Shown here: piece after piece, positions 1 to 64,000 of the stretch
Layout: each line of letters opens with the position of its first letter
Position numbering within the stretch: position 1 is the stretch's first letter
Source of the DNA: Haliotis rufescens
Lineage: Eukaryota
Direction: 5' to 3'
DNA length: 64,000 nt
Assembly: GCF_023055435.1 (NCBI RefSeq)
Contig: NW_025963890.1
Coordinates: forward strand, 62,496,001-62,560,000
Position numbers and translations under genes: made by a program
The notes under the pieces: generated by a model
The model's database searches: none
Seen by the model: only the letters and a program-made list of their open reading frames with translations
Told to the model about the DNA's origin: nothing

Positions 1-559
1 AAAGTTCAAATATGTCAATACATTTGATTATCAACGTTGTACAATAATATTCCGCACGAAATCTGAATTAAATACTTCATTCATCGACCCAAGAGCCTTT
101 GACACTAAACGTGGTGACCAAAGATAAAGTTATATCTTTAACTGCAAGGTTCAGGACAATTTGTCCAACATGAAAGTTAAATTCATGTGGAATGCTGAAC
201 CCTACCTAATTGATAACGTCAATGCGGCAAAAGGTAGGCGTCTCCATAGTGTTCCCCTCCTTGCTGATCGCCGTGCGTACTGGCAACATAAAACAAAATT
301 TAGCCAAGAAGTTTCACTTAAGCTCTGTGACGCATCGGTGACACTAATGATATCCGATGCAATTCCCCATTCAGGTGAACAATTGACTTGCCTTTCATGT
401 GTTTTTGACGGGTGCTACCTTTAGGTACACGTGGTTTCATCACTATATGGTAGTGATTCATAAACACATGTTTATGTTACAGTCGGGATCGTACAATGGA
501 CTTCTCATGATTCTTGAAGGTTTTTTTCGCTTTTATCACACGTTCTCCTTTCTTGACTG

Positions 560-822
560 GACCAGTGAAAATCTAGAGTAGAGTAGGTCTTCAGCAACTC
601 ATACTTGGCGTAAAAGGCGACTATGCTTGTCGTAAGAAGCGACAAACGGTATCGGTCGGTAAGGCTTGGACTTGGTTGATGCATGTCATCGTATCCCAAT
701 TGCGTGGATCGATGCTCATGGTGTCAATCACTGGATTGTCTGGTCCAGACTCGATTATTTGCAGAAAGCCGTCATATAGCTTGAATACTGCTGAGTGCGG
801 CGTTAAACAACAAACAAACAAA
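560..822 (+). mobile_element. Head-less SINE-like element (CCCGTGAAG...GTCGTAAGAGGCGACTAA...GCGGCGTTAAA(CAAA)n)
   Basis: Dispersed copies on + at ~12095-12321, 31203-31275/37538-37735 and 53243-53470. Copies on - at 3311-3470, 14693-14885, 18085-18250, 40490-40680, 43815-44055, 49615-49745 and 52400-52620. The 3' tail is LINE-like. Confidence 0.8.
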
Positions 823-1636
823 CTTTTCTTCGACTTACCATCACGATGTAGATGTTACTGAAGGATGGAATAGGGCAGCTATGGATTAAACAATCATATA
901 TCGATATATCGATAAAAGAATACAATGGCATATTTATACATTAATTAATGACATCATTTGTACAGAAATTAAATGTTAACATTGATACAGTCGGAATCTT
1001 ACAATGGATTTCTTATGATTATGGAAGGGTTTTGTAGCTTTTAATACATATTCTGTTGTCTTGACTGACCATCACTATGTGGATGTCACTGAAGGATGCA
1101 GTAGGGCACTTATGGATTAAACAATTAAATTTCGATATATCCATGCAATATAATGGCATGCCATGAGTATGCCAATGACATATTGATACACCACGTAATG
1201 ATTATCCTTTGTACAAAACATTAATTTTGACATTGAATTGTTGGTGACTTGTAAAATATGGCAGCCATAATTTCCCACAACTCTTAACCATGTCTTTACA
1301 CGGAAAATCGTTTTTTGTCAAAACACAGAATATTTAAGTTGGTTCAGAAACTGTTTGTGAAAAATTTGGTTAAGATCAAGGTATCAGTACATTAGGTTGA
1401 ATAGATGTCTTCATTTAACATTATTTGGCGATGTATACTCCTGTCATACAATGTTATATCTAGTTTGATCCTAAGTATGTTTGACACCAATGACTAGGTC
1501 TTTCTACTGCCAACTGTCACATGACTTAAAACCCTCAAGGGTGATGTGCTTACAAAGATAACACAGTTAAAACATTTCCACATGCCCTTGAATGACATCT
1601 TCTGACTTGTAGCATTTGTTTCGTTGCAACAACAAT

Positions 1637-1675
1637 AATGAATGAATGAATGAATGAATGAATGAATGAATGAAT
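1637..1675. repeat. (AATG)n microsatellite
   Basis: Directly visible. Confidence 0.95.
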
Positions 1676-3688
1676 ATAATAAACAACATTGACATTACAT
1701 ATCATTACTATGAATAAAAACAGGGTTTGTCATGTGATTCTAAATTACCCACCGCATTTTAACTTTTTAAAATATTTTATGGGTACTTCTAAGCGACAAC
1801 TTCCACCAGAACTGTTAATGTTGTAAGGGACACAGCTCTTCAAAATACTATTTTGTATATGTTGTAAACGACTTGACCTCATTGTGTAGTTGCGCAGCTG
1901 CCAATGAGACCTTTAAGTCAACTGTCAATATTACGTCACTATTGCTAGTAGGCTCGGTGGTTTGAGAGAGACGGCATATTTATTCACACAGTGCATTACA
2001 ATTCACCGGGGCACTTATTCCTATTTCTATTACTTTCGTCATCACTCGCATCTTTCCGTAACCTGCAAGAAACCTCCGCCATGCGTCGAAACGGCGTAAG
2101 TTAATCAGAATGCTCGTCAGGATATGGGTCCTTCGAAACATACAATTTCGAGTATTTAAATCAAATTTGGCAATATGTGTTGTTTAAAAGCCTCGGAAAA
2201 TGTAGATTGTCAATTTCACACCACAGTGTATACGGATAACAGTAATATGTTACACAAATTTATGTTGTTGCATAAAAGGCAGGATGTTGGATGTACACTG
2301 CGTTTGAGTACGTTGAGGAAACAGCTCACTTGACTACGACATCCGTTCATTTGAGCTAAAACTAGACCGGTTTCCATAACTACATTGAGTCTAATATCCA
2401 ATGTATAATATCGCAAGAGTTGAAAAAAGATGTATTTAAGTAATTAACTAATCACCGATTGCAATACAAAGTATTCACGTAACTCTTTAACTCTCATTAT
2501 GTGATATTGTGTTGCTGACATGTTAGTCCATTTGCCATATTTACAAATTTGATTGTAACAGACCAAGATAGGTAATGCTCCATGAAAGTCATAAAAACAT
2601 GAGTAATTTTCATACAGATTAACGGAACATATGTTCGAGTGAAGTATTAGAATTTGTAAAATGGACATGTAGCTTGAAGAGATGGCTAAATTTGCTAAGG
2701 TCACACATATTTTTCATGGTATTGATGGATAATGTCTAAAGTGCACAATTGAAGTGTATGTCAGCTCAGCTGAGTTTAGACGTGCACCAATAAGACAGCT
2801 GTTATCTATAAACTATGTAAACTGCTCTGTGTTATAAAGATAATGTTGACCCGCCAGCACTGACATTTATAGAGACAATCCACTTCTATGACACGTGATT
2901 TAACAATGATGTTTGACGTTTCTTTATTTGCATAAACGCGTGGATTTGTGTGGATGGATTATAAATATCACAATTAGGGAAGTGGTACTATATTTAAAAC
3001 GGATTTAATTGCTATAAATATATATTTGGGTGATACCTGGTTCTACACAAACACCACTGTGTAATGAAAGATCCATGTCGCATACCTATATTACTTTAAC
3101 AAACTGAGATACCTGAACAAAAATACAATTGCAAGAAAAAAATTGATTCCTCAATAAACATTAACAACTATATGATGGTTGGTACACCAGAAATCATTAT
3201 TATTTCAAAACTTGTAAAAGAAAAGAAGAAAGCTATCTTAAAGAGATCAGCTATAAATACATCGAGGATTTGTTGACGAAAATTTAATGAAAAATAGTAT
3301 GTTTGTTTAGGTCTGTAAATAATCGAGTCTGGAGGGAATAGATATTCCACTTACTGACACCATGAGCATCGATCCACGCAAATGGGATACGATGGCATGC
3401 TGTCAGCGAGCCTGAACACCCGATCTCGTTTGTCACCTCCTTCGGCAAGTATGGTTTGCTTGAGACCTTGCACTTACTGAAGGAAACCAGGTACTATCTT
3501 GACTCATTAACACATATCCACACATGCATCTATTAATCTTAATTTATCTTTCAGGAATCACCAACATGTTGTGATATAAACACCGAAGTAGCATGCGAAC
3601 TTGCAATCCATTCCAATATCTTTCAAAGAAAAACAAATGCAAAAAAAAAATCTTCGAATATTTATTTTGTATGACAGCATTGTTTGTA

Positions 3689-5131
3689 TCAACACCACCC
3701 AGGACTCCATACACCGCCATAGTATTTTGGGTTCGCCCTTGGAACATGAGAATGGTCCTGGGCCGGGACACGGGTTTTCTTCCAGTTCTCCAGCCTCTTC
3801 TTCATCATGTCCACTAGCTCAGGGTACTTGCCTGAGAGGTCGAAATGTTCAGTTGGATCTGCAGTAATGTTGTACAGCATGAAGGGAGGGAAGGTTTGGT
3901 TATCAGCTTGAAAAACACGTTCATCAATTCCAAGATGTGGCAATGGAGCCCAACCGTTATGATGTCCCGGACTTCCTTGCATAAGTTTGAGATCTCCGTA
4001 CCTTATGGCAGCCGCTTCTTGACTGTCATAGATGTTGTAGACGAACTCATTCCGTTTGGAATGTCCACCATTGATGAGCATGTCGTACTGACTGACTCCG
4101 TCCATGTTTGGGTCTGTGTTCTCTCCACCAGCCAGCTCCAACAATGTCGGGTACCAGTCCACAGCATGCATCATTCCAGTGTTGAGGTAGCCCGTCTTTT
4201 TCAAAAGTGTTTTACTGTAGATGAATCCTGTACCTTTCGTTCCCCCTTCCCAGAGAGTAGTCTTGGCCCCTCTTAAAGGCAAGTTATTAGCAGCAACATA
4301 TGTGGGACCACCATTATCGGTTGTAAAGACTAACAATAAATTGTCCATGAGACCTTTGTCTTCTAATGCCTTAGTGATATTCCCAACAGCTTCATCCAAA
4401 GCACTCACCATTCCACAATAGACCCTTCTTTTTATGGTTTCTATATTTTTGTACATGTTTTCATATTTAGGTGGAACTTCAAGAGGTACATGTACAGACT
4501 GGAATGGAAGGTACAGATAAAGTGGCTTACTGTTGTCGTGGTTCTCAATTATTTCAACAGCCCTGTCCGCAAACACATTTGCAGAATAGGTTCCATTGGC
4601 GTCTCTTTTGACAGTCTTGTTGACGCGAAAATCCAGCCCCACTTCTTCGCTACTTAGCTGTCTCACGTGAGTAAAGTAGTCCTCATCACCATTGTAATAT
4701 CCAAGATAGGAATCAAAGCCTCTCTCCGTGGGTGTATATTTCCAGTTACAGAATCCAAGATGCCACTTTCCAACCATGTGAGTATCATAGCCAAGTTGTT
4801 TCAGTTTTTGTGGTATTGTTGTTAGATTGGCCGGCAGGTGTTTTGCTTGATCTATCCCAATAACGCTGTCCTGTAGTCCAGTGTGATAGGGGAAATATCC
4901 CGACATGAAGCAGTTTCTGGAGGGTGAACACAAAGGCTGGACGTAAGAAGAGTTGAGGATGACTCCAGCCTTGGCCAGTCTGTCCAGGTTAGGAGTGATC
5001 ATTTGAGGGTTCCGAAATCCAACATCGTTCCATCCGAGGTCATCAGCGACTATAAATACAATGTGAGGTTTCTCTGCACATTCGCAGATAACAAAAGTCA
5101 GAAGAATAAAGACAGCTCTTTGGAGATTCAT
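3689..5131 (-). CDS. Arylsulfatase B-like secreted sulfatase (S1 family), copy g1, single coding exon
   Basis: Intact ORF with signal peptide MNLQRAVFILLTFVICECA, ADDLGW, FGly motif CSPSR, GKWHLG, SVH, TDNGG, RGAK and the C-terminal GVWSPGWC. ATG 5131 is the start shared with the paralogs; an in-frame upstream ATG at 5167 is private to this copy. Confidence 0.93.
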   Translation of the reverse strand: MNLQRAVFILLTFVICECAEKPHIVFIVADDLGWNDVGFRNPQMITPNLDRLAKAGVILNSSYVQPLCSPSRNCFMSGYFPYHTGLQDSVIGIDQAKHLPANLTTIPQKLKQLGYDTHMVGKWHLGFCNWKYTPTERGFDSYLGYYNGDEDYFTHVRQLSSEEVGLDFRVNKTVKRDANGTYSANVFADRAVEIIENHDNSKPLYLYLPFQSVHVPLEVPPKYENMYKNIETIKRRVYCGMVSALDEAVGNITKALEDKGLMDNLLLVFTTDNGGPTYVAANNLPLRGAKTTLWEGGTKGTGFIYSKTLLKKTGYLNTGMMHAVDWYPTLLELAGGENTDPNMDGVSQYDMLINGGHSKRNEFVYNIYDSQEAAAIRYGDLKLMQGSPGHHNGWAPLPHLGIDERVFQADNQTFPPFMLYNITADPTEHFDLSGKYPELVDMMKKRLENWKKTRVPAQDHSHVPRANPKYYGGVWSPGWC

Positions 5132-5545
5132 TTTGCTTCTGCTTAATGTGATACATTGTGCTTCCATTTAAAGGTTTCCAATAGATAACGTGATTTTCGT
5201 GACTTGCCTAGAGCATGAATTCTTTCTGTGTGATTACCAGCTGGATAGTTCCCTTGTCAAGATATATACAACAGAATTTATGCAGATGTTGCATGACCTT
5301 TTTCACGAAGCCTGCATGTAAAACGATAACCCATATAATATATGAAATTCTTCAGTCTGAGATGTTTTGAGAAAATCGGAAGAACTGGACGACTGCTGAG
5401 CATCATTGTTGTTAATATTTTAGTTCAGTGCTCGTATGTGTAATTGTGCTATGCGTTCATTGAACTCAAATAACAATACATTTACACTTCTTCTTTAAAA
5501 TCTTATCACAGTGTTAATTGTTCATATGAACGGGGCATACAGAAT

Positions 5546-5930
5546 AACATCAGCAGACACCAGCCAGCCATGAACCGTGACCTATCTGCCTTGTGCTTGG
5601 GACACATTGCTTTGGCTTCCATTTGCCCATTGCTATGTCCATTCTTTCAGCTATCAGTGCTAATTACCCACGGCCTCCTGTTTGCCCATTGTCCATTGCC
5701 TATTACTTATCTATGATAACTTAGGTACTGTCTTTCTTTCTAGTTGCTAGTTTCTACCCGTTGTTCTTTTCCACCTTTTGTTATCTTATTAATTTTGTTG
5801 TCCTTACATGTACATATATTAGCTCTCTGCCTCATGGCATTTATTCGCCTGATGAAGGAGTAAGCATATACTCCGAAACGTTGTGTTCCTCATAATAAAG
5901 AAGTTGACATCCATATATTCTCTTCCTTAC
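5546..5930 (+). mobile_element. Penelope-like element 3' fragment with minimal hammerhead motif (5846-5885)
   Basis: GIY-YIG C-terminal remnant (PAMNRD..LPCAW), then CTGATGA-AGGAG-loop-CTCC-GAAACGTT, then AATAAA. Confidence 0.7.
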
Positions 5931-6374
5931 ACAATAACACAAAGAAATATATGTTCAAGAATCAATGAACACTTTCTCTTGAAATTTTTTACCCTCTTAA
6001 CATAGTATTAATTGTGCATATGAACGGGGCCTACCGAATAGCTCTATAGCTGGTAATTGTTTATGTCATGGTTTATGTAGTGGACATGTGGGGGACGTGT
6101 TGGGCAGGATACGCTCAGATGTTCCTGCTATCAGTACTATTTGATAATGAATCATGAATACATGCTCATGATATAGTCGGAATCGTATAATAGAGCGGGT
6201 TTTGTCGCTTTTATTTACACTCTTACAGCTGCACATCTTTTTCTTGAGCGTCATTGTATTCTATTACAAGTTATTGATTTTTTGTGAAGCTTTGACATGT
6301 ATTAGTTTGGAAGAACAAATGCATTGGGTTAGTTGTCCTGTGTTGTGCACGTGGTATGTATCTAAGACATGACT

Positions 6375-9300
6375 GACTGAGTGAGTGAGTGAGTTAAAAT
6401 TTAAGTCACATTGGCAATATTTCAGCAATATCGTGACTAGCAATAGTTTAACATAATACATATATTGAAATTTATATAAAAACCTGCCAACGAAGGACAG
6501 TAAAATAACTAGACTTATCACAGAAATATATTTTAAAACTAGTATGGAATCATAAAATTGATAGCACTAAAGATAACATCATAGTATAAAAACGGGCCGT
6601 AGATCGCAAGCAACTGAAGGTAGATCACCATACTAGGTCCCATTGGGACTTACAGTACTTCAGCTTCCTGCATGGAACCCAGCAGGATTTACATCATCCC
6701 TTCAGCAACTGGTGATTGTGCGCAAAATTAGCCAAAATTAAAATGACAAATATACTACGTTTAAAAGAGTATAGGCAGAACTATTCTTAATATATCCTCT
6801 CAGGGGGACAATAATTTTACACTACGTCAACCCCCTTTGAGGATACTGCCAGTAACAAACTCAGCTATATAAATTCATTCTACAAATGTTAAAAGGTCAT
6901 TCATTTTATACAACACATGTAATCAAAATTTTCTATACAATTTTATTTCTTTTAAAAACCCAATAATTAAATGAGAATCAATATTGTTAAAAAGATCCTT
7001 TAGAGAAGATGATTTGAAATATTTATCCCTTGTGATGGCAAAATCAATACAGTCAAGCAGAACATGCTTGACTGATTCTCTCATCACAAGGGATACAAAA
7101 TGGAGGATCTTCACCGTTTAATAAATATTTGTGACTATATTTACTATGGCCAATACGACATCATCGTAAAATGACCTCTTCAAATCTGGACTGACAACCC
7201 AAGTAGGTGTAACGGATATTTGGTTTAATTTCATGTAATTTATTGATACCTAATTGGGAGTCCCCCTTCTGTTGCATTTAATCTCTGATGTAACATCTAA
7301 TAACTGGTTTGATGTCGCTGTATGGGATCAGATGTGGTGTCACAGATTTGTTGAGGGCTGCTTTTGCAGCAGCATCGGCCATTGTGTTCCCAGTGATTCC
7401 AACATGGCTGGGTAACCAACAGAAAACGATGTCGTATTGGCCAGTAGCAAGATCATTAAACAATTCAATAATTTCTATTAAAAGTGGATGCGTGGAAGAC
7501 TTTTTTTTAATAGCCTGAAGGCAAGAAAGAGAGTCTGATAAAATAATGAACTCTTTATGTTTAGTTTGGTTGTGGATGTATTTTAGAGCTGTTAAAATAG
7601 CATTTGCATTCGCTGTGAAAATAGAGCAGTTATCTGGTAATCTGGTTGAGATAGTTCTAGATCCAATGACGGTGGCGCTTGCAACAGCGTCACCGTCCTT
7701 GGATCCATCTGTAAATATAGAACTGTGAGTATCATACGTGCTACGTTATTCATTTTATTGTTGTTGATAAATTAGTTGATTTGAGTCCGATTTTTTTAGT
7801 TTACTTAATGTCAAGTCCACCTCTTGCTTTACTAACTGCCATGGTGGAGAAGTGAACAGCCGAGTGGGGGCTATGGTTTCAAGATTGATTTGGGCAGCAG
7901 AAACATCAGATTGTATTCTTATTCCAAGTGGTGGAATAAGAGATGTCTTTTTATCTTATGGAATTTTAATGAAAGATTCTAAACGTACTAAATGATCGAC
8001 GGTACTACAATTTTTGCGGAAACCACATTGAATGTTAGTAATGAGATTGTTGGTTTCCAAGTACCAAACTAAACGATTATTTATCATACGTTCCATAGTC
8101 TTACAAACACAGCTAGTGAGGGATATTGGTCTATAATTCGGGATCGGTATGATCACGACCAGGCTTAGGAATAGGAATGACAGTAGCATTTCGCCATGAT
8201 GATGGAAAATTACCAGAAGTCCAAATATCGTCAAAGATATTTAACATTGTTTCTAAACACGATTCAGGTAAATGTTTAAGGAGCTGATAGTGAATATTAT
8301 CTGGCCCCGAAGCACTATCATGAGCTTGCCCAAGGGCGATATGGAGCTCACGAACGGAAAAGATTCCATTATAATCCTCACCGTTATCGGACTTAAAATT
8401 AATTTTCTTTTTTTCTTGCTGTGCCTTAAATTTCTGAAAGTTTGGCACATAATTTGACGATGAGGAATGTTTAGCTAATATTTCACCTAATTTATTTGCA
8501 ATATCAGATTTATCTGTTAGAAGAGTGTCACCCTCCTTCAGATGGCGAACACTGGATTTGGACCCATTTCCTTTAACTTTCTGCACCATATTCCAAACCT
8601 TAGTAATAGGTGTTCGTGAATTAATTTTAGAAACATACTTTTGCCATGACTGTCGTTTATTTTGCTTAAATGTGCGACGAGCCTTGGCATTTGAAATTTT
8701 AAATAGATTTAAGTACAGTTATGGACTGTGGGATGACGACGAAAATATTTTTCTGCCTTCTTTATGACCATTCTAGCTTGTTTGCAGTCGAAGTTGAACC
8801 ATGGTTTACGAATATGTAGAACTGTAGAGGACTTTGGGATACACTCATCAGCAATTATATCATCAGAAAAGACTTTAATTGGATCAATTACACTTAGAAA
8901 TAATTCGGGTTTTAATCGTTCAGTGCATAATGTGTGAAATAAAGACCAATTGGCATTTGTAAAATTCCATATTAGTAATGGTGGGGTATCAGTTTGGTTT
9001 AAAGTTGAAATAACAGTGGGGAAATGGTCACTTCCACAAAGGTCATTGTGGACTGACCATTCGAATTCATTCAATATATTGGCATCTACAACAGACAAAT
9101 CAAGAGAAGAGTATGAGCCAGTTGCAGGATGTAAATATGTGTTAGTGCCATCATTATAAATACATAAATCATTATTTGAGAAGAAATCCTCGAGTATCTT
9201 ACCAATTGAGTTGGTGTTATTACTGCCCCAAAGTGGATTACGGCCATTGAAATCTCCCATGATAACGCAGGCTTTAGGGAGTTGGTCATAAAGGGCCTGA

Positions 9301-10522
9301 AGTTCAGACTGACGTAGAGAAGATGATGGCGGAATATATAGTGAACACAAAGTAAAAACAATGTGCATGGTCACTCGGATAGCTACAGCTTGAAGTGTAG
9401 TATGCAGAGGAACAGGGCTGTGGGTTACACCATGCTTCACTAAAATTGACGACCCTCCAATAGCTTTAGGTCCTGGAGGAGAAAAGAAATGATATGAATT
9501 ATAGTGTCTTATATCAAGTTGATCTGTATCTCTAATATAGGTTTCCTGCAGGCAAAATGCTGATGGTTTGAAGTTTTGTATTAATAACTGGAAATCATTA
9601 AAATTATTCTTTAGTCCTCTGCAGTTCCATTGAATTATATTATCTGAGGCATTCATGGGGATTCAATTGGAGAACGGGGGCGGGAAGAAGGTCCGTTCCC
9701 ATGATCTGGGAGTGAGGGACCAAACTCCATGTCCAGAGGTTCAAATGGATTATGAACCTCAACAGGGATTTCAACAGAAGGCACCTCCAAGTGCTGGAGT
9801 GCCCTGGTCCTTTTCTTCATTTGTTTTTTTTCTGTTTACTAGTCAAGTGGGCTTTGCCCAAAGTTTGAGTATCATTTCCTGTTGCTGATGGTGTAATTGG
9901 TGGAAAACGTTTCAGTTTGAGAAGCAGATGTCGATACCATAGGGTCAGTTTGGGAGATCTGATGAGCGTCATAAAGGATTATCTGGTCATCTCTGACCCA
10001 GGAGATTGTTGTTTGGCACAGAATAGAAGCTGTGGAAACTTTGGACACTAGAGAGGGAGAAGAGACAGCGACTGAATATGATTTTGTAGAAAGAGATAAG
10101 GATGGAATTAACTTTTTGGCTTCATGATAAGTAATGTTATTTGTGTGCTTTTATTTTAGAATTTTGGTCTCATGATCCAAATCAGGGCATGTTTTAGAAG
10201 AAGCAAGGTGCTCACCGCTACAGTTAGCACATTTGACATCATTGGTGCACTCGGAGCTGTCATGAGCTCCACTGCAGCGGCAACAAATGATAGTCTTGGT
10301 ACAGCAGAATTTAGCGCCATGGCCAAATTTTTTATATTTGAAACATCAGAGTGGGTTGGGTATGTAAACCTCCACTCCGATGTTGAAAAAGGCAGTTCTG
10401 TAACAATTTCCTCCTCACTCATGTCCGTCAGACAATGAGCTCGGTCCCGTACAATCCCTCTACTTGAATTCAATGTTCTGTGCTCTGACACAACAACCTA
10501 AGTATTGACAATACGGTGACTT
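6375..10522 (-). mobile_element. LINE1: I-group (Nimb-like) non-LTR retrotransposon, 5'-truncated and internally deleted
   Basis: APE endonuclease (QWNCRG, GDFN, SDH; 8709-9656), RT start (YRPISLTS), ~1-kb RT deletion near 7955, RNase H remnants (WLPSHVGITGN) and ORF1 remnant 10156-10491. The 3' tail is (CTCA)n at 6375-6395. Confidence 0.9.
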
Positions 10523-10898
10523 GTTAAATATGTCAGTCACACTTGGCAGGTGAAATTCTTATCTTTTGCTCACATCGACACATTCCTGACTATTATATCA
10601 CACATTAAATAGAACAGTCTAGATTGTACATGTAGAAACTTTAAAACCCAATGCCAATTTCGTACTGTCATAATGGATTGATGTCAGAGGGTATTCTGTT
10701 TACTTAGGAAGAAATCTGCCCAAAACATGCATCAGTACAACTACCTTTTGACTTGACTCTAAAACCTGAAGACATGCCCATTCCTCTTCTGTACTGGATT
10801 ACAAAGCTGCAGTACAAAGCGAGATATATTGCAGGTCCAGCAAATGTACATTTAAATCACTGTCTCAAAGATTAACCACAATCCTTCATAAAGTCACA

Positions 10899-11040
10899 GA
10901 GTGAGTAAGTGAGTATGGTTCTTCGACGCTTTTAGCAATATTCGAGCAATATCACGTCGAGGGACACCAGAAAAGGGAACCACACATGTGGGGAATCGAA
11001 CCCGGATCCACGCTTTAACAACTAAGCTACTCCACCGCCG
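10899..11040 (-). mobile_element. tRNA-derived SINE, degenerate copy
   Basis: gggaatcgaacccgg B-box complement and the same tail. Confidence 0.75.
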
Positions 11041-11131
11041 CACAATCAAGGAAGGACTTATTTGCAGTAAGTATTTGAGACGACTGTAAATAATACCTTG
11101 TGAATTTTCAAAAACTCAAAGGATCTGCTTG

Positions 11132-11340
11132 AACTACAGTCAAAACAAGGCATACATCTGATATGAAATGCATATTGTTTCTGATGTGTGAGGTAAAACG
11201 TAGTCGTATTTAAGGGTGCTTTAAAAGATAGCATGACTCGTGACTGCCGTATTTTTGTCAGCTTTAATTTTTTTCCTCGGAGGAAATGCTTATATCGACA
11301 CATTCCTGGTGTTGTACATGTGGAGGCTTAAAACTGCTTA
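11132..11340 (-). pseudogene. Relic 5' end of a deleted sulfatase copy (upstream region plus first 14 codons)
   Basis: ATG at 11173 reads MHFISDVCLVLTVV (compare MNFISALCFIATLV). Positions 11174-11340 align with the g2 upstream region 16549-16740. Confidence 0.7.
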
Positions 11341-14300
11341 AATATGAAATCTATTGACATAATCGCTGTATGTTCTCCCCTGTAGTATTAAAACAGAAAC
11401 ACCATCGAATTAAATACGAAAAGTCAACGCACATATCTAATTTTGAAGACAGACAACTATGCTTCCATGCCCTATAACTCCAGATGTTACACATTATTTG
11501 TATTTGCCAGGCCAGTTCAAAGACTTGGGGGTAGTGGCCCGGTATGGTGAGGAAGAAATCTAAAAAAAACGTGCATCAGTAATGGGTCCATCAACTGTAC
11601 CACCCAATCCCTGTGTCAAAGAATAACCATAATCCTTAATAGAACCAAGGAATGAGTGAACGAGTATGTGGCTTAATGAATGATTGAGTGAGATTTTATG
11701 CGGTTTTAGCTATGTCACGACCAACGAAAACAGAAAGGGACATCAAGGACGTGGAGTATCTTCGGTGACGAACGCTGAAACAACTTTATGTTGCAGAAAG
11801 TATTTGAGACAAGCGTAATTGATACCATGTGGATTCTCCAAAACTCTGCTTAAATGTTTTGTTATTTCAAAAATGAAATAAGGTCAATTATCTCAATACA
11901 TTTGATTATCAACGTTGTACAATAATATTCCGCACGAAATCCGAATTAAATACTTCATTCATCGACCAAAGAGCATTAGACACTAAACGTTGTGACCATA
12001 GATATAGTTATATCTTTAACTGCAAGGTTCAAGACAATTTGTCCAACATGAAAGTTAAATTTTATGTGAAATGCTGAAGCTTACCTAATTGATACATGCT
12101 TGTCGTAAAAGGTGACTATGCTTGTAATAAAAGGCGACTTACGGGATCGGGTGGTCAGGCTCGCTGACTTGGTTGATGCATGTCATAAATCCCAATTGCG
12201 TGCACGTGGATTGATGCTCATGATATTAATCACTGGATTGTCCGGTCCAGACTCGATTATTTACAGACCGCCGTCATATAGCAGGAATACTGCTGAGTGC
12301 GGCGTTAAACAACAAACAAACTTTTCTTGACTGACCATCACGATGTAGATGTTACTGAAGGATGGAGTAGGGCAGTTATGGATTAAACAATCATATATCG
12401 ATAAAAGGTTACAATGTCATATGGATACATTAATTAATGATATCATTTGTACAGAAATTAAACGTTACCATTGATACAGTCGGAATCTTACAATGGATTT
12501 CTTATGATTATGGAAGGGTTTTGAAGCTTTTAATACATCTTCTGTTATTTTGACTGACCATCACTAGGCGGATGTCACTGAAGGATGGAGTAGGACAGTT
12601 ATGGATTAAACAATCAAATATCGATCTTTCCATGAAATATAATGGCATGCCATGAGTATGCCAATGGCATATTGATACATCACCTAATAATTATACTTTG
12701 TACAAAACATTAATTTTGACATTGAAGTGTCGGTGACTTATATGGCACTTAACCAAGTCTTTACACGGGAAATCGTTTTTTGTCAAAACACAGAATATTT
12801 AAGTTGGTTCAGAAACTGTTTGTGAAATAATTGGTTATGATCAGTACATATAGGTTAAATAGATGTCTTCATTTAACATTATTTGGCGATGTATACTCCT
12901 GTCATACAATGTTATATCTAGTTTGATTCTAAGTATGTTTGACACCAATGACTGTAGCTATATAGATCTTTACTGCCAACTGTCACATGACTTAAAACCT
13001 TCAAGGGTGATGTGTTTACGACAGATAACACAGTTAAAACATTTCCATATGTCCTTAAATGACATCTTCTGACTTGTAGCAATTGTTCCGTTGCAACAAC
13101 AAAAATAAAAAATAAATAAAATAAAATAAACATCACTGACATTACACATCATTACTATGGATAAAAACAGGGTTTGTCATGTGAATCTAAATTACCCACT
13201 GCATTTTAACTTTTTAAAATATTTTATGGGTACTTCTAAGCGAAAACTTCCACCAGAACTGTTAATGTTGTAAGGGACACAACTCCTCGAAATAATATTT
13301 TGTATATGTTGTAAACGACTTGACCTCACTGTGTAGTTTCGCAGCTGCCACTGAGACCTTTTAGTCAACCGTCAATATTTCGTCACTATTGCTAGTGGGC
13401 TCGGTGGTTTGAGAGAGACGGCATATTTATTCACACAGTGCATTACAATTCAACGGGGCACTTATTCCTATTTCTATTACTGCCGTCACCACTCGCATCT
13501 TTCCGTAACCAGCAAGAGACCTCGCCCCCTTCCCGAAGGCCTCCATGCGTCGAAACGGCGTAAGTTAATCAGTATGCTCGTCAGAATATGGGTCCTTCGA
13601 AACATACAATTTCGAGTATTTAAATCAATTTTGGCAATATGTGTTGTTTAAAAGTCTCGCAAAATGTAGATTGTCAGTTCCACACCGCAGTGTATATGGA
13701 TAACAGTAATATGTTACACAAATTTATGTTGTTGCATAAAAGGCAGGATGTTGGATGTACACTGCGCGAGTGTACGTTGAGGAAACAGCTCACTTGACTA
13801 CGACATCCGTTTATTTGAGCTCAAACTAGACCGGTTTCCATAACTACATTGAGTCTAATATCAAATGCATAATATCACAAGAGTTGAAAAAAGATGTATT
13901 TAAGTAATTAACTAATCACCGATTTCAATACAAAGTATTCACGTAACTCTTTAACTCTCATTATGTGATACTGTTTTGCGGACATGTAAGTCCATTTGCC
14001 ATATTTACAAATTTGATTGTAACAGACCAAGATAGGTAATGCTCAATTAAAGTCATAAAAACATGAGTAATTTTCATACAGATTAACGGAACATATGTTC
14101 GAGTGAAGTATTAGAATTTGTAAAATGGACATGTAGCTTGAAGAGATGGCTAAATTTGCTAAGGTCACACATATTTTTCATGGTATTGATGGATAATGTC
14201 TAAAGTGCACAATTAAAGTGCATGTCAGCTCAGCTGAGTTTAGACATGTGCACTAATATGACAGCTGTTATCTATAAACTATGTAAACGGCTCTGTGTTA

Positions 14301-15105
14301 TAAAGATAATGTTGACCCGCCAGCACTGACATTTATAGAGACAGTCCACTTCTATAACACGTGATTTAACAATGATGTTTGACGTTTCTTTATTGCATAA
14401 ACGCGTGGATTTGTGTGGATGGATTATACATATCACAATTAGGGAAGTGGTACTATAAAACGGATTTAATTGCTATGAATATATATTTGGGTGATACCTG
14501 GTTCTACACAAACACCACTGTGTAATGAAAGAAAAAATTAATTCCTTAACAACTATATGATGGTTGGTACACCAGAAATCATTTAATTTATTATTTCAAA
14601 ACTTGTAAAAGAAAAGAAGAAAGCTATCTTAAAGAGATGAGCTATAAATACATCGAGGATTTGTTGACGAAAATTTAATGAAAAAAAGTATGTTTGTTTA
14701 GGTCTGTAAATAATCGAGTCTGGAGGGAATAGACATTCCACTGACTGACACCATGAGCATCGATCCACGCAAATGGGATACGATGGCATGCTGTCAGCGA
14801 GCCTGAACACCCGATCTCGTTTGTCACCTCCTTCGGCAAGTATGGTTTGCTTGAGACCAATTGTAACCAAGTCTACACCGGTGTGCACTTACTGAAGAAA
14901 ACCAGGCACTATCTTGACTCATTTACACATATCCACACATGTATCTATTTATCTTAATTTATCTTTCAGGAATCACCAACATGTTCTGATATAAACACCG
15001 AAGTAGCATGCGAACTTGCAATCTATTCCAATATCTTTCAAAGAAAAACAAATGCAAAAAAAAAAAATCTTCGAATATTTATTGTGTATGACAGCATTGT
15101 TTGAA

Positions 15106-16548
15106 TCAACACCACCCAGGACTCCATACACCGCCATAGTATTTTGGGTTCGCCCTTGGAACATGAGAAGGGTCCTGGGCCGGGACACGGGACTTCTTCC
15201 AGTTCTCCAGCCTCTTCTTCATCATGTCCACTAGCTCAGGGTACTTGCCTGAGAGGTCGAAATGTTCAGTTGGATCTGCAGTAATGTTGTACAGCATGAA
15301 GGGAGGGAAGGTTTGGTTATCAGCTTGAAAAATACGTTCATCAATTCCAAGATGTGGCAATGGAGCCCAACCATTGTGAATTCCTGGACTTCCTTGCATG
15401 AGTTTGAGATCTCCGTACCTTATGGCAGCTGCTTCTTGGCTGTCATAGATATTGTAGACGAACTCATTCCGTTTGGAGGGTCCACCATTGATGAGCATGT
15501 CGTACTGACTGGTTCCGTCCATGTTTGGGTCTGTGTTCTCTCCACCAGCCAGCTCCAACAATGTCGGGTACCAGTCCACAGCATGCATCATTCCAGTGTT
15601 GAGGTAGCCCGTCTTCTTCAAAAGTGTTTTACTGTAGATGAATCCTGTACCTTTCGTTCCCCCTTCCCACAGAGTAGTCTTGGCCCCTCTTAAAGGCAAG
15701 TTATTAGCAGCTCTATACGTAGGACCACCATTGTCGGTTGTAAAGACTATCAATAAATTGTCCATGAGACCTTTTTCTTCTAATGCCTTAGTGATATTCC
15801 CAACAGCTTCATCCAAAGCACTCACCATTCCACAATAGACCCTTCTGTTTATGGTTTCTATATTTTTGTACATGTTTTCATATTTAGGTGGAACTTCAAG
15901 AGGTACATGTACAGACTGAAATGGAAGGTACAGATAAAGTGGCTTACTGTTGTCATGGTTTTCAATTATTTCAACAGCCCTGTCTGCAAACACATTAGCA
16001 GAATAGGTTCCATTGGCGTCTCTTTTGACAGTCTTGTTGACGTGAAAATCCAGCCCCACTTCATCGCTACTTAACTGTCTCGTGTGAGTATAGTAGTCCT
16101 CATCACCAGAGTAATATCCAAGATAGGAATCAAAGCCTCTCTCTGTGGGTGTATATTTCCAGTTACAGAATCCAAGATGCCACTTTCCAACCATGTGAGT
16201 ATCATAGCCAAGTTGTTTCAGTTTTTGTGGTATTGTTGTTAGATTGGCCGGCAGGTGTTTTGCTTCATCTATCCCAATACAGCCGTCCTGTAGTCCAGTG
16301 TGATAGGGGAAATATCCTGACATGAAGCAGTTTCTGGAGGGCGTGCATAAAGGCTGGACGTAAGAAGAGTTGAGGATGACTCCAGCTTTTGCCAGTCTGT
16401 CCAGGTTAGGAGTGATCATTTGAGGGTTCCGAAATCCAACATCATTCCAGCCGAGGTCATCAGCGACTATAAATATAATGTGAGGTTTCTCTGCACACTC
16501 ACAGACAACTAGAGTTGCAATGAAGCATAAAGCTGATATGAAATTCAT
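15106..16548 (-). CDS. Arylsulfatase B-like sulfatase, copy g2 (480 aa)
   Basis: Intact ORF with signal peptide MNFISALCFIATLVVCECA and CTPSR. All S1 catalytic residues are present (D30, D31, C68, R72, K122, H124, H214, D272, N273, K290). Confidence 0.95.
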   Translation of the reverse strand: MNFISALCFIATLVVCECAEKPHIIFIVADDLGWNDVGFRNPQMITPNLDRLAKAGVILNSSYVQPLCTPSRNCFMSGYFPYHTGLQDGCIGIDEAKHLPANLTTIPQKLKQLGYDTHMVGKWHLGFCNWKYTPTERGFDSYLGYYSGDEDYYTHTRQLSSDEVGLDFHVNKTVKRDANGTYSANVFADRAVEIIENHDNSKPLYLYLPFQSVHVPLEVPPKYENMYKNIETINRRVYCGMVSALDEAVGNITKALEEKGLMDNLLIVFTTDNGGPTYRAANNLPLRGAKTTLWEGGTKGTGFIYSKTLLKKTGYLNTGMMHAVDWYPTLLELAGGENTDPNMDGTSQYDMLINGGPSKRNEFVYNIYDSQEAAAIRYGDLKLMQGSPGIHNGWAPLPHLGIDERIFQADNQTFPPFMLYNITADPTEHFDLSGKYPELVDMMKKRLENWKKSRVPAQDPSHVPRANPKYYGGVWSPGWC

Positions 16549-17419
16549 ATTGTTTCTGGTGTATGTGCATTAAAACGGAGAGGTATTTAAGGGTGTTTTA
16601 AAAGATAACGCGATGCGTGACTAACATTATTCTAGTCAGCTTGAATTCTTATCTCTTGGAATGCTTACATTGACACATTCCAGACTATGTTTATATCACG
16701 CATTAAATGGAACAGTCTAGATTGTACATGTGGAGGCTTTAACATGTAAAACTTTTTTTTGTATTCTATAATCGTAAAAGGATGGGATGTCAGGCTTTAG
16801 TCCTTGGATATGAAGTTATTTGACATAATCTATGGCGTCAAAAAGTCCGTGTCTCACCTCCAATGGTTTTTAGAACTGGGACACATACTGTAAAAACAAC
16901 AAACCATCATGAAAATTATTAAAAACCAATACTCAACTCAAATGCCCACTACTTTTTTGAAAACAGGTTCTGTGCTTCCAAGTCCTATAAATGCAGATGT
17001 GACACATTATTTGGACAATTTGTCAAAAATGAAAGTACATGTCATCTGAAATGTACTTGGAAAACAATATGTTAAATGATGGAGTTCCAAGTTGATAACA
17101 TCTATGTGCAATTTGGTCAACATGACTGACAGGCCAGAGGTAGGGGTCGCCACGTGCACTAATTGTGTTCCCCACCTTGCTGATCTTTTTGTTGAGGCAT
17201 TTGTGTCAAAATGTCTTCTCCGATTGGCAATATCAAAACAACATTTGGCCAAGTACTTATAACTTAAGCTACGGGTATATACATGATCTAAATTCGTCTC
17301 TTTATGATTATAAACCTATTCCCTTTCACTGATTTACCCACCTTAACTAGAAATAAAAGGGACCAGTGAAACCGCCTCATACTTAGTTGTATGTATACAT
17401 GTTGTTCAGAGATATTAAA

Positions 17420-17650
17420 GAGTATCACACAGAATGTCGACAAGAAGGATGGCTTCAACTTGCCAATAGTCAACTTTCCCTTTCTGTCGAGCAATTTTCC
17501 AGCATTTGGTGTCTACTTTCTGCATCTGTTTATACTCTATCAAGCATGCTCCTTCTACGAACATTTCAAACAGTGTCATGTGACTCTTGTTTGATCGGGG
17601 CTACACCATTAATGGCCTACGAAGCTCTTACAAAATGTTTTATGGTAAAA
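17420..17650 (+). mobile_element. Degenerate Penelope-like RT thumb fragment (paralog at ~43180-43360)
   Basis: DKKDGFNLPIVNFPFLSSNFPAFGVY resembles the YDKRDDFNFxIVNFPFLxSNIP motif of invertebrate PLE-type RTs. Confidence 0.55.
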
Positions 17651-18459
17651 TGTGGAGTGTGATATAATTTGTACTGAAATAAAATGTTGACATTGAATTA
17701 TAGGATTGTCGGTGACTTGTCAACTATGTCAGTCATTATGTCTTGTTAATCTAAACCATGTCTTTACACAGAAAATCTGTTGTTGTCAATATATAGAATA
17801 TTTTAATGAAAGTTGATTCAGATAATATTTGTGAAATAATTGGTTACGATCAAGGTAAGACACATGTCTTCATTTAACATTATTTGGCAAAGTATACTTA
17901 TGCGTACAATGCCTTATCTATTTTAATTCTAAGTAAGTTTTGACACTATTACTGTAGGCCTTTCTATTGCTTACTGTCACAGAACGTAAAATCTTCAAAG
18001 GTGATGCAACTCTGCACAGCGAATTACGGTGCAAAGACGACAAAACGACAAGACGACCCGTCCCTAAGGATGTTTTACAACTTTATTGTTTGTTTGTTTG
18101 TTTAAAGCTGTTCTCAGTAAGATTCCAGCTGTATGACGGCCGTCTGTAAATAATCAACCAAGTCAACAAGTATGACCTACAGATCCTCTTAGTCGCCTCT
18201 TACATCATTCTTGGGTTGCTGAAGGCCAATTCGAACAAGGATCTTCACTGGGATGCAATTTCATGATTGAAACCAGGTAATATGTTGACTCAATAGCACA
18301 TATCTATGTGATGTATAATCAGATATCTGTTATTTTTAATTTATCTTTCAAGGATAACCAAGGTCTTAGTGCATGTCCATAAGTAGCATGCTAACTTGCA
18401 ATCTATTCCAATCTCTTTCAAAGAAAACAAATGCAAAAACAATCTTTGGATATTTATTT

Positions 18460-19839
18460 GGAACGGGACACGGGTTTTCTTCCAGTTCTCCAACCTCTTC
18501 TTCATCATGTCCACTAGCTCAGGACGTTTGGCTGAGAGGTCGAAGTGTTCCGTTGGATCTGCAGTAATATTGTATAGCATGAAGGGAGGGAACTGTTGGT
18601 TATCAGCTTGATAAACACGTTCATCAATTCCCAGATGTGGTGGAGGAGCCAAACCATTGTGATCTCCCGGACTTCCTTGCATGAGTTAGAGATCTCCATA
18701 CCGTATTGCAGCTGCTTCCTGCTCATCGTAGATGTTGTAGACGAACTCATTCCGCTTGGTGGGTCCGCCATTGATGAGCATGTCGTACTGACTGACTCCG
18801 TCCATGTTGGGGTCTGTGTTCTCTCCACCACCCAACTCCACCAAAGTCGGGTACCAGTCTACAGCATGCATCATTCCAGTGTTGAGATAGCCTTTCTTTT
18901 TCAGAAGGGTTTTACTGTAGATAAATCCGGTGCCTTTCGTACCCCCTTCCCATAGAGTATTTTTGGCTCCTCGTAAAGGCACGTTATTTGATGCTGTATA
19001 TGTGGGACCACCATTATCGGTTGTAAAGACTAACAAAAGATTGTCCACGAGACCTTTGTCTTCTAATGCCTTAGTGATATTCCCAACAGCTTCATCCAAT
19101 GCACTCACCATTCCACAATAGACCCTTCTGCTTTTAGTTTCTATGTTCTTGTACATGTTTTCATATTTAGCTGGAACTTCAAGAGGTGCATGTACAGACT
19201 GGAATGGAAGGTATAGATAAAGTGGCTTACTGTTGTCGTGGTTCTCAATGATTTCAACAGCCCGGTCCGCAAACGCATTAGCAGAATAGCAGAATAGGTC
19301 TCATTGGCGCTTCTGTTGATGGTCAAGTTGAAGCGAAAATCCAGCCCCACTTCATCCCTACTTTCCTGTCTCATGTGAGTAAAGTAGTCCTCCATTCCAG
19401 AGTAATATCCAAGATAGGAGTCAAAGCCTCTCTCTGTGGGTGTATACTTCTTGTTACAGAATCCAAGATGCCACTTTCCAACCATGTGAGCATCATAGCC
19501 AAGTTGTTTAAGTTTTTGTGGTATTGTTGTTAGATTGGCCGGCAGGTGTTTTGCTTCGTTGACCAATATAACGCCATCTTGTAGTCCGGTGTGATAAGGG
19601 AAATATCCTGACATGAAGCAGTTTCTTGAGGGCGAACACAAAGGCTGGACGTAAGAAGAGTTGAGGTTGACTCCAGCTTTGGCCAGTCTGTCCAGGATAG
19701 GTGTGATCATTTGAGGGTTCCTAAATCCAACATCGTTCCAGCCGAGGTCATCAGCGACTATAAATACAATGTGAGGTTTCTTTGCACATTCACAGATAAC
19801 AAAAGTCAGAAGAATAAAGACAGCTCTTTGGAGATTCAT
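18460..19839 (-). pseudogene. Arylsulfatase B-like pseudogene, copy g3
   Basis: Close paralog of g5 with three lesions: an 8-nt tandem duplication (gcagaata x2, 19281-19296) causing a frameshift, an AAA>TAA nonsense codon at 18686-18688, and deletion of the last ~24 codons at ~18460. Confidence 0.92.
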
Positions 19840-20007
19840 TTTGCTTCTGCTCAGTGTGATACATTGTGTTTCTATTTAAAGGTTTCCAATAGATAAAGTG
19901 ATTTTCGTGACTTGCCTAGATTATGAATTCTTTCTGTGTGATTACCAGCTGGATAGTTCCCTTACCACAGAATTTATGTAGATGTTGCATGACCTTTTTC
20001 ACGAAGC

Positions 20008-21117
20008 CTGCAAGTAAAACGATAACCCATATAATATATGAAATTCTTCAGTCTGAGATGTTTTGAGAAATTCGGAAGAACTGGACAATGTTACGACTGC
20101 TGAGCATCATTGTAGTTAATATTTTAGTTCAGTGCTCGTATGTGTAATTGTGCTCTGCGTTCATTGGACTCAAATAACAATACATTTACCCTTCCTCTTT
20201 AAAATCTTATCTTAGTGTTAATTGTGCATATGAACGGGGCATACAGAATAACATCAGCAGACACCGGCCAGCCATGAACCGTGACCAGGGAACCTATCTG
20301 CCTTGTGCTTGGGACTCATTGCTTTGGCTTCCATTTGCCCACTGCTATGTCCATTCTTTCAGCTATCAGTTTAATTACCTCCGGCCTCCTGTTTGCCCAG
20401 GGTCCATTGCCTATTACTTATCTATGATAACTTAGGTACTGTCTTCCATACTAGTTGTTAGTTTCAACCCGTTGTTCTTTTCCACCTTTTGTTATCTTAT
20501 TAATTTTGTTGTCCTTACATGTACATATATATGCTCTCTGCCTCATGGCATTTATTCGCCTGATGAAGGAGTAAGCGTATACTCCGAAACGTTGTGTTCC
20601 TCATAATGAAGAAGTTGACATCCATACATTCTCTTCCTTACACAATAGCACAAAGAAATATATGTGCAAGAATACATAAACACTTTCTCTTGAACTTTGT
20701 TACACTCTTAACATAGTGTTAATTGTGCATATAAACGGTGCCTACACGATTAGCTCTATACCTGGTACTTGTTTATGTTATGGTTCATGTAGTGGACGTG
20801 TGGGGCAGGATACGCTCAGATTTTCCTGCTACCAGTACTTTTTGATTATGAATCATGAACACATGCTCATGATAAAGGGTTTTGGCGCTTTTATTTACAC
20901 TTTTACAGCTGCACATCTTTTTCTTGAGCGTCATTGTATTCTATTACTTACAAGTTATTGATGTTTTGTTAAGCTTTGAAGTTTGGAAGAACAAATGCAT
21001 TGGGTTAGTTGTCCTTAGTTGTGGTTTGTATCTAGGACATGACTAAAAAAAGTCCGGGAGGCGAATTTATTAATTATTCATTGATAATTTGTAGTCATTT
21101 ATTGACTTCACACTTAC
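20008..21117 (-). other. Candidate 5'UTR intron of B-type sulfatase genes
   Basis: Acceptor ttttacttgcag at 20008-20019, with equivalents at 5312, 45902 and 59960 (tag). Donor gtaagt at 21112-21117 is conserved at ~47104-47110. Confidence 0.4.
20250..20640 (+). mobile_element. Penelope-like 3' fragment with hammerhead motif (20557-20596)
   Basis: Paralog of 5546-5930; reads PAMNRDQGTYLPCAWDSLL. Confidence 0.7.
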
Positions 21118-21278
21118 GTTCTGTAGATATAGATTCATGGGTTAACCTCTGATTTCCAATTTGATTTGTCGTTCATTTGTCTGATGCAGATTATACAGAC
21201 AGGCATGATTAAGCGGTTTTACCTCTTAATGTGTATTTATACAAAAATCTTTCAATTACTCACACATTTGACTTGATT

Positions 21279-22604
21279 ATTTTAGGATAATGCTTTAGCA
21301 GAAGTAGATGTTGCACCATTGCAAGAAAAAACACAAAGACTTGAGTTGGATGTAAGGCCTAAGGTTTATATACAGAAAAGTACAGGGACTGGAGAACACT
21401 CCTGGGTTGGGAAACGCTAAACACGGCTGACTGTCAACGCGAAGGTGCCCCGACAGAACAGCAAACGCGGCTCCGAGGGTACAAACCATACGGAGCCAAA
21501 TGATGGGACCCCCCAGGGAAAAGCGCATAGGGGGTCTGCTGTAGGCTCTACAACCACCATTATACAATAGGGCCTAGAGGGTATGCCTCAAAGACGCCCA
21601 AAACACCAAAATCACTACTCCCAGCCCAAAAGTGTTACGCGTTGATACAAACCAATTGTCGTGCGATGTAATGTGTAGAATGTGCTAGTCCAGGATCTTC
21701 ACCTGTTGTGCACATACAAACCCCTGTGACTTGTTCGACGCATGTTTATGCCAGGACACCTCTTGCCTCGCATATACTGAATTGTCCAAAACTTGCCACA
21801 ACTACAATGTAAAGGAAATAAAGCAGCAGTACATGTTCCTGATACATACAAATACTTGCAATTAGATTAACTATCAACTGAGGAAATGTTATACATATAT
21901 ATATACGTTTGAAATGAGAAGTAATGGGCGGGATGGGAGGGAAAAAACGTGTCACCGGTGTGGTTGTGTGGATGAAAAGAGGATGTAGCCACTAGATTCA
22001 GCTGCAACATGGGTTACTTTCCTTTGTTTAGAGCATTTGAAGAACAATTCCTGAATAATACACTGATAAGGTGCCTTGCACTATTAAACCATGAAGAGTA
22101 GCTTTCTTTGCACTATTAAACCAGGAAGAGTAGCTTCCCTTTGACTGTGGACCACAAATGCATGGGGAGAACGCCCCTTAAATTGGAATAACGTAAGATT
22201 GACAAAATAATGCATTTTATTAATTAATAATAAAATTAATAATTTTAGGATAATGCTTTAGCAGAAGTAGACGCTGCACCATTGCAAGAAAAAAACACAA
22301 AGACTTGAGTTGGATGTAAGGCCTAAGGTTTATATAAAGAAAAGTACAAGGACTGGAGAAAACTCATGGTCCGGGAAACGCTAAACACGGCTGACTGTCA
22401 ACATGAAGGTGCCCGGACAGAACAGCAAATGCGGCCCTGCGGGTACAAACCTTACGGAGCCAAATGATGGGACCCCCAAGGGAAAAGCGCATAGGGATTC
22501 TGCTGTAGGCTCTACAACCACCATTATACAATAGGGCCGAGAGGGTATGCCTCAAAGACCCCCAAAACACCAAAATCACTACTCCCAGCCCAAAAGTGTT
22601 ACGC
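21279..22604. repeat. ~360-bp direct repeats (Ngaro B1/B2-type)
   Basis: attttaggataatgc...aaaagtgttacgc at 21279-21640 and 22242-22604. Confidence 0.85.
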
Positions 22605-22837
22605 CACGAGATGTGTCTATACACATCTCCTCCAATACTTGTACTGTGATTACTGTTATATTGGTTATGGTGTAGGAGATTAATTAGCCAAAAATACCTT
22701 ACTTTTTCAAAAAAGTTTGAAAAATCCTGTTTTAGACATGGTAAGCTTTTTATAAATACAGCGGCCACTCCAATGCAAAACTGCTTTGAACCCAGCTCGG
22801 TTCAGACGACTTCGAGGCCTCTCCATTGCCTCTGGAT

Positions 22838-22900
22838 TGAGTGATCGAGTGAGTTAAGATTTAACGTCACATCGGCCGTATTTCAGCCATATCGTGACGA
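22838..22900 (-). mobile_element. ~60-bp 3' tip of a Nimb-like LINE
   Basis: gagtgagttaagatttaacgtcacatcggccgtatttcagccatatcgtgac matches the 3' termini of LINE1-3. Confidence 0.7.
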
Positions 22901-23807
22901 CCTTTGAATTGACAACTCCATGCCAGTATAACCGTGGTAGCAGTTGAGTCAGGTAGTAGATGCCATCAGTAACATGCCAAACAAGGGAACCAATATTCTG
23001 GTCAACAAAATCATTTGATCCCAAATGCAAGAGTATTAGACTTGGGGGAGGTATACGGCCTAATTGTGTCTGGACGACTTGCAAGAGTTCTGATCACTTC
23101 ATGCCCCACTTTCCAAACCAGTGAAATCATAACCCTAGATTGTCACCCAGTTTCAACCTCAAAGATTGACGATGAGTTAAATAAATGAATGGGTAGCCTA
23201 TTATCCATACATCTGGAAGAATAATAATTATTTATAAATATCAAATTGCCTGAAGTTATTGACTGTGCATCCAAAGTTTAGAGTCTAATGTAAGTTGAGT
23301 ACGCCTTAGACTTGCATCGACGCCACAACTGTATTGTCTCCGATGACATGCCTATTTTGGCGGCAGAAGTGGCTGCTCCATTGCGGGACGAGTGTGACTT
23401 GAACTTACATAGGTCGAGGTCCCATATATCTGATGCATTTGGAAACCATAGCTGCAAACTGGTATCATGTTAAAGGTTGACAGTTCCCATGGCAAAACGG
23501 AAAGACCAAACCCGCTGGACGAAGAAGTGCAACGTATTGCTTCATTGCTTTTAGTTGGCATATTTCACTTGCATTACCTTAGATGTGGAGCGAGCAAGTC
23601 CTTGCTAACTGATCTGTCTTTGACAATCTCACAGTTACTTCTAAAAATGTCCTCTGGACTGTGACATCTGAAATCCTAAGACATCTGAGATCGTTCCAAA
23701 TAAACCATCACGCCAACTCTCATGAAACCGAAAAAGGCCAGGAATTTAAAAAAAAAATGCAGTTGTAAACAAAATAGCTTCATATGGAGAACAGCAAAGA
23801 GCATTAA

Positions 23808-26800
23808 GAGTGAGTGAGGGAGTGAGTTAAGCTTTAAGTCACATCGGCAATATTTCAGCCACATCGTGACTATCAATGGTTAAATATAATACATATATTG
23901 AAGCTTATGTACAAACCTGCCAACGAGGGACAGTAAAATAACTAGACTTATCACAGAAATAAATGTAAAACTAGTATTTAATCATAAAATCAATAGCACT
24001 ATACATAACGGTACAATATAAAAAAGGGCTATAGATCGCCAGCAACTGAAGGTAGACCACCATGCTAGGGTCCATGGGGACTTACAGTACTTTTGCTACC
24101 TGCATGGACCCCAGCCGGATTTACATCATCCCTTCAGCTGTTGGCGATTATGACAAATTTAGCCAAAGGAAAACGAACATATATACTACTATTAAAAATG
24201 TGGCCAAAATAAATATACCTTGAAAGATGTGGTCTTACATACCCTCTCAGGGGGACAATAATTTTACATTACTTCAACCCCCTTCGAGGATACACCCACT
24301 AACAATCTCAGTTATCAAATTTATTTTACCAATTATAAAAACTATACTATATACAAAACATATCAATCAAAATTTATGCAACAATTCAATTTCTTTTAAA
24401 AAGTCAATAATTAAATGAACACTGATATTGAAAAGATCCTTTAAGGATGAAACTTTGAAATATTTATCCCTTGTGATGGAAAAATCAACAAAATCAAGCA
24501 GGACATGCTTGACGGTGATTTTTTCATCACAAGGGATACAAAATGGAGGATCCTCACCTTTTAAAAGATATTTGTGGGTATACCTGCTATGGCCAATACG
24601 ACATCGCATAATGACCTCTTCAAATCTGGACTGACAGCCCAAGTAGGTGTAACCAATATTTGGTTTAATTTCATGTAATTTATTGATACCTACTTGGGAG
24701 TCCCACTTCTTTTGCATCAGATCACAAATATAAGATCTGATTACAGGTTTAAAATCAGTGTATGGGATAAGAAGTGGTGTCACAGATTTGTTGAGTGCTG
24801 CTTTTGCAGCAGCATCAGCCATTGAGTTGCCTTTGATGCCCACATGACTGGGCAACCAACAAAAGACGATGTCGTATTGGCCAGTAGCAAGTTCATTAAA
24901 TAGTTCAATAATTTTGATTAAAAGTGGATTTTGACATGATATGTTATGGATAGCCTGCAGGCAAGAAAGAGAATCGGAAAATAGGATAAACTTCTGATAT
25001 TTTGACTGTTTACTGATATATTGTAAAGCTGTTAAAATGGTATTGGCCTCTGCTGTGAAAATAGAACTATTATCGGGTAATCTGGAGGAGATAGTCCTGG
25101 ATCCAATGACAGTGGCGCTGGCAACAGCGCCACTATCCTTGGATCCATCTGTAAAGAAAGATTTGTAAGTATTATATGTGTTTCTTAATTCATTTTCTTA
25201 ATTCATGTATTTTTGTTGATAAATAAGTTGATTTGTTTCCGATTTCTTTAATTTAGTGAATGTCAGATCCACCTCGGGCTTTACCAACTGCCAAGGTGGA
25301 GAAGACAAAAGCTGTGTGGGGGCTATAGCTTCAAGATTAATTTTAGCTGCAGAAATATCAGATTGAACTCTTATTCCAAGTGGGGGGAGAACCGATGATT
25401 TTTTATTATAGAGATTTTCATAAAGGGGGTGAAAAACACAGTCATATGCTGGATTCGAGTTATTAGAGCGTAATTTAGTGACATATTGTAAGGATAATTT
25501 AATTCGGCGTTGTTTGAGGGATGGTTCATCAGCCTCAACGTACAGACTGTCGATAGGAGAAGTTCGGAAAGATCCAATACAGAGTCTCAGACCTTGATGG
25601 TGGATAGAGTCCAAAAGTTTAAGATTACTTTTGCAGGCTCCACCATAGATGATGGAGCCATAATCAAGTTTAGAGCGAATAAGTGCTCTGTACAGTTGAA
25701 GGAGGGTTTTCTGATCCCCTCCCCACTTGGAATTTGAAACAACTTTTAGGAGATCAAGGGCCTTCAGGCATTTATTTTTCAAATATTTTATGTGAGGTAA
25801 AAACGTTAAATGGTGGTAAAAAATAAGACCCAAGAACTTAGCCTCTTTTACAACTTTAATCGGAGTGCTATCTAAAATTAAAACAGGGTCTTTATGGGGT
25901 TTGTATTTCCTACAAAAGTGGAAACAATTTGTTTTGTTTTTTGAAAATTTAAAACCATTTTCTAAACACCATTTATTTATCTTATTTAGACATAATTGTA
26001 ATTGTCTTTCGATAGTATGCATGTTTTTACCACGACATGATATGTTAAAATCATCCACGAATAAAGATCCATCAATGGAGTCATTTAAAACCTTAGAGAG
26101 GCTATTTATTTTAATACTGAAGAAGGTGACAGACAAAATACTGCCTTGTGGGACACCCTGATCCTGATTATAATGATCAGACAGGGTAGTACCCACGCGG
26201 ACTTGAAATTGTCTGTCAGATAAAAACTTGGATATGAATTGAGGCAAACGGCCTCGCAATCCAAAGTCATGTAAGTCTTTTAAAATACCGTGCTTCCATG
26301 TAGTGTTGTATGCTTTTTCTAGATCAAAAAAGATAGACACTGCATGTTGCTTATTTACAATGGCATTTTTAACGAATGACTCCATTCGAACTAAGTGGTC
26401 AATGGTACTGCGATTTTTACGGAATCCACATTGGATATTTGTGATTAAGTTATGGGATTCTAAGTACCAGGTTAATCTGTTATTGACCATGCGTTCCATG
26501 GTTTTGCAAACGCAACTAGTCAATGAAATTGGTCGATAATTGGAAGGATCAGTATGATCACGAGCAGGTTTAGGTATGGGAATTACTATAGCATCACGCC
26601 ATGAAGAAGGAAATTCTCCTGACGTCCAGATTTTATCAAAGATCATCAAGAGGGTTTCTTAACAGGATTGCGGTAAATGTTTTAAGAGTTGATAATGTAT
26701 ATTATCAGACCCTGAAGCAGTGTCATGAGCTTGCCAAAGGGCAGTATTGAGTTCATGAATGGAAAAGATTTCATTGTAATCCTCCCCATTATCTGAATTA

Positions 26801-29800
26801 AAATTAATAGGTTTCTTTTCTTGTTGCTTTTGATATTTTTGGAATTGAGGGGCATAGTTCGAGGAGGAAGAATGTTGAGCCAGAGTTTCACCAAGTTTGT
26901 TAGCAATATCAGAAGTATTGGTTAATAATTCATTCCCATTTTTAAGGTGGTGGACACTAGATTTAGAACCCTTACCTTTTATTTTCTTAATCATGTTCCA
27001 TACCTTCGATATCGGCGTACGTGAATTTATCTTCGAGACATAATTTTGCCAAGTCTGACGCTTGTTTTGTTGAAATGTACGCCGTGCTTTAGCGTTTAAT
27101 ATTTTGAATTTATTTAAATTGTGGACCATAGGATGGCAACGGAAATATTGTTCAGCTTTTTTCCTCGCCTTCCTAGCTAGTTTGCAATCATTGCTGAACC
27201 ATGGTTTACGAAAGTGAGGATTTGAAGAGGACTTCGGAATACATTCATCAGCTATTTTCTTAAGATTATCAGAGAAAAGCTTTATAGGATCAGTGGCATC
27301 AATAAAAACATCAGGATTTAGTTGGTTTGTGCAAAGGACTTCATATAAAGCCCAGTTTGCCTTAGGAAAATTCCATCTTGATGATGGAGGAATATCAGAT
27401 GGTGTCACAGATTTTAAAATGGTAGGAAAATGGTCACTTCCACAGAGGTCATCGTGGACTGACCATTCAAATTCATCAAGTAAATTAGAGTCTACAACGG
27501 ACAAGTCAAGACAAGAGTAAGTTCCAGTTACCGGATGTAGATACGTATGAGAACCATCATTAAAAATGCATAAATCGTTAGTTAAGAAAAAATCCTCTAG
27601 TAATTTTCCTTTGTTATTGATATCATTACTACCCCAAAGTGGGTTATGATCATTCAAATCTCCCATGATGACACATGGCTTAGGGAGCTGGTCATACAGT
27701 GCCTGAAGATCAGACTGTCGGAGAAAGTACGATGGTGGGACATACAAAGAACATAAAGTAAAGACAATATTTAATGTCACACGTACTGCAACAGCCTGAA
27801 GCGGGGTACTGAGGGGAACAGGACTGTGAATGATGCCCTGCCTCACCATAACAGAAGATCCTCCAGTTGCTTTATCACCCGGAGGTGAAAAGCAATGGTA
27901 AGAATCATACTGTCTTAAATCAAAGTGATCAATATTTTTTAGGAAGGTTTCTTGTAAACAAAATGCAGATGGTTTGAAGTCTTGAATTAAGAGCTGAAGA
28001 TCATTAAAAGTGGTCCGAAGTCCTCTACAGTTCCACTGTATCAAAGTGGGAGAACAACTCATGGGGGTTCAACTGGAGATCGCGAGCGTGGGGAAGGTCC
28101 TCTCTGCTGTAACGGCAGCGGTGGAGGGACCTCCATAGCTAGAGGTTCAAAAGGGTTTTGAACCTCTAGTGGGACAGTTAAAGGTGAAGGCACCTCAATG
28201 TGTTTGAGGGCCTTGGATTCTTTTTTCTTTTGTTGTTTTTTTTCTTTTCTTGTCGAAGATACATTTGGTTTCATATAAGGAACAGATTTACGAGTTTCGT
28301 GTTTAGGAATAGAGTCTGGAAGAGAGTCGTTTAACAGCTCAGTTTGTGAAGCTGCTGATGAAGTTGGGGATTTTTTGTCAGCATGAACTTCATACAAGAT
28401 GGTCTGTTCGTCAGAAATCAAGTTTATAGCCGTTTGGCATCCAGTATCCACTTTGAGTGGAGAAAAGGAGACTGCAGCAGAATAAGTCAGTGTAGAAGAG
28501 GAAGGATTAGATTCCTGATCAACCAATTTCTTGGCATCAGCAAAGATGTCATTTGTGTACTTTAGTTTTAGAACTTTTGTTTGTTTCATAAAAGCAGGAC
28601 ACGATTTGAAAGAGGACATGTGGTCGCCGCCGCAGTTGGCACACCTGATGTTATCAGTGCAATCAGTGCCATCATGATGTTTACTGCAGCGTGAACAAAT
28701 TTGGGTGGCATGACAGGATTTTGCACGATGTCCAAAATGTTGGCAGTGAAAACACCGGAGTGGGCTGGGAATGTAAACATCCACACCAATGTTAAAGTAC
28801 CCAGCTTTGACAGAGGAAGGGATCTTTGGAAGAGCAAACGTAAACAGATACGTGTTGGTCTTGATGATGGTATCGCCTTCTTTCCTGGTAAATCGTTTAA
28901 CAGACGACACACCTTGTTGCTGTATTTCTGTTGCAATCTCCTCTTCAGACATATCTGAGAGGCACTTTGCACGATCTCGTACAATGCCTCTACACGAATT
29001 TAATGTTTTGTGCACTGAGACAACAATCTCAGTATTTGCAAAATGATGTGCATTGAGGAGATTTTGAGATTGTTGTCTCCTGGCACACTCCACAAGCAGT
29101 GATCCGGACCGGAGACGAGTAACATTTTTAACTGTTCCACATATACCTTCAATTGACTTTGAAACAACGAAGGGGTTGATCTCGAGGGACTCTCCATCAA
29201 CTCCTCCAACAACCAGAAATCATGGCCACGAATCAATATTGTGTACAGACTCCTCATCCGAAGATGTGGCTGTATCTGTATCAACATGCCTACGTTTAGT
29301 TTTTTATCTAGAACCAGTGAATTGTTGGGTAGCCATAATGAAACAAATGAAATTCAACACCCCTGCTCCCCACCCACCATGGAGTGTCAACAGAAACGAT
29401 GTTGAAGTTGAAACCAACTGCAAACACCAGGGTTACAGGGGTGCTATACTCCAGCAAAAAGGACACAGGTAGCTAAAATTGTCAAACAGGGTTAAAAGTC
29501 AGGCTGGTTCCGCCCTAGACAGTTACCTGATAACAAATAGAACCCGGAGGTCATTGATGCCAGATTGGCCCATGAGCCACCGCCTTCTGGCGTAAGACTC
29601 TAGGCAATTTATTCAATCCAAAATTGAGTATTCACACAAATTATGAACCGCCAAGACCAAAATATACAGTAAAATATAACACAGGTGTGCATATACAATA
29701 TTACGCACAGGGCCTGGCATGACCAGTCGATTGATAAGACCGGGCCCATCTTACCACCCGTCTAGGCGAAGTAAGGGTCGAAGTAGTGTGTTGGGCAAAG

Positions 29801-29848
29801 GAACACAGTTCCAGGAACCAGTGCCCTCAACTACCAGACTCCCGTCCT
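23808..29848 (-). mobile_element. LINE2: I-group (Nimb-like) non-LTR retrotransposon, near full length, degenerate
   Basis: ORF1 with CCHC knuckles (ATG 29336, in-frame stops, ends 28059). ORF2 has APE (26659-28062), RT with FVDD (25198-26649) and RNase H (~24367-25190). It has a (CTCA)n tail; the 5' UTR lacks the last ~170 nt seen in LINE3; no TSD is visible. Confidence 0.95.
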
Positions 29849-32800
29849 TGAATTGAATAAATGTAAGATTTGGTAAAAGACAAAATATGATTTTGACTGC
29901 ATTTTTTTCAGGACACCAAGCATGACTCGCATGACTCTGTATAGCCGTATTTTTGTCAGCTTTAATGTTTATCCTCGGAGGAAATGCTTACATCGACACA
30001 TTCCTTATTATGTACATGTTGAGGCTTAAAACTGCTTAAATATGAAATCTATTGACATAATCGCTGTTGGCGAAGGGGTCCATGTTCTCCTCCAGACTTG
30101 GTATATCAAACAGAAACACCATCGAATTAAATATGAAAAGTCAACGCACATATCTGATTTTGAAGACAGACAACAATGCTTCCATGCCCTATAACTCCAG
30201 ATGTTACACATTATTTGTATTTGCCAGGCCAGTGCAAAGACTTGGGGATAGTGTGCCGGTTTGTTGAGGGAGAAATCTGAAAAAAAACGTGCATCAGTAA
30301 TGGGTCCATTAAATGTACCACCCAATCCCTGTCTCAAAGAATAACCACAATCCTTGATACAACCAAGTGGTGAGTGAGCGAGTGTGTGGGTTAATGAATG
30401 ATTGAGTGAGATGTTATGCGGTTTTAGCTATGTCACGACCAAGGAATACAGAAAGGGCATCACGGACATGGGGTATCTTCGGTGACGAACGCTGTAACAA
30501 CTTTATGTTGCAGAAAGTATTTGAGACAAGCGTAATTGATACCATGTGGATTCTCCAAAACTCTGCTCAAATGTTTTGTTATATCAGAAAAGAACCAAGT
30601 CCAATTATGTGAATACATTTGATTATCAACATTGTACAATAATATTCCGCAAGAAATCTGAATTATATATTTCATTCATCGACCCAAGAGCATTTGTCAC
30701 TAAACGTGGTGACCATAGATATAGTCATATCTTTAACTGCAAGGTTCAGGACAATATGTCCAACATGAAAGTTAAATTCATGTGAAATGCTGAACCTTAC
30801 CTTATTGATAACATCAATGCGGAAGTTGGTGGACAGTATTTTTAGGCAAGAGGTAGGCGTCTCCATAGTGTTCCCCTCCTTGCAGATCTCCGTGCGAACT
30901 GGGAACATAAAACAAAATTTAGCCAAGATGTTTAACTTAAGATCTGTGACGCATCGGTGATACTAATGATATCCGATGCAATTCCCCATTCAGGTGAACA
31001 ATTGACTTGCCTTTCATGTGTTTGTGACGGATGCTACCTTTAGGGCAGGTCTCACCTTTTCGCGTACACGTGGTTTCATCACCATATGGTAGTGATTCAT
31101 AAACACATGTTTATGTTACAGTCGAGATCGTACAATGGAGACTTCTCATGATTAGTGATGTTTTTTTTTCGCTTTTATCACACGTTCTCTTTTCTTGACT
31201 GGACCGTTGAAGATCCGGGTAGAGTAGGTCTTCAGCAACCAATACTTGGCGTAAAAGGCGACTATGCTTGTCGTATGTGTGTGTGTGTGAGTTAATGCTT
31301 TACGTCACATCGGCAATATTTCAGCCATGTTGTGACGAGAAGTTAGACATGAAATATACATATATTTAAACTTTATAAAAATCTGTCATCGAAGGACAGT
31401 ATGATAACTAGAATATCACAGATAAGATTTAAAACTAGTTGTGGAACATTTAAAAGCATTAAGTATTAAGGAACAACACAATATAAAAATGGGCTAGAGA
31501 TCGTCAGTAACTAAAGGGAGATCACCACACCAGGGACCATGGGGACTTACAGTACCTTTGCTTCCTGCATGGGCCCTGGCAGGATTTATATCACCCTACA
31601 GTCACTGACGATAATTGACCAGTTAAGCCTAAGATTAAAATGACAAAAATACTACGTTTAAAAGCCTGGCATGCATAAAAATACTTCGAATGATTTGGGA
31701 CTTACATACCCTCTTAGGGGGACAATAATTTTACGCTACTTCAACCCCCCTCGAGGGTACAGCCACTAACAATCTAAGTTATTAATTAGCACCACCAATG
31801 TCTAAAAACTTATTATGGACAACAAAATTTATGAATTAATTCAATTTCTTTTAAAAAGCACAATATTAAATGAGAATGTACGTGATTAAAAAGGTCCTTT
31901 ACTGTTTTTACATGATAATATTTATCCCTACAATCAAGCAGGACATTCAAAAGATACTCATGTGTATATCTTGAATGGCCAATACGACATCGTCGCATTA
32001 TGACCTCTTCAAATCTGGACTGACAGCCCAAGTAGGTGTAACCGATATTTGGTTTAATTTCATGTAATTTATTGATACCTACTTGGGCGTCCCACTTCTG
32101 TTGCATAAGATCTCGGATGTAAGATCGAATCATGGGTTTATAATCAGTGTATGGGATCAGAAGTGGTGTCACAGATTTGTTGAGGGGTGCTTTTGCAGCA
32201 GCATCGGCCATTGTGTTACCAATGATACCAACATGGCTTGGTAACCAACAAAAGACGATGTCATATTGGCCAGTAGCAAGATCATTAAATAATTCGAGAA
32301 TTTCGATTAAAAGTGGATGTTTTGATGACATATTTTTAATCGCCTGAAGGCATGAAAGAGAATCTGAAAACAGTATGAATTGTTTATGTTTAGCTTGATT
32401 ACGGATATATTTAAGTGCTGTAAAAATGGCGTTTGCTTCTGCAGTGAATATGGAACTGTTATCAGGTAAACGTGAAGATATTGTTCTGGATCCAATGACG
32501 GTGGCACTAGCGACTGCGCCATCATCCTTGGATCCATCGGTAAAGATATATTTATAAGTGTCATAATTGTTTCTTAATTGACTGTATTCTTGTTGGTAAA
32601 TTAATTCGTTAGTGTCTGATTTCTTTAGCTTTGTTAATGTAAGATCTACCTCTGGCTTTACCATTTGCCAAGGAGGAGATGAGAAAAGTTTAGTAGGAGC
32701 TATATCTTGGAGTTGAATATTAGAAGCTGATATTGCAGATTTTATTCTGATTCCGAGTGGTGGAGTAAGTGTTGATTTCTTATTGTAAAGATCCTCGTAG

Positions 32801-35731
32801 AGAGGATGGAATATGCATTCAATAGCTGGATTGGACTGATTAGGAAATAATTTAGTGATGTATTGTAAAGATAATTTTAAACGGCGTTGTTTAAGAGAAG
32901 GCTCATCTGCTTCTATATAGAGACTGTGAATGGGAGACGTTCTAAAAGCTCCAAGGCAAAGCCTCAGGCCTTGATGATGGATGGTATCGAGTTTTTGTAA
33001 ATTACTTTTGCAGGCTCCACCATAGACGATGGAGCCATAATCAAGTTTTGAACGGATTAGTGACCTGTATAAGTGTAAGAGAGTTGTTTGATCCCCTCCC
33101 CACTTTGAATTAGAAACTACTTTCAATAAGTCGAGTGCCTTCAGGCATTTAGCTTTTAGGTATTTAATATGTGGAAGGAAAGTTAAGTGGTTATCAAAAA
33201 TAAGTCCCAAGAACTTGGCCTCCTTTGATAGGAGTGCCATTCAGAAATAGTTCAGGGTCCTTATGTGGCTTATATTTTCTGCAGAAATGTATACAATTAG
33301 TTTTTGATTTGGAAAATTTAAACCCGTTTTCCAAACACCACTTGTTAATTTTATTAAGACATAATTGTAATTGCCTTTCTATTGTGTGCATATTTTTACC
33401 ACGACAAGATAGATTAAAATCATCCACAAAAAGTGATCCATCAACTGAATCATTTAAAACTTTTGACAAACTGTTAATTTTTATACTGAATAAAGTGACA
33501 GACAAAATACTGCCTTGTGGGACACCCTGATCCTGATTATAATGATCAGACAGGGTTGTACCCACTCGGACTTGAAATTGCCTGTCTGTTAAAAACTGGG
33601 ATATAAATTGAGGCAGACGGCCTCGTAATCCAAAATCATGAAGATCTTTTAAAATACCATGTTTCCATGTTGTATCGTATGCTTTTTCTAAATCGAAAAA
33701 GATCGATACAGCATGTTGTCTATTTACAATGGAATTTTTAACGAACGATTCTAAATGCACTCAGTGATTGATAGTACTTCTGTTCTCCCGGAAACCGCAT
33801 TGTATATTGGTAAGAAGATTATTTGTTTCCAAGTACCACACTAATCGATTATTTACCATGCGTTCTATAGTTTTACAAACACAGCTAGTGAGAGATATAG
33901 GTCGGTAATTTGATGGATCAGAATGATCTCGCCCAGGTTTGGGAATGGGGATAACAATGGCATTATGCCATGAAGGTGGAAACGTCCCTGATGTCCAAAT
34001 GTCATCGAATATAGTCAACAAAGTTTCAAGGCATGATTCGGGCAAGTGTTTCAGTAGCTGATAATGAATATTATCAGCGCCTGCTGCTGTATCATAAGCT
34101 TGCCCTAAGGCAGTATATATGTTGTGAAAATACCTCATTGTAATCTTCACCATTATCAGATGTAAAATTTACTTTTTTCTTTTCCTGTTGGAGCTGATAT
34201 TTTTGAAATTCAGGAACGTAATTTGATGAAGACGAATGTTGAGATAACGTTTTCCCAAGTCTATTGGCAATATCAGATTTATTCGTTAGCAAAGTATCGC
34301 CATCCTTTAGATGGTTTACTGTAGAATTTGATCCCTTGCCTTTGATCTTTTTGATCATGTTCCATACCTTGGACATAGGGGTACGAAAGTTAATTTTTGA
34401 GACATAAGTCTGCCAGGATTGACGTTTATTTTGCTTAAATAGACGTCTTGCCTTGGCATTTGAAATTTTAACAGTATTTAAATTATGGACAGTACGGAAG
34501 TATTTCTCCACCTTCTTACGACATTTCCTAGCTTGTTTGAAAGTGTCATCAAACCACGGTTTACGAACACGTGGGTTGATCGAGGACTTAGGTATTGATT
34601 CATCAGCAATTTCATTCAGTTGATCTGAGAAAAACTGAATCGGGTCAGTAACATTCTGAAAAGACGTAGGTAGTAATTTATCTTTGCATAAAGATTGAAA
34701 TAAAAGCCAATCAGCCTTCACAAAAGTCCATCGAGGTGAAGGTGGATCATCAGTGGGATGAATGGGCTTAAGCACCGTGGGGAAATTGTCACTCCCACAT
34801 AGGTCATTATGGACGGACCATGAGAATTCATTCAACAAAACTGAATCCGTCAAAGACAGATCTAATGATGAATACGTACCAGTTGCAGGGTGTAAGTAGG
34901 TGTCCGAGTCATCGTTAAAAATGCAGAGGTCATTATCAGAAACAAAATCCTCGATGACTTTATCCTTTTGATTAATGATAGAACCTCCCCATAGAGGATT
35001 ATGCCCATTTAGATCACCCATGATGAGACAGGGCTTTGGGAGCTGGTCGTACAGTTTTTGGAGATCATTACGCAGAAGATTTGAGGATGGAGGAATGTAT
35101 AAGGAGCAAAGTGTGAAGGCAATATGCAGTGGAAGTCTAACTGCAACAGCTTGCATATTCGTGTCAAGCGGAACAGGACTGTGAACTACGCCCCGCCGCA
35201 CCAAAATAGAAGCTCCTCCAGTAGCTTTATCTCCCGGAGGAGAGAAGGAATGATACGAACTATACTGCCTTAAATCAAATTTGTCGGTTGTTTACAGGTA
35301 CGTTTCTTGTAAAGAAATTGCTGATGGACAAATATCCGTTGATAATAATTGCAGTTCGTTAAAATTGTGCCGAAGTCCTCGGCAATTCCATTGAATTAGA
35401 TTCGAATGATTCATGGTGGTTCTACCGGAGATCGTTCACGTAAACGTGAAGAGGAGTCACCACTGTTTTGGTGTGAAGATGGGGTGACATCCATCTCAAG
35501 AGGCTCAAAGACATTATGAACATCTATAGATGTGCCAGTGAGAGTGGGGATCTTAGTTGTGATTTTTCTGTTTTGTTTTTTCTTTTGGTTTTTTTCCATT
35601 TCAGTTGATGGTTTGTTGGTAGCTGGTATATCAGGAGTGGGTGTAGAAGGGGCCACAACCTGAGTCACAATGATAGAATCTGGAGACATTTCACCTGGGC
35701 TGACAGAATGAGTTGTTTGACTGTCACATGA

Positions 35732-35901
35732 GTGAGTGAGTTAGTGAGTATGGTTTTACGCCGCTTTTAGCAATATTCCAGCAATATCACGGCGGGGGAA
35801 ACCAGAAATGGGCTTCACACATTGTGCCCATGTCGGGAATCGAACCCGGGTCTTCGGCGTGACGAGCGAACGCTTTAACCACTAGGCTACCCGACCGCCC
35901 C
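35732..35901 (-). mobile_element. tRNA-derived SINE (Asp-like head) inserted in LINE3 ORF1
   Basis: A box TAGCCTAGTGG, B box GGTTCGATTCC and LINE-like tail with (CTCA)n. TSD gactgtcacatga at 35719-35731 and 35902-35914. Confidence 0.92.
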
Positions 35902-37480
35902 GACTGTCACATGATGTAGTCAGAGGCAGCGGGTGTTCAGAATGTGTCCACGTCAAGTCCGTCTGACATTCTATAGATCTACTGGTTGAAGGGCGAGAGA
36001 CAGCAGCAGCAGCAGCAGCATAAGATTGTTTGGATGAAGGTGTCCGGCTATCATAGAGTTTTTTCGCATCCAAGTAACTGACGTTGTTTTGACATTTGAT
36101 TGTCAAAATGTCTTTTTCACGTGTCCAAAAAGGACAGGATTTTGATGACGCTACATGTTGACCCTTACAATTTGTACATTTCAGGTCTGCTGTACAGCCT
36201 GAACCATCATGATTTCCACCACCATGGAGGGCAAACAGTCGGACGATCACATGATTTGGAGCCGTGGCCAAACTTCTGACATTTGTAACATCGGAGCGGA
36301 TTGGGGACATACACCTCCACTCCGATGTTAAAATAGCCTGCCTTAATAGATTGTGGAATTGTTGGAAGAGAAAAGAACAAATAGGTATTTGTTGGAACGA
36401 TATTTTCACCATCTTTTCTATTGAAACGTTTCACTGATGTGACACTTTGTCCTTTGAGTTCTTCCAAAATGTCTTCTTCTGACATTTCTGCCAGGCAACG
36501 AGCTCTGTCGCGGATGATCCCCCGACTCGAATTCAACGTTCTGTGTTCGGAAACAACAACTTCTGTGTTAGCAAAGCTAGTACATTTTAAAAGATTAATA
36601 GCCTGCTGTCTCCGTGCACACTCCACCAAAAGAGAGCCGCTCCGGAGCCGTGAAACATTCTTCACCTCACCACAGATGCCGTCAATGGCTTTAGAAATGG
36701 CGAAGGGATTGATTTTCAAAGGTAGTTGATTACGTGATTCCACTACGATAAACCGAGCCCAAGAATTTGAAGTTTGTGAAATAGAAGCATCGTCGTCAGA
36801 TGAGAAAATCTCAGCTTCCAGACGTCTCTTCTTGTCATTGCGGTTTGAACCAGATATATAGTGAGCCATGATGAAATTAATGTATTCAGCACCCCTGCTC
36901 ACCCACCAAAGAGCGATGTTGTCCTGCACCGGATCTCCAACATGCAAACATCAGGGATACAGAGGTGTTATACTCAAGTAAGAACAACATGAATAGCTGT
37001 ATTTGTCTATCAAATAAAATGTCAGGCTGGTTCGGCCCATGGCAAGAAATTGAAGACATACAGAACTCAGAGGTCGAAAGTACCAGATTGGCCCATGAGC
37101 CACCGCCTTCTGGCGTAAGACTCTAGGCAATTTATTCAATCCAAAATTTAGAATTCACACAAGTTATGGATGGCCAAGACCGAAATATACATTAAAATAC
37201 AACACATGTGTGTATATACAATATTACACACAGGGCCTGGCATGACCAGCCGATTGATAAGACCGGGCCCATCTTACCACCCGTCTAGGCGAAGTAAGGG
37301 TCGAAGTAGTGTGTTGGGCAAAGGAACACTGTTCCTGGAACCAGTGCCCTCAACTACCAGACTCCCGTCCTCCGCCGACACAGGGACGCAACCCACGGCA
37401 AACAGGTTGCCCATTTTAGTCGCCTCATACGACCAGCAATGGGAGGCTGTGGAAATATTCTGCCCCGGTTCCACACAGGG

Positions 37481-37538
37481 GAAGAGCTATTAGCGTAACC
37501 CAGCACTAACCACGAGGAGGTTGCTCTTCACGAGTGCC
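37481..37538 (-). ncRNA. Predicted HDV-like self-cleaving ribozyme at the LINE3 5' terminus
   Basis: GGCACTC GT GAAGAGCA ACC TCCTCGT GGT TAGTGCT GG GTTACG CTAA TAGCTCTTC. This gives P1 with a G1-U wobble, P2, P3, L3 UCCUCGU, P1.1 CC/GG and J4/2 GCUAA with catalytic C at 37493. Confidence 0.85.
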
Positions 37539-38527
37539 TATGCTTGTCGTAAGAAGCGACAAAAGGGATCGGGTGATCAGGCACGCTGACTTGGTTGATG
37601 CATGTCATCGTATCCCAATTGCGTGGATCGATGCTCATGATGTCAATCACTGGATTGTCTGGTCCAGATTCCATTATTTACAGGTAGCCGTCATATAGCT
37701 TGAGTGCGGCGTTAAACAACCAACAAACAAACAAACTTTTCTTGACTGACCATCATATTTAGATGTTACTGAAGGATGGAGTAGGGCAGTTATGGATTAA
37801 ACAATCATATGTCGATTAAAGACTACAATGGCATATTGATACATTAATTAATGATATCCTTTGTACAGAAATTAAATGTTAACATTGGTACAGTCAGAAT
37901 CTTACAATGGATTTCTTATGAGTACGGAAGGGTTTTGTAGTTGTTTATACATGTTGTCTTGACTGACGATCACTATGTGGATATCACTGACGGATGGAGT
38001 AGGACAGTTATGGATTAAACAATCAAATATCGATCTATCCATGAAATATAATGGCATGCCATGAGTATGCCAATGGCATATTGACATCACGTAATGATTA
38101 TCCTTTGTACAAAACATTAATATTGACATTGAATTGTTGGTGACTTGTAAAATATGGCAGCCATAATTTCTCACAACTCTTAACCATGTCTTTACACGGG
38201 AAATCGTTTTTTGTCAAAACACAGAATATTTAAGTTGGTTCAGAAACTGTTCGTTAAATAATTGGTTATGATCAAGGCATCAGTACATTAGGTTAAATAG
38301 ATGGCTTCATTTAACATTATTTGGCGATGTATACTCCTGTCATACAATGTTATATCTAGTTTGATTCTAAGTATGTTTGACACCAATGACTGTAGATCTT
38401 TACTGCCAACTGTCACATGACTTAAAACCTTCAAGGGTGATGTGTTTACGATAGACAGTTAAAACATTTCCACATGTCCTTGAATGACATCTTCTGACTT
38501 GTAGCATTTGTTTCGTTGCAACAACAA

Positions 38528-38530
38528 AAA

Positions 38531-38561
<31 letters not shown>
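38528..38561. repeat. (AAAT)n microsatellite
   Basis: Directly visible. Confidence 0.95.
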
Positions 38562-40048
38562 CATTGACATTACATATCATTACTATGAATAAAAACAGGG
38601 TTTGTCATGTGATTCTAAATTGTCCACCGCATTTTAACTTTTGAAAATATTTTATGGGTACTTCTTAGCGACAACTTCAACCAGAACTGTTAATGTTGTA
38701 AGGGACACAGCTCTTCAAAATAATATTTTGTATATGTTGTAAACGATTTGAACTCACTGTGTAGTTTCGCAGCTGCAACTGAGACCTTTTAGTCAACTGT
38801 CAATATTTTGTCACTATTGGTAGTGGGCTCGGTGGTTTGAGAGAGACGGCATATTTATTCACACAGTGCATTACAATTCACAGGGGCACTTATTCCTATT
38901 TCTATTACTTTCGTCACCACTCGCATCTTTCCGTAACCAGCAAGAAACCTCGTCCCACTCCCGAAGGCCGCCATGCGTCGAAACGGCGTAAGCTAATCAG
39001 AATGCTCGTCAGGATATGGGTCCTTCGAAACATACAGTTTCGAGTATTTAAATGAAATTTGGCAATATGTGTTGTTTAAAAGCCTCGGAAAATGTAGATT
39101 GTCAGTTCCACACCGCAGTGTATACGGATAACAGTAATATGTTACACAAATTGATGTTGTTGTTTAAAAGGCAGGATGTTTGATGTACACTGTGTGAGTG
39201 TACGTTGAGGAAACGGCTCTCTTGACTACGACATCCGTTCATTTGAGCTAAAACTAGACCGGTTTCCATAACTACATTGAGTCTAATATCCAATATATAA
39301 AATCACAAGAGTTGAAAAAAGATGAATTTAAGTAATTAACTAATCACCGATTTCAATACAAAGTATTCACATAACTCTTTAACTCTCATTATGTGATACT
39401 GTTTTGCGGACATGTTAGTGCATTTGCCATATTTACATTTGTTGTTGGTTGGTTTGTTGTTTAACGCCGCACTCAGCAATATTCCAGCTATATGGCGGGG
39501 ATCTGTAAATAATCCAACTAATCACCGATTTCAACTCTTTAACTCTCATTATGTGATACTGTTTAGCGGACATGTTAATCCATTTGCCATATTTACAAAT
39601 TTACAGATTGTAACAGACCAAGATAGGTAATGCTCAATGAAAGACATAAAAAACATGAGTAATTTTCATCCAGATTAACGGAACATATGTTCGATTGAAG
39701 TATTAGAATTTGTAAAATTGACATGTAGCTTGAAGAGATGGCTAAATTTGCTAAAGTCACACATATTTTCCATGGTATTGATGGATAATGTCTAAAGTGC
39801 ACAATTAAAGTGTATGCCAGCTCAGCTGAGTTTAGACATGTTCACCAATATGACAGCTGTTATTTAAAAACTATGTAAATTGCTCTAGGTTATAAAGATA
39901 ATGTTGACCCGCTAGCACTGCCATTTGTAGAGACAATCCACTTCTATAACTAGTGCTTAAACAATGATGTTTAACGTTTCTTTATTTGCATAATCGAGTG
40001 GATTTGTGTGGATGGATTATAAATATCACAATTAGGGAAGTGGTACTA

Positions 40049-40224
40049 CAGTGAACTACGGTTATAACGAACACGCTTATAACGAACTGACGGATATAAC
40101 GAACTTACATTTTTGGTCCCAACTATTTGCTGTAGTTATGTTGTATATATGCTTATAACGAACTACGGTTTTAACGAACAAAAATTAGTAGTCCCTTTGA
40201 GTTCGTTATAACCGTAGTTTACGG
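40049..40224. mobile_element. pogo/Tigger-like MITE
   Basis: TIR cagtgaactacggttataacgaac / gttcgttataaccgtagtttacgg, TA duplication and internal ataacgaac repeats. Empty paralogous sites at ~2988 and ~14454. Confidence 0.88.
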
Positions 40225-40898
40225 TATATTTAAAACGGATTTCATTGCTATAAATATATATTTGGGTGATACCTGGTTCTACACAAACACCACTGTGTTA
40301 TGTAAGATCTATGTCGCATACCTTTATTACTTTAACAAACTGAGATACCTGAACAAAAATACAACTGCAAGAAAAAACTTCAAAACTTGTAAGAGAAAAT
40401 TCTTGAATAAAAGGAAGCTATCGTAAAGAGATCAGCTTTAAATACATCAAGAATTTGAAGACAAAAATTTATTTAAAAAATATTATGTTTGTTTTGTTCT
40501 GTAAATAATCGAGTCTGGATGGAATAGACATTCCACTGACTGACACCATGAGCATCGATCCACGCAAATGGGATACGATGGCATGCTGTCAGCGAGCCTG
40601 AACACCCGATCCCGTTTGTCGCCTCCTACACCAAGTATGGGTTGCTGGAGACCAATTCTAACAAGAATCTACACCGGTGTGCACTTACTGAGGGAAACCA
40701 GGTAATATCTTGACTCATTTACACATATCCACACATGCATCTATCAATTTTAACTTATCTTTCAGGAATCATCACCATGTTCTGATATAAACACCAAAGT
40801 AGTATGCGAACTTGCAATCTATTCCAATATCTTTCAAAGAAAAACAAATGCAAAAAACAATCTTCGGATATTTATTTTGTATGACAGCATAGTTTGTA

Positions 40899-42338
40899 TC
40901 AACACCACCCAGGACTCCATACACCGCCGTAGTATTTCGGGTCCGCCCTTGGAACAGGAGAAGGGTCCTGAGCCGGGACGCGGGACTTCTTCCAGTTCTC
41001 CAACCTCTTCTTCATCATGTCCACTAGCTCAGGGTACTTGGCTGAGAGGTCGAAGTGTTCAGTTGGATCTGCAGTAATGTTGTACAGCATGAAGGGAGGG
41101 AACTTCTGGTTATCAGCTTGATAAACACGTTCGTCAATTCCCAGATGTGGTAAAGGAGCCCAACCATTGTGATCTCCCGGACTTCCTTGCATGAGTTTGA
41201 GATCTCCGTACCTTATGGCAGCTGCTTCCCGCTCGTCATAGATATTGTAGACGAACTCATTCCGTTTGGAGGGTCCACCATTGATGAGCATGTCGTACTG
41301 ACTGATCCCGTCCATGTTGGGGTCTGCGTTCTCTCCACCAGCCAGCTCCAACAATGTCGGGTACCAGTCTACAGCATGCATCATTCCAGTGTTGAGGTAG
41401 CCCGTCTTCTTCAGAAGTGTTTTACTGTAGATGAATCCTGTACCTTTCGTCCCCCCTTCCCACAGAGTATCTTTGGCCCCTCGTAAAGGCAAGTTATTAG
41501 CAGCATCATATGTGGGACCACCATTATCGGTTGTAAAGACTAACAACAGATTGTCCATGAGACCTTTGTCTTCTAATGCCTTAGTGATATTCCCAACAGC
41601 TTCGTCCAAAGCACTCACCATTCCACAATAGACCCTTCTGCTTATGGTTTCTATATTTTTGTACATGTTTTCATATTTAGGTGGAACTTCAAGAGGTTCA
41701 TGTACAGACTGGAATGGAAGGTATAGATAAAGTGGCTTACTATTGTCGTGGTTCTCAATGATTTCAACAGCTCTGTCCGCAAACACATTTGCAGAATAGG
41801 TTCCATTGGCGTCTCTTTTGACAGTCTTGTTGACGCGAAAATCCAGCCCCACTTCTTTGAGTTTCTGGTGCACGTGAGTAAAATACTCCTCTGCACCAGA
41901 GTAATATCCAAGATAGGAATCAAAGCCTCTCTCTGTGGGTGTATATTTCCAGTTACAGAATCCAAGATGCCACTTTCCAACCATGTGAGCATCATAGCCA
42001 AGTTGTTTCAGTTTATGTGGTATTGTTGTTAGATTGGCCGGCAGGTGTTTTGCTGCGTTTATCTCAATAACTCCGTCCTGTAGTCCAGTGTGATAGGGGA
42101 AATATCCCGACATGAAGCAGTTTCTGGAGGGCGAACACAAAGGCTGAACGTATGAAGAGTTGAGGATGACTCCAGCTTTGGCCAGTCTGTCCAGGTTAGG
42201 GGTGATCATTTGAGGGTTCCGAAATCCGACATCATTCCAGCCGAGGTCATCAGCGACTATAAATATTATGTGAGGTTTCTCTGCACACTCACAGATAAAT
42301 AGAGTCACAATAAAGCATAAAGCCGATATGAAATTCAT
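40899..42338 (-). CDS. Arylsulfatase B-like sulfatase, copy g4 (479 aa)
   Basis: Intact ORF with MNFISALCF signal peptide, CSPSR and all catalytic motifs. It has a one-codon deletion in the variable loop (HQKLKEVG). Confidence 0.95.
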   Translation of the reverse strand: MNFISALCFIVTLFICECAEKPHIIFIVADDLGWNDVGFRNPQMITPNLDRLAKAGVILNSSYVQPLCSPSRNCFMSGYFPYHTGLQDGVIEINAAKHLPANLTTIPHKLKQLGYDAHMVGKWHLGFCNWKYTPTERGFDSYLGYYSGAEEYFTHVHQKLKEVGLDFRVNKTVKRDANGTYSANVFADRAVEIIENHDNSKPLYLYLPFQSVHEPLEVPPKYENMYKNIETISRRVYCGMVSALDEAVGNITKALEDKGLMDNLLLVFTTDNGGPTYDAANNLPLRGAKDTLWEGGTKGTGFIYSKTLLKKTGYLNTGMMHAVDWYPTLLELAGGENADPNMDGISQYDMLINGGPSKRNEFVYNIYDEREAAAIRYGDLKLMQGSPGDHNGWAPLPHLGIDERVYQADNQKFPPFMLYNITADPTEHFDLSAKYPELVDMMKKRLENWKKSRVPAQDPSPVPRADPKYYGGVWSPGWC

Positions 42339-43902
42339 ATTGTTTCTGGTGTATGCGGTAAAACGTAGACGTATTTAAGGGTGCTTTGAAAGATAACGCG
42401 ACTCGTGACTAACCTTATTTTAGTCGGCTTGAATTCTTATCTTTTGGAATGCTTACATTGACACATTCCAGACAATGTTTATATCAGGCATTAAACAGAA
42501 CAGCCTAGATTGTACATGTGGAGGCTTAAAAATGTAAAACTAATTTTGTATTCCATAATCGTAAAAGGATGGGATGACAGGCTTAAGTCCTTGGATATGA
42601 AGTTAATTGACATAGTCTGTGGAGTCAAAAGAGTCTGTGCTCACCGCTAATGTTTTTTGGAACTGGGACACATACTATTAAAACAACAAACCATCATGAA
42701 ATTATTAAAAACAAATGCTCAACTCAAATGCCAACCACTTTTTTAAAAACAGGTTCTATGCTTCCAAGTCGTATTAATGCAGATGTGACACATTATTTGG
42801 ACAATTTGTCAAAAATGAAAGTAAATGTCATCTGAAATTTACTTGGAAAAAAAGGTGAAATGCTGGACTTCCTAGTTGATAACACCTACGTGCAATTTGG
42901 TCGACATGACTGACAGGCCAGAGGTAGGGGTTTCCACGGGCACTAATTGTGTCCCCCTCCTTGCTGATCTTTTTGTTGAGGCATATGTGTCAAAATGTCT
43001 TCTCCGATTGGCAATATCAAAACAACATTCGGCCAAGTACTAATAACTTAAGCTACGGGTATATCCATGATCTAAATTCGTCTCATTATGATTAAAAACC
43101 TATTCTCTTCCACTCATTTAACCACCTCAACTAGAAATAAAAGAAACCAGTGAAACCGCCTCATACTTAGTTCTATGTAGTCAACTTTCCCTTTCTGTCG
43201 AGCAATTTTCCAGCATTTGGTGTCTACTTTCTGCATCTGTTTATGCACTATCAAGCATGCTCCGTCTATGAACATTTCAAAGAGCGTCATGTGACTCTTG
43301 ATTGATTGGGGCTATACCATTCAAGGCCTTTGTTAAGCTTACAAAATGTTTTATGGTTAAATGTGGAGGGTAATATCATTTGTACTGAAATAAAATGTTG
43401 ACATTGAATTATAGGCTTGTCGGTGACTTGTCAACTATGTCAGTCATTATGTCTTGTTAATCTAAACCATGTCTTTACACAGAAAATCTGTTGTTGTCAA
43501 AATAGAGAATATTTTAATGAAAGTTGATTCAGAAAATATTTGTGAAATAATTGTTACGATCAAGGTAAGACACATTAGGTTCAATACATGTCCTCATTTA
43601 ACATTATTTGGCAATGTATACTTCTGCGTACAATGCCTTATCTATTTTAATTCTATGTAAGTTTTGACACTATAACTGTAGGCCTTTCTATTGCCAACTG
43701 TCAAAAAAAACCGTAAAACTTTCAAAGGTGATGCAACTCTGCACAGCGAATTACGGTGCAAAGACGACTAGACGACAAGACGACCCATCCCCAAGGATGT
43801 TTTACAACTTTATTGTTTGTTTGTTCCACGCTGTTCTCAGTAATATTCCGGCTGTATGACGACCATCTGTAAATAATTGAGTCTGGACAGTTCCATGGTT
43901 GA

Positions 43903-43913
43903 TATCATCATCG

Positions 43914-43951
<38 letters not shown>

Positions 43952-43960
43952 GTCATTATC
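43903..43960. repeat. (CAT)n microsatellite inside a SINE-like copy
   Basis: Directly visible; it produces the poly-Ile ORF artefact 43877-44101. Confidence 0.95.
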
Positions 43961-44290
43961 AACCAAGTCAGCAAGTATGACTTACATATCCTCTTTGTCG
44001 TCTCTTACACAATTCTTGGGTTGCTGAAGGCCAATTCGAACAAGGATCTTCACTGGGATGCAATGTCATGGTGGAAACCAGGTAATATGTTGACTCAATA
44101 ACACATATCTATGTGATCTATCATCAGATATCTATTATTTTTAATTTTTCTTTCAAGGAATCACCAACGTCTTAGTGTATAACTCCCGAAGTAGCATGCG
44201 ACCTTGCAATTTATTCCAATATCTTTCAAAGAAAAACAAATGCAAAAAACAATCTTCGGATATTTATTTTCTATGACATCATAGTTTGTA

Positions 44291-45733
44291 TCAACACCAC
44301 CCCGGACTCCATACACCGCCATAGTATTTCGGGTTCGCCCTTTGAACAGGAGAAGGGTCCTGAGCCGGGACACGGGTTTTCTTCCAGTTTTCCAGCCTCT
44401 TCTTCATCATGTCGACTAGCTCAGGATATTTGGCTGAGAGGTCGAAGTGTTCAGTTGGATCTGCAGTAATATTGTACAGCATGAAGGGAGGAAACTTCTG
44501 GTTATCAGCTTGATAAACACGTTCATCAATTCCCAGATGTGGTAAAGGAGCCCAACCATTGTGAGATCCCGGACTTCCTTGCATGAGTTTGAGATCTCCA
44601 TACCGTATTGCAGCTGCTTCCCGCTCGTCATAGATGTTGTAGACGAACTCATTCCGTTTGGTGGGTCCACCATTGATCAGCATGTCGTACTGACTGACTC
44701 CGTCCATGTTAGGGTCTGTGTTCTCTCCACCAGCCAGCTCCACCAATGTCGGGTACCAGTCTACAGCATGCATCATTCCAGTGTTGAGGTAGCCTGTCTT
44801 CTTCAGAAGGTTTCTACTGAAGATGAAACCAGTGCCTTTCGTTCCCCCTTCCCACAGAGTATTTTTGGCTCCTCGTAAAGGCAAGTTATTTGATGCTGTA
44901 TATGTGGGACCACCATTATCGGTTGTAAAGACTAACAAAAGATTGTCCATGAGACCTTTGTCTTCTAATGCTTTAGTGATATTCCCAACAGCTTCGTCCA
45001 ATGCACTCACCATTCCACAATAGACCCTTCTGCTTTTAGTTTCTATGTTCTTGTACATGTTTTCATATTTAGGTGGAACTTCAAGAGGTGCATGTACAGA
45101 CTGGAATGGAAGGTATAGATAAAGTGGCTTACTGTTGTCGTGGTTCTCAATTATTTCAACAGCCCTGTCCGCAAACACATATGCAGAGTAGGTCTCATTT
45201 GCGCTTCTGTTGATGGTCAAGTTGAAGCGGAAATCCAGCCCCACTTCATCGCGACTTTTCTGTCTTATGTGAGTATAGTAGTCCTCTTCACCATTGTAAT
45301 ATCCAAGATAGGAGTCAAAGCCTCTCTCTGTGGGTGTATACTTCTTGTTACAGAATCCAAGATGCCATTTTCCAACCATGTGAGCATCATAACCAAGTTG
45401 TTTCAGTTTTTGTGGTATTGTTGTTAGATTGGCCGGCAGGTGTTTTGCTTCGTTGGCCAATATAACGCCATCTTGTAGTCCGGTGTGATAGGGGAAATAT
45501 CCCGACATGAAGCAGTTTCTGGAGGGCGAACACAAAGGCTGGACGTAAGAAGAGTTGAGAATGACTCCCGCTTTGGCCAGTCTGTCCAGGTTAGGGGTGA
45601 TCATTTGAGGGTTCCTAAATCCAACATCGTTCCAGCCGAGGTCATCAGCGACTATAAATACAATGTGAGGTTTCTCTGCACATTCACAGATAACAAAAGT
45701 CAGAAGAATAAAGACATGTCTTTGGAGATTCAT
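44291..45733 (-). CDS. Arylsulfatase B-like sulfatase, copy g5 (480 aa)
   Basis: Intact ORF with MNLQRHVF signal peptide, CSPSR and all catalytic motifs. Confidence 0.95.
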   Translation of the reverse strand: MNLQRHVFILLTFVICECAEKPHIVFIVADDLGWNDVGFRNPQMITPNLDRLAKAGVILNSSYVQPLCSPSRNCFMSGYFPYHTGLQDGVILANEAKHLPANLTTIPQKLKQLGYDAHMVGKWHLGFCNKKYTPTERGFDSYLGYYNGEEDYYTHIRQKSRDEVGLDFRFNLTINRSANETYSAYVFADRAVEIIENHDNSKPLYLYLPFQSVHAPLEVPPKYENMYKNIETKSRRVYCGMVSALDEAVGNITKALEDKGLMDNLLLVFTTDNGGPTYTASNNLPLRGAKNTLWEGGTKGTGFIFSRNLLKKTGYLNTGMMHAVDWYPTLVELAGGENTDPNMDGVSQYDMLINGGPTKRNEFVYNIYDEREAAAIRYGDLKLMQGSPGSHNGWAPLPHLGIDERVYQADNQKFPPFMLYNITADPTEHFDLSAKYPELVDMMKKRLENWKKTRVPAQDPSPVQRANPKYYGGVWSPGWC

Positions 45734-46149
45734 TTTGCTTCTGCTCAGTGTGATACATTGTGTTTCTATTTAAAGGTTGCCAATAGATAACGTGATTTTC
45801 GTGACTTGCCTAGAGCATGAATTCTTTCTGTGTGATTATCAGCTGGATAGTTCCCTTAGCCCAGAATTCATGTAGATATTGCATGACCTTTTTCACGAGA
45901 CCTGCAAGTAAAACGATAACCCATATAATATATGAAATTCTTCAGTCTGAGATGTTTTGAGAAAATCGGAAGAACTGGACAATGTTACATCTGCTGAGCA
46001 TCATTGTAGTTCATATGTTGCTTAACATTCAGTGCTCGTATGTGTAATTGTGCTCTGCGTTCACTGGACTCAAATAACAATACAATTACCCTTCCCCTTA
46101 AAATCTTATCATAGTGTTAATTGTGCATATGAACGGGGCATACAGAATA

Positions 46150-46600
46150 AAATCAGCAGACACCTGCCAGCCATGAACCGTGACCAGGGAACCTCTCTGC
46201 CTTGTGCTTGGGACTCATTGCTTTGGCTTCCATTTGCCCATTGCTATGTCCATTCTTTCACCTATCAGTGCTATTTACCCCCGGCCTCCTGTTTGCCCAG
46301 TGTCCATTGCCTATTACTTGTCTATGATAACTTACTATCAGCGCTAATCACTGTAATGTGTTGGCTTCCATTGTCTATTGCTAATCACCTCTCAGCGCTA
46401 TCTGTTGGCTTCCCTTGTTAGTTTCTACCCTTTGTTTTTTTCCACCTCTTGTTATCTTATTAATTTTGTTGACCTTACATGTACATATATATGCCCTCTG
46501 CCTCATGGCATTTATTCACCTGATGAAAGAGTAAGCATATACTCCGAAACGTTGTGTTCCTCATAATAAAGAAGTGAACATCCATATATTCTCTTCCTTA
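46150..46600 (+). mobile_element. Penelope-like 3' fragment with hammerhead motif (46517-46556)
   Basis: ORF 46032-46421 contains ISRHLPAMNRDQGTSLPCAWDSLL, followed by CTGATGA...GAAACGTT. Confidence 0.7.
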
Positions 46601-47243
46601 CACAATAGCAGAAAGAAATATATGTGCTGGAATACATTAAAACTTCCTCTTGAACTTATTTAAACTATTAACATAGTGTTAATTGTGCAAATGAACGGGG
46701 CCTACAGAATAGCTCTATACCTGGTAGTTGTTTATGTTATGGTTTATGTATTTGACATGTGGAGGCGTGTGGGGCAGGACACGCTCACCTTTTCGCGAGT
46801 ACCCGGTATCATCACTCATTGATAGTGAATCATGAACACATGCTCATGATATAGTCGAAATCGTATAATAGAAAGGGTTTTGTCGCTTTTATTTACACTT
46901 TTACAGCTGCACATCTTTTTCTTGAGCGTCATTGTATTCTACTACAAGGTATTGATGTTTTGTTAAGCTTTGACATGTATTGATTTGGAAAAACAAATGC
47001 GTTAGGTTAGTTGTCCTGTGTTTTGGTACGTATCTAGCACACGACTGAAAAAACCCGGGTTATTAATTATTCATTGATCATTTGTAATCATTTTTTGATT
47101 TCACACTTACGTTCTGTAGATATAGATTCATGGGTTAACCTCTGATTTCCAATTTGATTTGTCGTTGATTTGTCTGATGCAGATTATACAGACAGGCACG
47201 ATGAAGCGCTTATACCGATGACTGCGGCTTTATACAACATTCG

Positions 47244-47474
47244 GGGCACGGGTGGCCCTGTCGTCTGAGGCGCCGCGATTCGCTGTGCAGAGTGGCGCTG
47301 TGATTGTGGGTTCGAATCCCGGTTCGCCCCGATTATGTTTCTTTGTTTGTCAGCACTATACCCGTATAAACGTCTGATACCTACATCACTTCGGGCTTTC
47401 CTCAAAAATCAAGCTGACCCGCCGTGATATAACTGGAATACTGTAAAAGGCGGCGTTAAACCAAGCTTACTCAC
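47244..47474 (+). mobile_element. Second tRNA-derived SINE family (Leu/Ser-like head)
   Basis: B box GGTTCGAATCC and tail ccgccgtgatataactggaatactg..gcggcgttaaa. TSD ttatacaacattcg at 47230-47243 and 47475-47488. Confidence 0.85.
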
Positions 47475-47739
47475 TTATACAACATTCGTTGTTGTATGGT
47501 CCGTCACTTGATTGTCTGGTTTGTTTCCAGGCCGCAATTGCATGGAAGAATACTGATGTGTGGCATCAGGCGACAATTGTACATTTAATATTTCATGCAA
47601 ATTGTGTGAGTGGCGGACATGCTTACTCATACTAGTGTCATCACTTATGTTCACTGATCATTCAAATATTTTGACCGCTATTTTACCTTTTATGACCAAA
47701 GGAATCAGTTTCGATGGCTAACTGGGGCTATTCTCTGGA

Positions 47740-49200
47740 GTTTTAAATTTGCATGTGTTTGTAACGGGTGTCACCGGTGGGACAGGATATACTAATCTGT
47801 TCGCGTACACGTGGTGTCAACACTATTTGATAGTGATTCATAAATATCCTCATGGTTTGGTCGGAATCGTACAATGGATTTCTTATGTTATGGAAGGGTT
47901 TTGTAGCTTTTATTATATGTACTGTTGACGATGTCGACTGAAGGATAAAGTAGGGCAGTTATGGATTAAACAATCATATATCGATATATCGATGAAAGAA
48001 TATAATGGCATACATATTCATACATCCAACAATGATACCATGTGTACAGAAATTTAATGATAACGTTGAATTATTGCCTTGTCGGTGACTTGTAAAATAT
48101 GTCAGTCACACTTTCTCATAAGTCTTAGCCATGTCTTTACAACGACAATCGTATGTTGTCAAAATCGAGAATATTCAAATGAAAGTTGGTTCAGAAAATA
48201 TTTGTGAGGCAATTGATCACGATGAAGGTCAGATACACATCAGTTTAAATACATGTCTTCCTGTATCATTATTTTGCGATGTATTCTTGTCATACAATGT
48301 CATTATATCTATTTTGATTCTAAGTATGTTTGACACTAATTACTGTAGACCTTTCTGTTGCCAACCGTGGCATGACTTAAAACTTTCAAATTTGATACGT
48401 TTCCGACAGATAAAAGAGATTTTTTTCACATCTTCATTAAATGGCATCTTCTGACTTGTAGCATTTGGTTCACATTGCAAATAATAGAATAAGTATCTTT
48501 CAATGGTCGTGTTGTTTAAATATGAGTTTTGAAAAGAAACAAAATTATCAACAGTAACTTTTATCCACAAAATCACAGATCCTCGGTGAGCTGTATGTGT
48601 TACACAATAAAATGAAATGAAATTAAATGAAGCTTGCAGTGCCCCCCTTCTTGCAAATGGGGGCCAGAAGAAGTTAACATCTACGCTAAACAAGGTTAAT
48701 TGATTACATTTTTACTTTTACAAATTACTTTTGAGTGAAAAAGTATGAAGAACATGTGTTGTTGCGAAGTAACGAACTTTCTGATATTTTAAGGGTACTT
48801 CAAAGCGACAACTTCTACACGTGCAGTGTTAATGTTGTAAAGTGAGTGAGTGAGTATGGTTTTACGTCGCTTTTAGCAATATTCCATCAATATCACGGAG
48901 GGGGACACCAGAAACGGGCTTCACACATTGTACCCGTGTCGGGAATCGAACCCGGGCCTTCGGCGTGACGAGCGAACGCTTTAACCACCAGGCTACCCGA
49001 CCGCCCCTAATGTTGTAAAGGACACAAATCCACAAATACTATTTCGTATATGTTGTAAAGGTTTTGACCTCACTATGGAGAAGAACAGCTGCCACTGGTA
49101 CCTTTTAGTTGTCACTGTGTCAATATTACTTCACTGCTGCCAGTATGATCGGTATATCTTCACACAGTACATCTAAATCACAGGGGCACTTATTGCTCTT
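47740..49200. repeat. Older, more diverged copy of spacer X
   Basis: Matches ~400-2030, e.g. tatggattaaacaatcatatatcgatatatcgat and ctaagtatgtttgacac. Confidence 0.7.
48843..49007 (-). mobile_element. tRNA-derived SINE, same family
   Basis: TSD taatgttgtaaag at 48830-48842 and 49008-49020; A and B boxes present. Confidence 0.92.
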
Positions 49201-49759
49201 TCTGATACAAGGGGGTTTCAGAGTGAATGAGTTGGGTTTACAACCGCCCCTAAATAATATATGTCAGCTTGATGGGAGTGTAAAAGTTGTGCAGGTCATT
49301 GACGTTTATCGCCTTTGTGAAACACACGGGCATAGGAGTGGTGTTGATATACTACCAATGGTAATTCTCAGGATGAATCTGAGGTACAATCCCCGACGGT
49401 TGGATGGCGGCTAGGCCAGGGGACGGAAACTTTGTATTACTTAGTCAAACGTGATCCTGTGAAGACACAATTAGAAAGTGGGCATTTGATCTCAAATTGA
49501 AGAGTCCCTGAATTCGACTAACAAAATGTCAAATCTGTTAAATTACGTCTGCACAGCGAATTGTGGCGCATTAGGCGACCAGACGACCCGTCTCCAATGA
49601 TGTTTTACCACTTAATTGATTGTTTGTTTAACGCCATACTCAGCAGTATTCCAGCTATATGATGGCCGTGTGTAAATACGCGAGTCTGATCACCCGATCC
49701 GGTTAGTCGCCTCTTACACCCAACATGGGTTGCTGAAGACACAGGGTGCACTTACTCAA

Positions 49760-50007
49760 GGAAACCAGGTAGTATCTTGACTCAATAACACATTCCATAC
49801 ATTCAGCTATGATCCTTCATGAATCTTTCAAGGAATCACCAACATCTTCGAATATAAACACTGAAGTAGCATGCAAACTTGCAATCTATTACAATATCTT
49901 GAACAGAAAATCAAACGCAAAATATGTATCTTGGGTGATTGATGTGTATCCTAGCGTACTTTGTATCAACAACACCCACGACTCCATACGCCGCCATAGT
50001 ATTTCGG
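49760..50007 (-). pseudogene. Relic 3' end of a deleted sulfatase copy (last 13 codons plus 3' UTR)
   Basis: 50007-49966 reads PKYYGGVWSRGCC* (compare PKYYGGVWSPGWC*). It is followed by sequence homologous to the g1/g2/g4 3' flank. Confidence 0.8.
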
Positions 50008-50219
50008 GGGGAAATGGAAGAGAGTTCTGTTTCAATTTGGGAATCGACATGCATAACGTTGTTTTGACCGGCAGTTTACATCTATACATTTACTACTTCA
50101 TTTAACTTTCTTTATTTGAAAATAAATGAAGTTGGAATGACAGAAGTTCTTGTTTGAACATTACGTATTCACAGTATATACGTATTTGAGACACATGGAA
50201 TGTCTGCTTAAAAGAGTCA

Positions 50220-51662
50220 TTAACACCAACCAGGGCTCCATACACCGCCGTAGAATGAGGGGTTTGCCCCAGGAACAGGAGTATTACTCTGTGCCGGAAC
50301 ACGGGACTTCTTCCAGTTCTCCAGCCTCTTCTTCATCATGTCCACTAGCTCAGGGTACTTGGCTGAGAGGTCGAAGTGTTCAGTTGGATCTGCAGTAATG
50401 TTATACAGCATGAAGGGAGGGAAGGTTTGGTTATCAGCTTGAAAAACACGTTTATCAATTCCAAGATGTGGCAATGGAGCCCAACCGTTGTGATCTCCCG
50501 GACTCCCTTGCATGAGTTTGAGATCTCCGTACCTTATGGCAGCTGCTTCTTGCCTGTCATAGATATTGTAGACGAACTCATTCCGTTTGGAGGGTTTACC
50601 ATTGATGAGCATGTCGTACTGACTGATCCCGTCCATGTTGGGATCTGTGTTCTCTCCACCAGCCAGCTCCACCAAAGTCGGGTACCAGTCTACAGCATGC
50701 ATCATTCCAGTGTTGAGGTAGCCCGTCTTCTTCAGAAGTGTTTTACTGTAGATGAACCCAGTTCCCTTCGTTCCCCCTTCCCATAGAGTTTTTTTGGCTC
50801 CTCGTAAAGGCAAGTTATTAGCAGCATCAAATGTAGGACCACCATTGTCGGTTGTAAAGACTAACAACAGATTGTCCATGAGACCTTTGTCTTCTAAAGC
50901 CGTCGTAATATTTCCCACAGCTTCATCCAATGCACTCACCATTCCACAATATACCCTTCTGTTTTCGGTTTCTATGTTCTTGTACATGTTTTCATATTTA
51001 GGTGGAACTTCAAATGGTACATGAACAGATTGAAATGGAAGATACAGATAGAGTGGTTTATTATTGTCGTGGTTTTCAATGATTTCAACAGCCCTGTTAG
51101 CATACACATACGCAGAGTAGGTCCCACTGGCGTCTCTATATGCAGTCTTGTTGAAGCGAAAATCCAGCCCCACGTCACCTTGGCGATCCTCTGACATGTG
51201 AGTAAAATACTCTTCCATTCCAGAGTAATATCCAAGATAGGTGTCAAAGCCTCTCTCTGTGGGTGTATATTTCCAGTCACAGAAGCCAAGATGCCACTTC
51301 CCAACCATGTGAGCATCATAGCCAAGTTGTTTCAGTTTCTGTGGTATTGTTGTTAGATTGGCCGGCAGGAATTGCGCTGCGTTTACAGCAATAGTGCCAT
51401 CTTGTAGTCCAGTGTGATAGGGGAAATATCCCGACATGAAGCAGTTTCTTGAGGGCGTGCATAAAGGCTGAACGTAAGAAGAGTTGAGGATGACTCCAGC
51501 TTTTGCCAGTCTGTCCAGGTTAGGGGTGATCATTTGAGGGTTCCGAAATCAAACATCGTTCCAGCCGAGGTCATCAGCGACAATAAATACAATGTGAGGC
51601 TTCTCTGCACACTCACAGAGAACTATAGTCAAAATAAGATATAAAGCCGATATGAAATTCAT
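50220..51662 (-). pseudogene. Arylsulfatase B-like copy g6 with a single nonsense codon (G38*)
   Basis: ATG at 51662 reads MNFISALYLILTIVLCECAEKPHIVFIVADDLGWNDV*FRNPQM. TGA at 51549-51551 replaces the GGA found in the paralogs. The rest (437-aa ORF 50220-51533) is intact but lacks the signal peptide and the metal-binding DD. Confidence 0.8.
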
Positions 51663-52399
51663 GTTGTTTCTGGTGTATGCGGTAAAACGTAGACGTATTT
51701 AAGGGTACTTTTAAAGATAAGATGACTCATGACTAACCCTAAGTTTGTCAGCTTGCCATCTTATCTTTTGGAATGCTTACATCGACACATTCCTGACTCT
51801 CCTAATAGTCCAGATTGTACATGTTCAGGCTTAAAAACAGGAAGCTAATTTTGTATTGCCATAATCGTAAAATGATGGGATGTGAGTCTTCAATACTTGA
51901 CCATGCTGTTATACGTTTTAACGTATTACTTACTTAGAAACATGTCTGATCGTCAAAGACTTGTGACAACGTAACGTCAAGTTCGATCATTCGCCTATTG
52001 CTCGGTGCCAGACTGCTTCCTGCCATTTTTCACATGTCAATGCCTTGACGGTTCAAGGCGTGCGAAGGTTTCACGGTGGATACATACCATTGTGTCTGCC
52101 CTGCCGGTGGCGTCACTCATTCTCTTCTTTATGACACCACGAATGAATTTTCTGGACGTAATATCGAGTACAACCGATTTCTAAGAGAGTAATTTACAAG
52201 CTAGTATGAAACTCATGAAAACAATTACAGCTCTATGTTAAATATGTGGATAACTTCTTATCCAAAAGTGTCTACCCATTTTCAATGAATATGCATTTTG
52301 TTTTTACGGTAAATCCGTAAACCCGTTTCAAAAACTTTAAACATATGAATGATACGTTTTATCTCATTTATCATTTCGTTTCTAACCGATAAATGTTTG

Positions 52400-52620
52400 T
52401 CTGTTGTTCGTGCGCACTCAGAAATATTCCAGCTATATGACGGCGGTCTGTAAATAATCGAGTCTTGGCCAGACAATCCAGTGATTGACATCCTGAGCAT
52501 CAATCCACGCAATTGGGATACGATGACATGCATCAACCAAGTCAGCGAGCCTAACGTTAGTCGCCTCTTAAATCAAACATGGGTGGCTGAAGACCTAGTC
52601 TATCCCCGATATTCACGGGT
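52400..52620 (-). mobile_element. Head-less SINE-like element copy
   Basis: The reverse complement starts ACCCGTGAATATCGGGGATAGACTAGGTCTTCAG and has the same body and tail. Confidence 0.8.
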
Positions 52621-53242
52621 CTAACTGTTAAATGATTGTTAAAACAACCAAACACACGTATGCTGGTCATAGTCAGGCATGATAACTTATCTGTTTTGAT
52701 GTACAGCTGCAGATTAAGCCCCAACAACCTTCTGAATTATGCTTTGTATTGATTTTTTTATCTACCATATGTTACCATATTAATTATAAGCGACGCCCTC
52801 AGTATTTTCTTGTTGATAAGTGTAAGTCAGAATCTTTCCTCTGAGGCCCGGAAGAAATAGAAAAGCAATTAAATATAAAACCAATGTTATCTATTAAATG
52901 ATATTGCGTCAGATGATCTTCCTTCAAAGATTATCTCAAGCTTTATGTTTCGTGATAAATGATGTCATCATGTTAATGTTAATTTAATAAATCGTCCTTT
53001 GTTTCTTCCATTTGGTGGAAAGTTTGGACAACGACATATTAATGTTTTGTTGCCGAACGACAAAGTATCAGGTGGCTCTTCAAACTTCTACCAATGATAT
53101 TTTAAATTTGTGTTAAACGATTTGAGCTTAAAAGAAACGAATTACATTGCAGCCACTCACACTGTCTTCGCTTCACTAGTGGTCCCATTAACTTTATTCT
53201 CTCTATCACTTCATTACTGCCACTACTTCTAGGAATATTGCA

Positions 53243-53470
53243 CTGTGAAGATTCGGGTTAGATTTTGGACTTCACCAACCCATGTTTGTTGTAAGAGGCA
53301 ACTAACGGGATCGGGTGGTCAGGCTTGGTTGATGCATGTTATCGTATCCCAAATGCGTAGACCAGTGCTCATGATGTCAATTACTGGACTGTTTTTTCCA
53401 GACTCGATTATTTACAGACCGCCGCCATATAGCTGGGATATTGCTGAGTGCGTCGTTTAACAACAAAGAG
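53243..53470 (+). mobile_element. Head-less SINE-like element copy
   Basis: ctgtgaagattcgggttaga...gtaagaggcaactaacgggatcgggtgg...gctgggatattgctgagtgcg. Confidence 0.8.
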
Positions 53471-55367
53471 ACAAATCTAGGAATATGGTCATAATAATAG
53501 GACACCTATTCCTATTACAACATATCGCCTCCATGGTCTAACTAAACTTGCTGGGCCAAAAACTACAACTTACGTTTAGTCTGTTAATTCTACAACTCAT
53601 CTGGAACGAGATTAATCATGGTGACGTCACTTCCGGAAATAAATGCAGCTGAAGACGTCAAAAGTTGGAGCAAGAAGAATGCAATTAAACACCAAATATA
53701 CACGTGACAGTAATTAGGATGGATGTAATGTACCCAATACCCAGGAAGGTGTTTACGTAGGTATTTTGGAATAAATATTTTTACTTCAGTAAAACATTAA
53801 ACAATCTCGGAATGAACTACACACCTTTCGATCACGTAAGCGCCGGTAGATTGCGGGACTATTTGAGCCGATCACTGGAACTATAACTGTTACATGTTAC
53901 GATGAAACATTTAATTGATCTTATACCTACAATATACGCAGTCTTTTACACACAAGACGTCTATATATAATAATAATAAATAATCATATCTTGAACAACT
54001 ATGAAAACTTCAAAACGATTTCGGGAACGTGGGCGAAAACCAAAGGTCTCGATCGATGAAAAACAAAAAACAACAACCAAAAAACAACTTACCTGTCGGT
54101 CATGTGAAACAATTTCAATGATTGTGCGAATAATGTCCAGGTATGGTAAGTAGACCAATGTTAGGCTGTATCATGCCTTGTCCTTTGTATATTTCCCGTG
54201 AAATGTAATCCAGTGCATCTGTGTCTGTGTGGTGCTGGTGAAGATTGTAACACGTTAAGGTAAGCGACAAGATGATAAACACCTACACCAAAAGATAGCA
54301 GATCTGAATACTATCAGGAGAATGTTGATAACTTAATATCATTCTGGACCATTTATTTGAAGTTTATTTTTTCACGTGGATTTAATTTGTTTTTAAAAAT
54401 ACTGGACACAAATTGGTCACTGGATGTCCTGACAAAATGTGTTGTCTCTAAGTCCATGCTTGTCGGTCTCCTAGACCCTAGAGAATAAATTACCAAATGA
54501 ACCCAACCTAGAAGGAATTGATAAGTCTAGCATTTCCCTGGGCTCCTTTTGGATTTTATTTTGTATTTTGTAGACTGCAAAGTATCCACAGAACATTCAA
54601 TGTATTTATTTATATTCAATTATTGTAACCATTCTATATTCATTAAACATTTTTTTAAATGCTTAGTTTTCTTAAAGCCCAATCTGCGGTAGCAACTACC
54701 GCATTCTAGTGGGCGGAGCTTATACGAGTGATCTGACAGGTCAATATGACGTCATGATAACACACACATTTCATTGGTTAATGCGTAAACGTGTGACGTC
54801 ATGTAAACACCGACCCATGTATACCGTTTTACAACAAGGACGTAAGTTTTAATGGTAATAAATATCTATCAAAAGATTCCAAGACTTTTCAACAAACGCG
54901 TAGGTCTTTGGTTTCAAAACATACCTGCATGTCGTCTTCACATCTTCATAAAATGATACCGTGGAATGTCCACGATTTATCCAACAATATATACGGCAAT
55001 CGGTGATTTCAACAGTGTTTTTCTTCGTTGTGTTGGTCTTGGCTCATCTGAAATCTGGATGACAACGATCGTGTAAAAACCCTGGTAATGGTCAAATATA
55101 TTTTTAAGTGATCAAAGTAGTTTTTTGTCTTTTCCGTGACATGTTTTCATTGCCCAGTAGCAATGTATTTTGGCAAAGTCACACTTGTCCGAAAGATCCT
55201 CATGCCGAATTAACTCGATCCGTGAAACTTGGCGAGTCCCAGTGACCCAGATTCCTTGTTGATTGGCATGCCAAGTGTCATTTGCATAAGGCCCTACATA
55301 ATTTTTTGGTATGTGTTTCTGACCTCAAGCCTCAACTAACCAGAGAGCGGGCGGACGAAATAAAATA

Positions 55368-55756
55368 AACTGACGTCCAAAAGAAGTCTATCTAAAACAC
55401 AACCTAAATACAACAATAGTGTATGCAGAAAATGTTAATCGTCTGTTACATGTTTGCGAGATAAAACGCGAAAAAGTGAAAAACACGTGCACGTGCGGGT
55501 AAGGGTATAAAACGATTGCAACGGCAAGTCAGACATCCACAGTGATAAAACAATACAATAAGAAATGCAACGACTCACAGTCGAACAACGTGAACGAGCC
55601 TTGAGTATGGTACAGATGGGAGCCACCCACTCCCATATTGCACGAACCTTCGGTTGCTCCCATGTTGCCGTTACCAACTTGATGCAACGTTACAGACAGA
55701 CAGGGCGGACCGCTGACAGGCCAAGAACAGGCAGAACGCCCCATGATGACCGGTAC
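55368..55756 (+). mobile_element. Tc1/mariner 5' fragment
   Basis: TA followed by TIR aactgacgtccaaaagaa, then the paired-like HTH start MQRLTVEQRERAL...DRPRTGR. Confidence 0.85.
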
Positions 55757-55757
55757 C

Positions 55758-58155
55758 GGAGAAGCTTTTTGAAAACCGTATGTAAACAAGATCACCAAAG
55801 ACCCTCAAACTTCGTATCAACTTGAGTGACAAACCCTGGATACCACAAATGGCTCCATATCTAGATATAAGTCAATTCATTTTCTGTAGTTTTATCATAA
55901 AAAATCGAATCGATCGTGTTTGGCGTCTGCATCAATCACAGTAGGCGACGCTTATTTACGGTTGAGCTTATATAAATAGCAAAGCACATGGTCATGTGTA
56001 CATGTGACACATTCAATGACTTTGTGGTCAAAGTGTATTGTGTTGTATATTTTTACGGCAGAACAGCAGCAGAACATCGATCAGTTTCGGTTAATGTAAC
56101 AGTAACCATACATACATACACGATTCTTTCAGTTAAATCCGAAAATTACAGATATTTCTTTAATTTTTGGTCATTTGCATTCAACAGTTGAATCTGTGCC
56201 ACACAATAATCAGATTATAAACTGACGTCCAAAAGAAACTTTACCAACTGAAAATATAAATTTCAGATAAAGTATAAATTTGTTTTCGATGAAGTCTATC
56301 TAAAACACATCACCTAAATACAACAATAGTGTATGCAGAAAATGTTAATCGACTGTTACATGTTTGCGAGATAACACGCGAAAAAGTGAAAAACGCGTGC
56401 ACCACGGACAACTGCAAATGCACGTTCGGGTAAGGGTATAAAACGATTGCAACGTCAAGTCAGACATCCACAGTGATAAAAAAATACAAAAGAAATGCTA
56501 CGACTCACAGTCGAACAACGTGAACGAGCCTTGGGTATGGTACAGATGGGACGCCCATATTGCACGAACCTTCGGTTGCTCCCGTGTTGCCGTTACCATC
56601 TTGATGCAACGTTACAGACAGACAGGGCGGACCGCTGACAGGCCAAGAACAGGCAGACCCAGGGTGACCACGCCCCATGGTGACCGGTACTTGCGTACCT
56701 TGCACCTCCGAAATCGCTTCCTGACAGTGACGTCATCGGCGACAAATGCCTTAGGTCCAAGGTTAGTCGACAGACAGTGGCCAGGAGACTCAGGGCTCAT
56801 GGAATCAGGGCTTTTAGACCATACAGAGGACAGCTTTTGACAGCGCAACATCGTCGTCTGCGAATGAGATGGGCTCGGACTGTACGACGTTGGCAACGAC
56901 GTGACTGGCAGAGGGTTGTATTCACTAACGAAAGTCGAAAGTTCCATCAGCCCTAAACATACAGAATCGACTTTCGTTAGTGAAGACAACCCTCTGCCAG
57001 TCACGTCGTTGCCAACGTCGTACCGTCCGGGCCCATCTCAATCGCAGACGACGATGTTGCGCTGTCAATAACTGTCCTCTGTATGGTCTAAAAGCCCTGA
57101 TTCCATGAGCCCTGAGTCTCCTGGCCACTGTCTGTCGACTAACCCTGTGACTTAAGGCATTTGTCGCCGATGACGTCACTGTCAGGAAGCGATTTCGGAG
57201 GTGCAAGGTACGCAAGTACCGGTCACCATGGGGCGTGGTCACCCTGGGTCTGCCTGTTCTTGGCCTGTCAGCGGTCCGCCCTGTCTGTCTGTAACGTTGC
57301 ATCAAGTTGGTAACGGCAACACGGGAGCAACCGAAGGTTCGTGCAATATGGGCGTGGGTGGCTCCCATCTGTACCATACCCAAGGCTCGTTCACGTTGTT
57401 CGACTGTGAGTCGTAGCATTTCTTTTGTATTTTTTTATCACTGTGGATGTCTGACTTGACGTTGCAATCGTTTTATACCCTTACCCGAACGTGCATTTGC
57501 AGTTGTCCGTGGTGCACGCGTTTTTCACTTTTTCGCGTGTTATCTCGCAAACATGTAACAGTCGATTAACATTTTCTGCATACACTATTGTTGTATTTAG
57601 GTGATGTGTTTTAGATAGACTTCATCGAAAACAAATTTATACTTTGTCTAAAATTTATATTTTCAGTTGGTAAAGTTTCTTTTGGACGTCAGTTTATAAT
57701 CTGATTATTGTGTGGCACAGATCCAACTGTTGAATGCAAATGACCAAAAACTAAAGAAATATCTGTAATTTTCGGATTTAACTGAAAGAATCGTGTATGT
57801 ATGTATGGTTACTGTTACATTAACCGAAACTGATGGATGTTCTGCTGCTTTCTGCCGTAAAAATATACAACACAATACACTTTGACCACAAAGTCATTGA
57901 ATGTGTCACATGTACACATGACCATGTGCTTTGCTATTTATATAAGCTCAACCGTAAATAAGCGTCGCCCACTGTGATTGGTGCAGACGCCAAACACGAT
58001 CGATTCGATTTTTTATGATAAAACTACAGAAAATGTATTGACTTATATCTAGATATGGAGCCATTTGTGGTATCCAGGGTTTGTCACTCAAGTTGATACG
58101 AAGTTTGAGGGTCTTTGGTGATCTTGTTTACATACGGTTTTCAAAAAGCTTCTCC
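55758..58155. repeat. ~2.4-kb near-perfect palindrome
   Basis: Arms 55758-56938 and 56967-58155 with a 28-nt spacer. Scattered mismatches and an 8-nt indel distinguish the arms. Confidence 0.93.
56220..57694. mobile_element. Fold-back Tc1/mariner element: two inverted 5' halves, each bounded by TA + TIR
   Basis: Transposase N-half on + (~56496-56938, frameshifted) and on - (56925-57419, 164 aa ending VFTNESRF). The same TIR is present at both ends. Confidence 0.9.
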
Positions 58156-58334
58156 CGAAACTCGGTTGTGTTTACATTGTCAGTCACTGTTCGAAACTGA
58201 AACTTTAATTGAAAACAAACGAAGTTGATGCAGTTAAGATTCGATTTTACATGTTCGTATGACTGTTGGTACTTTGAACATTAATATACTATAAACGTAT
58301 CTTTGTAAGATAATGTGTCTGTTTGTAAGAGACA

Positions 58335-59777
58335 TCAACACCAGCCTGGACTCCAAACACCGCCAAAATATTTGGGGTTTGCTGCAGGAACAGCTGAATT
58401 GTCTTGTGCCGGGACACGGGACTTCTTCCAGTTCTCCAGCCTCTTCTTCATCATGTCCACTAACTCAGGATATTTGGCTGAGAGGTCGAAGTGTTCAGTT
58501 GGATCTGCAGTAATGTTGTATAGCATGAAGGGAGGGAAGGTTTGGTTATCAGATTGAAAGACACCTCCATCAATTCCAAGATGTGGTAAAGGAGCCCAAC
58601 CATTGTGAGATCCCGGACTTCCTTGCATGAGTTTGAGATCTCCATACCTTATTGCAGCTGCTTCCCGCTCGTCATATATGTTGTAGACGAACTCATTCCG
58701 TTTGGTGGGTCCACCATTGATGAGCATGTCGTACTGACTGACTCCGTCCATGTTGGGGTCTGTGTTCTCTCCACCAGCTAACTCCACCAAAGTCGGGTAC
58801 CAGTCCACAGCATGCATCATTCCAGTGTTGAGGTAGCCCGTCTTCTTCAGAAGAGTTTTACTGTAGATGAACCCAGTTCCCTTCGTTCCCCCTTCCCACA
58901 GAGTATTTTTGGCTCCTCGTAAAGGCAAGTTATTAGCAGCAACAAATGTGGGACCACCATTATCGGTTGTAAAGACTAACAAAAGATTGTCCATGAAACC
59001 TTTGTCTTCTAAAGCTTTAGTGATATTCCCAACAGCTTCGTCTAACGCACTCACCATTCCACAATAAATTCTTCTGCTTTTGTTTGCGATGTTCTTGTAC
59101 ATGTTTTCATATACAGGTGGAACTTCTAAAGGTTCATGAACAGACTGGAATGGAAGGTATAGATAAAGTGGCTTACTGTTGTCATGGTTCTCAATGATTT
59201 CAACAGCTCTGTCCGCAAACACATTTGCAGAATAGGTTCCATTTGCGTTTCCATAGACCGTCTTGTTGAAGTGAAAATCCAGGCCCACGTCACCTTGGCG
59301 ATCCTGTGACGTGTGAGTAAAATACTCTTCATCACCGGAGTAATAGCCAAGATAGGAATCAAAGCCTCTCTCTGTGGGTGTATATTTCCAGTTACAGAAG
59401 CCAAGATGCCACTTCCCAACCATGTGAGCATCATAGCCAAGTTGTTTCAGTCTTTGTGGTATAGTTGTTAGGTTGGCTTGGAGGAATTTTGCTGCGTTTA
59501 TGGCAATAACGCCATCTTGTAGTCCAGTGTGATAGGGGAAATATCCCGACATGAAGCAGTTTCTGGAGGGCGAGCACAGAGGCTGAACGTAAGAAGAGTT
59601 GAGGATGACTCCAGCTTTGGCCAGTCTGTCCAGGTTAGGGGTGATCATTTGAGGGTTCCGAAATCCGACATCGTTCCAGCCGAGGTCATCAGCGACTATA
59701 AATATAATGTGAGGTTTCTCTGCACACTCACAGATAACAAAAGTCAGAACAATAAAGAGAGCTCCTCCGAGACTCAT
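58335..59777 (-). CDS. Arylsulfatase B-like sulfatase, copy g7 (480 aa)
   Basis: Intact ORF. ATG 59777 (MSLGGALFIVLTFVICECA) aligns with the paralog starts; the frame stays open upstream to 59996. Confidence 0.92.
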   Translation of the reverse strand: MSLGGALFIVLTFVICECAEKPHIIFIVADDLGWNDVGFRNPQMITPNLDRLAKAGVILNSSYVQPLCSPSRNCFMSGYFPYHTGLQDGVIAINAAKFLQANLTTIPQRLKQLGYDAHMVGKWHLGFCNWKYTPTERGFDSYLGYYSGDEEYFTHTSQDRQGDVGLDFHFNKTVYGNANGTYSANVFADRAVEIIENHDNSKPLYLYLPFQSVHEPLEVPPVYENMYKNIANKSRRIYCGMVSALDEAVGNITKALEDKGFMDNLLLVFTTDNGGPTFVAANNLPLRGAKNTLWEGGTKGTGFIYSKTLLKKTGYLNTGMMHAVDWYPTLVELAGGENTDPNMDGVSQYDMLINGGPTKRNEFVYNIYDEREAAAIRYGDLKLMQGSPGSHNGWAPLPHLGIDGGVFQSDNQTFPPFMLYNITADPTEHFDLSAKYPELVDMMKKRLENWKKSRVPAQDNSAVPAANPKYFGGVWSPGWC

Positions 59778-61277
59778 TTTGCTTCTGCTCAATGTCGTAC
59801 ATTGTGCTTCTATATAAAGGTTTCCAATAGATAACGCACGTCGTGACAAGCCCAGAGCTTGCATTCTTTCTGTGTGATTACCAGCTGGATAGTCCCTTTG
59901 TCGAGATTTATGCCACAAAATCAGTGCATATGTTGCCAACATAAATGTATTCACAATACCTATAAGTGAAGCCATTGCACCATTAATACATCGCATTATT
60001 ATAAGCTAGCATGGTTTGACAAAATTGAAAAATGCCCCTTTCAGACAAGTGGCTGAACAACATATGTGTAGTCATATGTATTTCATTTATATTTAAACAA
60101 AAACTCTTTAAATGTTTGACTGTATGCATTATGCCCGTGCCCCCTCCCTGCGTGATGAAGCAGGAATATTTTTGAATGGGTTTAAGAGCCTTTTCTCAAT
60201 GACTCTCTCATTTCACTCATATATCCTCGATGATCTTTAGAGGAGATTTGTTTTAGTGACGGATTAAATCTCATTGTTTCAGGATATCCAGAACGCCAGG
60301 CAAACAAGTTTGTGTGTTTTAAATCTGAGATAAAATATTTAATTTTTGAATATCCCAGACCATATCTGCATGTGAAATATCTCGTTATCCATATGACAGA
60401 ATGTTTTTGTCCTTTTTTTATCCAGATTAAGTGTTCAATGTCATTTGCTTCAAGACATGCAGTACATGGGGGATTTTTGTGTTTGTTTGAAGCATATAGG
60501 AAAGTTATTTATGACGTATTTTCTAGTACAATTTTCCTTGTATATATCCCAGACCATTTCTAAATCAACCTTTCTTGTTATACAGCAACTCCTTGTTTCC
60601 GAAATAAGCATAACAAACACAGTTGTCATATGGCGTTACATGTTGTGATTGCACTGTTGAAAGGACGGTTGTATATGATAATGCCGACTTTATAAAAAAA
60701 ACTTTAATTTCTTTTAATAAACCCGTTGTGAGATATCATGAACAGTAATGCTACATAAAAAAGGCCGATTGAAGGAGACAACTAATTACGAGCAAATCCG
60801 TTGATAATATCACAAAAAGAAAATTAGCTTGGGCAAGGAACGAACTTATGTTATAAATATCCAAAACATATTAAGCCGTCCTATATCACATGGTGAAGTA
60901 TAAAAATGGAGAAGTGGGAAGTTGGTTAATTGTTAAATGTATATATCCCATGAAATGTAGTAGTGGTGGAGAAAGGAGAGGCAGAATATTCGCAAACTTA
61001 CTACCATTCTGGTCCATATGTGTTTCTTTTAATTTCTTATCTTTGTACTAACCTTGTGCTATTTCTGACTTGAGCTAGAAAATACTTGAAATGTATTATG
61101 TGACATATGTCTTTCTCAAATTTGGAGATAAGGCATTTTGCAAGTGGTAGATACCACATACATGTACGTACGATTTGTGCCTGTCCCCCAGCTGACCTGT
61201 TTCACAAATCGGAATTGGTTAAATTAAAGAAACGACACGTTGCCCAAAAATTCAACCGAAGTTTCAGATATATATAT

Positions 61278-62118
61278 GCCCCTCTTCAGTGGGCAACACA
61301 GCACCAGCATTGGCGCCACAAGAAGTGGAGAAGAGTCCTCTTCTCATACGAGAGCCGTTACTGTATCTCAACAGCAGATGGCAGAGAGAGAGAGAGTCTG
61401 GCGACGGCATTGGGAACGTTATTCGGATGCTTGTGTTGTTGAGAGACGCTCCTGGGGGCAGTCCGAGCATTATGGTGTGGGGTGGAGGCCCTGTGTGGTG
61501 CACGGAGGGTAGGCCCTGTGGTCTTCCAGAACATCGGTCCAGGGAGTGGCAATGGTGTCACAGCATTGATCAAGTCTTGAGACCAAACGCCATACCTCAT
61601 TTGGCACGTCGGCGCAACCACGAGTTTCAGCATGATTACGCCCGTACCCACACTGCGAGAGCAACAAGAGACTTCCTCCAGCAGAATGGCATCAGAACCA
61701 TGCAGTGACCTGCCCTCGATTTAAATCCCATTGAGCACCTGCGGGACGAGATTCAAAGACGGCTGAATGACGTCCGACAAAGGCCGACAAGTGCAGCTGA
61801 ACTGCGTCAGGCGTTCCTCAGAGTGTGGGTTCAAGTGCCTATGGCCTTCATCAACCACCTCATCCATTCCATGTATCGACCTTGCACGGCAGTCATCAAT
61901 GCACATGGCGGACACACGAGATACTGACTTGTAATGCCATTTTCTCAAAGACTAGTGTTGTGTTTCACTTTAAGAACATTTGACACTTTAATTTCAACCT
62001 TGATGATCAGTTTTGCCAAGTTTCATCTTTTAACATGTCTCAAAGTATGTTTACAGTGTTTGGACAAATAAGGTTTCTCATATATCTATCCATGGTGACA
62101 TTTCTTTTGCGGTTCAGT
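61278..62118 (+). mobile_element. Tc1 (DD34E-type) 3' fragment, second family
   Basis: WRRVLFSYESRY, IMVWGG, FQHDYARTH, DLNPIEH, GGHTRY*; the right TIR tttcttttgcggttcagt is followed by TA. Confidence 0.85.
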
Positions 62119-62224
62119 ATATATATGACCTAATTTGTTTCAACAATGCCGGGATAAATGAACATTACCCGATGTATAAATCAAAGAATGGCAGAAAACA
62201 TATTCAATGTCTTTTCTGAATCTG

Positions 62225-62600
62225 TACATGGACGGACTCTGCTGGCAGCCTCCATACCAAGTTTCATGACAAGAAGGATGATTTTGATTTACCAATCGTG
62301 AACTTCCCTTTCATGTTGAGCAGTTATATCATCAGCTCCAGCTTAAGGTTTCTACATTTCTCAATTGTTTTGGTATGGCTGAAATATTACTGATGTGACT
62401 TCAAATTTTAACTCACTCACCATTTCAATTGCTTTTGTACTTTCGAGCGTGTATATTTTATTCAGATTTTACGGAAAGTCACATTTCGGACTAAAGACCT
62501 AAGCTTTTCAATTAGGGATTCGCCATCAAAGCCCAGTTTAGTTGTTCCAGAGCATTTTATGGTAGACATTCAGCAAAAATTACTTACAAATATTAGACGG
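62225..62600 (+). mobile_element. Degenerate Penelope-like RT thumb fragment
   Basis: Reads GSLHTKFHDKKDDFDLPIVNFPFM...GFYISQL. Confidence 0.55.
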
Positions 62601-62701
62601 AGTTATCTCACCTCTGACTGTCGGGCGCTACCGGTAGATCAGGACATGCTTTCCCTTTTCGTGTCATCGCTGATTTTCAGTGATCCATTCATACAATGTC
62701 C

Positions 62702-62981
62702 GTAAGTCCCCATGGTCCCTAGTATGGTGGCCTAACTTTGGTTGCTGGCGATCTACAGCCCGTTTTTATATTGTATCGTTTGTATTGTATCTGATTATTT
62801 TATTGCTCTAAAACTAGTTTTAAAATTATAATCTGTGATATATTGCTGGTTGTTGTACTGTCTTTCGATGACAGCTTTTAATATATAATATAAATGCCTA
62901 ACTTGTTCAACCTAGTTCACATCGCTATATGGCTGAAATATTGCCGATGCGATGTAAAATTTAACTCACTCACTCACTCAC
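62702..62981 (+). mobile_element. 5'-truncated 3'UTR-only copy of the Nimb-like LINE
   Basis: Matches the LINE 3' UTR (gtaagtccccatggtccctag ... gctgaaatattgccgatg) with a (CTCA)n tail. 13-bp TSD tcatacaatgtcc at 62689-62701 and 62982-62994. Confidence 0.88.
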
Positions 62982-63836
62982 TCATACAATGTCCATTATG
63001 AATTTCCCTTTATGTCCTATAGACATATAGGCTGCTTTTTAAGGCTGATTATTCTCTAGCGTTGGCGTTTTGAAGTCCTTTGCAGTAAGCACGTATTATT
63101 TATACATCTTATGCATTGACGTGATAAACCTTTGTTACATCACCATCGAAAAACCATTTCTTTTTGTTTCATTTTAGCAACCATCAATCATCAAACATGG
63201 GTGTTATTACATGGGTGTAGTTTATTGTTGAACAACGTTTGTAACTGCGTTACATTGTTAAATTGTGTTTGGACAGTGATTAGTTGTCAGGAAGGTAGTG
63301 CTAATTATTGTAAGCACTTTTGAGCAAGTTACTGTATTAAGATGCTCGTGTGATATGTAAACTTCCGGAATACCGTGGACTGTGGTAGTGTGTTACAGAA
63401 ACATGTGGAATATTCTATATTGTGAGGGCAATGTGTGGAAGTTTCCAGTAGCTAGTTAGACGGTGTATTAGGGGACAAAAGCATGCCTGTCTTTCCCTCA
63501 CACATTTCATCACACATTTTCATCTGAGAATACATCAATGCAGCTTTCGTTTGAAGATCACCCCGGATTCCCTGCCTAGGCGTCGCCGCTGGGTGAATAT
63601 ACATTTATCACTGACTTTTACTATCACCACCGTATTTTCGTATTTGAATATTGTACAGCCACTCTATTGTGTGCTGCCATTGTAATTGCTGTGCCGTCAT
63701 TTGTATTGATTTGTGAACCCAGATAATTTTGTAATATACTGCTCACAAAAAGTAGGGGATATTGAAATTAAAATCAGTGGCACAAAGACAGTAACATAGA
63801 GGCCTACAAAAAAAATATGTATGATTGAGGAAAAGC

Positions 63837-63902
63837 ATACCGGGTTGGCCCACCATTAGCAGCCATGCTTGTTTGGCTGCTAATGGTGGGCCAACCCGGT
63901 AT
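63837..63902. repeat. Perfect 29-bp inverted repeat with 8-nt loop
   Basis: ataccgggttggcccaccattagcagcca / tggctgctaatggtgggccaacccggtat. Confidence 0.95.
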
Positions 63903-64000
63903 TCACCCATTTATGACTTTTGGGTTTCTACCCCTCATGAACTTTCCCGTGTCTACAAAATGAAATTGCAGCTTGATCAAAGTCATTACTTTCAAAACTG

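What the first reader, a model, noticed from the sequence alone, without database searches (positions are those of the whole stretch)
3689..59777. Tandem sulfatase repertoire with hypervariable residues next to the catalytic site
Seen: seven ~480-codon paralogs are nearly invariant over long stretches and keep every catalytic residue, yet they vary repeatedly at a few sites (g2 numbering, order g1-g7). These are 89-95 after the FGly helix, 149 (D/D/M/A/E/M/D), loop 156-164, 215 right after H214 (V/V/A/E/A/V/E), 279 after DNGG (V/R/T/D/T/D/V), 291 right after K290 (T/T/N/D/N/K/N), 370-371 and 390 (H/I/D/D/S/D/S). Several of these are charge reversals. Established: H214, D272/N273 and K290 correspond to human ARSB H242, D300/N301 and K318. 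Inference: their neighbours line the sugar pocket, and the array is a diversifying toolkit for differently sulfated substrates such as dietary algal polysaccharides.
Basis: partly seen in the sequence, partly recalled or inferred. Interest (0 to 1): 0.78.

Follow-up and report, generated by a model that had tools for sequence, protein, structure and literature searches.

The report
Abalone sulfatase gene array, diversifying sites
This stretch of red abalone DNA is part of a large cluster of duplicated sulfate-removing enzyme genes that stay strictly conserved except at a few positions that keep changing, which fits enzymes being retuned for different sulfated substrates.

Summary
The window holds seven tandem, single-exon, signal-peptide-bearing ARSB-like S1 sulfatase genes on the minus strand. 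Only five are intact. g3 has an 8-bp duplication, a TAA stop and a lost 3' end; g6 has a TGA at codon 38.

The window is a slice of a ~268-kb array in Haliotis rufescens. 22 near-full-length copies without stops lie on this contig, and 37 of 70 matches genome-wide are of that kind.

The genes are old (mean dS 0.32) and under strong purifying selection (omega ~0.2). My own codon models still put ~2.5-3% of codons at omega ~4. M2a vs M1a gives 2dlnL 73.7, and 46-57 with 3-8 segment-specific trees.

Recombination is present. It inflates the test in null simulations (9 of 24 above 5.99, maximum 27.1), but the real value is 74.1.

The best-supported sites are 215, 279, 390 and 92. Sites 93, 149 and 156-161 are fast but ambiguous. 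Sites 291 and 370-371 are not supported.

The same sites are the most variable in H. rubra paralogs, and 279 recurs in two other sub-arrays.

Pocket location was not tested in 3D, and substrates are untested. Neighbouring windows of this scan flagged the same array.

The parts
3689..5131 (-). g1, intact ARSB-like sulfatase gene (480 codons from MNLQR; the ORF extends upstream to 5167)
   Evidence: (PF00884 E 4e-57); identical to P0001
15106..16548 (-). g2, intact sulfatase gene, 480 codons; reference for the numbering
   Evidence: AF2 model pLDDT 94.8; 1FSU TM 0.91
18464..19839 (-). g3, pseudogene: 8-bp duplication (~19280-19295) shifts the frame, TAA at 18686-18688, 3' end replaced after ~18464
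40899..42338 (-). g4, intact, 479 codons (one-codon deletion in the 159-160 hairpin)
   Evidence: covered by RNA-like contigs of X1 and X4
44291..45733 (-). g5, intact, 480 codons
   Evidence: covered by RNA-like contigs of X1, X2 and X4
50220..51662 (-). g6, probable pseudogene: TGA at codon 38 (51549-51551); the remaining ORF from Met44 lacks the signal peptide and D30/D31
   Evidence: 1 TGA
58335..59777 (-). g7, intact, 480 codons from MSLGG (the ORF runs upstream to 59996)
15904..15906 (-). codon 215 of g2, directly after catalytic His214. It reads NNA in all 17 close copies, encodes 7 amino acids and shows no synonymous change
   Evidence: NEB 0.95-0.99; FEL p=0.003
15712..15714 (-). codon 279 of g2, six residues after Asn273; 7 states; also the top site in clade B and in C+D
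   Evidence: (p=0.023)
15379..15381 (-). codon 390 of g2, loop of the C-terminal subdomain; 6 states
   Evidence: p=0.022
16270..16275 (-). codons 92-93 of g2, in the loop after the formylglycine helix; 8 and 6 states
   Evidence: site 92 p=0.055; site 92 ranks 1 of 460 in H. rubra
16066..16104 (-). codons 149 and 156-161 of g2 (loop and beta-hairpin 156-166): fast-evolving, indel-bearing, synonymous rate also high
24367..29093 (-). LINE-type retrotransposon between copies (gag-like, APE, RT, RNase H region)
31813..36947 (-). second, degraded LINE-type element

Best explanation
The window is a 56-kb slice of a ~268-kb tandem array of single-exon genes in the red abalone, Haliotis rufescens. 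The genes encode secreted or lysosomal formylglycine-dependent S1 sulfatases of the ARSB type.

The array evolves by birth and death. There are recent lineage-specific duplications, LINE insertions, two dead copies in this window, and gene conversion or recombination between copies.

Nearly the whole protein, including the invariant sulfate-binding machinery, is under strong purifying selection. A handful of loop codons have been replaced repeatedly under positive selection, in independent sub-arrays and in a second abalone species. The firmest are 215, 279, 390 and 92; probable ones are 93, 149 and 156-161.

Inferred, not shown: these residues shape the leaving-group (0/+-1) subsites, so that paralogs accept differently sulfated substrates. 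Most plausibly these are dietary algal glycans or other sulfated algal compounds handled in the digestive gland.
For: Family: PF00884 E~1e-57 in 6 of 6 ORFs scanned. 1FSU matches at E 3.7e-117. AF2 model pLDDT 94.8; Foldseek 1FSU TM 0.91, 43% identity. All 39 extracted copies keep DDCPRKHHDNK. FGE genes are present in the genome.

Organism and extent: 4 proteins identical to my ORFs are named H. rufescens. 37 of 70 genome matches are near-full-length without stops, 22 of them in the C112 array.

Selection:
- Pairwise omega has median 0.18 and mean dS is 0.32.
- M1a -6320.24 vs M2a -6283.37; M8a -6319.46 vs M8 -6286.01.
- 2dlnL is 55.5, 56.7 and 46.0 with 3, 5 and 8 local trees.
- The real 74.1 compares with a maximum of 27.1 in 24 null simulations.
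- FEL gives 215 p=0.003, 279 p=0.023, 390 p=0.022.
- Codon 215 is NNA in 17 of 17 copies.

Replication: 279 is the top site in clade B and in C+D. 9 of the 10 hot sites rank within the top 12 of 460 in 13 H. rubra paralogs.

Expression: RNA-like contig sets cover the g4/g5 CDS but not the spacer.

Precedent: 4 of 7 scallop ARSB proteins were detected in the hepatopancreas, with the hypothesis of adaptation to algal diets (PMC5159873). Abalone entrails are a commercial sulfatase source (PMC2684592). S1 specificity lies in variable leaving-group subsites (PMC9096561; PMC10154612).
Against: - Recombination is real (PHI p<0.001). It inflates the LRT: 9 of 24 null simulations exceeded 5.99. The weaker replicate LRTs (17.2/8.9 and 9.0/3.2) therefore fall inside the inflated null range.
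- No FEL site survives Bonferroni correction over 312 sites. At 149, 156, 93 and 160 the synonymous rate is also high.
- The codon models are my own implementation, not PAML or HyPhy.
- No 3D distances were computed.
- The RNA status of runs X1, X2 and X4 is a guess and their tissue is unknown.
- No enzyme activity or substrate is known for any copy.
- The nearest solved relative acts on animal GalNAc-4-sulfate, not on algal glycans.
Confidence: 0.7

Rival explanations
1. The hypervariable sites are unconstrained surface-loop positions (omega about 1). Their apparent omega>1 is an artefact of gene conversion or recombination, of alignment uncertainty near the indel, or of local mutation hot spots.
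For: PHI test p<0.001. Null simulations with discordant trees give 2dlnL up to 27.1, with 9 of 24 above 5.99. FEL finds a high synonymous rate at 149 (alpha 4.0), 156 (2.2) and 160 (54), and no site passes multiple-test correction. Sites 159-160 adjoin a one-codon indel.
Against: The real statistic, 74.1, is 2.7 times the largest null value, and it stays at 46-57 with local trees. Sites 215, 279 and 390 lie in ungapped regions with alpha near 0 and beta of 4-6. Codon 215 keeps its third base in 17 of 17 copies while encoding 7 residues. The same sites recur in H. rubra and in other sub-arrays.
Confidence: 0.15
2. The diversification is real but serves a non-dietary role, for example turnover of the animal's own sulfated glycans or mucus, host-microbe interaction, or reproduction-related recognition.
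For: The closest solved enzyme, human ARSB, degrades animal glycosaminoglycans. The tissue of expression was not established. Positive selection is typical of conflict-driven systems (general knowledge).
Against: A housekeeping lysosomal role does not call for 37 or more copies. Molluscan ARSB paralogs were detected in scallop hepatopancreas extract (PMC5159873). Abalone entrails are rich in sulfatase activity (PMC2684592). The dominant abalone gut bacteria carry few sulfatases (PMC5870069 passages).
Confidence: 0.12
3. The copies are redundant dosage amplifications of one activity, and the variable sites are tolerated noise with no change in specificity.
For: Copies are 85-100% identical in protein sequence with identical catalytic residues. 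Two of the seven are already dead.
Against: An omega>1 class is favoured over omega=1. Synonymous divergence of 0.1-0.4 with omega 0.2 shows that each copy has long been maintained.
Confidence: 0.08

Closest known systems
Human arylsulfatase B (N-acetylgalactosamine-4-sulfatase, PDB 1FSU)
   Same: Best sequence and fold match: E 3.7e-117, 43% identity, TM 0.91. All ten listed active-site residues align. Both have an N-terminal signal peptide.
   Different: The abalone genes have a single-exon CDS and lie in arrays of dozens. g2 has Asp94 and His98 where ARSB has Cys117 and Cys121; that these form disulfides in ARSB is recalled. ARSB has a 5-residue insertion in the 157/158 hairpin. The abalone substrate is unknown.
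Molluscan ARSB gene duplications (scallop hepatopancreas study, PMC5159873)
   Same: Multiple ARSB-like paralogs in molluscs: 7 in scallop, with 4 in the hepatopancreas proteome, and 16 in Aplysia. The authors hypothesise adaptation to diverse algae (passages read).
   Different: Here there are at least 37 apparently intact copies in one genome, in tandem arrays, with a statistical test for positive selection and named sites. That paper reports no selection test in the passages I read.
Bacterial S1_19 carrageenan 4-O-sulfatases (6B0J, 6BIA, 6PSM, 9HH2-4)
   Same: Next-best structural matches: TM 0.76-0.80, 27-29% identity. They act on galacto-configured 4-sulfates of algal polysaccharides. The post-FGly-helix loop and the C-terminal tail build the -1 subsite in S1_19B through F103, Y455 and Y458 (PMC6923384).
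   Different: Low identity, and loop lengths differ: S1_19B has an 8-residue insertion where g2 has 88/89. No evidence that the abalone enzymes act on carrageenan.
Commercial 'abalone entrails' sulfatase
   Same: Shows that Haliotis digestive tissue is rich in sulfatase activity (PMC2684592).
   Different: The genes behind that preparation are not identified in anything I read. The link to this array is an inference.

Membership tests
S1 formylglycine-dependent sulfatases (Pfam PF00884) | Profile match over the whole N-terminal domain | tested here: met
   6 of 6 ORFs scanned, E 1e-48 to 5e-58, profile positions 1-300 of 301 in five of them
S1 formylglycine-dependent sulfatases (Pfam PF00884) | C-x-P-x-R formylglycine motif | tested here: met
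   C68-[TS]-P70-S-R72 in 39 of 39 extracted copies
S1 formylglycine-dependent sulfatases (Pfam PF00884) | Metal ligands and sulfate-binding Lys/His (ARSB D53 D54 K145 H147 H242 D300 N301 K318) | tested here: met
   D30 D31 K122 H124 H214 D272 N273 K290 in 39 of 39 copies. Alignment; residue list in PMC7404199
S1 formylglycine-dependent sulfatases (Pfam PF00884) | Alkaline-phosphatase-like fold with a C-terminal subdomain | tested here: met
   AF2 pLDDT 94.8; 1FSU TM 0.91; 483 PDB matches at E<=0.001, and the listed top ones are all sulfatases
S1 formylglycine-dependent sulfatases (Pfam PF00884) | A formylglycine-generating enzyme available in the organism | tested here: met
   PF03781 exon-wise matches over the cut-off at two loci, C35 and C390
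S1 formylglycine-dependent sulfatases (Pfam PF00884) | Sulfate-ester hydrolase activity | not testable with these tools
   Needs recombinant enzyme
ARSB-type (GalNAc-4-sulfatase-like) subgroup | Closest characterised relative is ARSB rather than another S1 subfamily | tested here: met
   1FSU scores 395 bits against 194 bits or less for every other PDB sequence. NCBI names are 'arylsulfatase B-like', 'J-like' or 'I-like'
ARSB-type (GalNAc-4-sulfatase-like) subgroup | Exo GalNAc-4-sulfate specificity | not testable with these tools
   No assay, and the ARSB sugar-contact residues are not described in any text I could read
Gene family under diversifying (site-specific positive) selection | A codon class with omega>1 fits better than the neutral class, robust to recombination | tested here: met
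   Caveats: own implementation, 15 sequences
Gene family under diversifying (site-specific positive) selection | Selected sites map to the substrate-binding surface | tested here: inconclusive
   Only loop location, adjacency of 215 to His214, and the loop homology to S1_19B F103. No coordinates were available

The most novel reading that the evidence does not exclude
The abalone itself, not its gut bacteria, carries the main machinery for desulfating seaweed polysaccharides. This would be a genome-encoded repertoire of dozens of secreted ARSB-like enzymes. Substrate preference would be repeatedly re-tuned by substitutions at about 4-10 pocket-wall residues (92, 149, 156-161, 215, 279, 390), independently in each abalone lineage, tracking the sulfation patterns of available algae.
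Probability: 0.35. Interest if true: 0.72.

Novelty: new member of a known kind. Interest (0 to 1): 0.55.

Why it matters
Desulfation of fucoidan, carrageenan, porphyran and ulvan is usually credited to marine bacteria. The dominant abalone gut bacteria were reported to carry few sulfatases (PMC5870069 passages). A host array of 37 or more ARSB-like genes with a few positively selected loop residues gives a concrete, testable candidate for animal-encoded processing of sulfated algal compounds.

It also offers a natural mutational map of which non-catalytic positions tune S1 sulfatase specificity. The sites 92, 215, 279 and 390 can be swapped between near-identical paralogs. The array may also identify the genes behind the long-used 'abalone entrails' sulfatase reagent.

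Tried and rejected
- 3D mapping. Structure prediction returns no coordinates and /data holds none, so distances from the hot sites to the active site could not be computed. I looked for published pocket residues of ARSB in papers: PMC7404199 lists only the ten catalytic residues, and a residue-name search found nothing useful. PMC3472114 (GALNS) is not held. The ZgCgsA structure paper was not found. Supplementary notes and figures of PMC6923384 probably list the S1_19B contacts, and Table S2 of PMC5159873 the accessions.
- Linear proximity. A claim that hot sites cluster next to catalytic residues in the linear sequence was rejected. Only 215 and 279 are within 6 residues, about the chance expectation by my own arithmetic.
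- Treating the chi-square p-values of the LRT at face value was rejected after the null simulation.
- Orthology. Long-retained orthologous paralog pairs between H. rufescens and H. rubra were not found. The tree shows mostly species-specific clusters and only two weakly supported cross-species pairs.
- Literature. Searches found no paper in the held library on an abalone sulfatase gene expansion or on positive selection in molluscan sulfatases. This covers only that library.
- Rows dropped. g3, g6 (L011) and L017 were left out of all selection models. L018, L025, L026, L039 and L040 were left out of the clade replicates.
Full report
WHAT IS IN THE WINDOW. Seven sulfatase-like reading frames lie on the minus strand, each as one uninterrupted ORF:
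- g1 3689-5131
- g2 15106-16548
- g3 about 18464-19839
- g4 40899-42338
- g5 44291-45733
- g6 50220-51662
- g7 58335-59777

Five are intact. g3 carries an 8-bp tandem duplication that shifts the frame, a TAA at 18686-18688, a W394L change at a position invariant in 41 homologues, and loses homology after about 18464. g6 has a TGA at codon 38, which one search also reports as '1 TGA'.

Between the genes lie LINE-type retrotransposon ORFs (endonuclease, reverse transcriptase, RNase H) and a Tc1-like transposase remnant. Flanks are homologous too. The g3-g2 pair resembles the g5-g4 pair, and g1 combines a g3/g5-type 5' end with a g2-type body and 3' flank. This agrees with the scan's earlier notes s1-805692 and s1-805693.

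FAMILY.
- All six ORFs scanned match Pfam Sulfatase PF00884 (E 1e-48 to 5e-58), with weaker Sulfatase_C matches around the cut-off.
- The best solved relative is human ARSB, 1FSU (E 3.7e-117). Bacterial S1_19 carrageenan sulfatases follow.
- An AlphaFold2 model of g2 has mean pLDDT 94.8. It superposes on 1FSU with TM 0.91 at 43% identity, and next on 6B0J, 6BIA and 6PSM.
- With the alignment, g2 D30, D31, C68, R72, K122, H124, H214, D272, N273 and K290 fall on ARSB D53, D54, FGly91, R95, K145, H147, H242, D300, N301 and K318. This is the list given in PMC7404199 (Table 3, passages read) and in PMC5159873.
- All 39 copies extracted from the genome keep these residues.
- Formylglycine-generating-enzyme exons are present at two loci.
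- Each intact copy starts with a hydrophobic leader ending in CECA before EKPH, modelled as a helix at residues 2-17. I read this as a signal peptide by inspection; no predictor was run.

ORGANISM AND EXTENT. Proteins identical to my ORFs L014, L015, L016 and L030 are named 'arylsulfatase B-like' or 'I-like' [Haliotis rufescens]. The genome is therefore red abalone.

A six-frame search of the genome gave 70 matches. 37 are near-full-length without stops. 22 of those lie on contig C112 between 62,472,912 and 62,734,117, and all but one are on the same strand. The rest form clusters on C24, C157, C615, C13 and C523. These are lower bounds, as that tool states.

The window copies belong to a close clade of 17: 15 intact, plus L011 (= g6) and L017, each with a TGA. 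They are 85-100% identical in protein sequence. Earlier notes of this scan flagged the adjoining arrays (s1-805581, s1-812789).

THE OBSERVATION. Among the 15 intact close copies, 146 of 466 alignment columns vary. The most variable are:
- 92 and 159: 8 states each
- 149, 215 and 279: 7 states each
- 93, 160, 161 and 390: 6 states each

Codon 215 reads GTA, GAA, GCA, GGA, CAA, ATA or ACA. The third base is constant in 17 of 17 copies, and the codon sits between an invariant CAT (His214) and CCT/CCA (Pro216).

SELECTION.
- Whole-gene Nei-Gojobori omega has a median of 0.18 and mean dS is 0.32. The copies are therefore not merely young; they are held by purifying selection.
- I wrote a codon-likelihood program (F3x4, pruning algorithm). 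M0 gives omega 0.216.
- M1a -6320.24 vs M2a -6283.37, with 3.1% of sites at omega 3.9. M7 -6336.86, M8 -6286.01, M8a -6319.46.
- A PHI test shows recombination: observed 0.480 against a permuted mean of 0.535, sd 0.007, with 0 of 1000 permutations as low.
- With separate ML trees for 3, 5 and 8 segments, the M2a-M1a statistic is 55.5, 56.7 and 46.0, with 2.4-2.6% of sites at omega 3.9-4.3.
- As a control I simulated 24 data sets under M1a on the eight discordant segment trees and analysed them on one tree. 9 of 24 exceeded 5.99 and the maximum was 27.1. Chi-square p-values are therefore not trustworthy here. The real data gave 74.1 in the same pipeline.
- NEB posteriors of 0.9 or more in all four partitionings: 92, 93, 149, 156, 159, 215, 279 and 390.
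- A per-site FEL-type test on local trees gave beta>alpha at p<0.05 for 25, 95, 161, 215 (0.003), 279 (0.023) and 390 (0.022), with 92 at 0.055.
- At 149, 156, 93 and 160 the synonymous rate is also high. Sites 291, 370 and 371 show nothing. No site would survive correction over 312 tests. 102 sites show beta<alpha at p<0.05.

REPLICATION.
- Clade B (6 copies, about 72% identical to g2): the M2a-M1a statistic is 17.2, or 8.9 with 4 local trees. Site 279 has posterior 0.98-1.0.
- C615/C13 clusters (12 copies): 9.0, or 3.2 with 4 local trees. Sites 89 and 279 reach 0.96 on the single tree only.
- These statistics lie within the inflated null range, so the weight is in the recurrence of site 279.
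- At protein level, 13 H. rubra paralogs of this clade have 92, 159, 160, 161, 279, 149, 156, 390 and 215 at ranks 1, 2, 5, 6, 7, 9, 10, 11 and 12 of 460 sites. Site 93 ranks 27. Site 92 shows 6 states in a 7-member clade made up only of H. rubra copies.
- The joint tree shows mostly species-specific clusters. This fits recent duplication and/or homogenisation, with the hot sites escaping it.
- Close pairs differ disproportionately at the ten hot sites, for example 5 of 15 differences between g1 and L003 and 9 of 30 between g4 and L004.

WHERE THE SITES LIE. In the model, all the hot sites fall in loops or in a hairpin:
- 92-93 lie in the long loop 78-105 after the formylglycine helix.
- 149 lies after strand 141-145.
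- 156-161 lie in the hairpin 156-166.
- 215 follows His214.
- 279 lies in the loop after DNGG.
- 390 lies in the loop after strand 381-385 of the C-terminal subdomain.

[quoted passage not shown] In the HMMER alignment, F103 sits in an insertion exactly at g2 88/89. By ungapped extrapolation, Y455/Y458 fall near g2 465-468, a stretch that also varies.

ARSB has Cys117 and Cys121 where g2 has Asp94 and His98. I recall, but did not verify, that ARSB Cys117 is disulfide-bonded to Cys521 of the C-terminal tail. That would put these two variable stretches side by side.

Reviews state that the sulfate site is invariant and that specificity comes from the variable leaving-group subsites, with a few critical C-terminal-domain residues (PMC9096561; PMC10154612).

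All of this is inference. No distance was computed, and in the linear sequence only 215 and 279 are close to catalytic residues.

EXPRESSION. Three small contig sets, whose RNA status is the tool's guess, cover g4 and/or g5 coding sequence at 97% or more. They have zero depth over the spacer bins 42346-43703. A DNA-like run covers all 30 bins. No well-supported intron joint lies inside a CDS: the few joints there rest on a single contig each, with only 21-30 letters on the shorter side. Tissue and organism labels are coded, so a digestive-gland origin is not shown.

LITERATURE. These are passages read through 'find', not whole papers.
- PMC5159873 reports 7 ARSB genes in scallop, 4 in the hepatopancreas proteome and 16 in Aplysia, and proposes adaptation to algal diversity.
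- PMC2684592 lists Haliotis entrails as a sulfatase source.
- PMC5870069 finds few sulfatases in the dominant abalone gut bacteria.
- Searches found nothing in the held library on an abalone sulfatase expansion or on selection in these genes.

VERDICT. This is a real and much larger than reported tandem family of ARSB-type sulfatases in birth-and-death evolution. A small set of loop codons is under recurrent diversifying selection. The substrate-pocket location and the dietary role are plausible but unproven. It is a new, well-marked member of a known kind: a molluscan ARSB expansion, with adaptive diversification of a duplicated enzyme family.

Noticed in passing
window 59778-59996 (upstream of g7); L015: The g7 ORF continues in frame 73 codons upstream of the MSLGG start and includes a hydrophobic stretch. 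The paralog L015 has a similar in-frame extension. This could be an alternative, membrane-anchored N-terminus or just a conserved leader.
   Followed up: no
window 3845-4276 (+) and 15262-15693 (+): 143-codon antisense ORFs inside g1 and g2, conserved between the two copies. Most likely a by-product of the conserved sense frame.
   Followed up: no
window 46226-46400: Very high contig depth in all four runs (3188 in the DNA-like run). A 'goes back 38' joint at 46396->46359 appears in the three RNA-like runs, suggesting a transcribed repeat or hairpin upstream of g5.
   Followed up: no
window 8131-9656, 24367-29093, 31813-36947: Three LINE-type retrotransposon copies or fragments (APE, RT, RNase H), all in the same orientation as the sulfatase genes. 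Earlier notes s1-805614 and s1-805624 concern the 5' end of one of them.
   Followed up: partly
window 56925-57419: ORF with Tc3/Tc1-type transposase HTH domains.
   Followed up: no
G000 C334:60930007-60977213; C523:1077930-1079324: More distant ARSB-like matches. The three C334 matches each cover only the same roughly 115-130-residue stretch (query 285-417), so they may be fragments or single exons of more distant sulfatase genes. The 49%-identical C523 copy is again one open frame. The expanded family may descend from an intronless founder, possibly a retrogene.
   Followed up: no
G000 other contigs (earlier notes s1-810310, s1-810336, s1-815239): The scan's first readers also noted arrays of intronless IDS-like sulfatases elsewhere in this genome. 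Sulfatase expansion may therefore involve more than one S1 subfamily.
   Followed up: no

Follow-up and report, generated by a model that had tools for sequence, protein, structure and literature searches.

LP-SINEs, short retroelements of gastropods and bivalves, were described by Matetovici et al. 2016 (PMC4758252; like the other sources here, cited from its accessible parts) and include Hdi_LP and Hmi_LP of Haliotis, Lsa_2 of Littorina, the oyster LP-SINEs and MESC of scallops. The first 70 bp of these elements correspond to the 5′ termini of Nimb-17_LMi, I-3_DR and RTE-9_CPB, and a putative promoter role was proposed for this head with no test in the accessible text; how head-less SINEs and many I-group LINEs come by an exact 5′ end was left there as a guess. 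A short 5′ hallmark common to dissimilar LINEs and their non-autonomous partners is likewise known from Pr77/L1TcRz of the trypanosomatid ingi and L1Tc, and from bipartite non-autonomous LINEs such as RIME, NARTc and RTE- or Vingi-derived elements (PMC5786205). Among structured RNAs, exoribonuclease-resistant RNAs (xrRNAs) lie in 3′ untranslated regions (UTRs), often in tandem, and require a pseudoknot (PMC8374639); they are also known from sites between genes, where coding RNAs begin (PMC6299227), and a short conserved type occurs across unrelated viruses, including double-stranded RNA viruses (PMC10520033). Cap-independent translation elements such as BTE and PTE are a further class, marked by a 17-nt signature in BTE and by a three-way junction with a G-rich bulge in PTE (PMC10051134). 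Here we describe a ~70-nt RNA module of an abalone genome that resembles each of these systems in part.

The window, as we call the whole stretch of DNA analysed, comprises 64,000 nt of Haliotis rufescens (contig NW_025963890.1, positions 62,496,001 to 62,560,000, forward strand; Table 1). Its minus strand bears a copy of LINE3, a retrotransposon placed in the I group on the basis of the endonuclease, reverse transcriptase and RNase H domains (Pfam) of its ORF2; the reading frames of this copy are broken, and a 13-bp target duplication bounds it (31263–31275 and 37539–37551). A related intact copy (L392) encodes an ORF1 of 420 and an ORF2 of 1,229 amino acids, with 12 ATGs upstream of ORF1. 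LINE3 begins with an HDV-like ribozyme, whose anatomy is complete in another family copy (L002): P1 with a first G–U pair, P2, P3, L3, P1.1 and the J4/2 C form the nested double pseudoknot of HDV-like ribozymes, the window copy having one mismatch in P1. The Rfam model RF02682 scores L002 at 27 bits, below its gathering threshold of 44. All of the best 30 LINE3-family copies, a sample biased to full length, start at the first G of the ribozyme, which is the predicted cut site. The string that the initial annotation placed directly after the ribozyme is exact on the minus strand at 37480–37410, with no spacer to 37538–37481. This LINE form of the module has 761 exact matches genome-wide, against 0 for a reversed control pattern.

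Table 1. Features of the window, numbered from its first base
Feature	Position	Strand	Basis or remark
LINE3, I-group non-LTR retrotransposon copy	31276..37538	-	ORF1 + ORF2, Pfam; ends in (CA)n
HDV-like ribozyme	37481..37538	-	5′ end of LINE3; anatomy parse
H-type pseudoknot	37449..37480	-	covariation
Pseudoknot S1	37480-37476 with 37467-37463	-	
Loop-1 U	37475	-	
Pseudoknot S2	37474-37468 with 37455-37449	-	
Loop 3, end AGAAUA	37461-37456	-	
P3, asymmetric internal loop, P4 hairpin, UAA	37410..37443	-	20-family alignment, covariation
P3	37443-37438 with 37415-37410	-	variable
P4 hairpin, GUCG-7 nt-CGAC	37433-37419	-	invariant
UAA	37418-37416	-	
Further conserved 5′ UTR segment	37290..37409	-	predicted hairpins; outside the motif
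Short element, LP-SINE type, 5′ half	31202..31275	+	interrupted by LINE3; 22-nt hairpin duplication
Short element, 3′ half of the 31202 copy	37539..37735	+	ends in (AACA)n
Short element copy	560..822	+	flanks same as 31202 copy
Short element copy	52405..52621	-	
Short element copy	53240..53467	+	
Older short element copy	40498..40679	-	
Further older copies	18178-18253	-	
	43983-44058	-	
	49692-49747	-	
	12095-12316	+	
tRNA-headed SINE	35750-35900	-	Rfam tRNA, 32.5 bits
tRNA-headed SINE	48841-49013	-	Rfam tRNA, 27.4 bits
Sulfatase-like genes	3689-5167, 15106-16569, 18686-19875, 40899-42374, 44291-45769, 50220-51548, 58335-60005	-	long single-frame
Long inverted repeat	56600-57300	 	flanks ~56960; arm length a few hundred bases

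The 5′ end is far better conserved in the LINE3 family than ORF1. Over the equivalent of 37538–37290, the first 250 nt of three family copies are 97–100% alike, the ORF1 DNA of the same copies being 63–65% alike, and 28 near-identical heads, picked by head similarity, sit on 18 distinct bodies (L391, L392, L001–L030). Such conserved heads on divergent bodies suggest that the 5′ module is either under strong selection or has been repeatedly swapped among LINE subfamilies. The UTR segment that follows the module recurs in a LINE of another animal-like contig (L270:650-830), where its predicted hairpins show a few compensatory changes, and is possibly a third structured domain. In three small-RNA runs of one study, the LINE3 5′ end received 0, 134 and 2 reads, of which 120, all in one run, share one antisense start; a copy of the short element described below received 0, 16 and 1. 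These reads are uninformative on RNA ends.

Elsewhere the window has a tandem cluster of sulfatase-like genes, some of them broken, which were duplicated along with their repeats; the one gene compared with Pfam matches the Sulfatase family. The long inverted repeat overlaps a Tc3-type transposase fragment.

The second carrier of the module is an abundant short element, whose parallel starts had been pointed out in the initial annotation and are present at 560, 31202, 52621 (minus strand) and 53240; its hairpin has 1,140 exact matches in the genome, and the reversed control has 0. LINE3 inserted into the hairpin of one copy, so that the pieces at 31202 and 37539 belong to a single element, and the copies at 560 and 31202, which share flanks, represent one insertion that was duplicated along with the gene cluster. 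Both belong to a subfamily in which 22 nt of the invariant hairpin are duplicated in tandem, with slight changes in the first copy (window 560–640 and 31202–31275; L046, L060, L321, L333, L346 and L347). The claim that the short element has no tRNA A or B box holds for the B box, absent from all of 30 copies taken in genome order, and for a tRNA-like head, A and B boxes within 160 nt upstream being found in 0/30; A-box-like matches, with one mismatch allowed, occur in 15/30, at about +115 to +212, mostly in the tail and never in the head. Exact target duplications of 9–13 bp flank 10 of 59 copies, and the element ends in (AACA)n. The head is 77% identical to LINE3 over 52 nt (E 9e-6). A LINE-type tail is confirmed as to type, with only weak likeness to the LINE3 3′ end (76% over 34 nt, E 0.19), and ~120 nt of the body have no counterpart in LINE3. 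The proposal of a non-autonomous partner built from a LINE 5′ module and a 3′ tail is thus supported, but the element is not an internal deletion of LINE3, with which it has only the head and the weak tail match in common, and the unmatched body speaks against a simple 5′ plus 3′ derivative. A tRNA-headed SINE of the window, one copy of which lies within LINE3 ORF1, has a 3′ tail in common with the element that lacks a head (81% identity over 43 nt).

The LINE-type head of ~70 bp, the lack of a tRNA head, the target duplications and the 3′ short repeats together identify the short element, by its sequence, as a member of the published LP-SINEs, and the head-less kind is thus already known. It is most probably kin of Hdi_LP; the published Haliotis consensus length of 255 bp roughly agrees with its own (PMC4758252), and the scallop LP-SINE head given in supplement 4 of that paper has the same pseudoknot stems, AGAAT and hairpin. 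The module corresponds to the LINE-derived head of those elements, a putative promoter in the published account. The accessible parts of that description give no fold, upstream ribozyme or viral copies, in which the present account differs from it.

The fold of the module was derived from 20 representatives, one per family, hand-chosen among copies with a short loop 3 and aligned by sequence; this genome supplied 3 of them, other animal-like contigs 11 and viruses 6. It consists of an H-type pseudoknot followed by a GUCG/CGAC hairpin, the pseudoknot running in the order S1 (3–5 bp), a single U, S2 (7 bp), S1′, a variable loop that ends in AGAAU(A/U), and S2′. Read in an anchor-only register, the S2 strands, reported earlier as variable in sequence yet paired, indeed pair in 124 of 140 cells; swapping strands among families gave 83 ± 5 and reached the observed value in 0/10,000 trials, a test that related sequences may inflate. 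All five tested S2 pairs vary on both sides by compensatory changes, and they are paired in 94% of cases, against 21–55% in slid registers. S1 is paired in 78/80 (best of two registers; 66 ± 2 swapped), as CCCG/CGGG, CCCC/GGGG, GCCC/GGGC or GCCG/CGGC; the CCGGG taken for a free loop in the initial annotation is accordingly not free, as it pairs with the 5′ CCCG in S1. The variable P3 has 81 paired positions, against 60 ± 5 swapped. A strict pseudoknot score is passed by 37 of 115 metagenome loci with enough flank and by 0 of 282 shuffles. Compensated pairing of this kind shows, at the level of the alignment, that the module is a conserved RNA structure.

The P4 hairpin, earlier noted as conserved, is invariant over 18 nt in the 20 families; since it never varies, covariation lends it no support, and it doubled as the search key. 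When its loop was left free in a scan of viruses, 17 matches were obtained, and paired S2 was seen only in 4 already known, all of the same loop type. The loop, U-A-W-R-A-G-G, has a T-loop-like 5+2 pattern with U1, R4 and A5 in 20/20 and A at position 2. T-loops have seven nucleotides, a Y1–A5 pair, R4, two bulged bases and, not always strictly, G or U at position 2 (bioRxiv 2022.12.26.521914, accessible part). The pseudoknot was missed by minimum-energy folding. Comparison with Rfam gave no match to the motif at E ≤1 for the window or E ≤5 for 17 loci, the models of known ribozymes included; the folds of hammerhead, twister, pistol, hatchet and hairpin ribozymes, compared by eye, do not fit. 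We also dropped the idea that the hairpin loop forms a second pseudoknot with the linker, since the partner is missing in several families. We found no description of the fold or of its viral link in the literature searched, although subscription papers, Repbase reports, figures or bioRxiv supplements may hold one; the structure and its sharing with viruses are apparently new, in an RNA family without an Rfam entry.

The bare 18-mer was found in five viral contigs, and all five have AGAAUA and the pseudoknot upstream. A looser hairpin scan returned 21 viral records, of which 8 have the whole motif and 13 the hairpin only; a model built from animal sequences alone matches the former over full length at 33–66 bits and, in the 13 control records, the hairpin only at 11.5–24 bits. 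Seven of the eight are RNA-virus records, comprising six distinct and unrelated sequences: one with RdRP_3 and an S-domain coat and two tandem motif copies, the second of which pairs 4/7 in strict register (L192); one with RdRP_3 and a nodavirus-type capsid (L191); one with RdRP_3 (L195); one with an A21 capsid, from two data sets (L189/L194); one with RdRP_4 (L201); and one with an S-domain coat, a long frame that has no Pfam match and shows polymerase-like motifs by eye, and again two tandem copies (L188). In all six the motif lies on the sense strand in the 3′ UTR, 6–124 nt past the last stop, in short UTRs of 137–280 nt and 17–122 nt from the record ends, and it is in tandem in 2/6. The eighth record, of a DNA virus (L199, 212 kb), has the motif at L199:7984-8056, flanked by two genes of the same strand and 215 nt ahead of the following ATG, where it may serve either the 3′ end of the first gene or the leader of the second. 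Assembly chimeras are made less likely by the compensated stems, which differ from one viral copy to another, and by the origin of L189 and L194 in two data sets. Since RNA viruses have no DNA stage, the conserved function resides in the RNA, and the module acts as RNA.

A phage collection gave chance matches alone. Prokaryote genomes gave at least 77 matches to a loose pattern, seven of which, among the matches inspected, have the full fold (L231, L243, L249, L255, L268, L270 and L276). These loci lie mostly in animal-like sequence or at contig ends, with microsatellites, SINE tails or LINE UTR around them, some joined directly to bacterial coding sequence, and are likely contamination or chimeric reads rather than genuine prokaryotic copies. 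A tandem array at G000:C57:2176621-2242441 has at least about 100 units of ~600–640 bp with one motif each.

The position of the motif tracks the 5′ end of the short element, as had been suggested. Of 59 copies examined in this genome, 10 have an exact target duplication, and 8 of these start at −6 from the loop-1 U. Among 120 metagenome copies, 78 could be anchored, and in families F1, F2 and F3 conservation is lost beyond −6, the distance from the U to the hairpin ranging from 46 to 120 nt; F4 starts at −4/−5. The −6 start thus holds in four of five families at any hairpin distance, from which it follows that the pseudoknot is the reference point for the 5′ end. Four of the five families begin with a purine (A, G, G and G). 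LINE3-family copies behave differently: none was found to start at the motif among 761 exact copies, in a search with two patterns whose sensitivity, estimated from base composition, is ~40% each and whose 4 and 5 matches all retain ribozyme sequence. This retention argues against a promoter or a second ribozyme at the motif, either of which should strip the ribozyme, with the caveat that the P2 helix of the ribozyme covers the putative −6 site.

The reading that we tentatively put first, while holding it somewhat short of probable, is that the module may be a new kind of block to 5′-to-3′ exoribonucleases, comparable to xrRNAs. Its wider form is held a little more loosely still: a new xrRNA class that would be traded among animal retrotransposons and unrelated RNA and DNA viruses and would set the 5′ ends of promoter-less elements. 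On this view, one that is absent from the initial annotation and fits more of the data, the short element would lack a promoter of its own and be transcribed by read-through from host promoters; Xrn1 or Xrn2 would degrade the RNA lying upstream until halted some six bases short of the loop-1 U. The RNA thus trimmed would be bound at its 3′ tail and copied by LINE proteins, and new copies would begin at the stall point. RNA ends that bear a 5′-OH are not known to be a substrate for Xrn1. In LINE3 the ribozyme would cut first and leave such an end, copies would therefore retain the ribozyme, and the block would serve as a second shield. With 12 ATGs ahead of ORF1 in the intact copy, a block to scanning by the motif would cost little. 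In viruses the block may leave a short 3′ fragment or shield the RNA of a downstream gene. Docking of the 7-nt hairpin loop on the pseudoknot is predicted, which would give an extra contact absent from plain pseudoknots; known frameshift pseudoknots fail to stall Xrn1 (PMC10321173, accessible part). A block to 5′-to-3′ decay would explain with one property the exact promoter-less starts, the retained ribozyme, the viral positions and the tandem copies.

Comparison with the flavivirus classes 1a, 1b and 2, the Tombusviridae-Luteoviridae xrRNAs and coremin reveals a common pseudoknot, 3′ UTR or intergenic location, tandem copies and occurrence in unrelated viruses. The motif has the pseudoknot and the 5′-edge position of xrRNAs, whose edge coincides with an RNA end, the ends of DNA copies standing in for RNA ends here. 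It differs from them in its order, pseudoknot first and hairpin second, and in its occurrence mainly in host retroelements. Flavivirus classes 1 and 2 have a three-way junction plus two pseudoknots (PMC8374639), and coremin (xrRNA-C, PMC10520033) has a 5′ hairpin with a YGAD or YGNNAD loop, an 8–10-nt spacer and a second hairpin, as far as the accessible text describes them. No three-way junction or ring is evident in the motif, its hairpin comes second and has another loop, coremin sequence is absent, and no signature of any known xrRNA class was found. Further observations count against an exonuclease block: the viral copies lie near 3′ record ends, as expected of a translation or replication signal; a hairpin that is invariant over 18 nt and lies 40–120 nt away from the putative halt hints at a protein partner that is conserved; a halt has no requirement for a purine as first base; no trimmed LINE3 copies were found though a few might be expected; and F4 starts at −4/−5.

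The main rival, which we consider rather unlikely, is a cap-independent translation element, similar to 3′CITEs, that would bind an initiation factor or the ribosome; it is in line with the translation or RNP signal offered in the initial annotation and with the near-3′ position in viruses. Uncapped viral RNAs and ribozyme-cut LINE RNAs would thereby be translated, and the short element would reach ribosomes that are making LINE protein. Alu reaches ribosomes via SRP9/14. Such translation elements sit in the 3′ UTRs of small viruses, where the motif also lies, and LINE3 RNA, with its upstream ATGs, would be uncapped. BTE, PTE and TSS resemble the motif in their location in small positive-strand RNA viruses, a short invariant stem-loop and a pseudoknot, and the invariant 17-nt stem-loop of BTE binds eIF4G (PMC10051134, accessible part), which recalls the 18-nt hairpin. 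Against this, the signatures and junctions of BTE, PTE and TSS are absent from the 20-family alignment, the motif also occurs where non-coding elements begin, in the LINE UTR it is followed by a further, separate segment that is conserved and has predicted structure, and the fixed offset of head-less starts from the pseudoknot is left unexplained.

Self-cleavage and an internal promoter, two of the functions offered in the initial annotation, are disfavoured by the copies in RNA viruses and by LINE3 copies that start elsewhere. A new class of self-cleaving ribozyme, cutting six bases before the loop-1 U, is improbable in our view. It would account for exact, structure-measured 5′ ends and invariant core bases, and ribozymes are common at LINE 5′ ends (PMC5786205) and occur in UTRs and tandem pairs of linear RNA viruses (PMC13725137, both in their accessible parts). 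But LINE3 copies keep the upstream ribozyme, even if its P2 helix could mask the site, the bases at the would-be site vary freely in viruses and LINE3, a cut in the viral 3′ UTR would lose the replication end, and no Rfam ribozyme matches. Quite improbable is an internal RNA polymerase II promoter, as proposed for LP-SINEs, perhaps with a second role in RNA like Pr77 of L1Tc. In Nimb and RTE LINEs as in LP-SINEs, the head does occupy the extreme 5′ end (PMC4758252, accessible part), and the purine first base would suit a promoter, but compensatory changes and RNA-virus copies require a function in RNA, spacing to the invariant block varies by >70 nt, LINE3 copies start elsewhere than at the motif, and F1–F3 have no extra G before the start. 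Pr77, moreover, is itself both HDV-like ribozyme and promoter, whereas here the HDV-like ribozyme is separate, upstream and missing from the short element, the body of which is not LINE3-derived.

Very improbable is a mimic of the tRNA acceptor and T arm, the 5′ edge of which would be cut by RNase P or a similar endonuclease: S1 and S2 would stack to 11–12 bp, the loop reads U-N-N-R-A plus two, the 5′-end offset is fixed and the LINE3 leader is locked in a ribozyme helix, yet loop position 2 is A instead of the usual G or U, no 3′ CCA is present, ends fall 1–2 nt before S1 rather than at it, and cytoplasmic viruses would have little use for such a mimic. Least of all do we expect a site at which the LINE's own ORF2 protein would bind to direct 5′ joining, analogous to the R2 RNA 5′ pseudoknot; retention in non-coding partners and the near-identical first 250 nt of subfamilies with divergent ORF1 DNA would fit, but RNA viruses have no such protein and the head is common to Nimb and RTE clades with different proteins (PMC4758252, accessible part).

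The module is thus a covarying 70-nt fold common to retroelements of several animal groups and to at least five kinds of virus. Under either leading function, exonuclease block or translation element, it represents an RNA family missing from Rfam and marks an exchange of modules among viruses and retrotransposons, and it might offer a compact part with which uncapped RNA could be stabilised or translated. xrRNAs in cellular RNA have been named as still to be found (PMC8374639, accessible part). If the module does form an xrRNA class, such an RNA would be present in thousands of copies in animal genomes, the 5′ ends of the elements would come from host RNA decay, and this would be a third route to full-length retrotransposon RNA, beside internal promoters and ribozymes.
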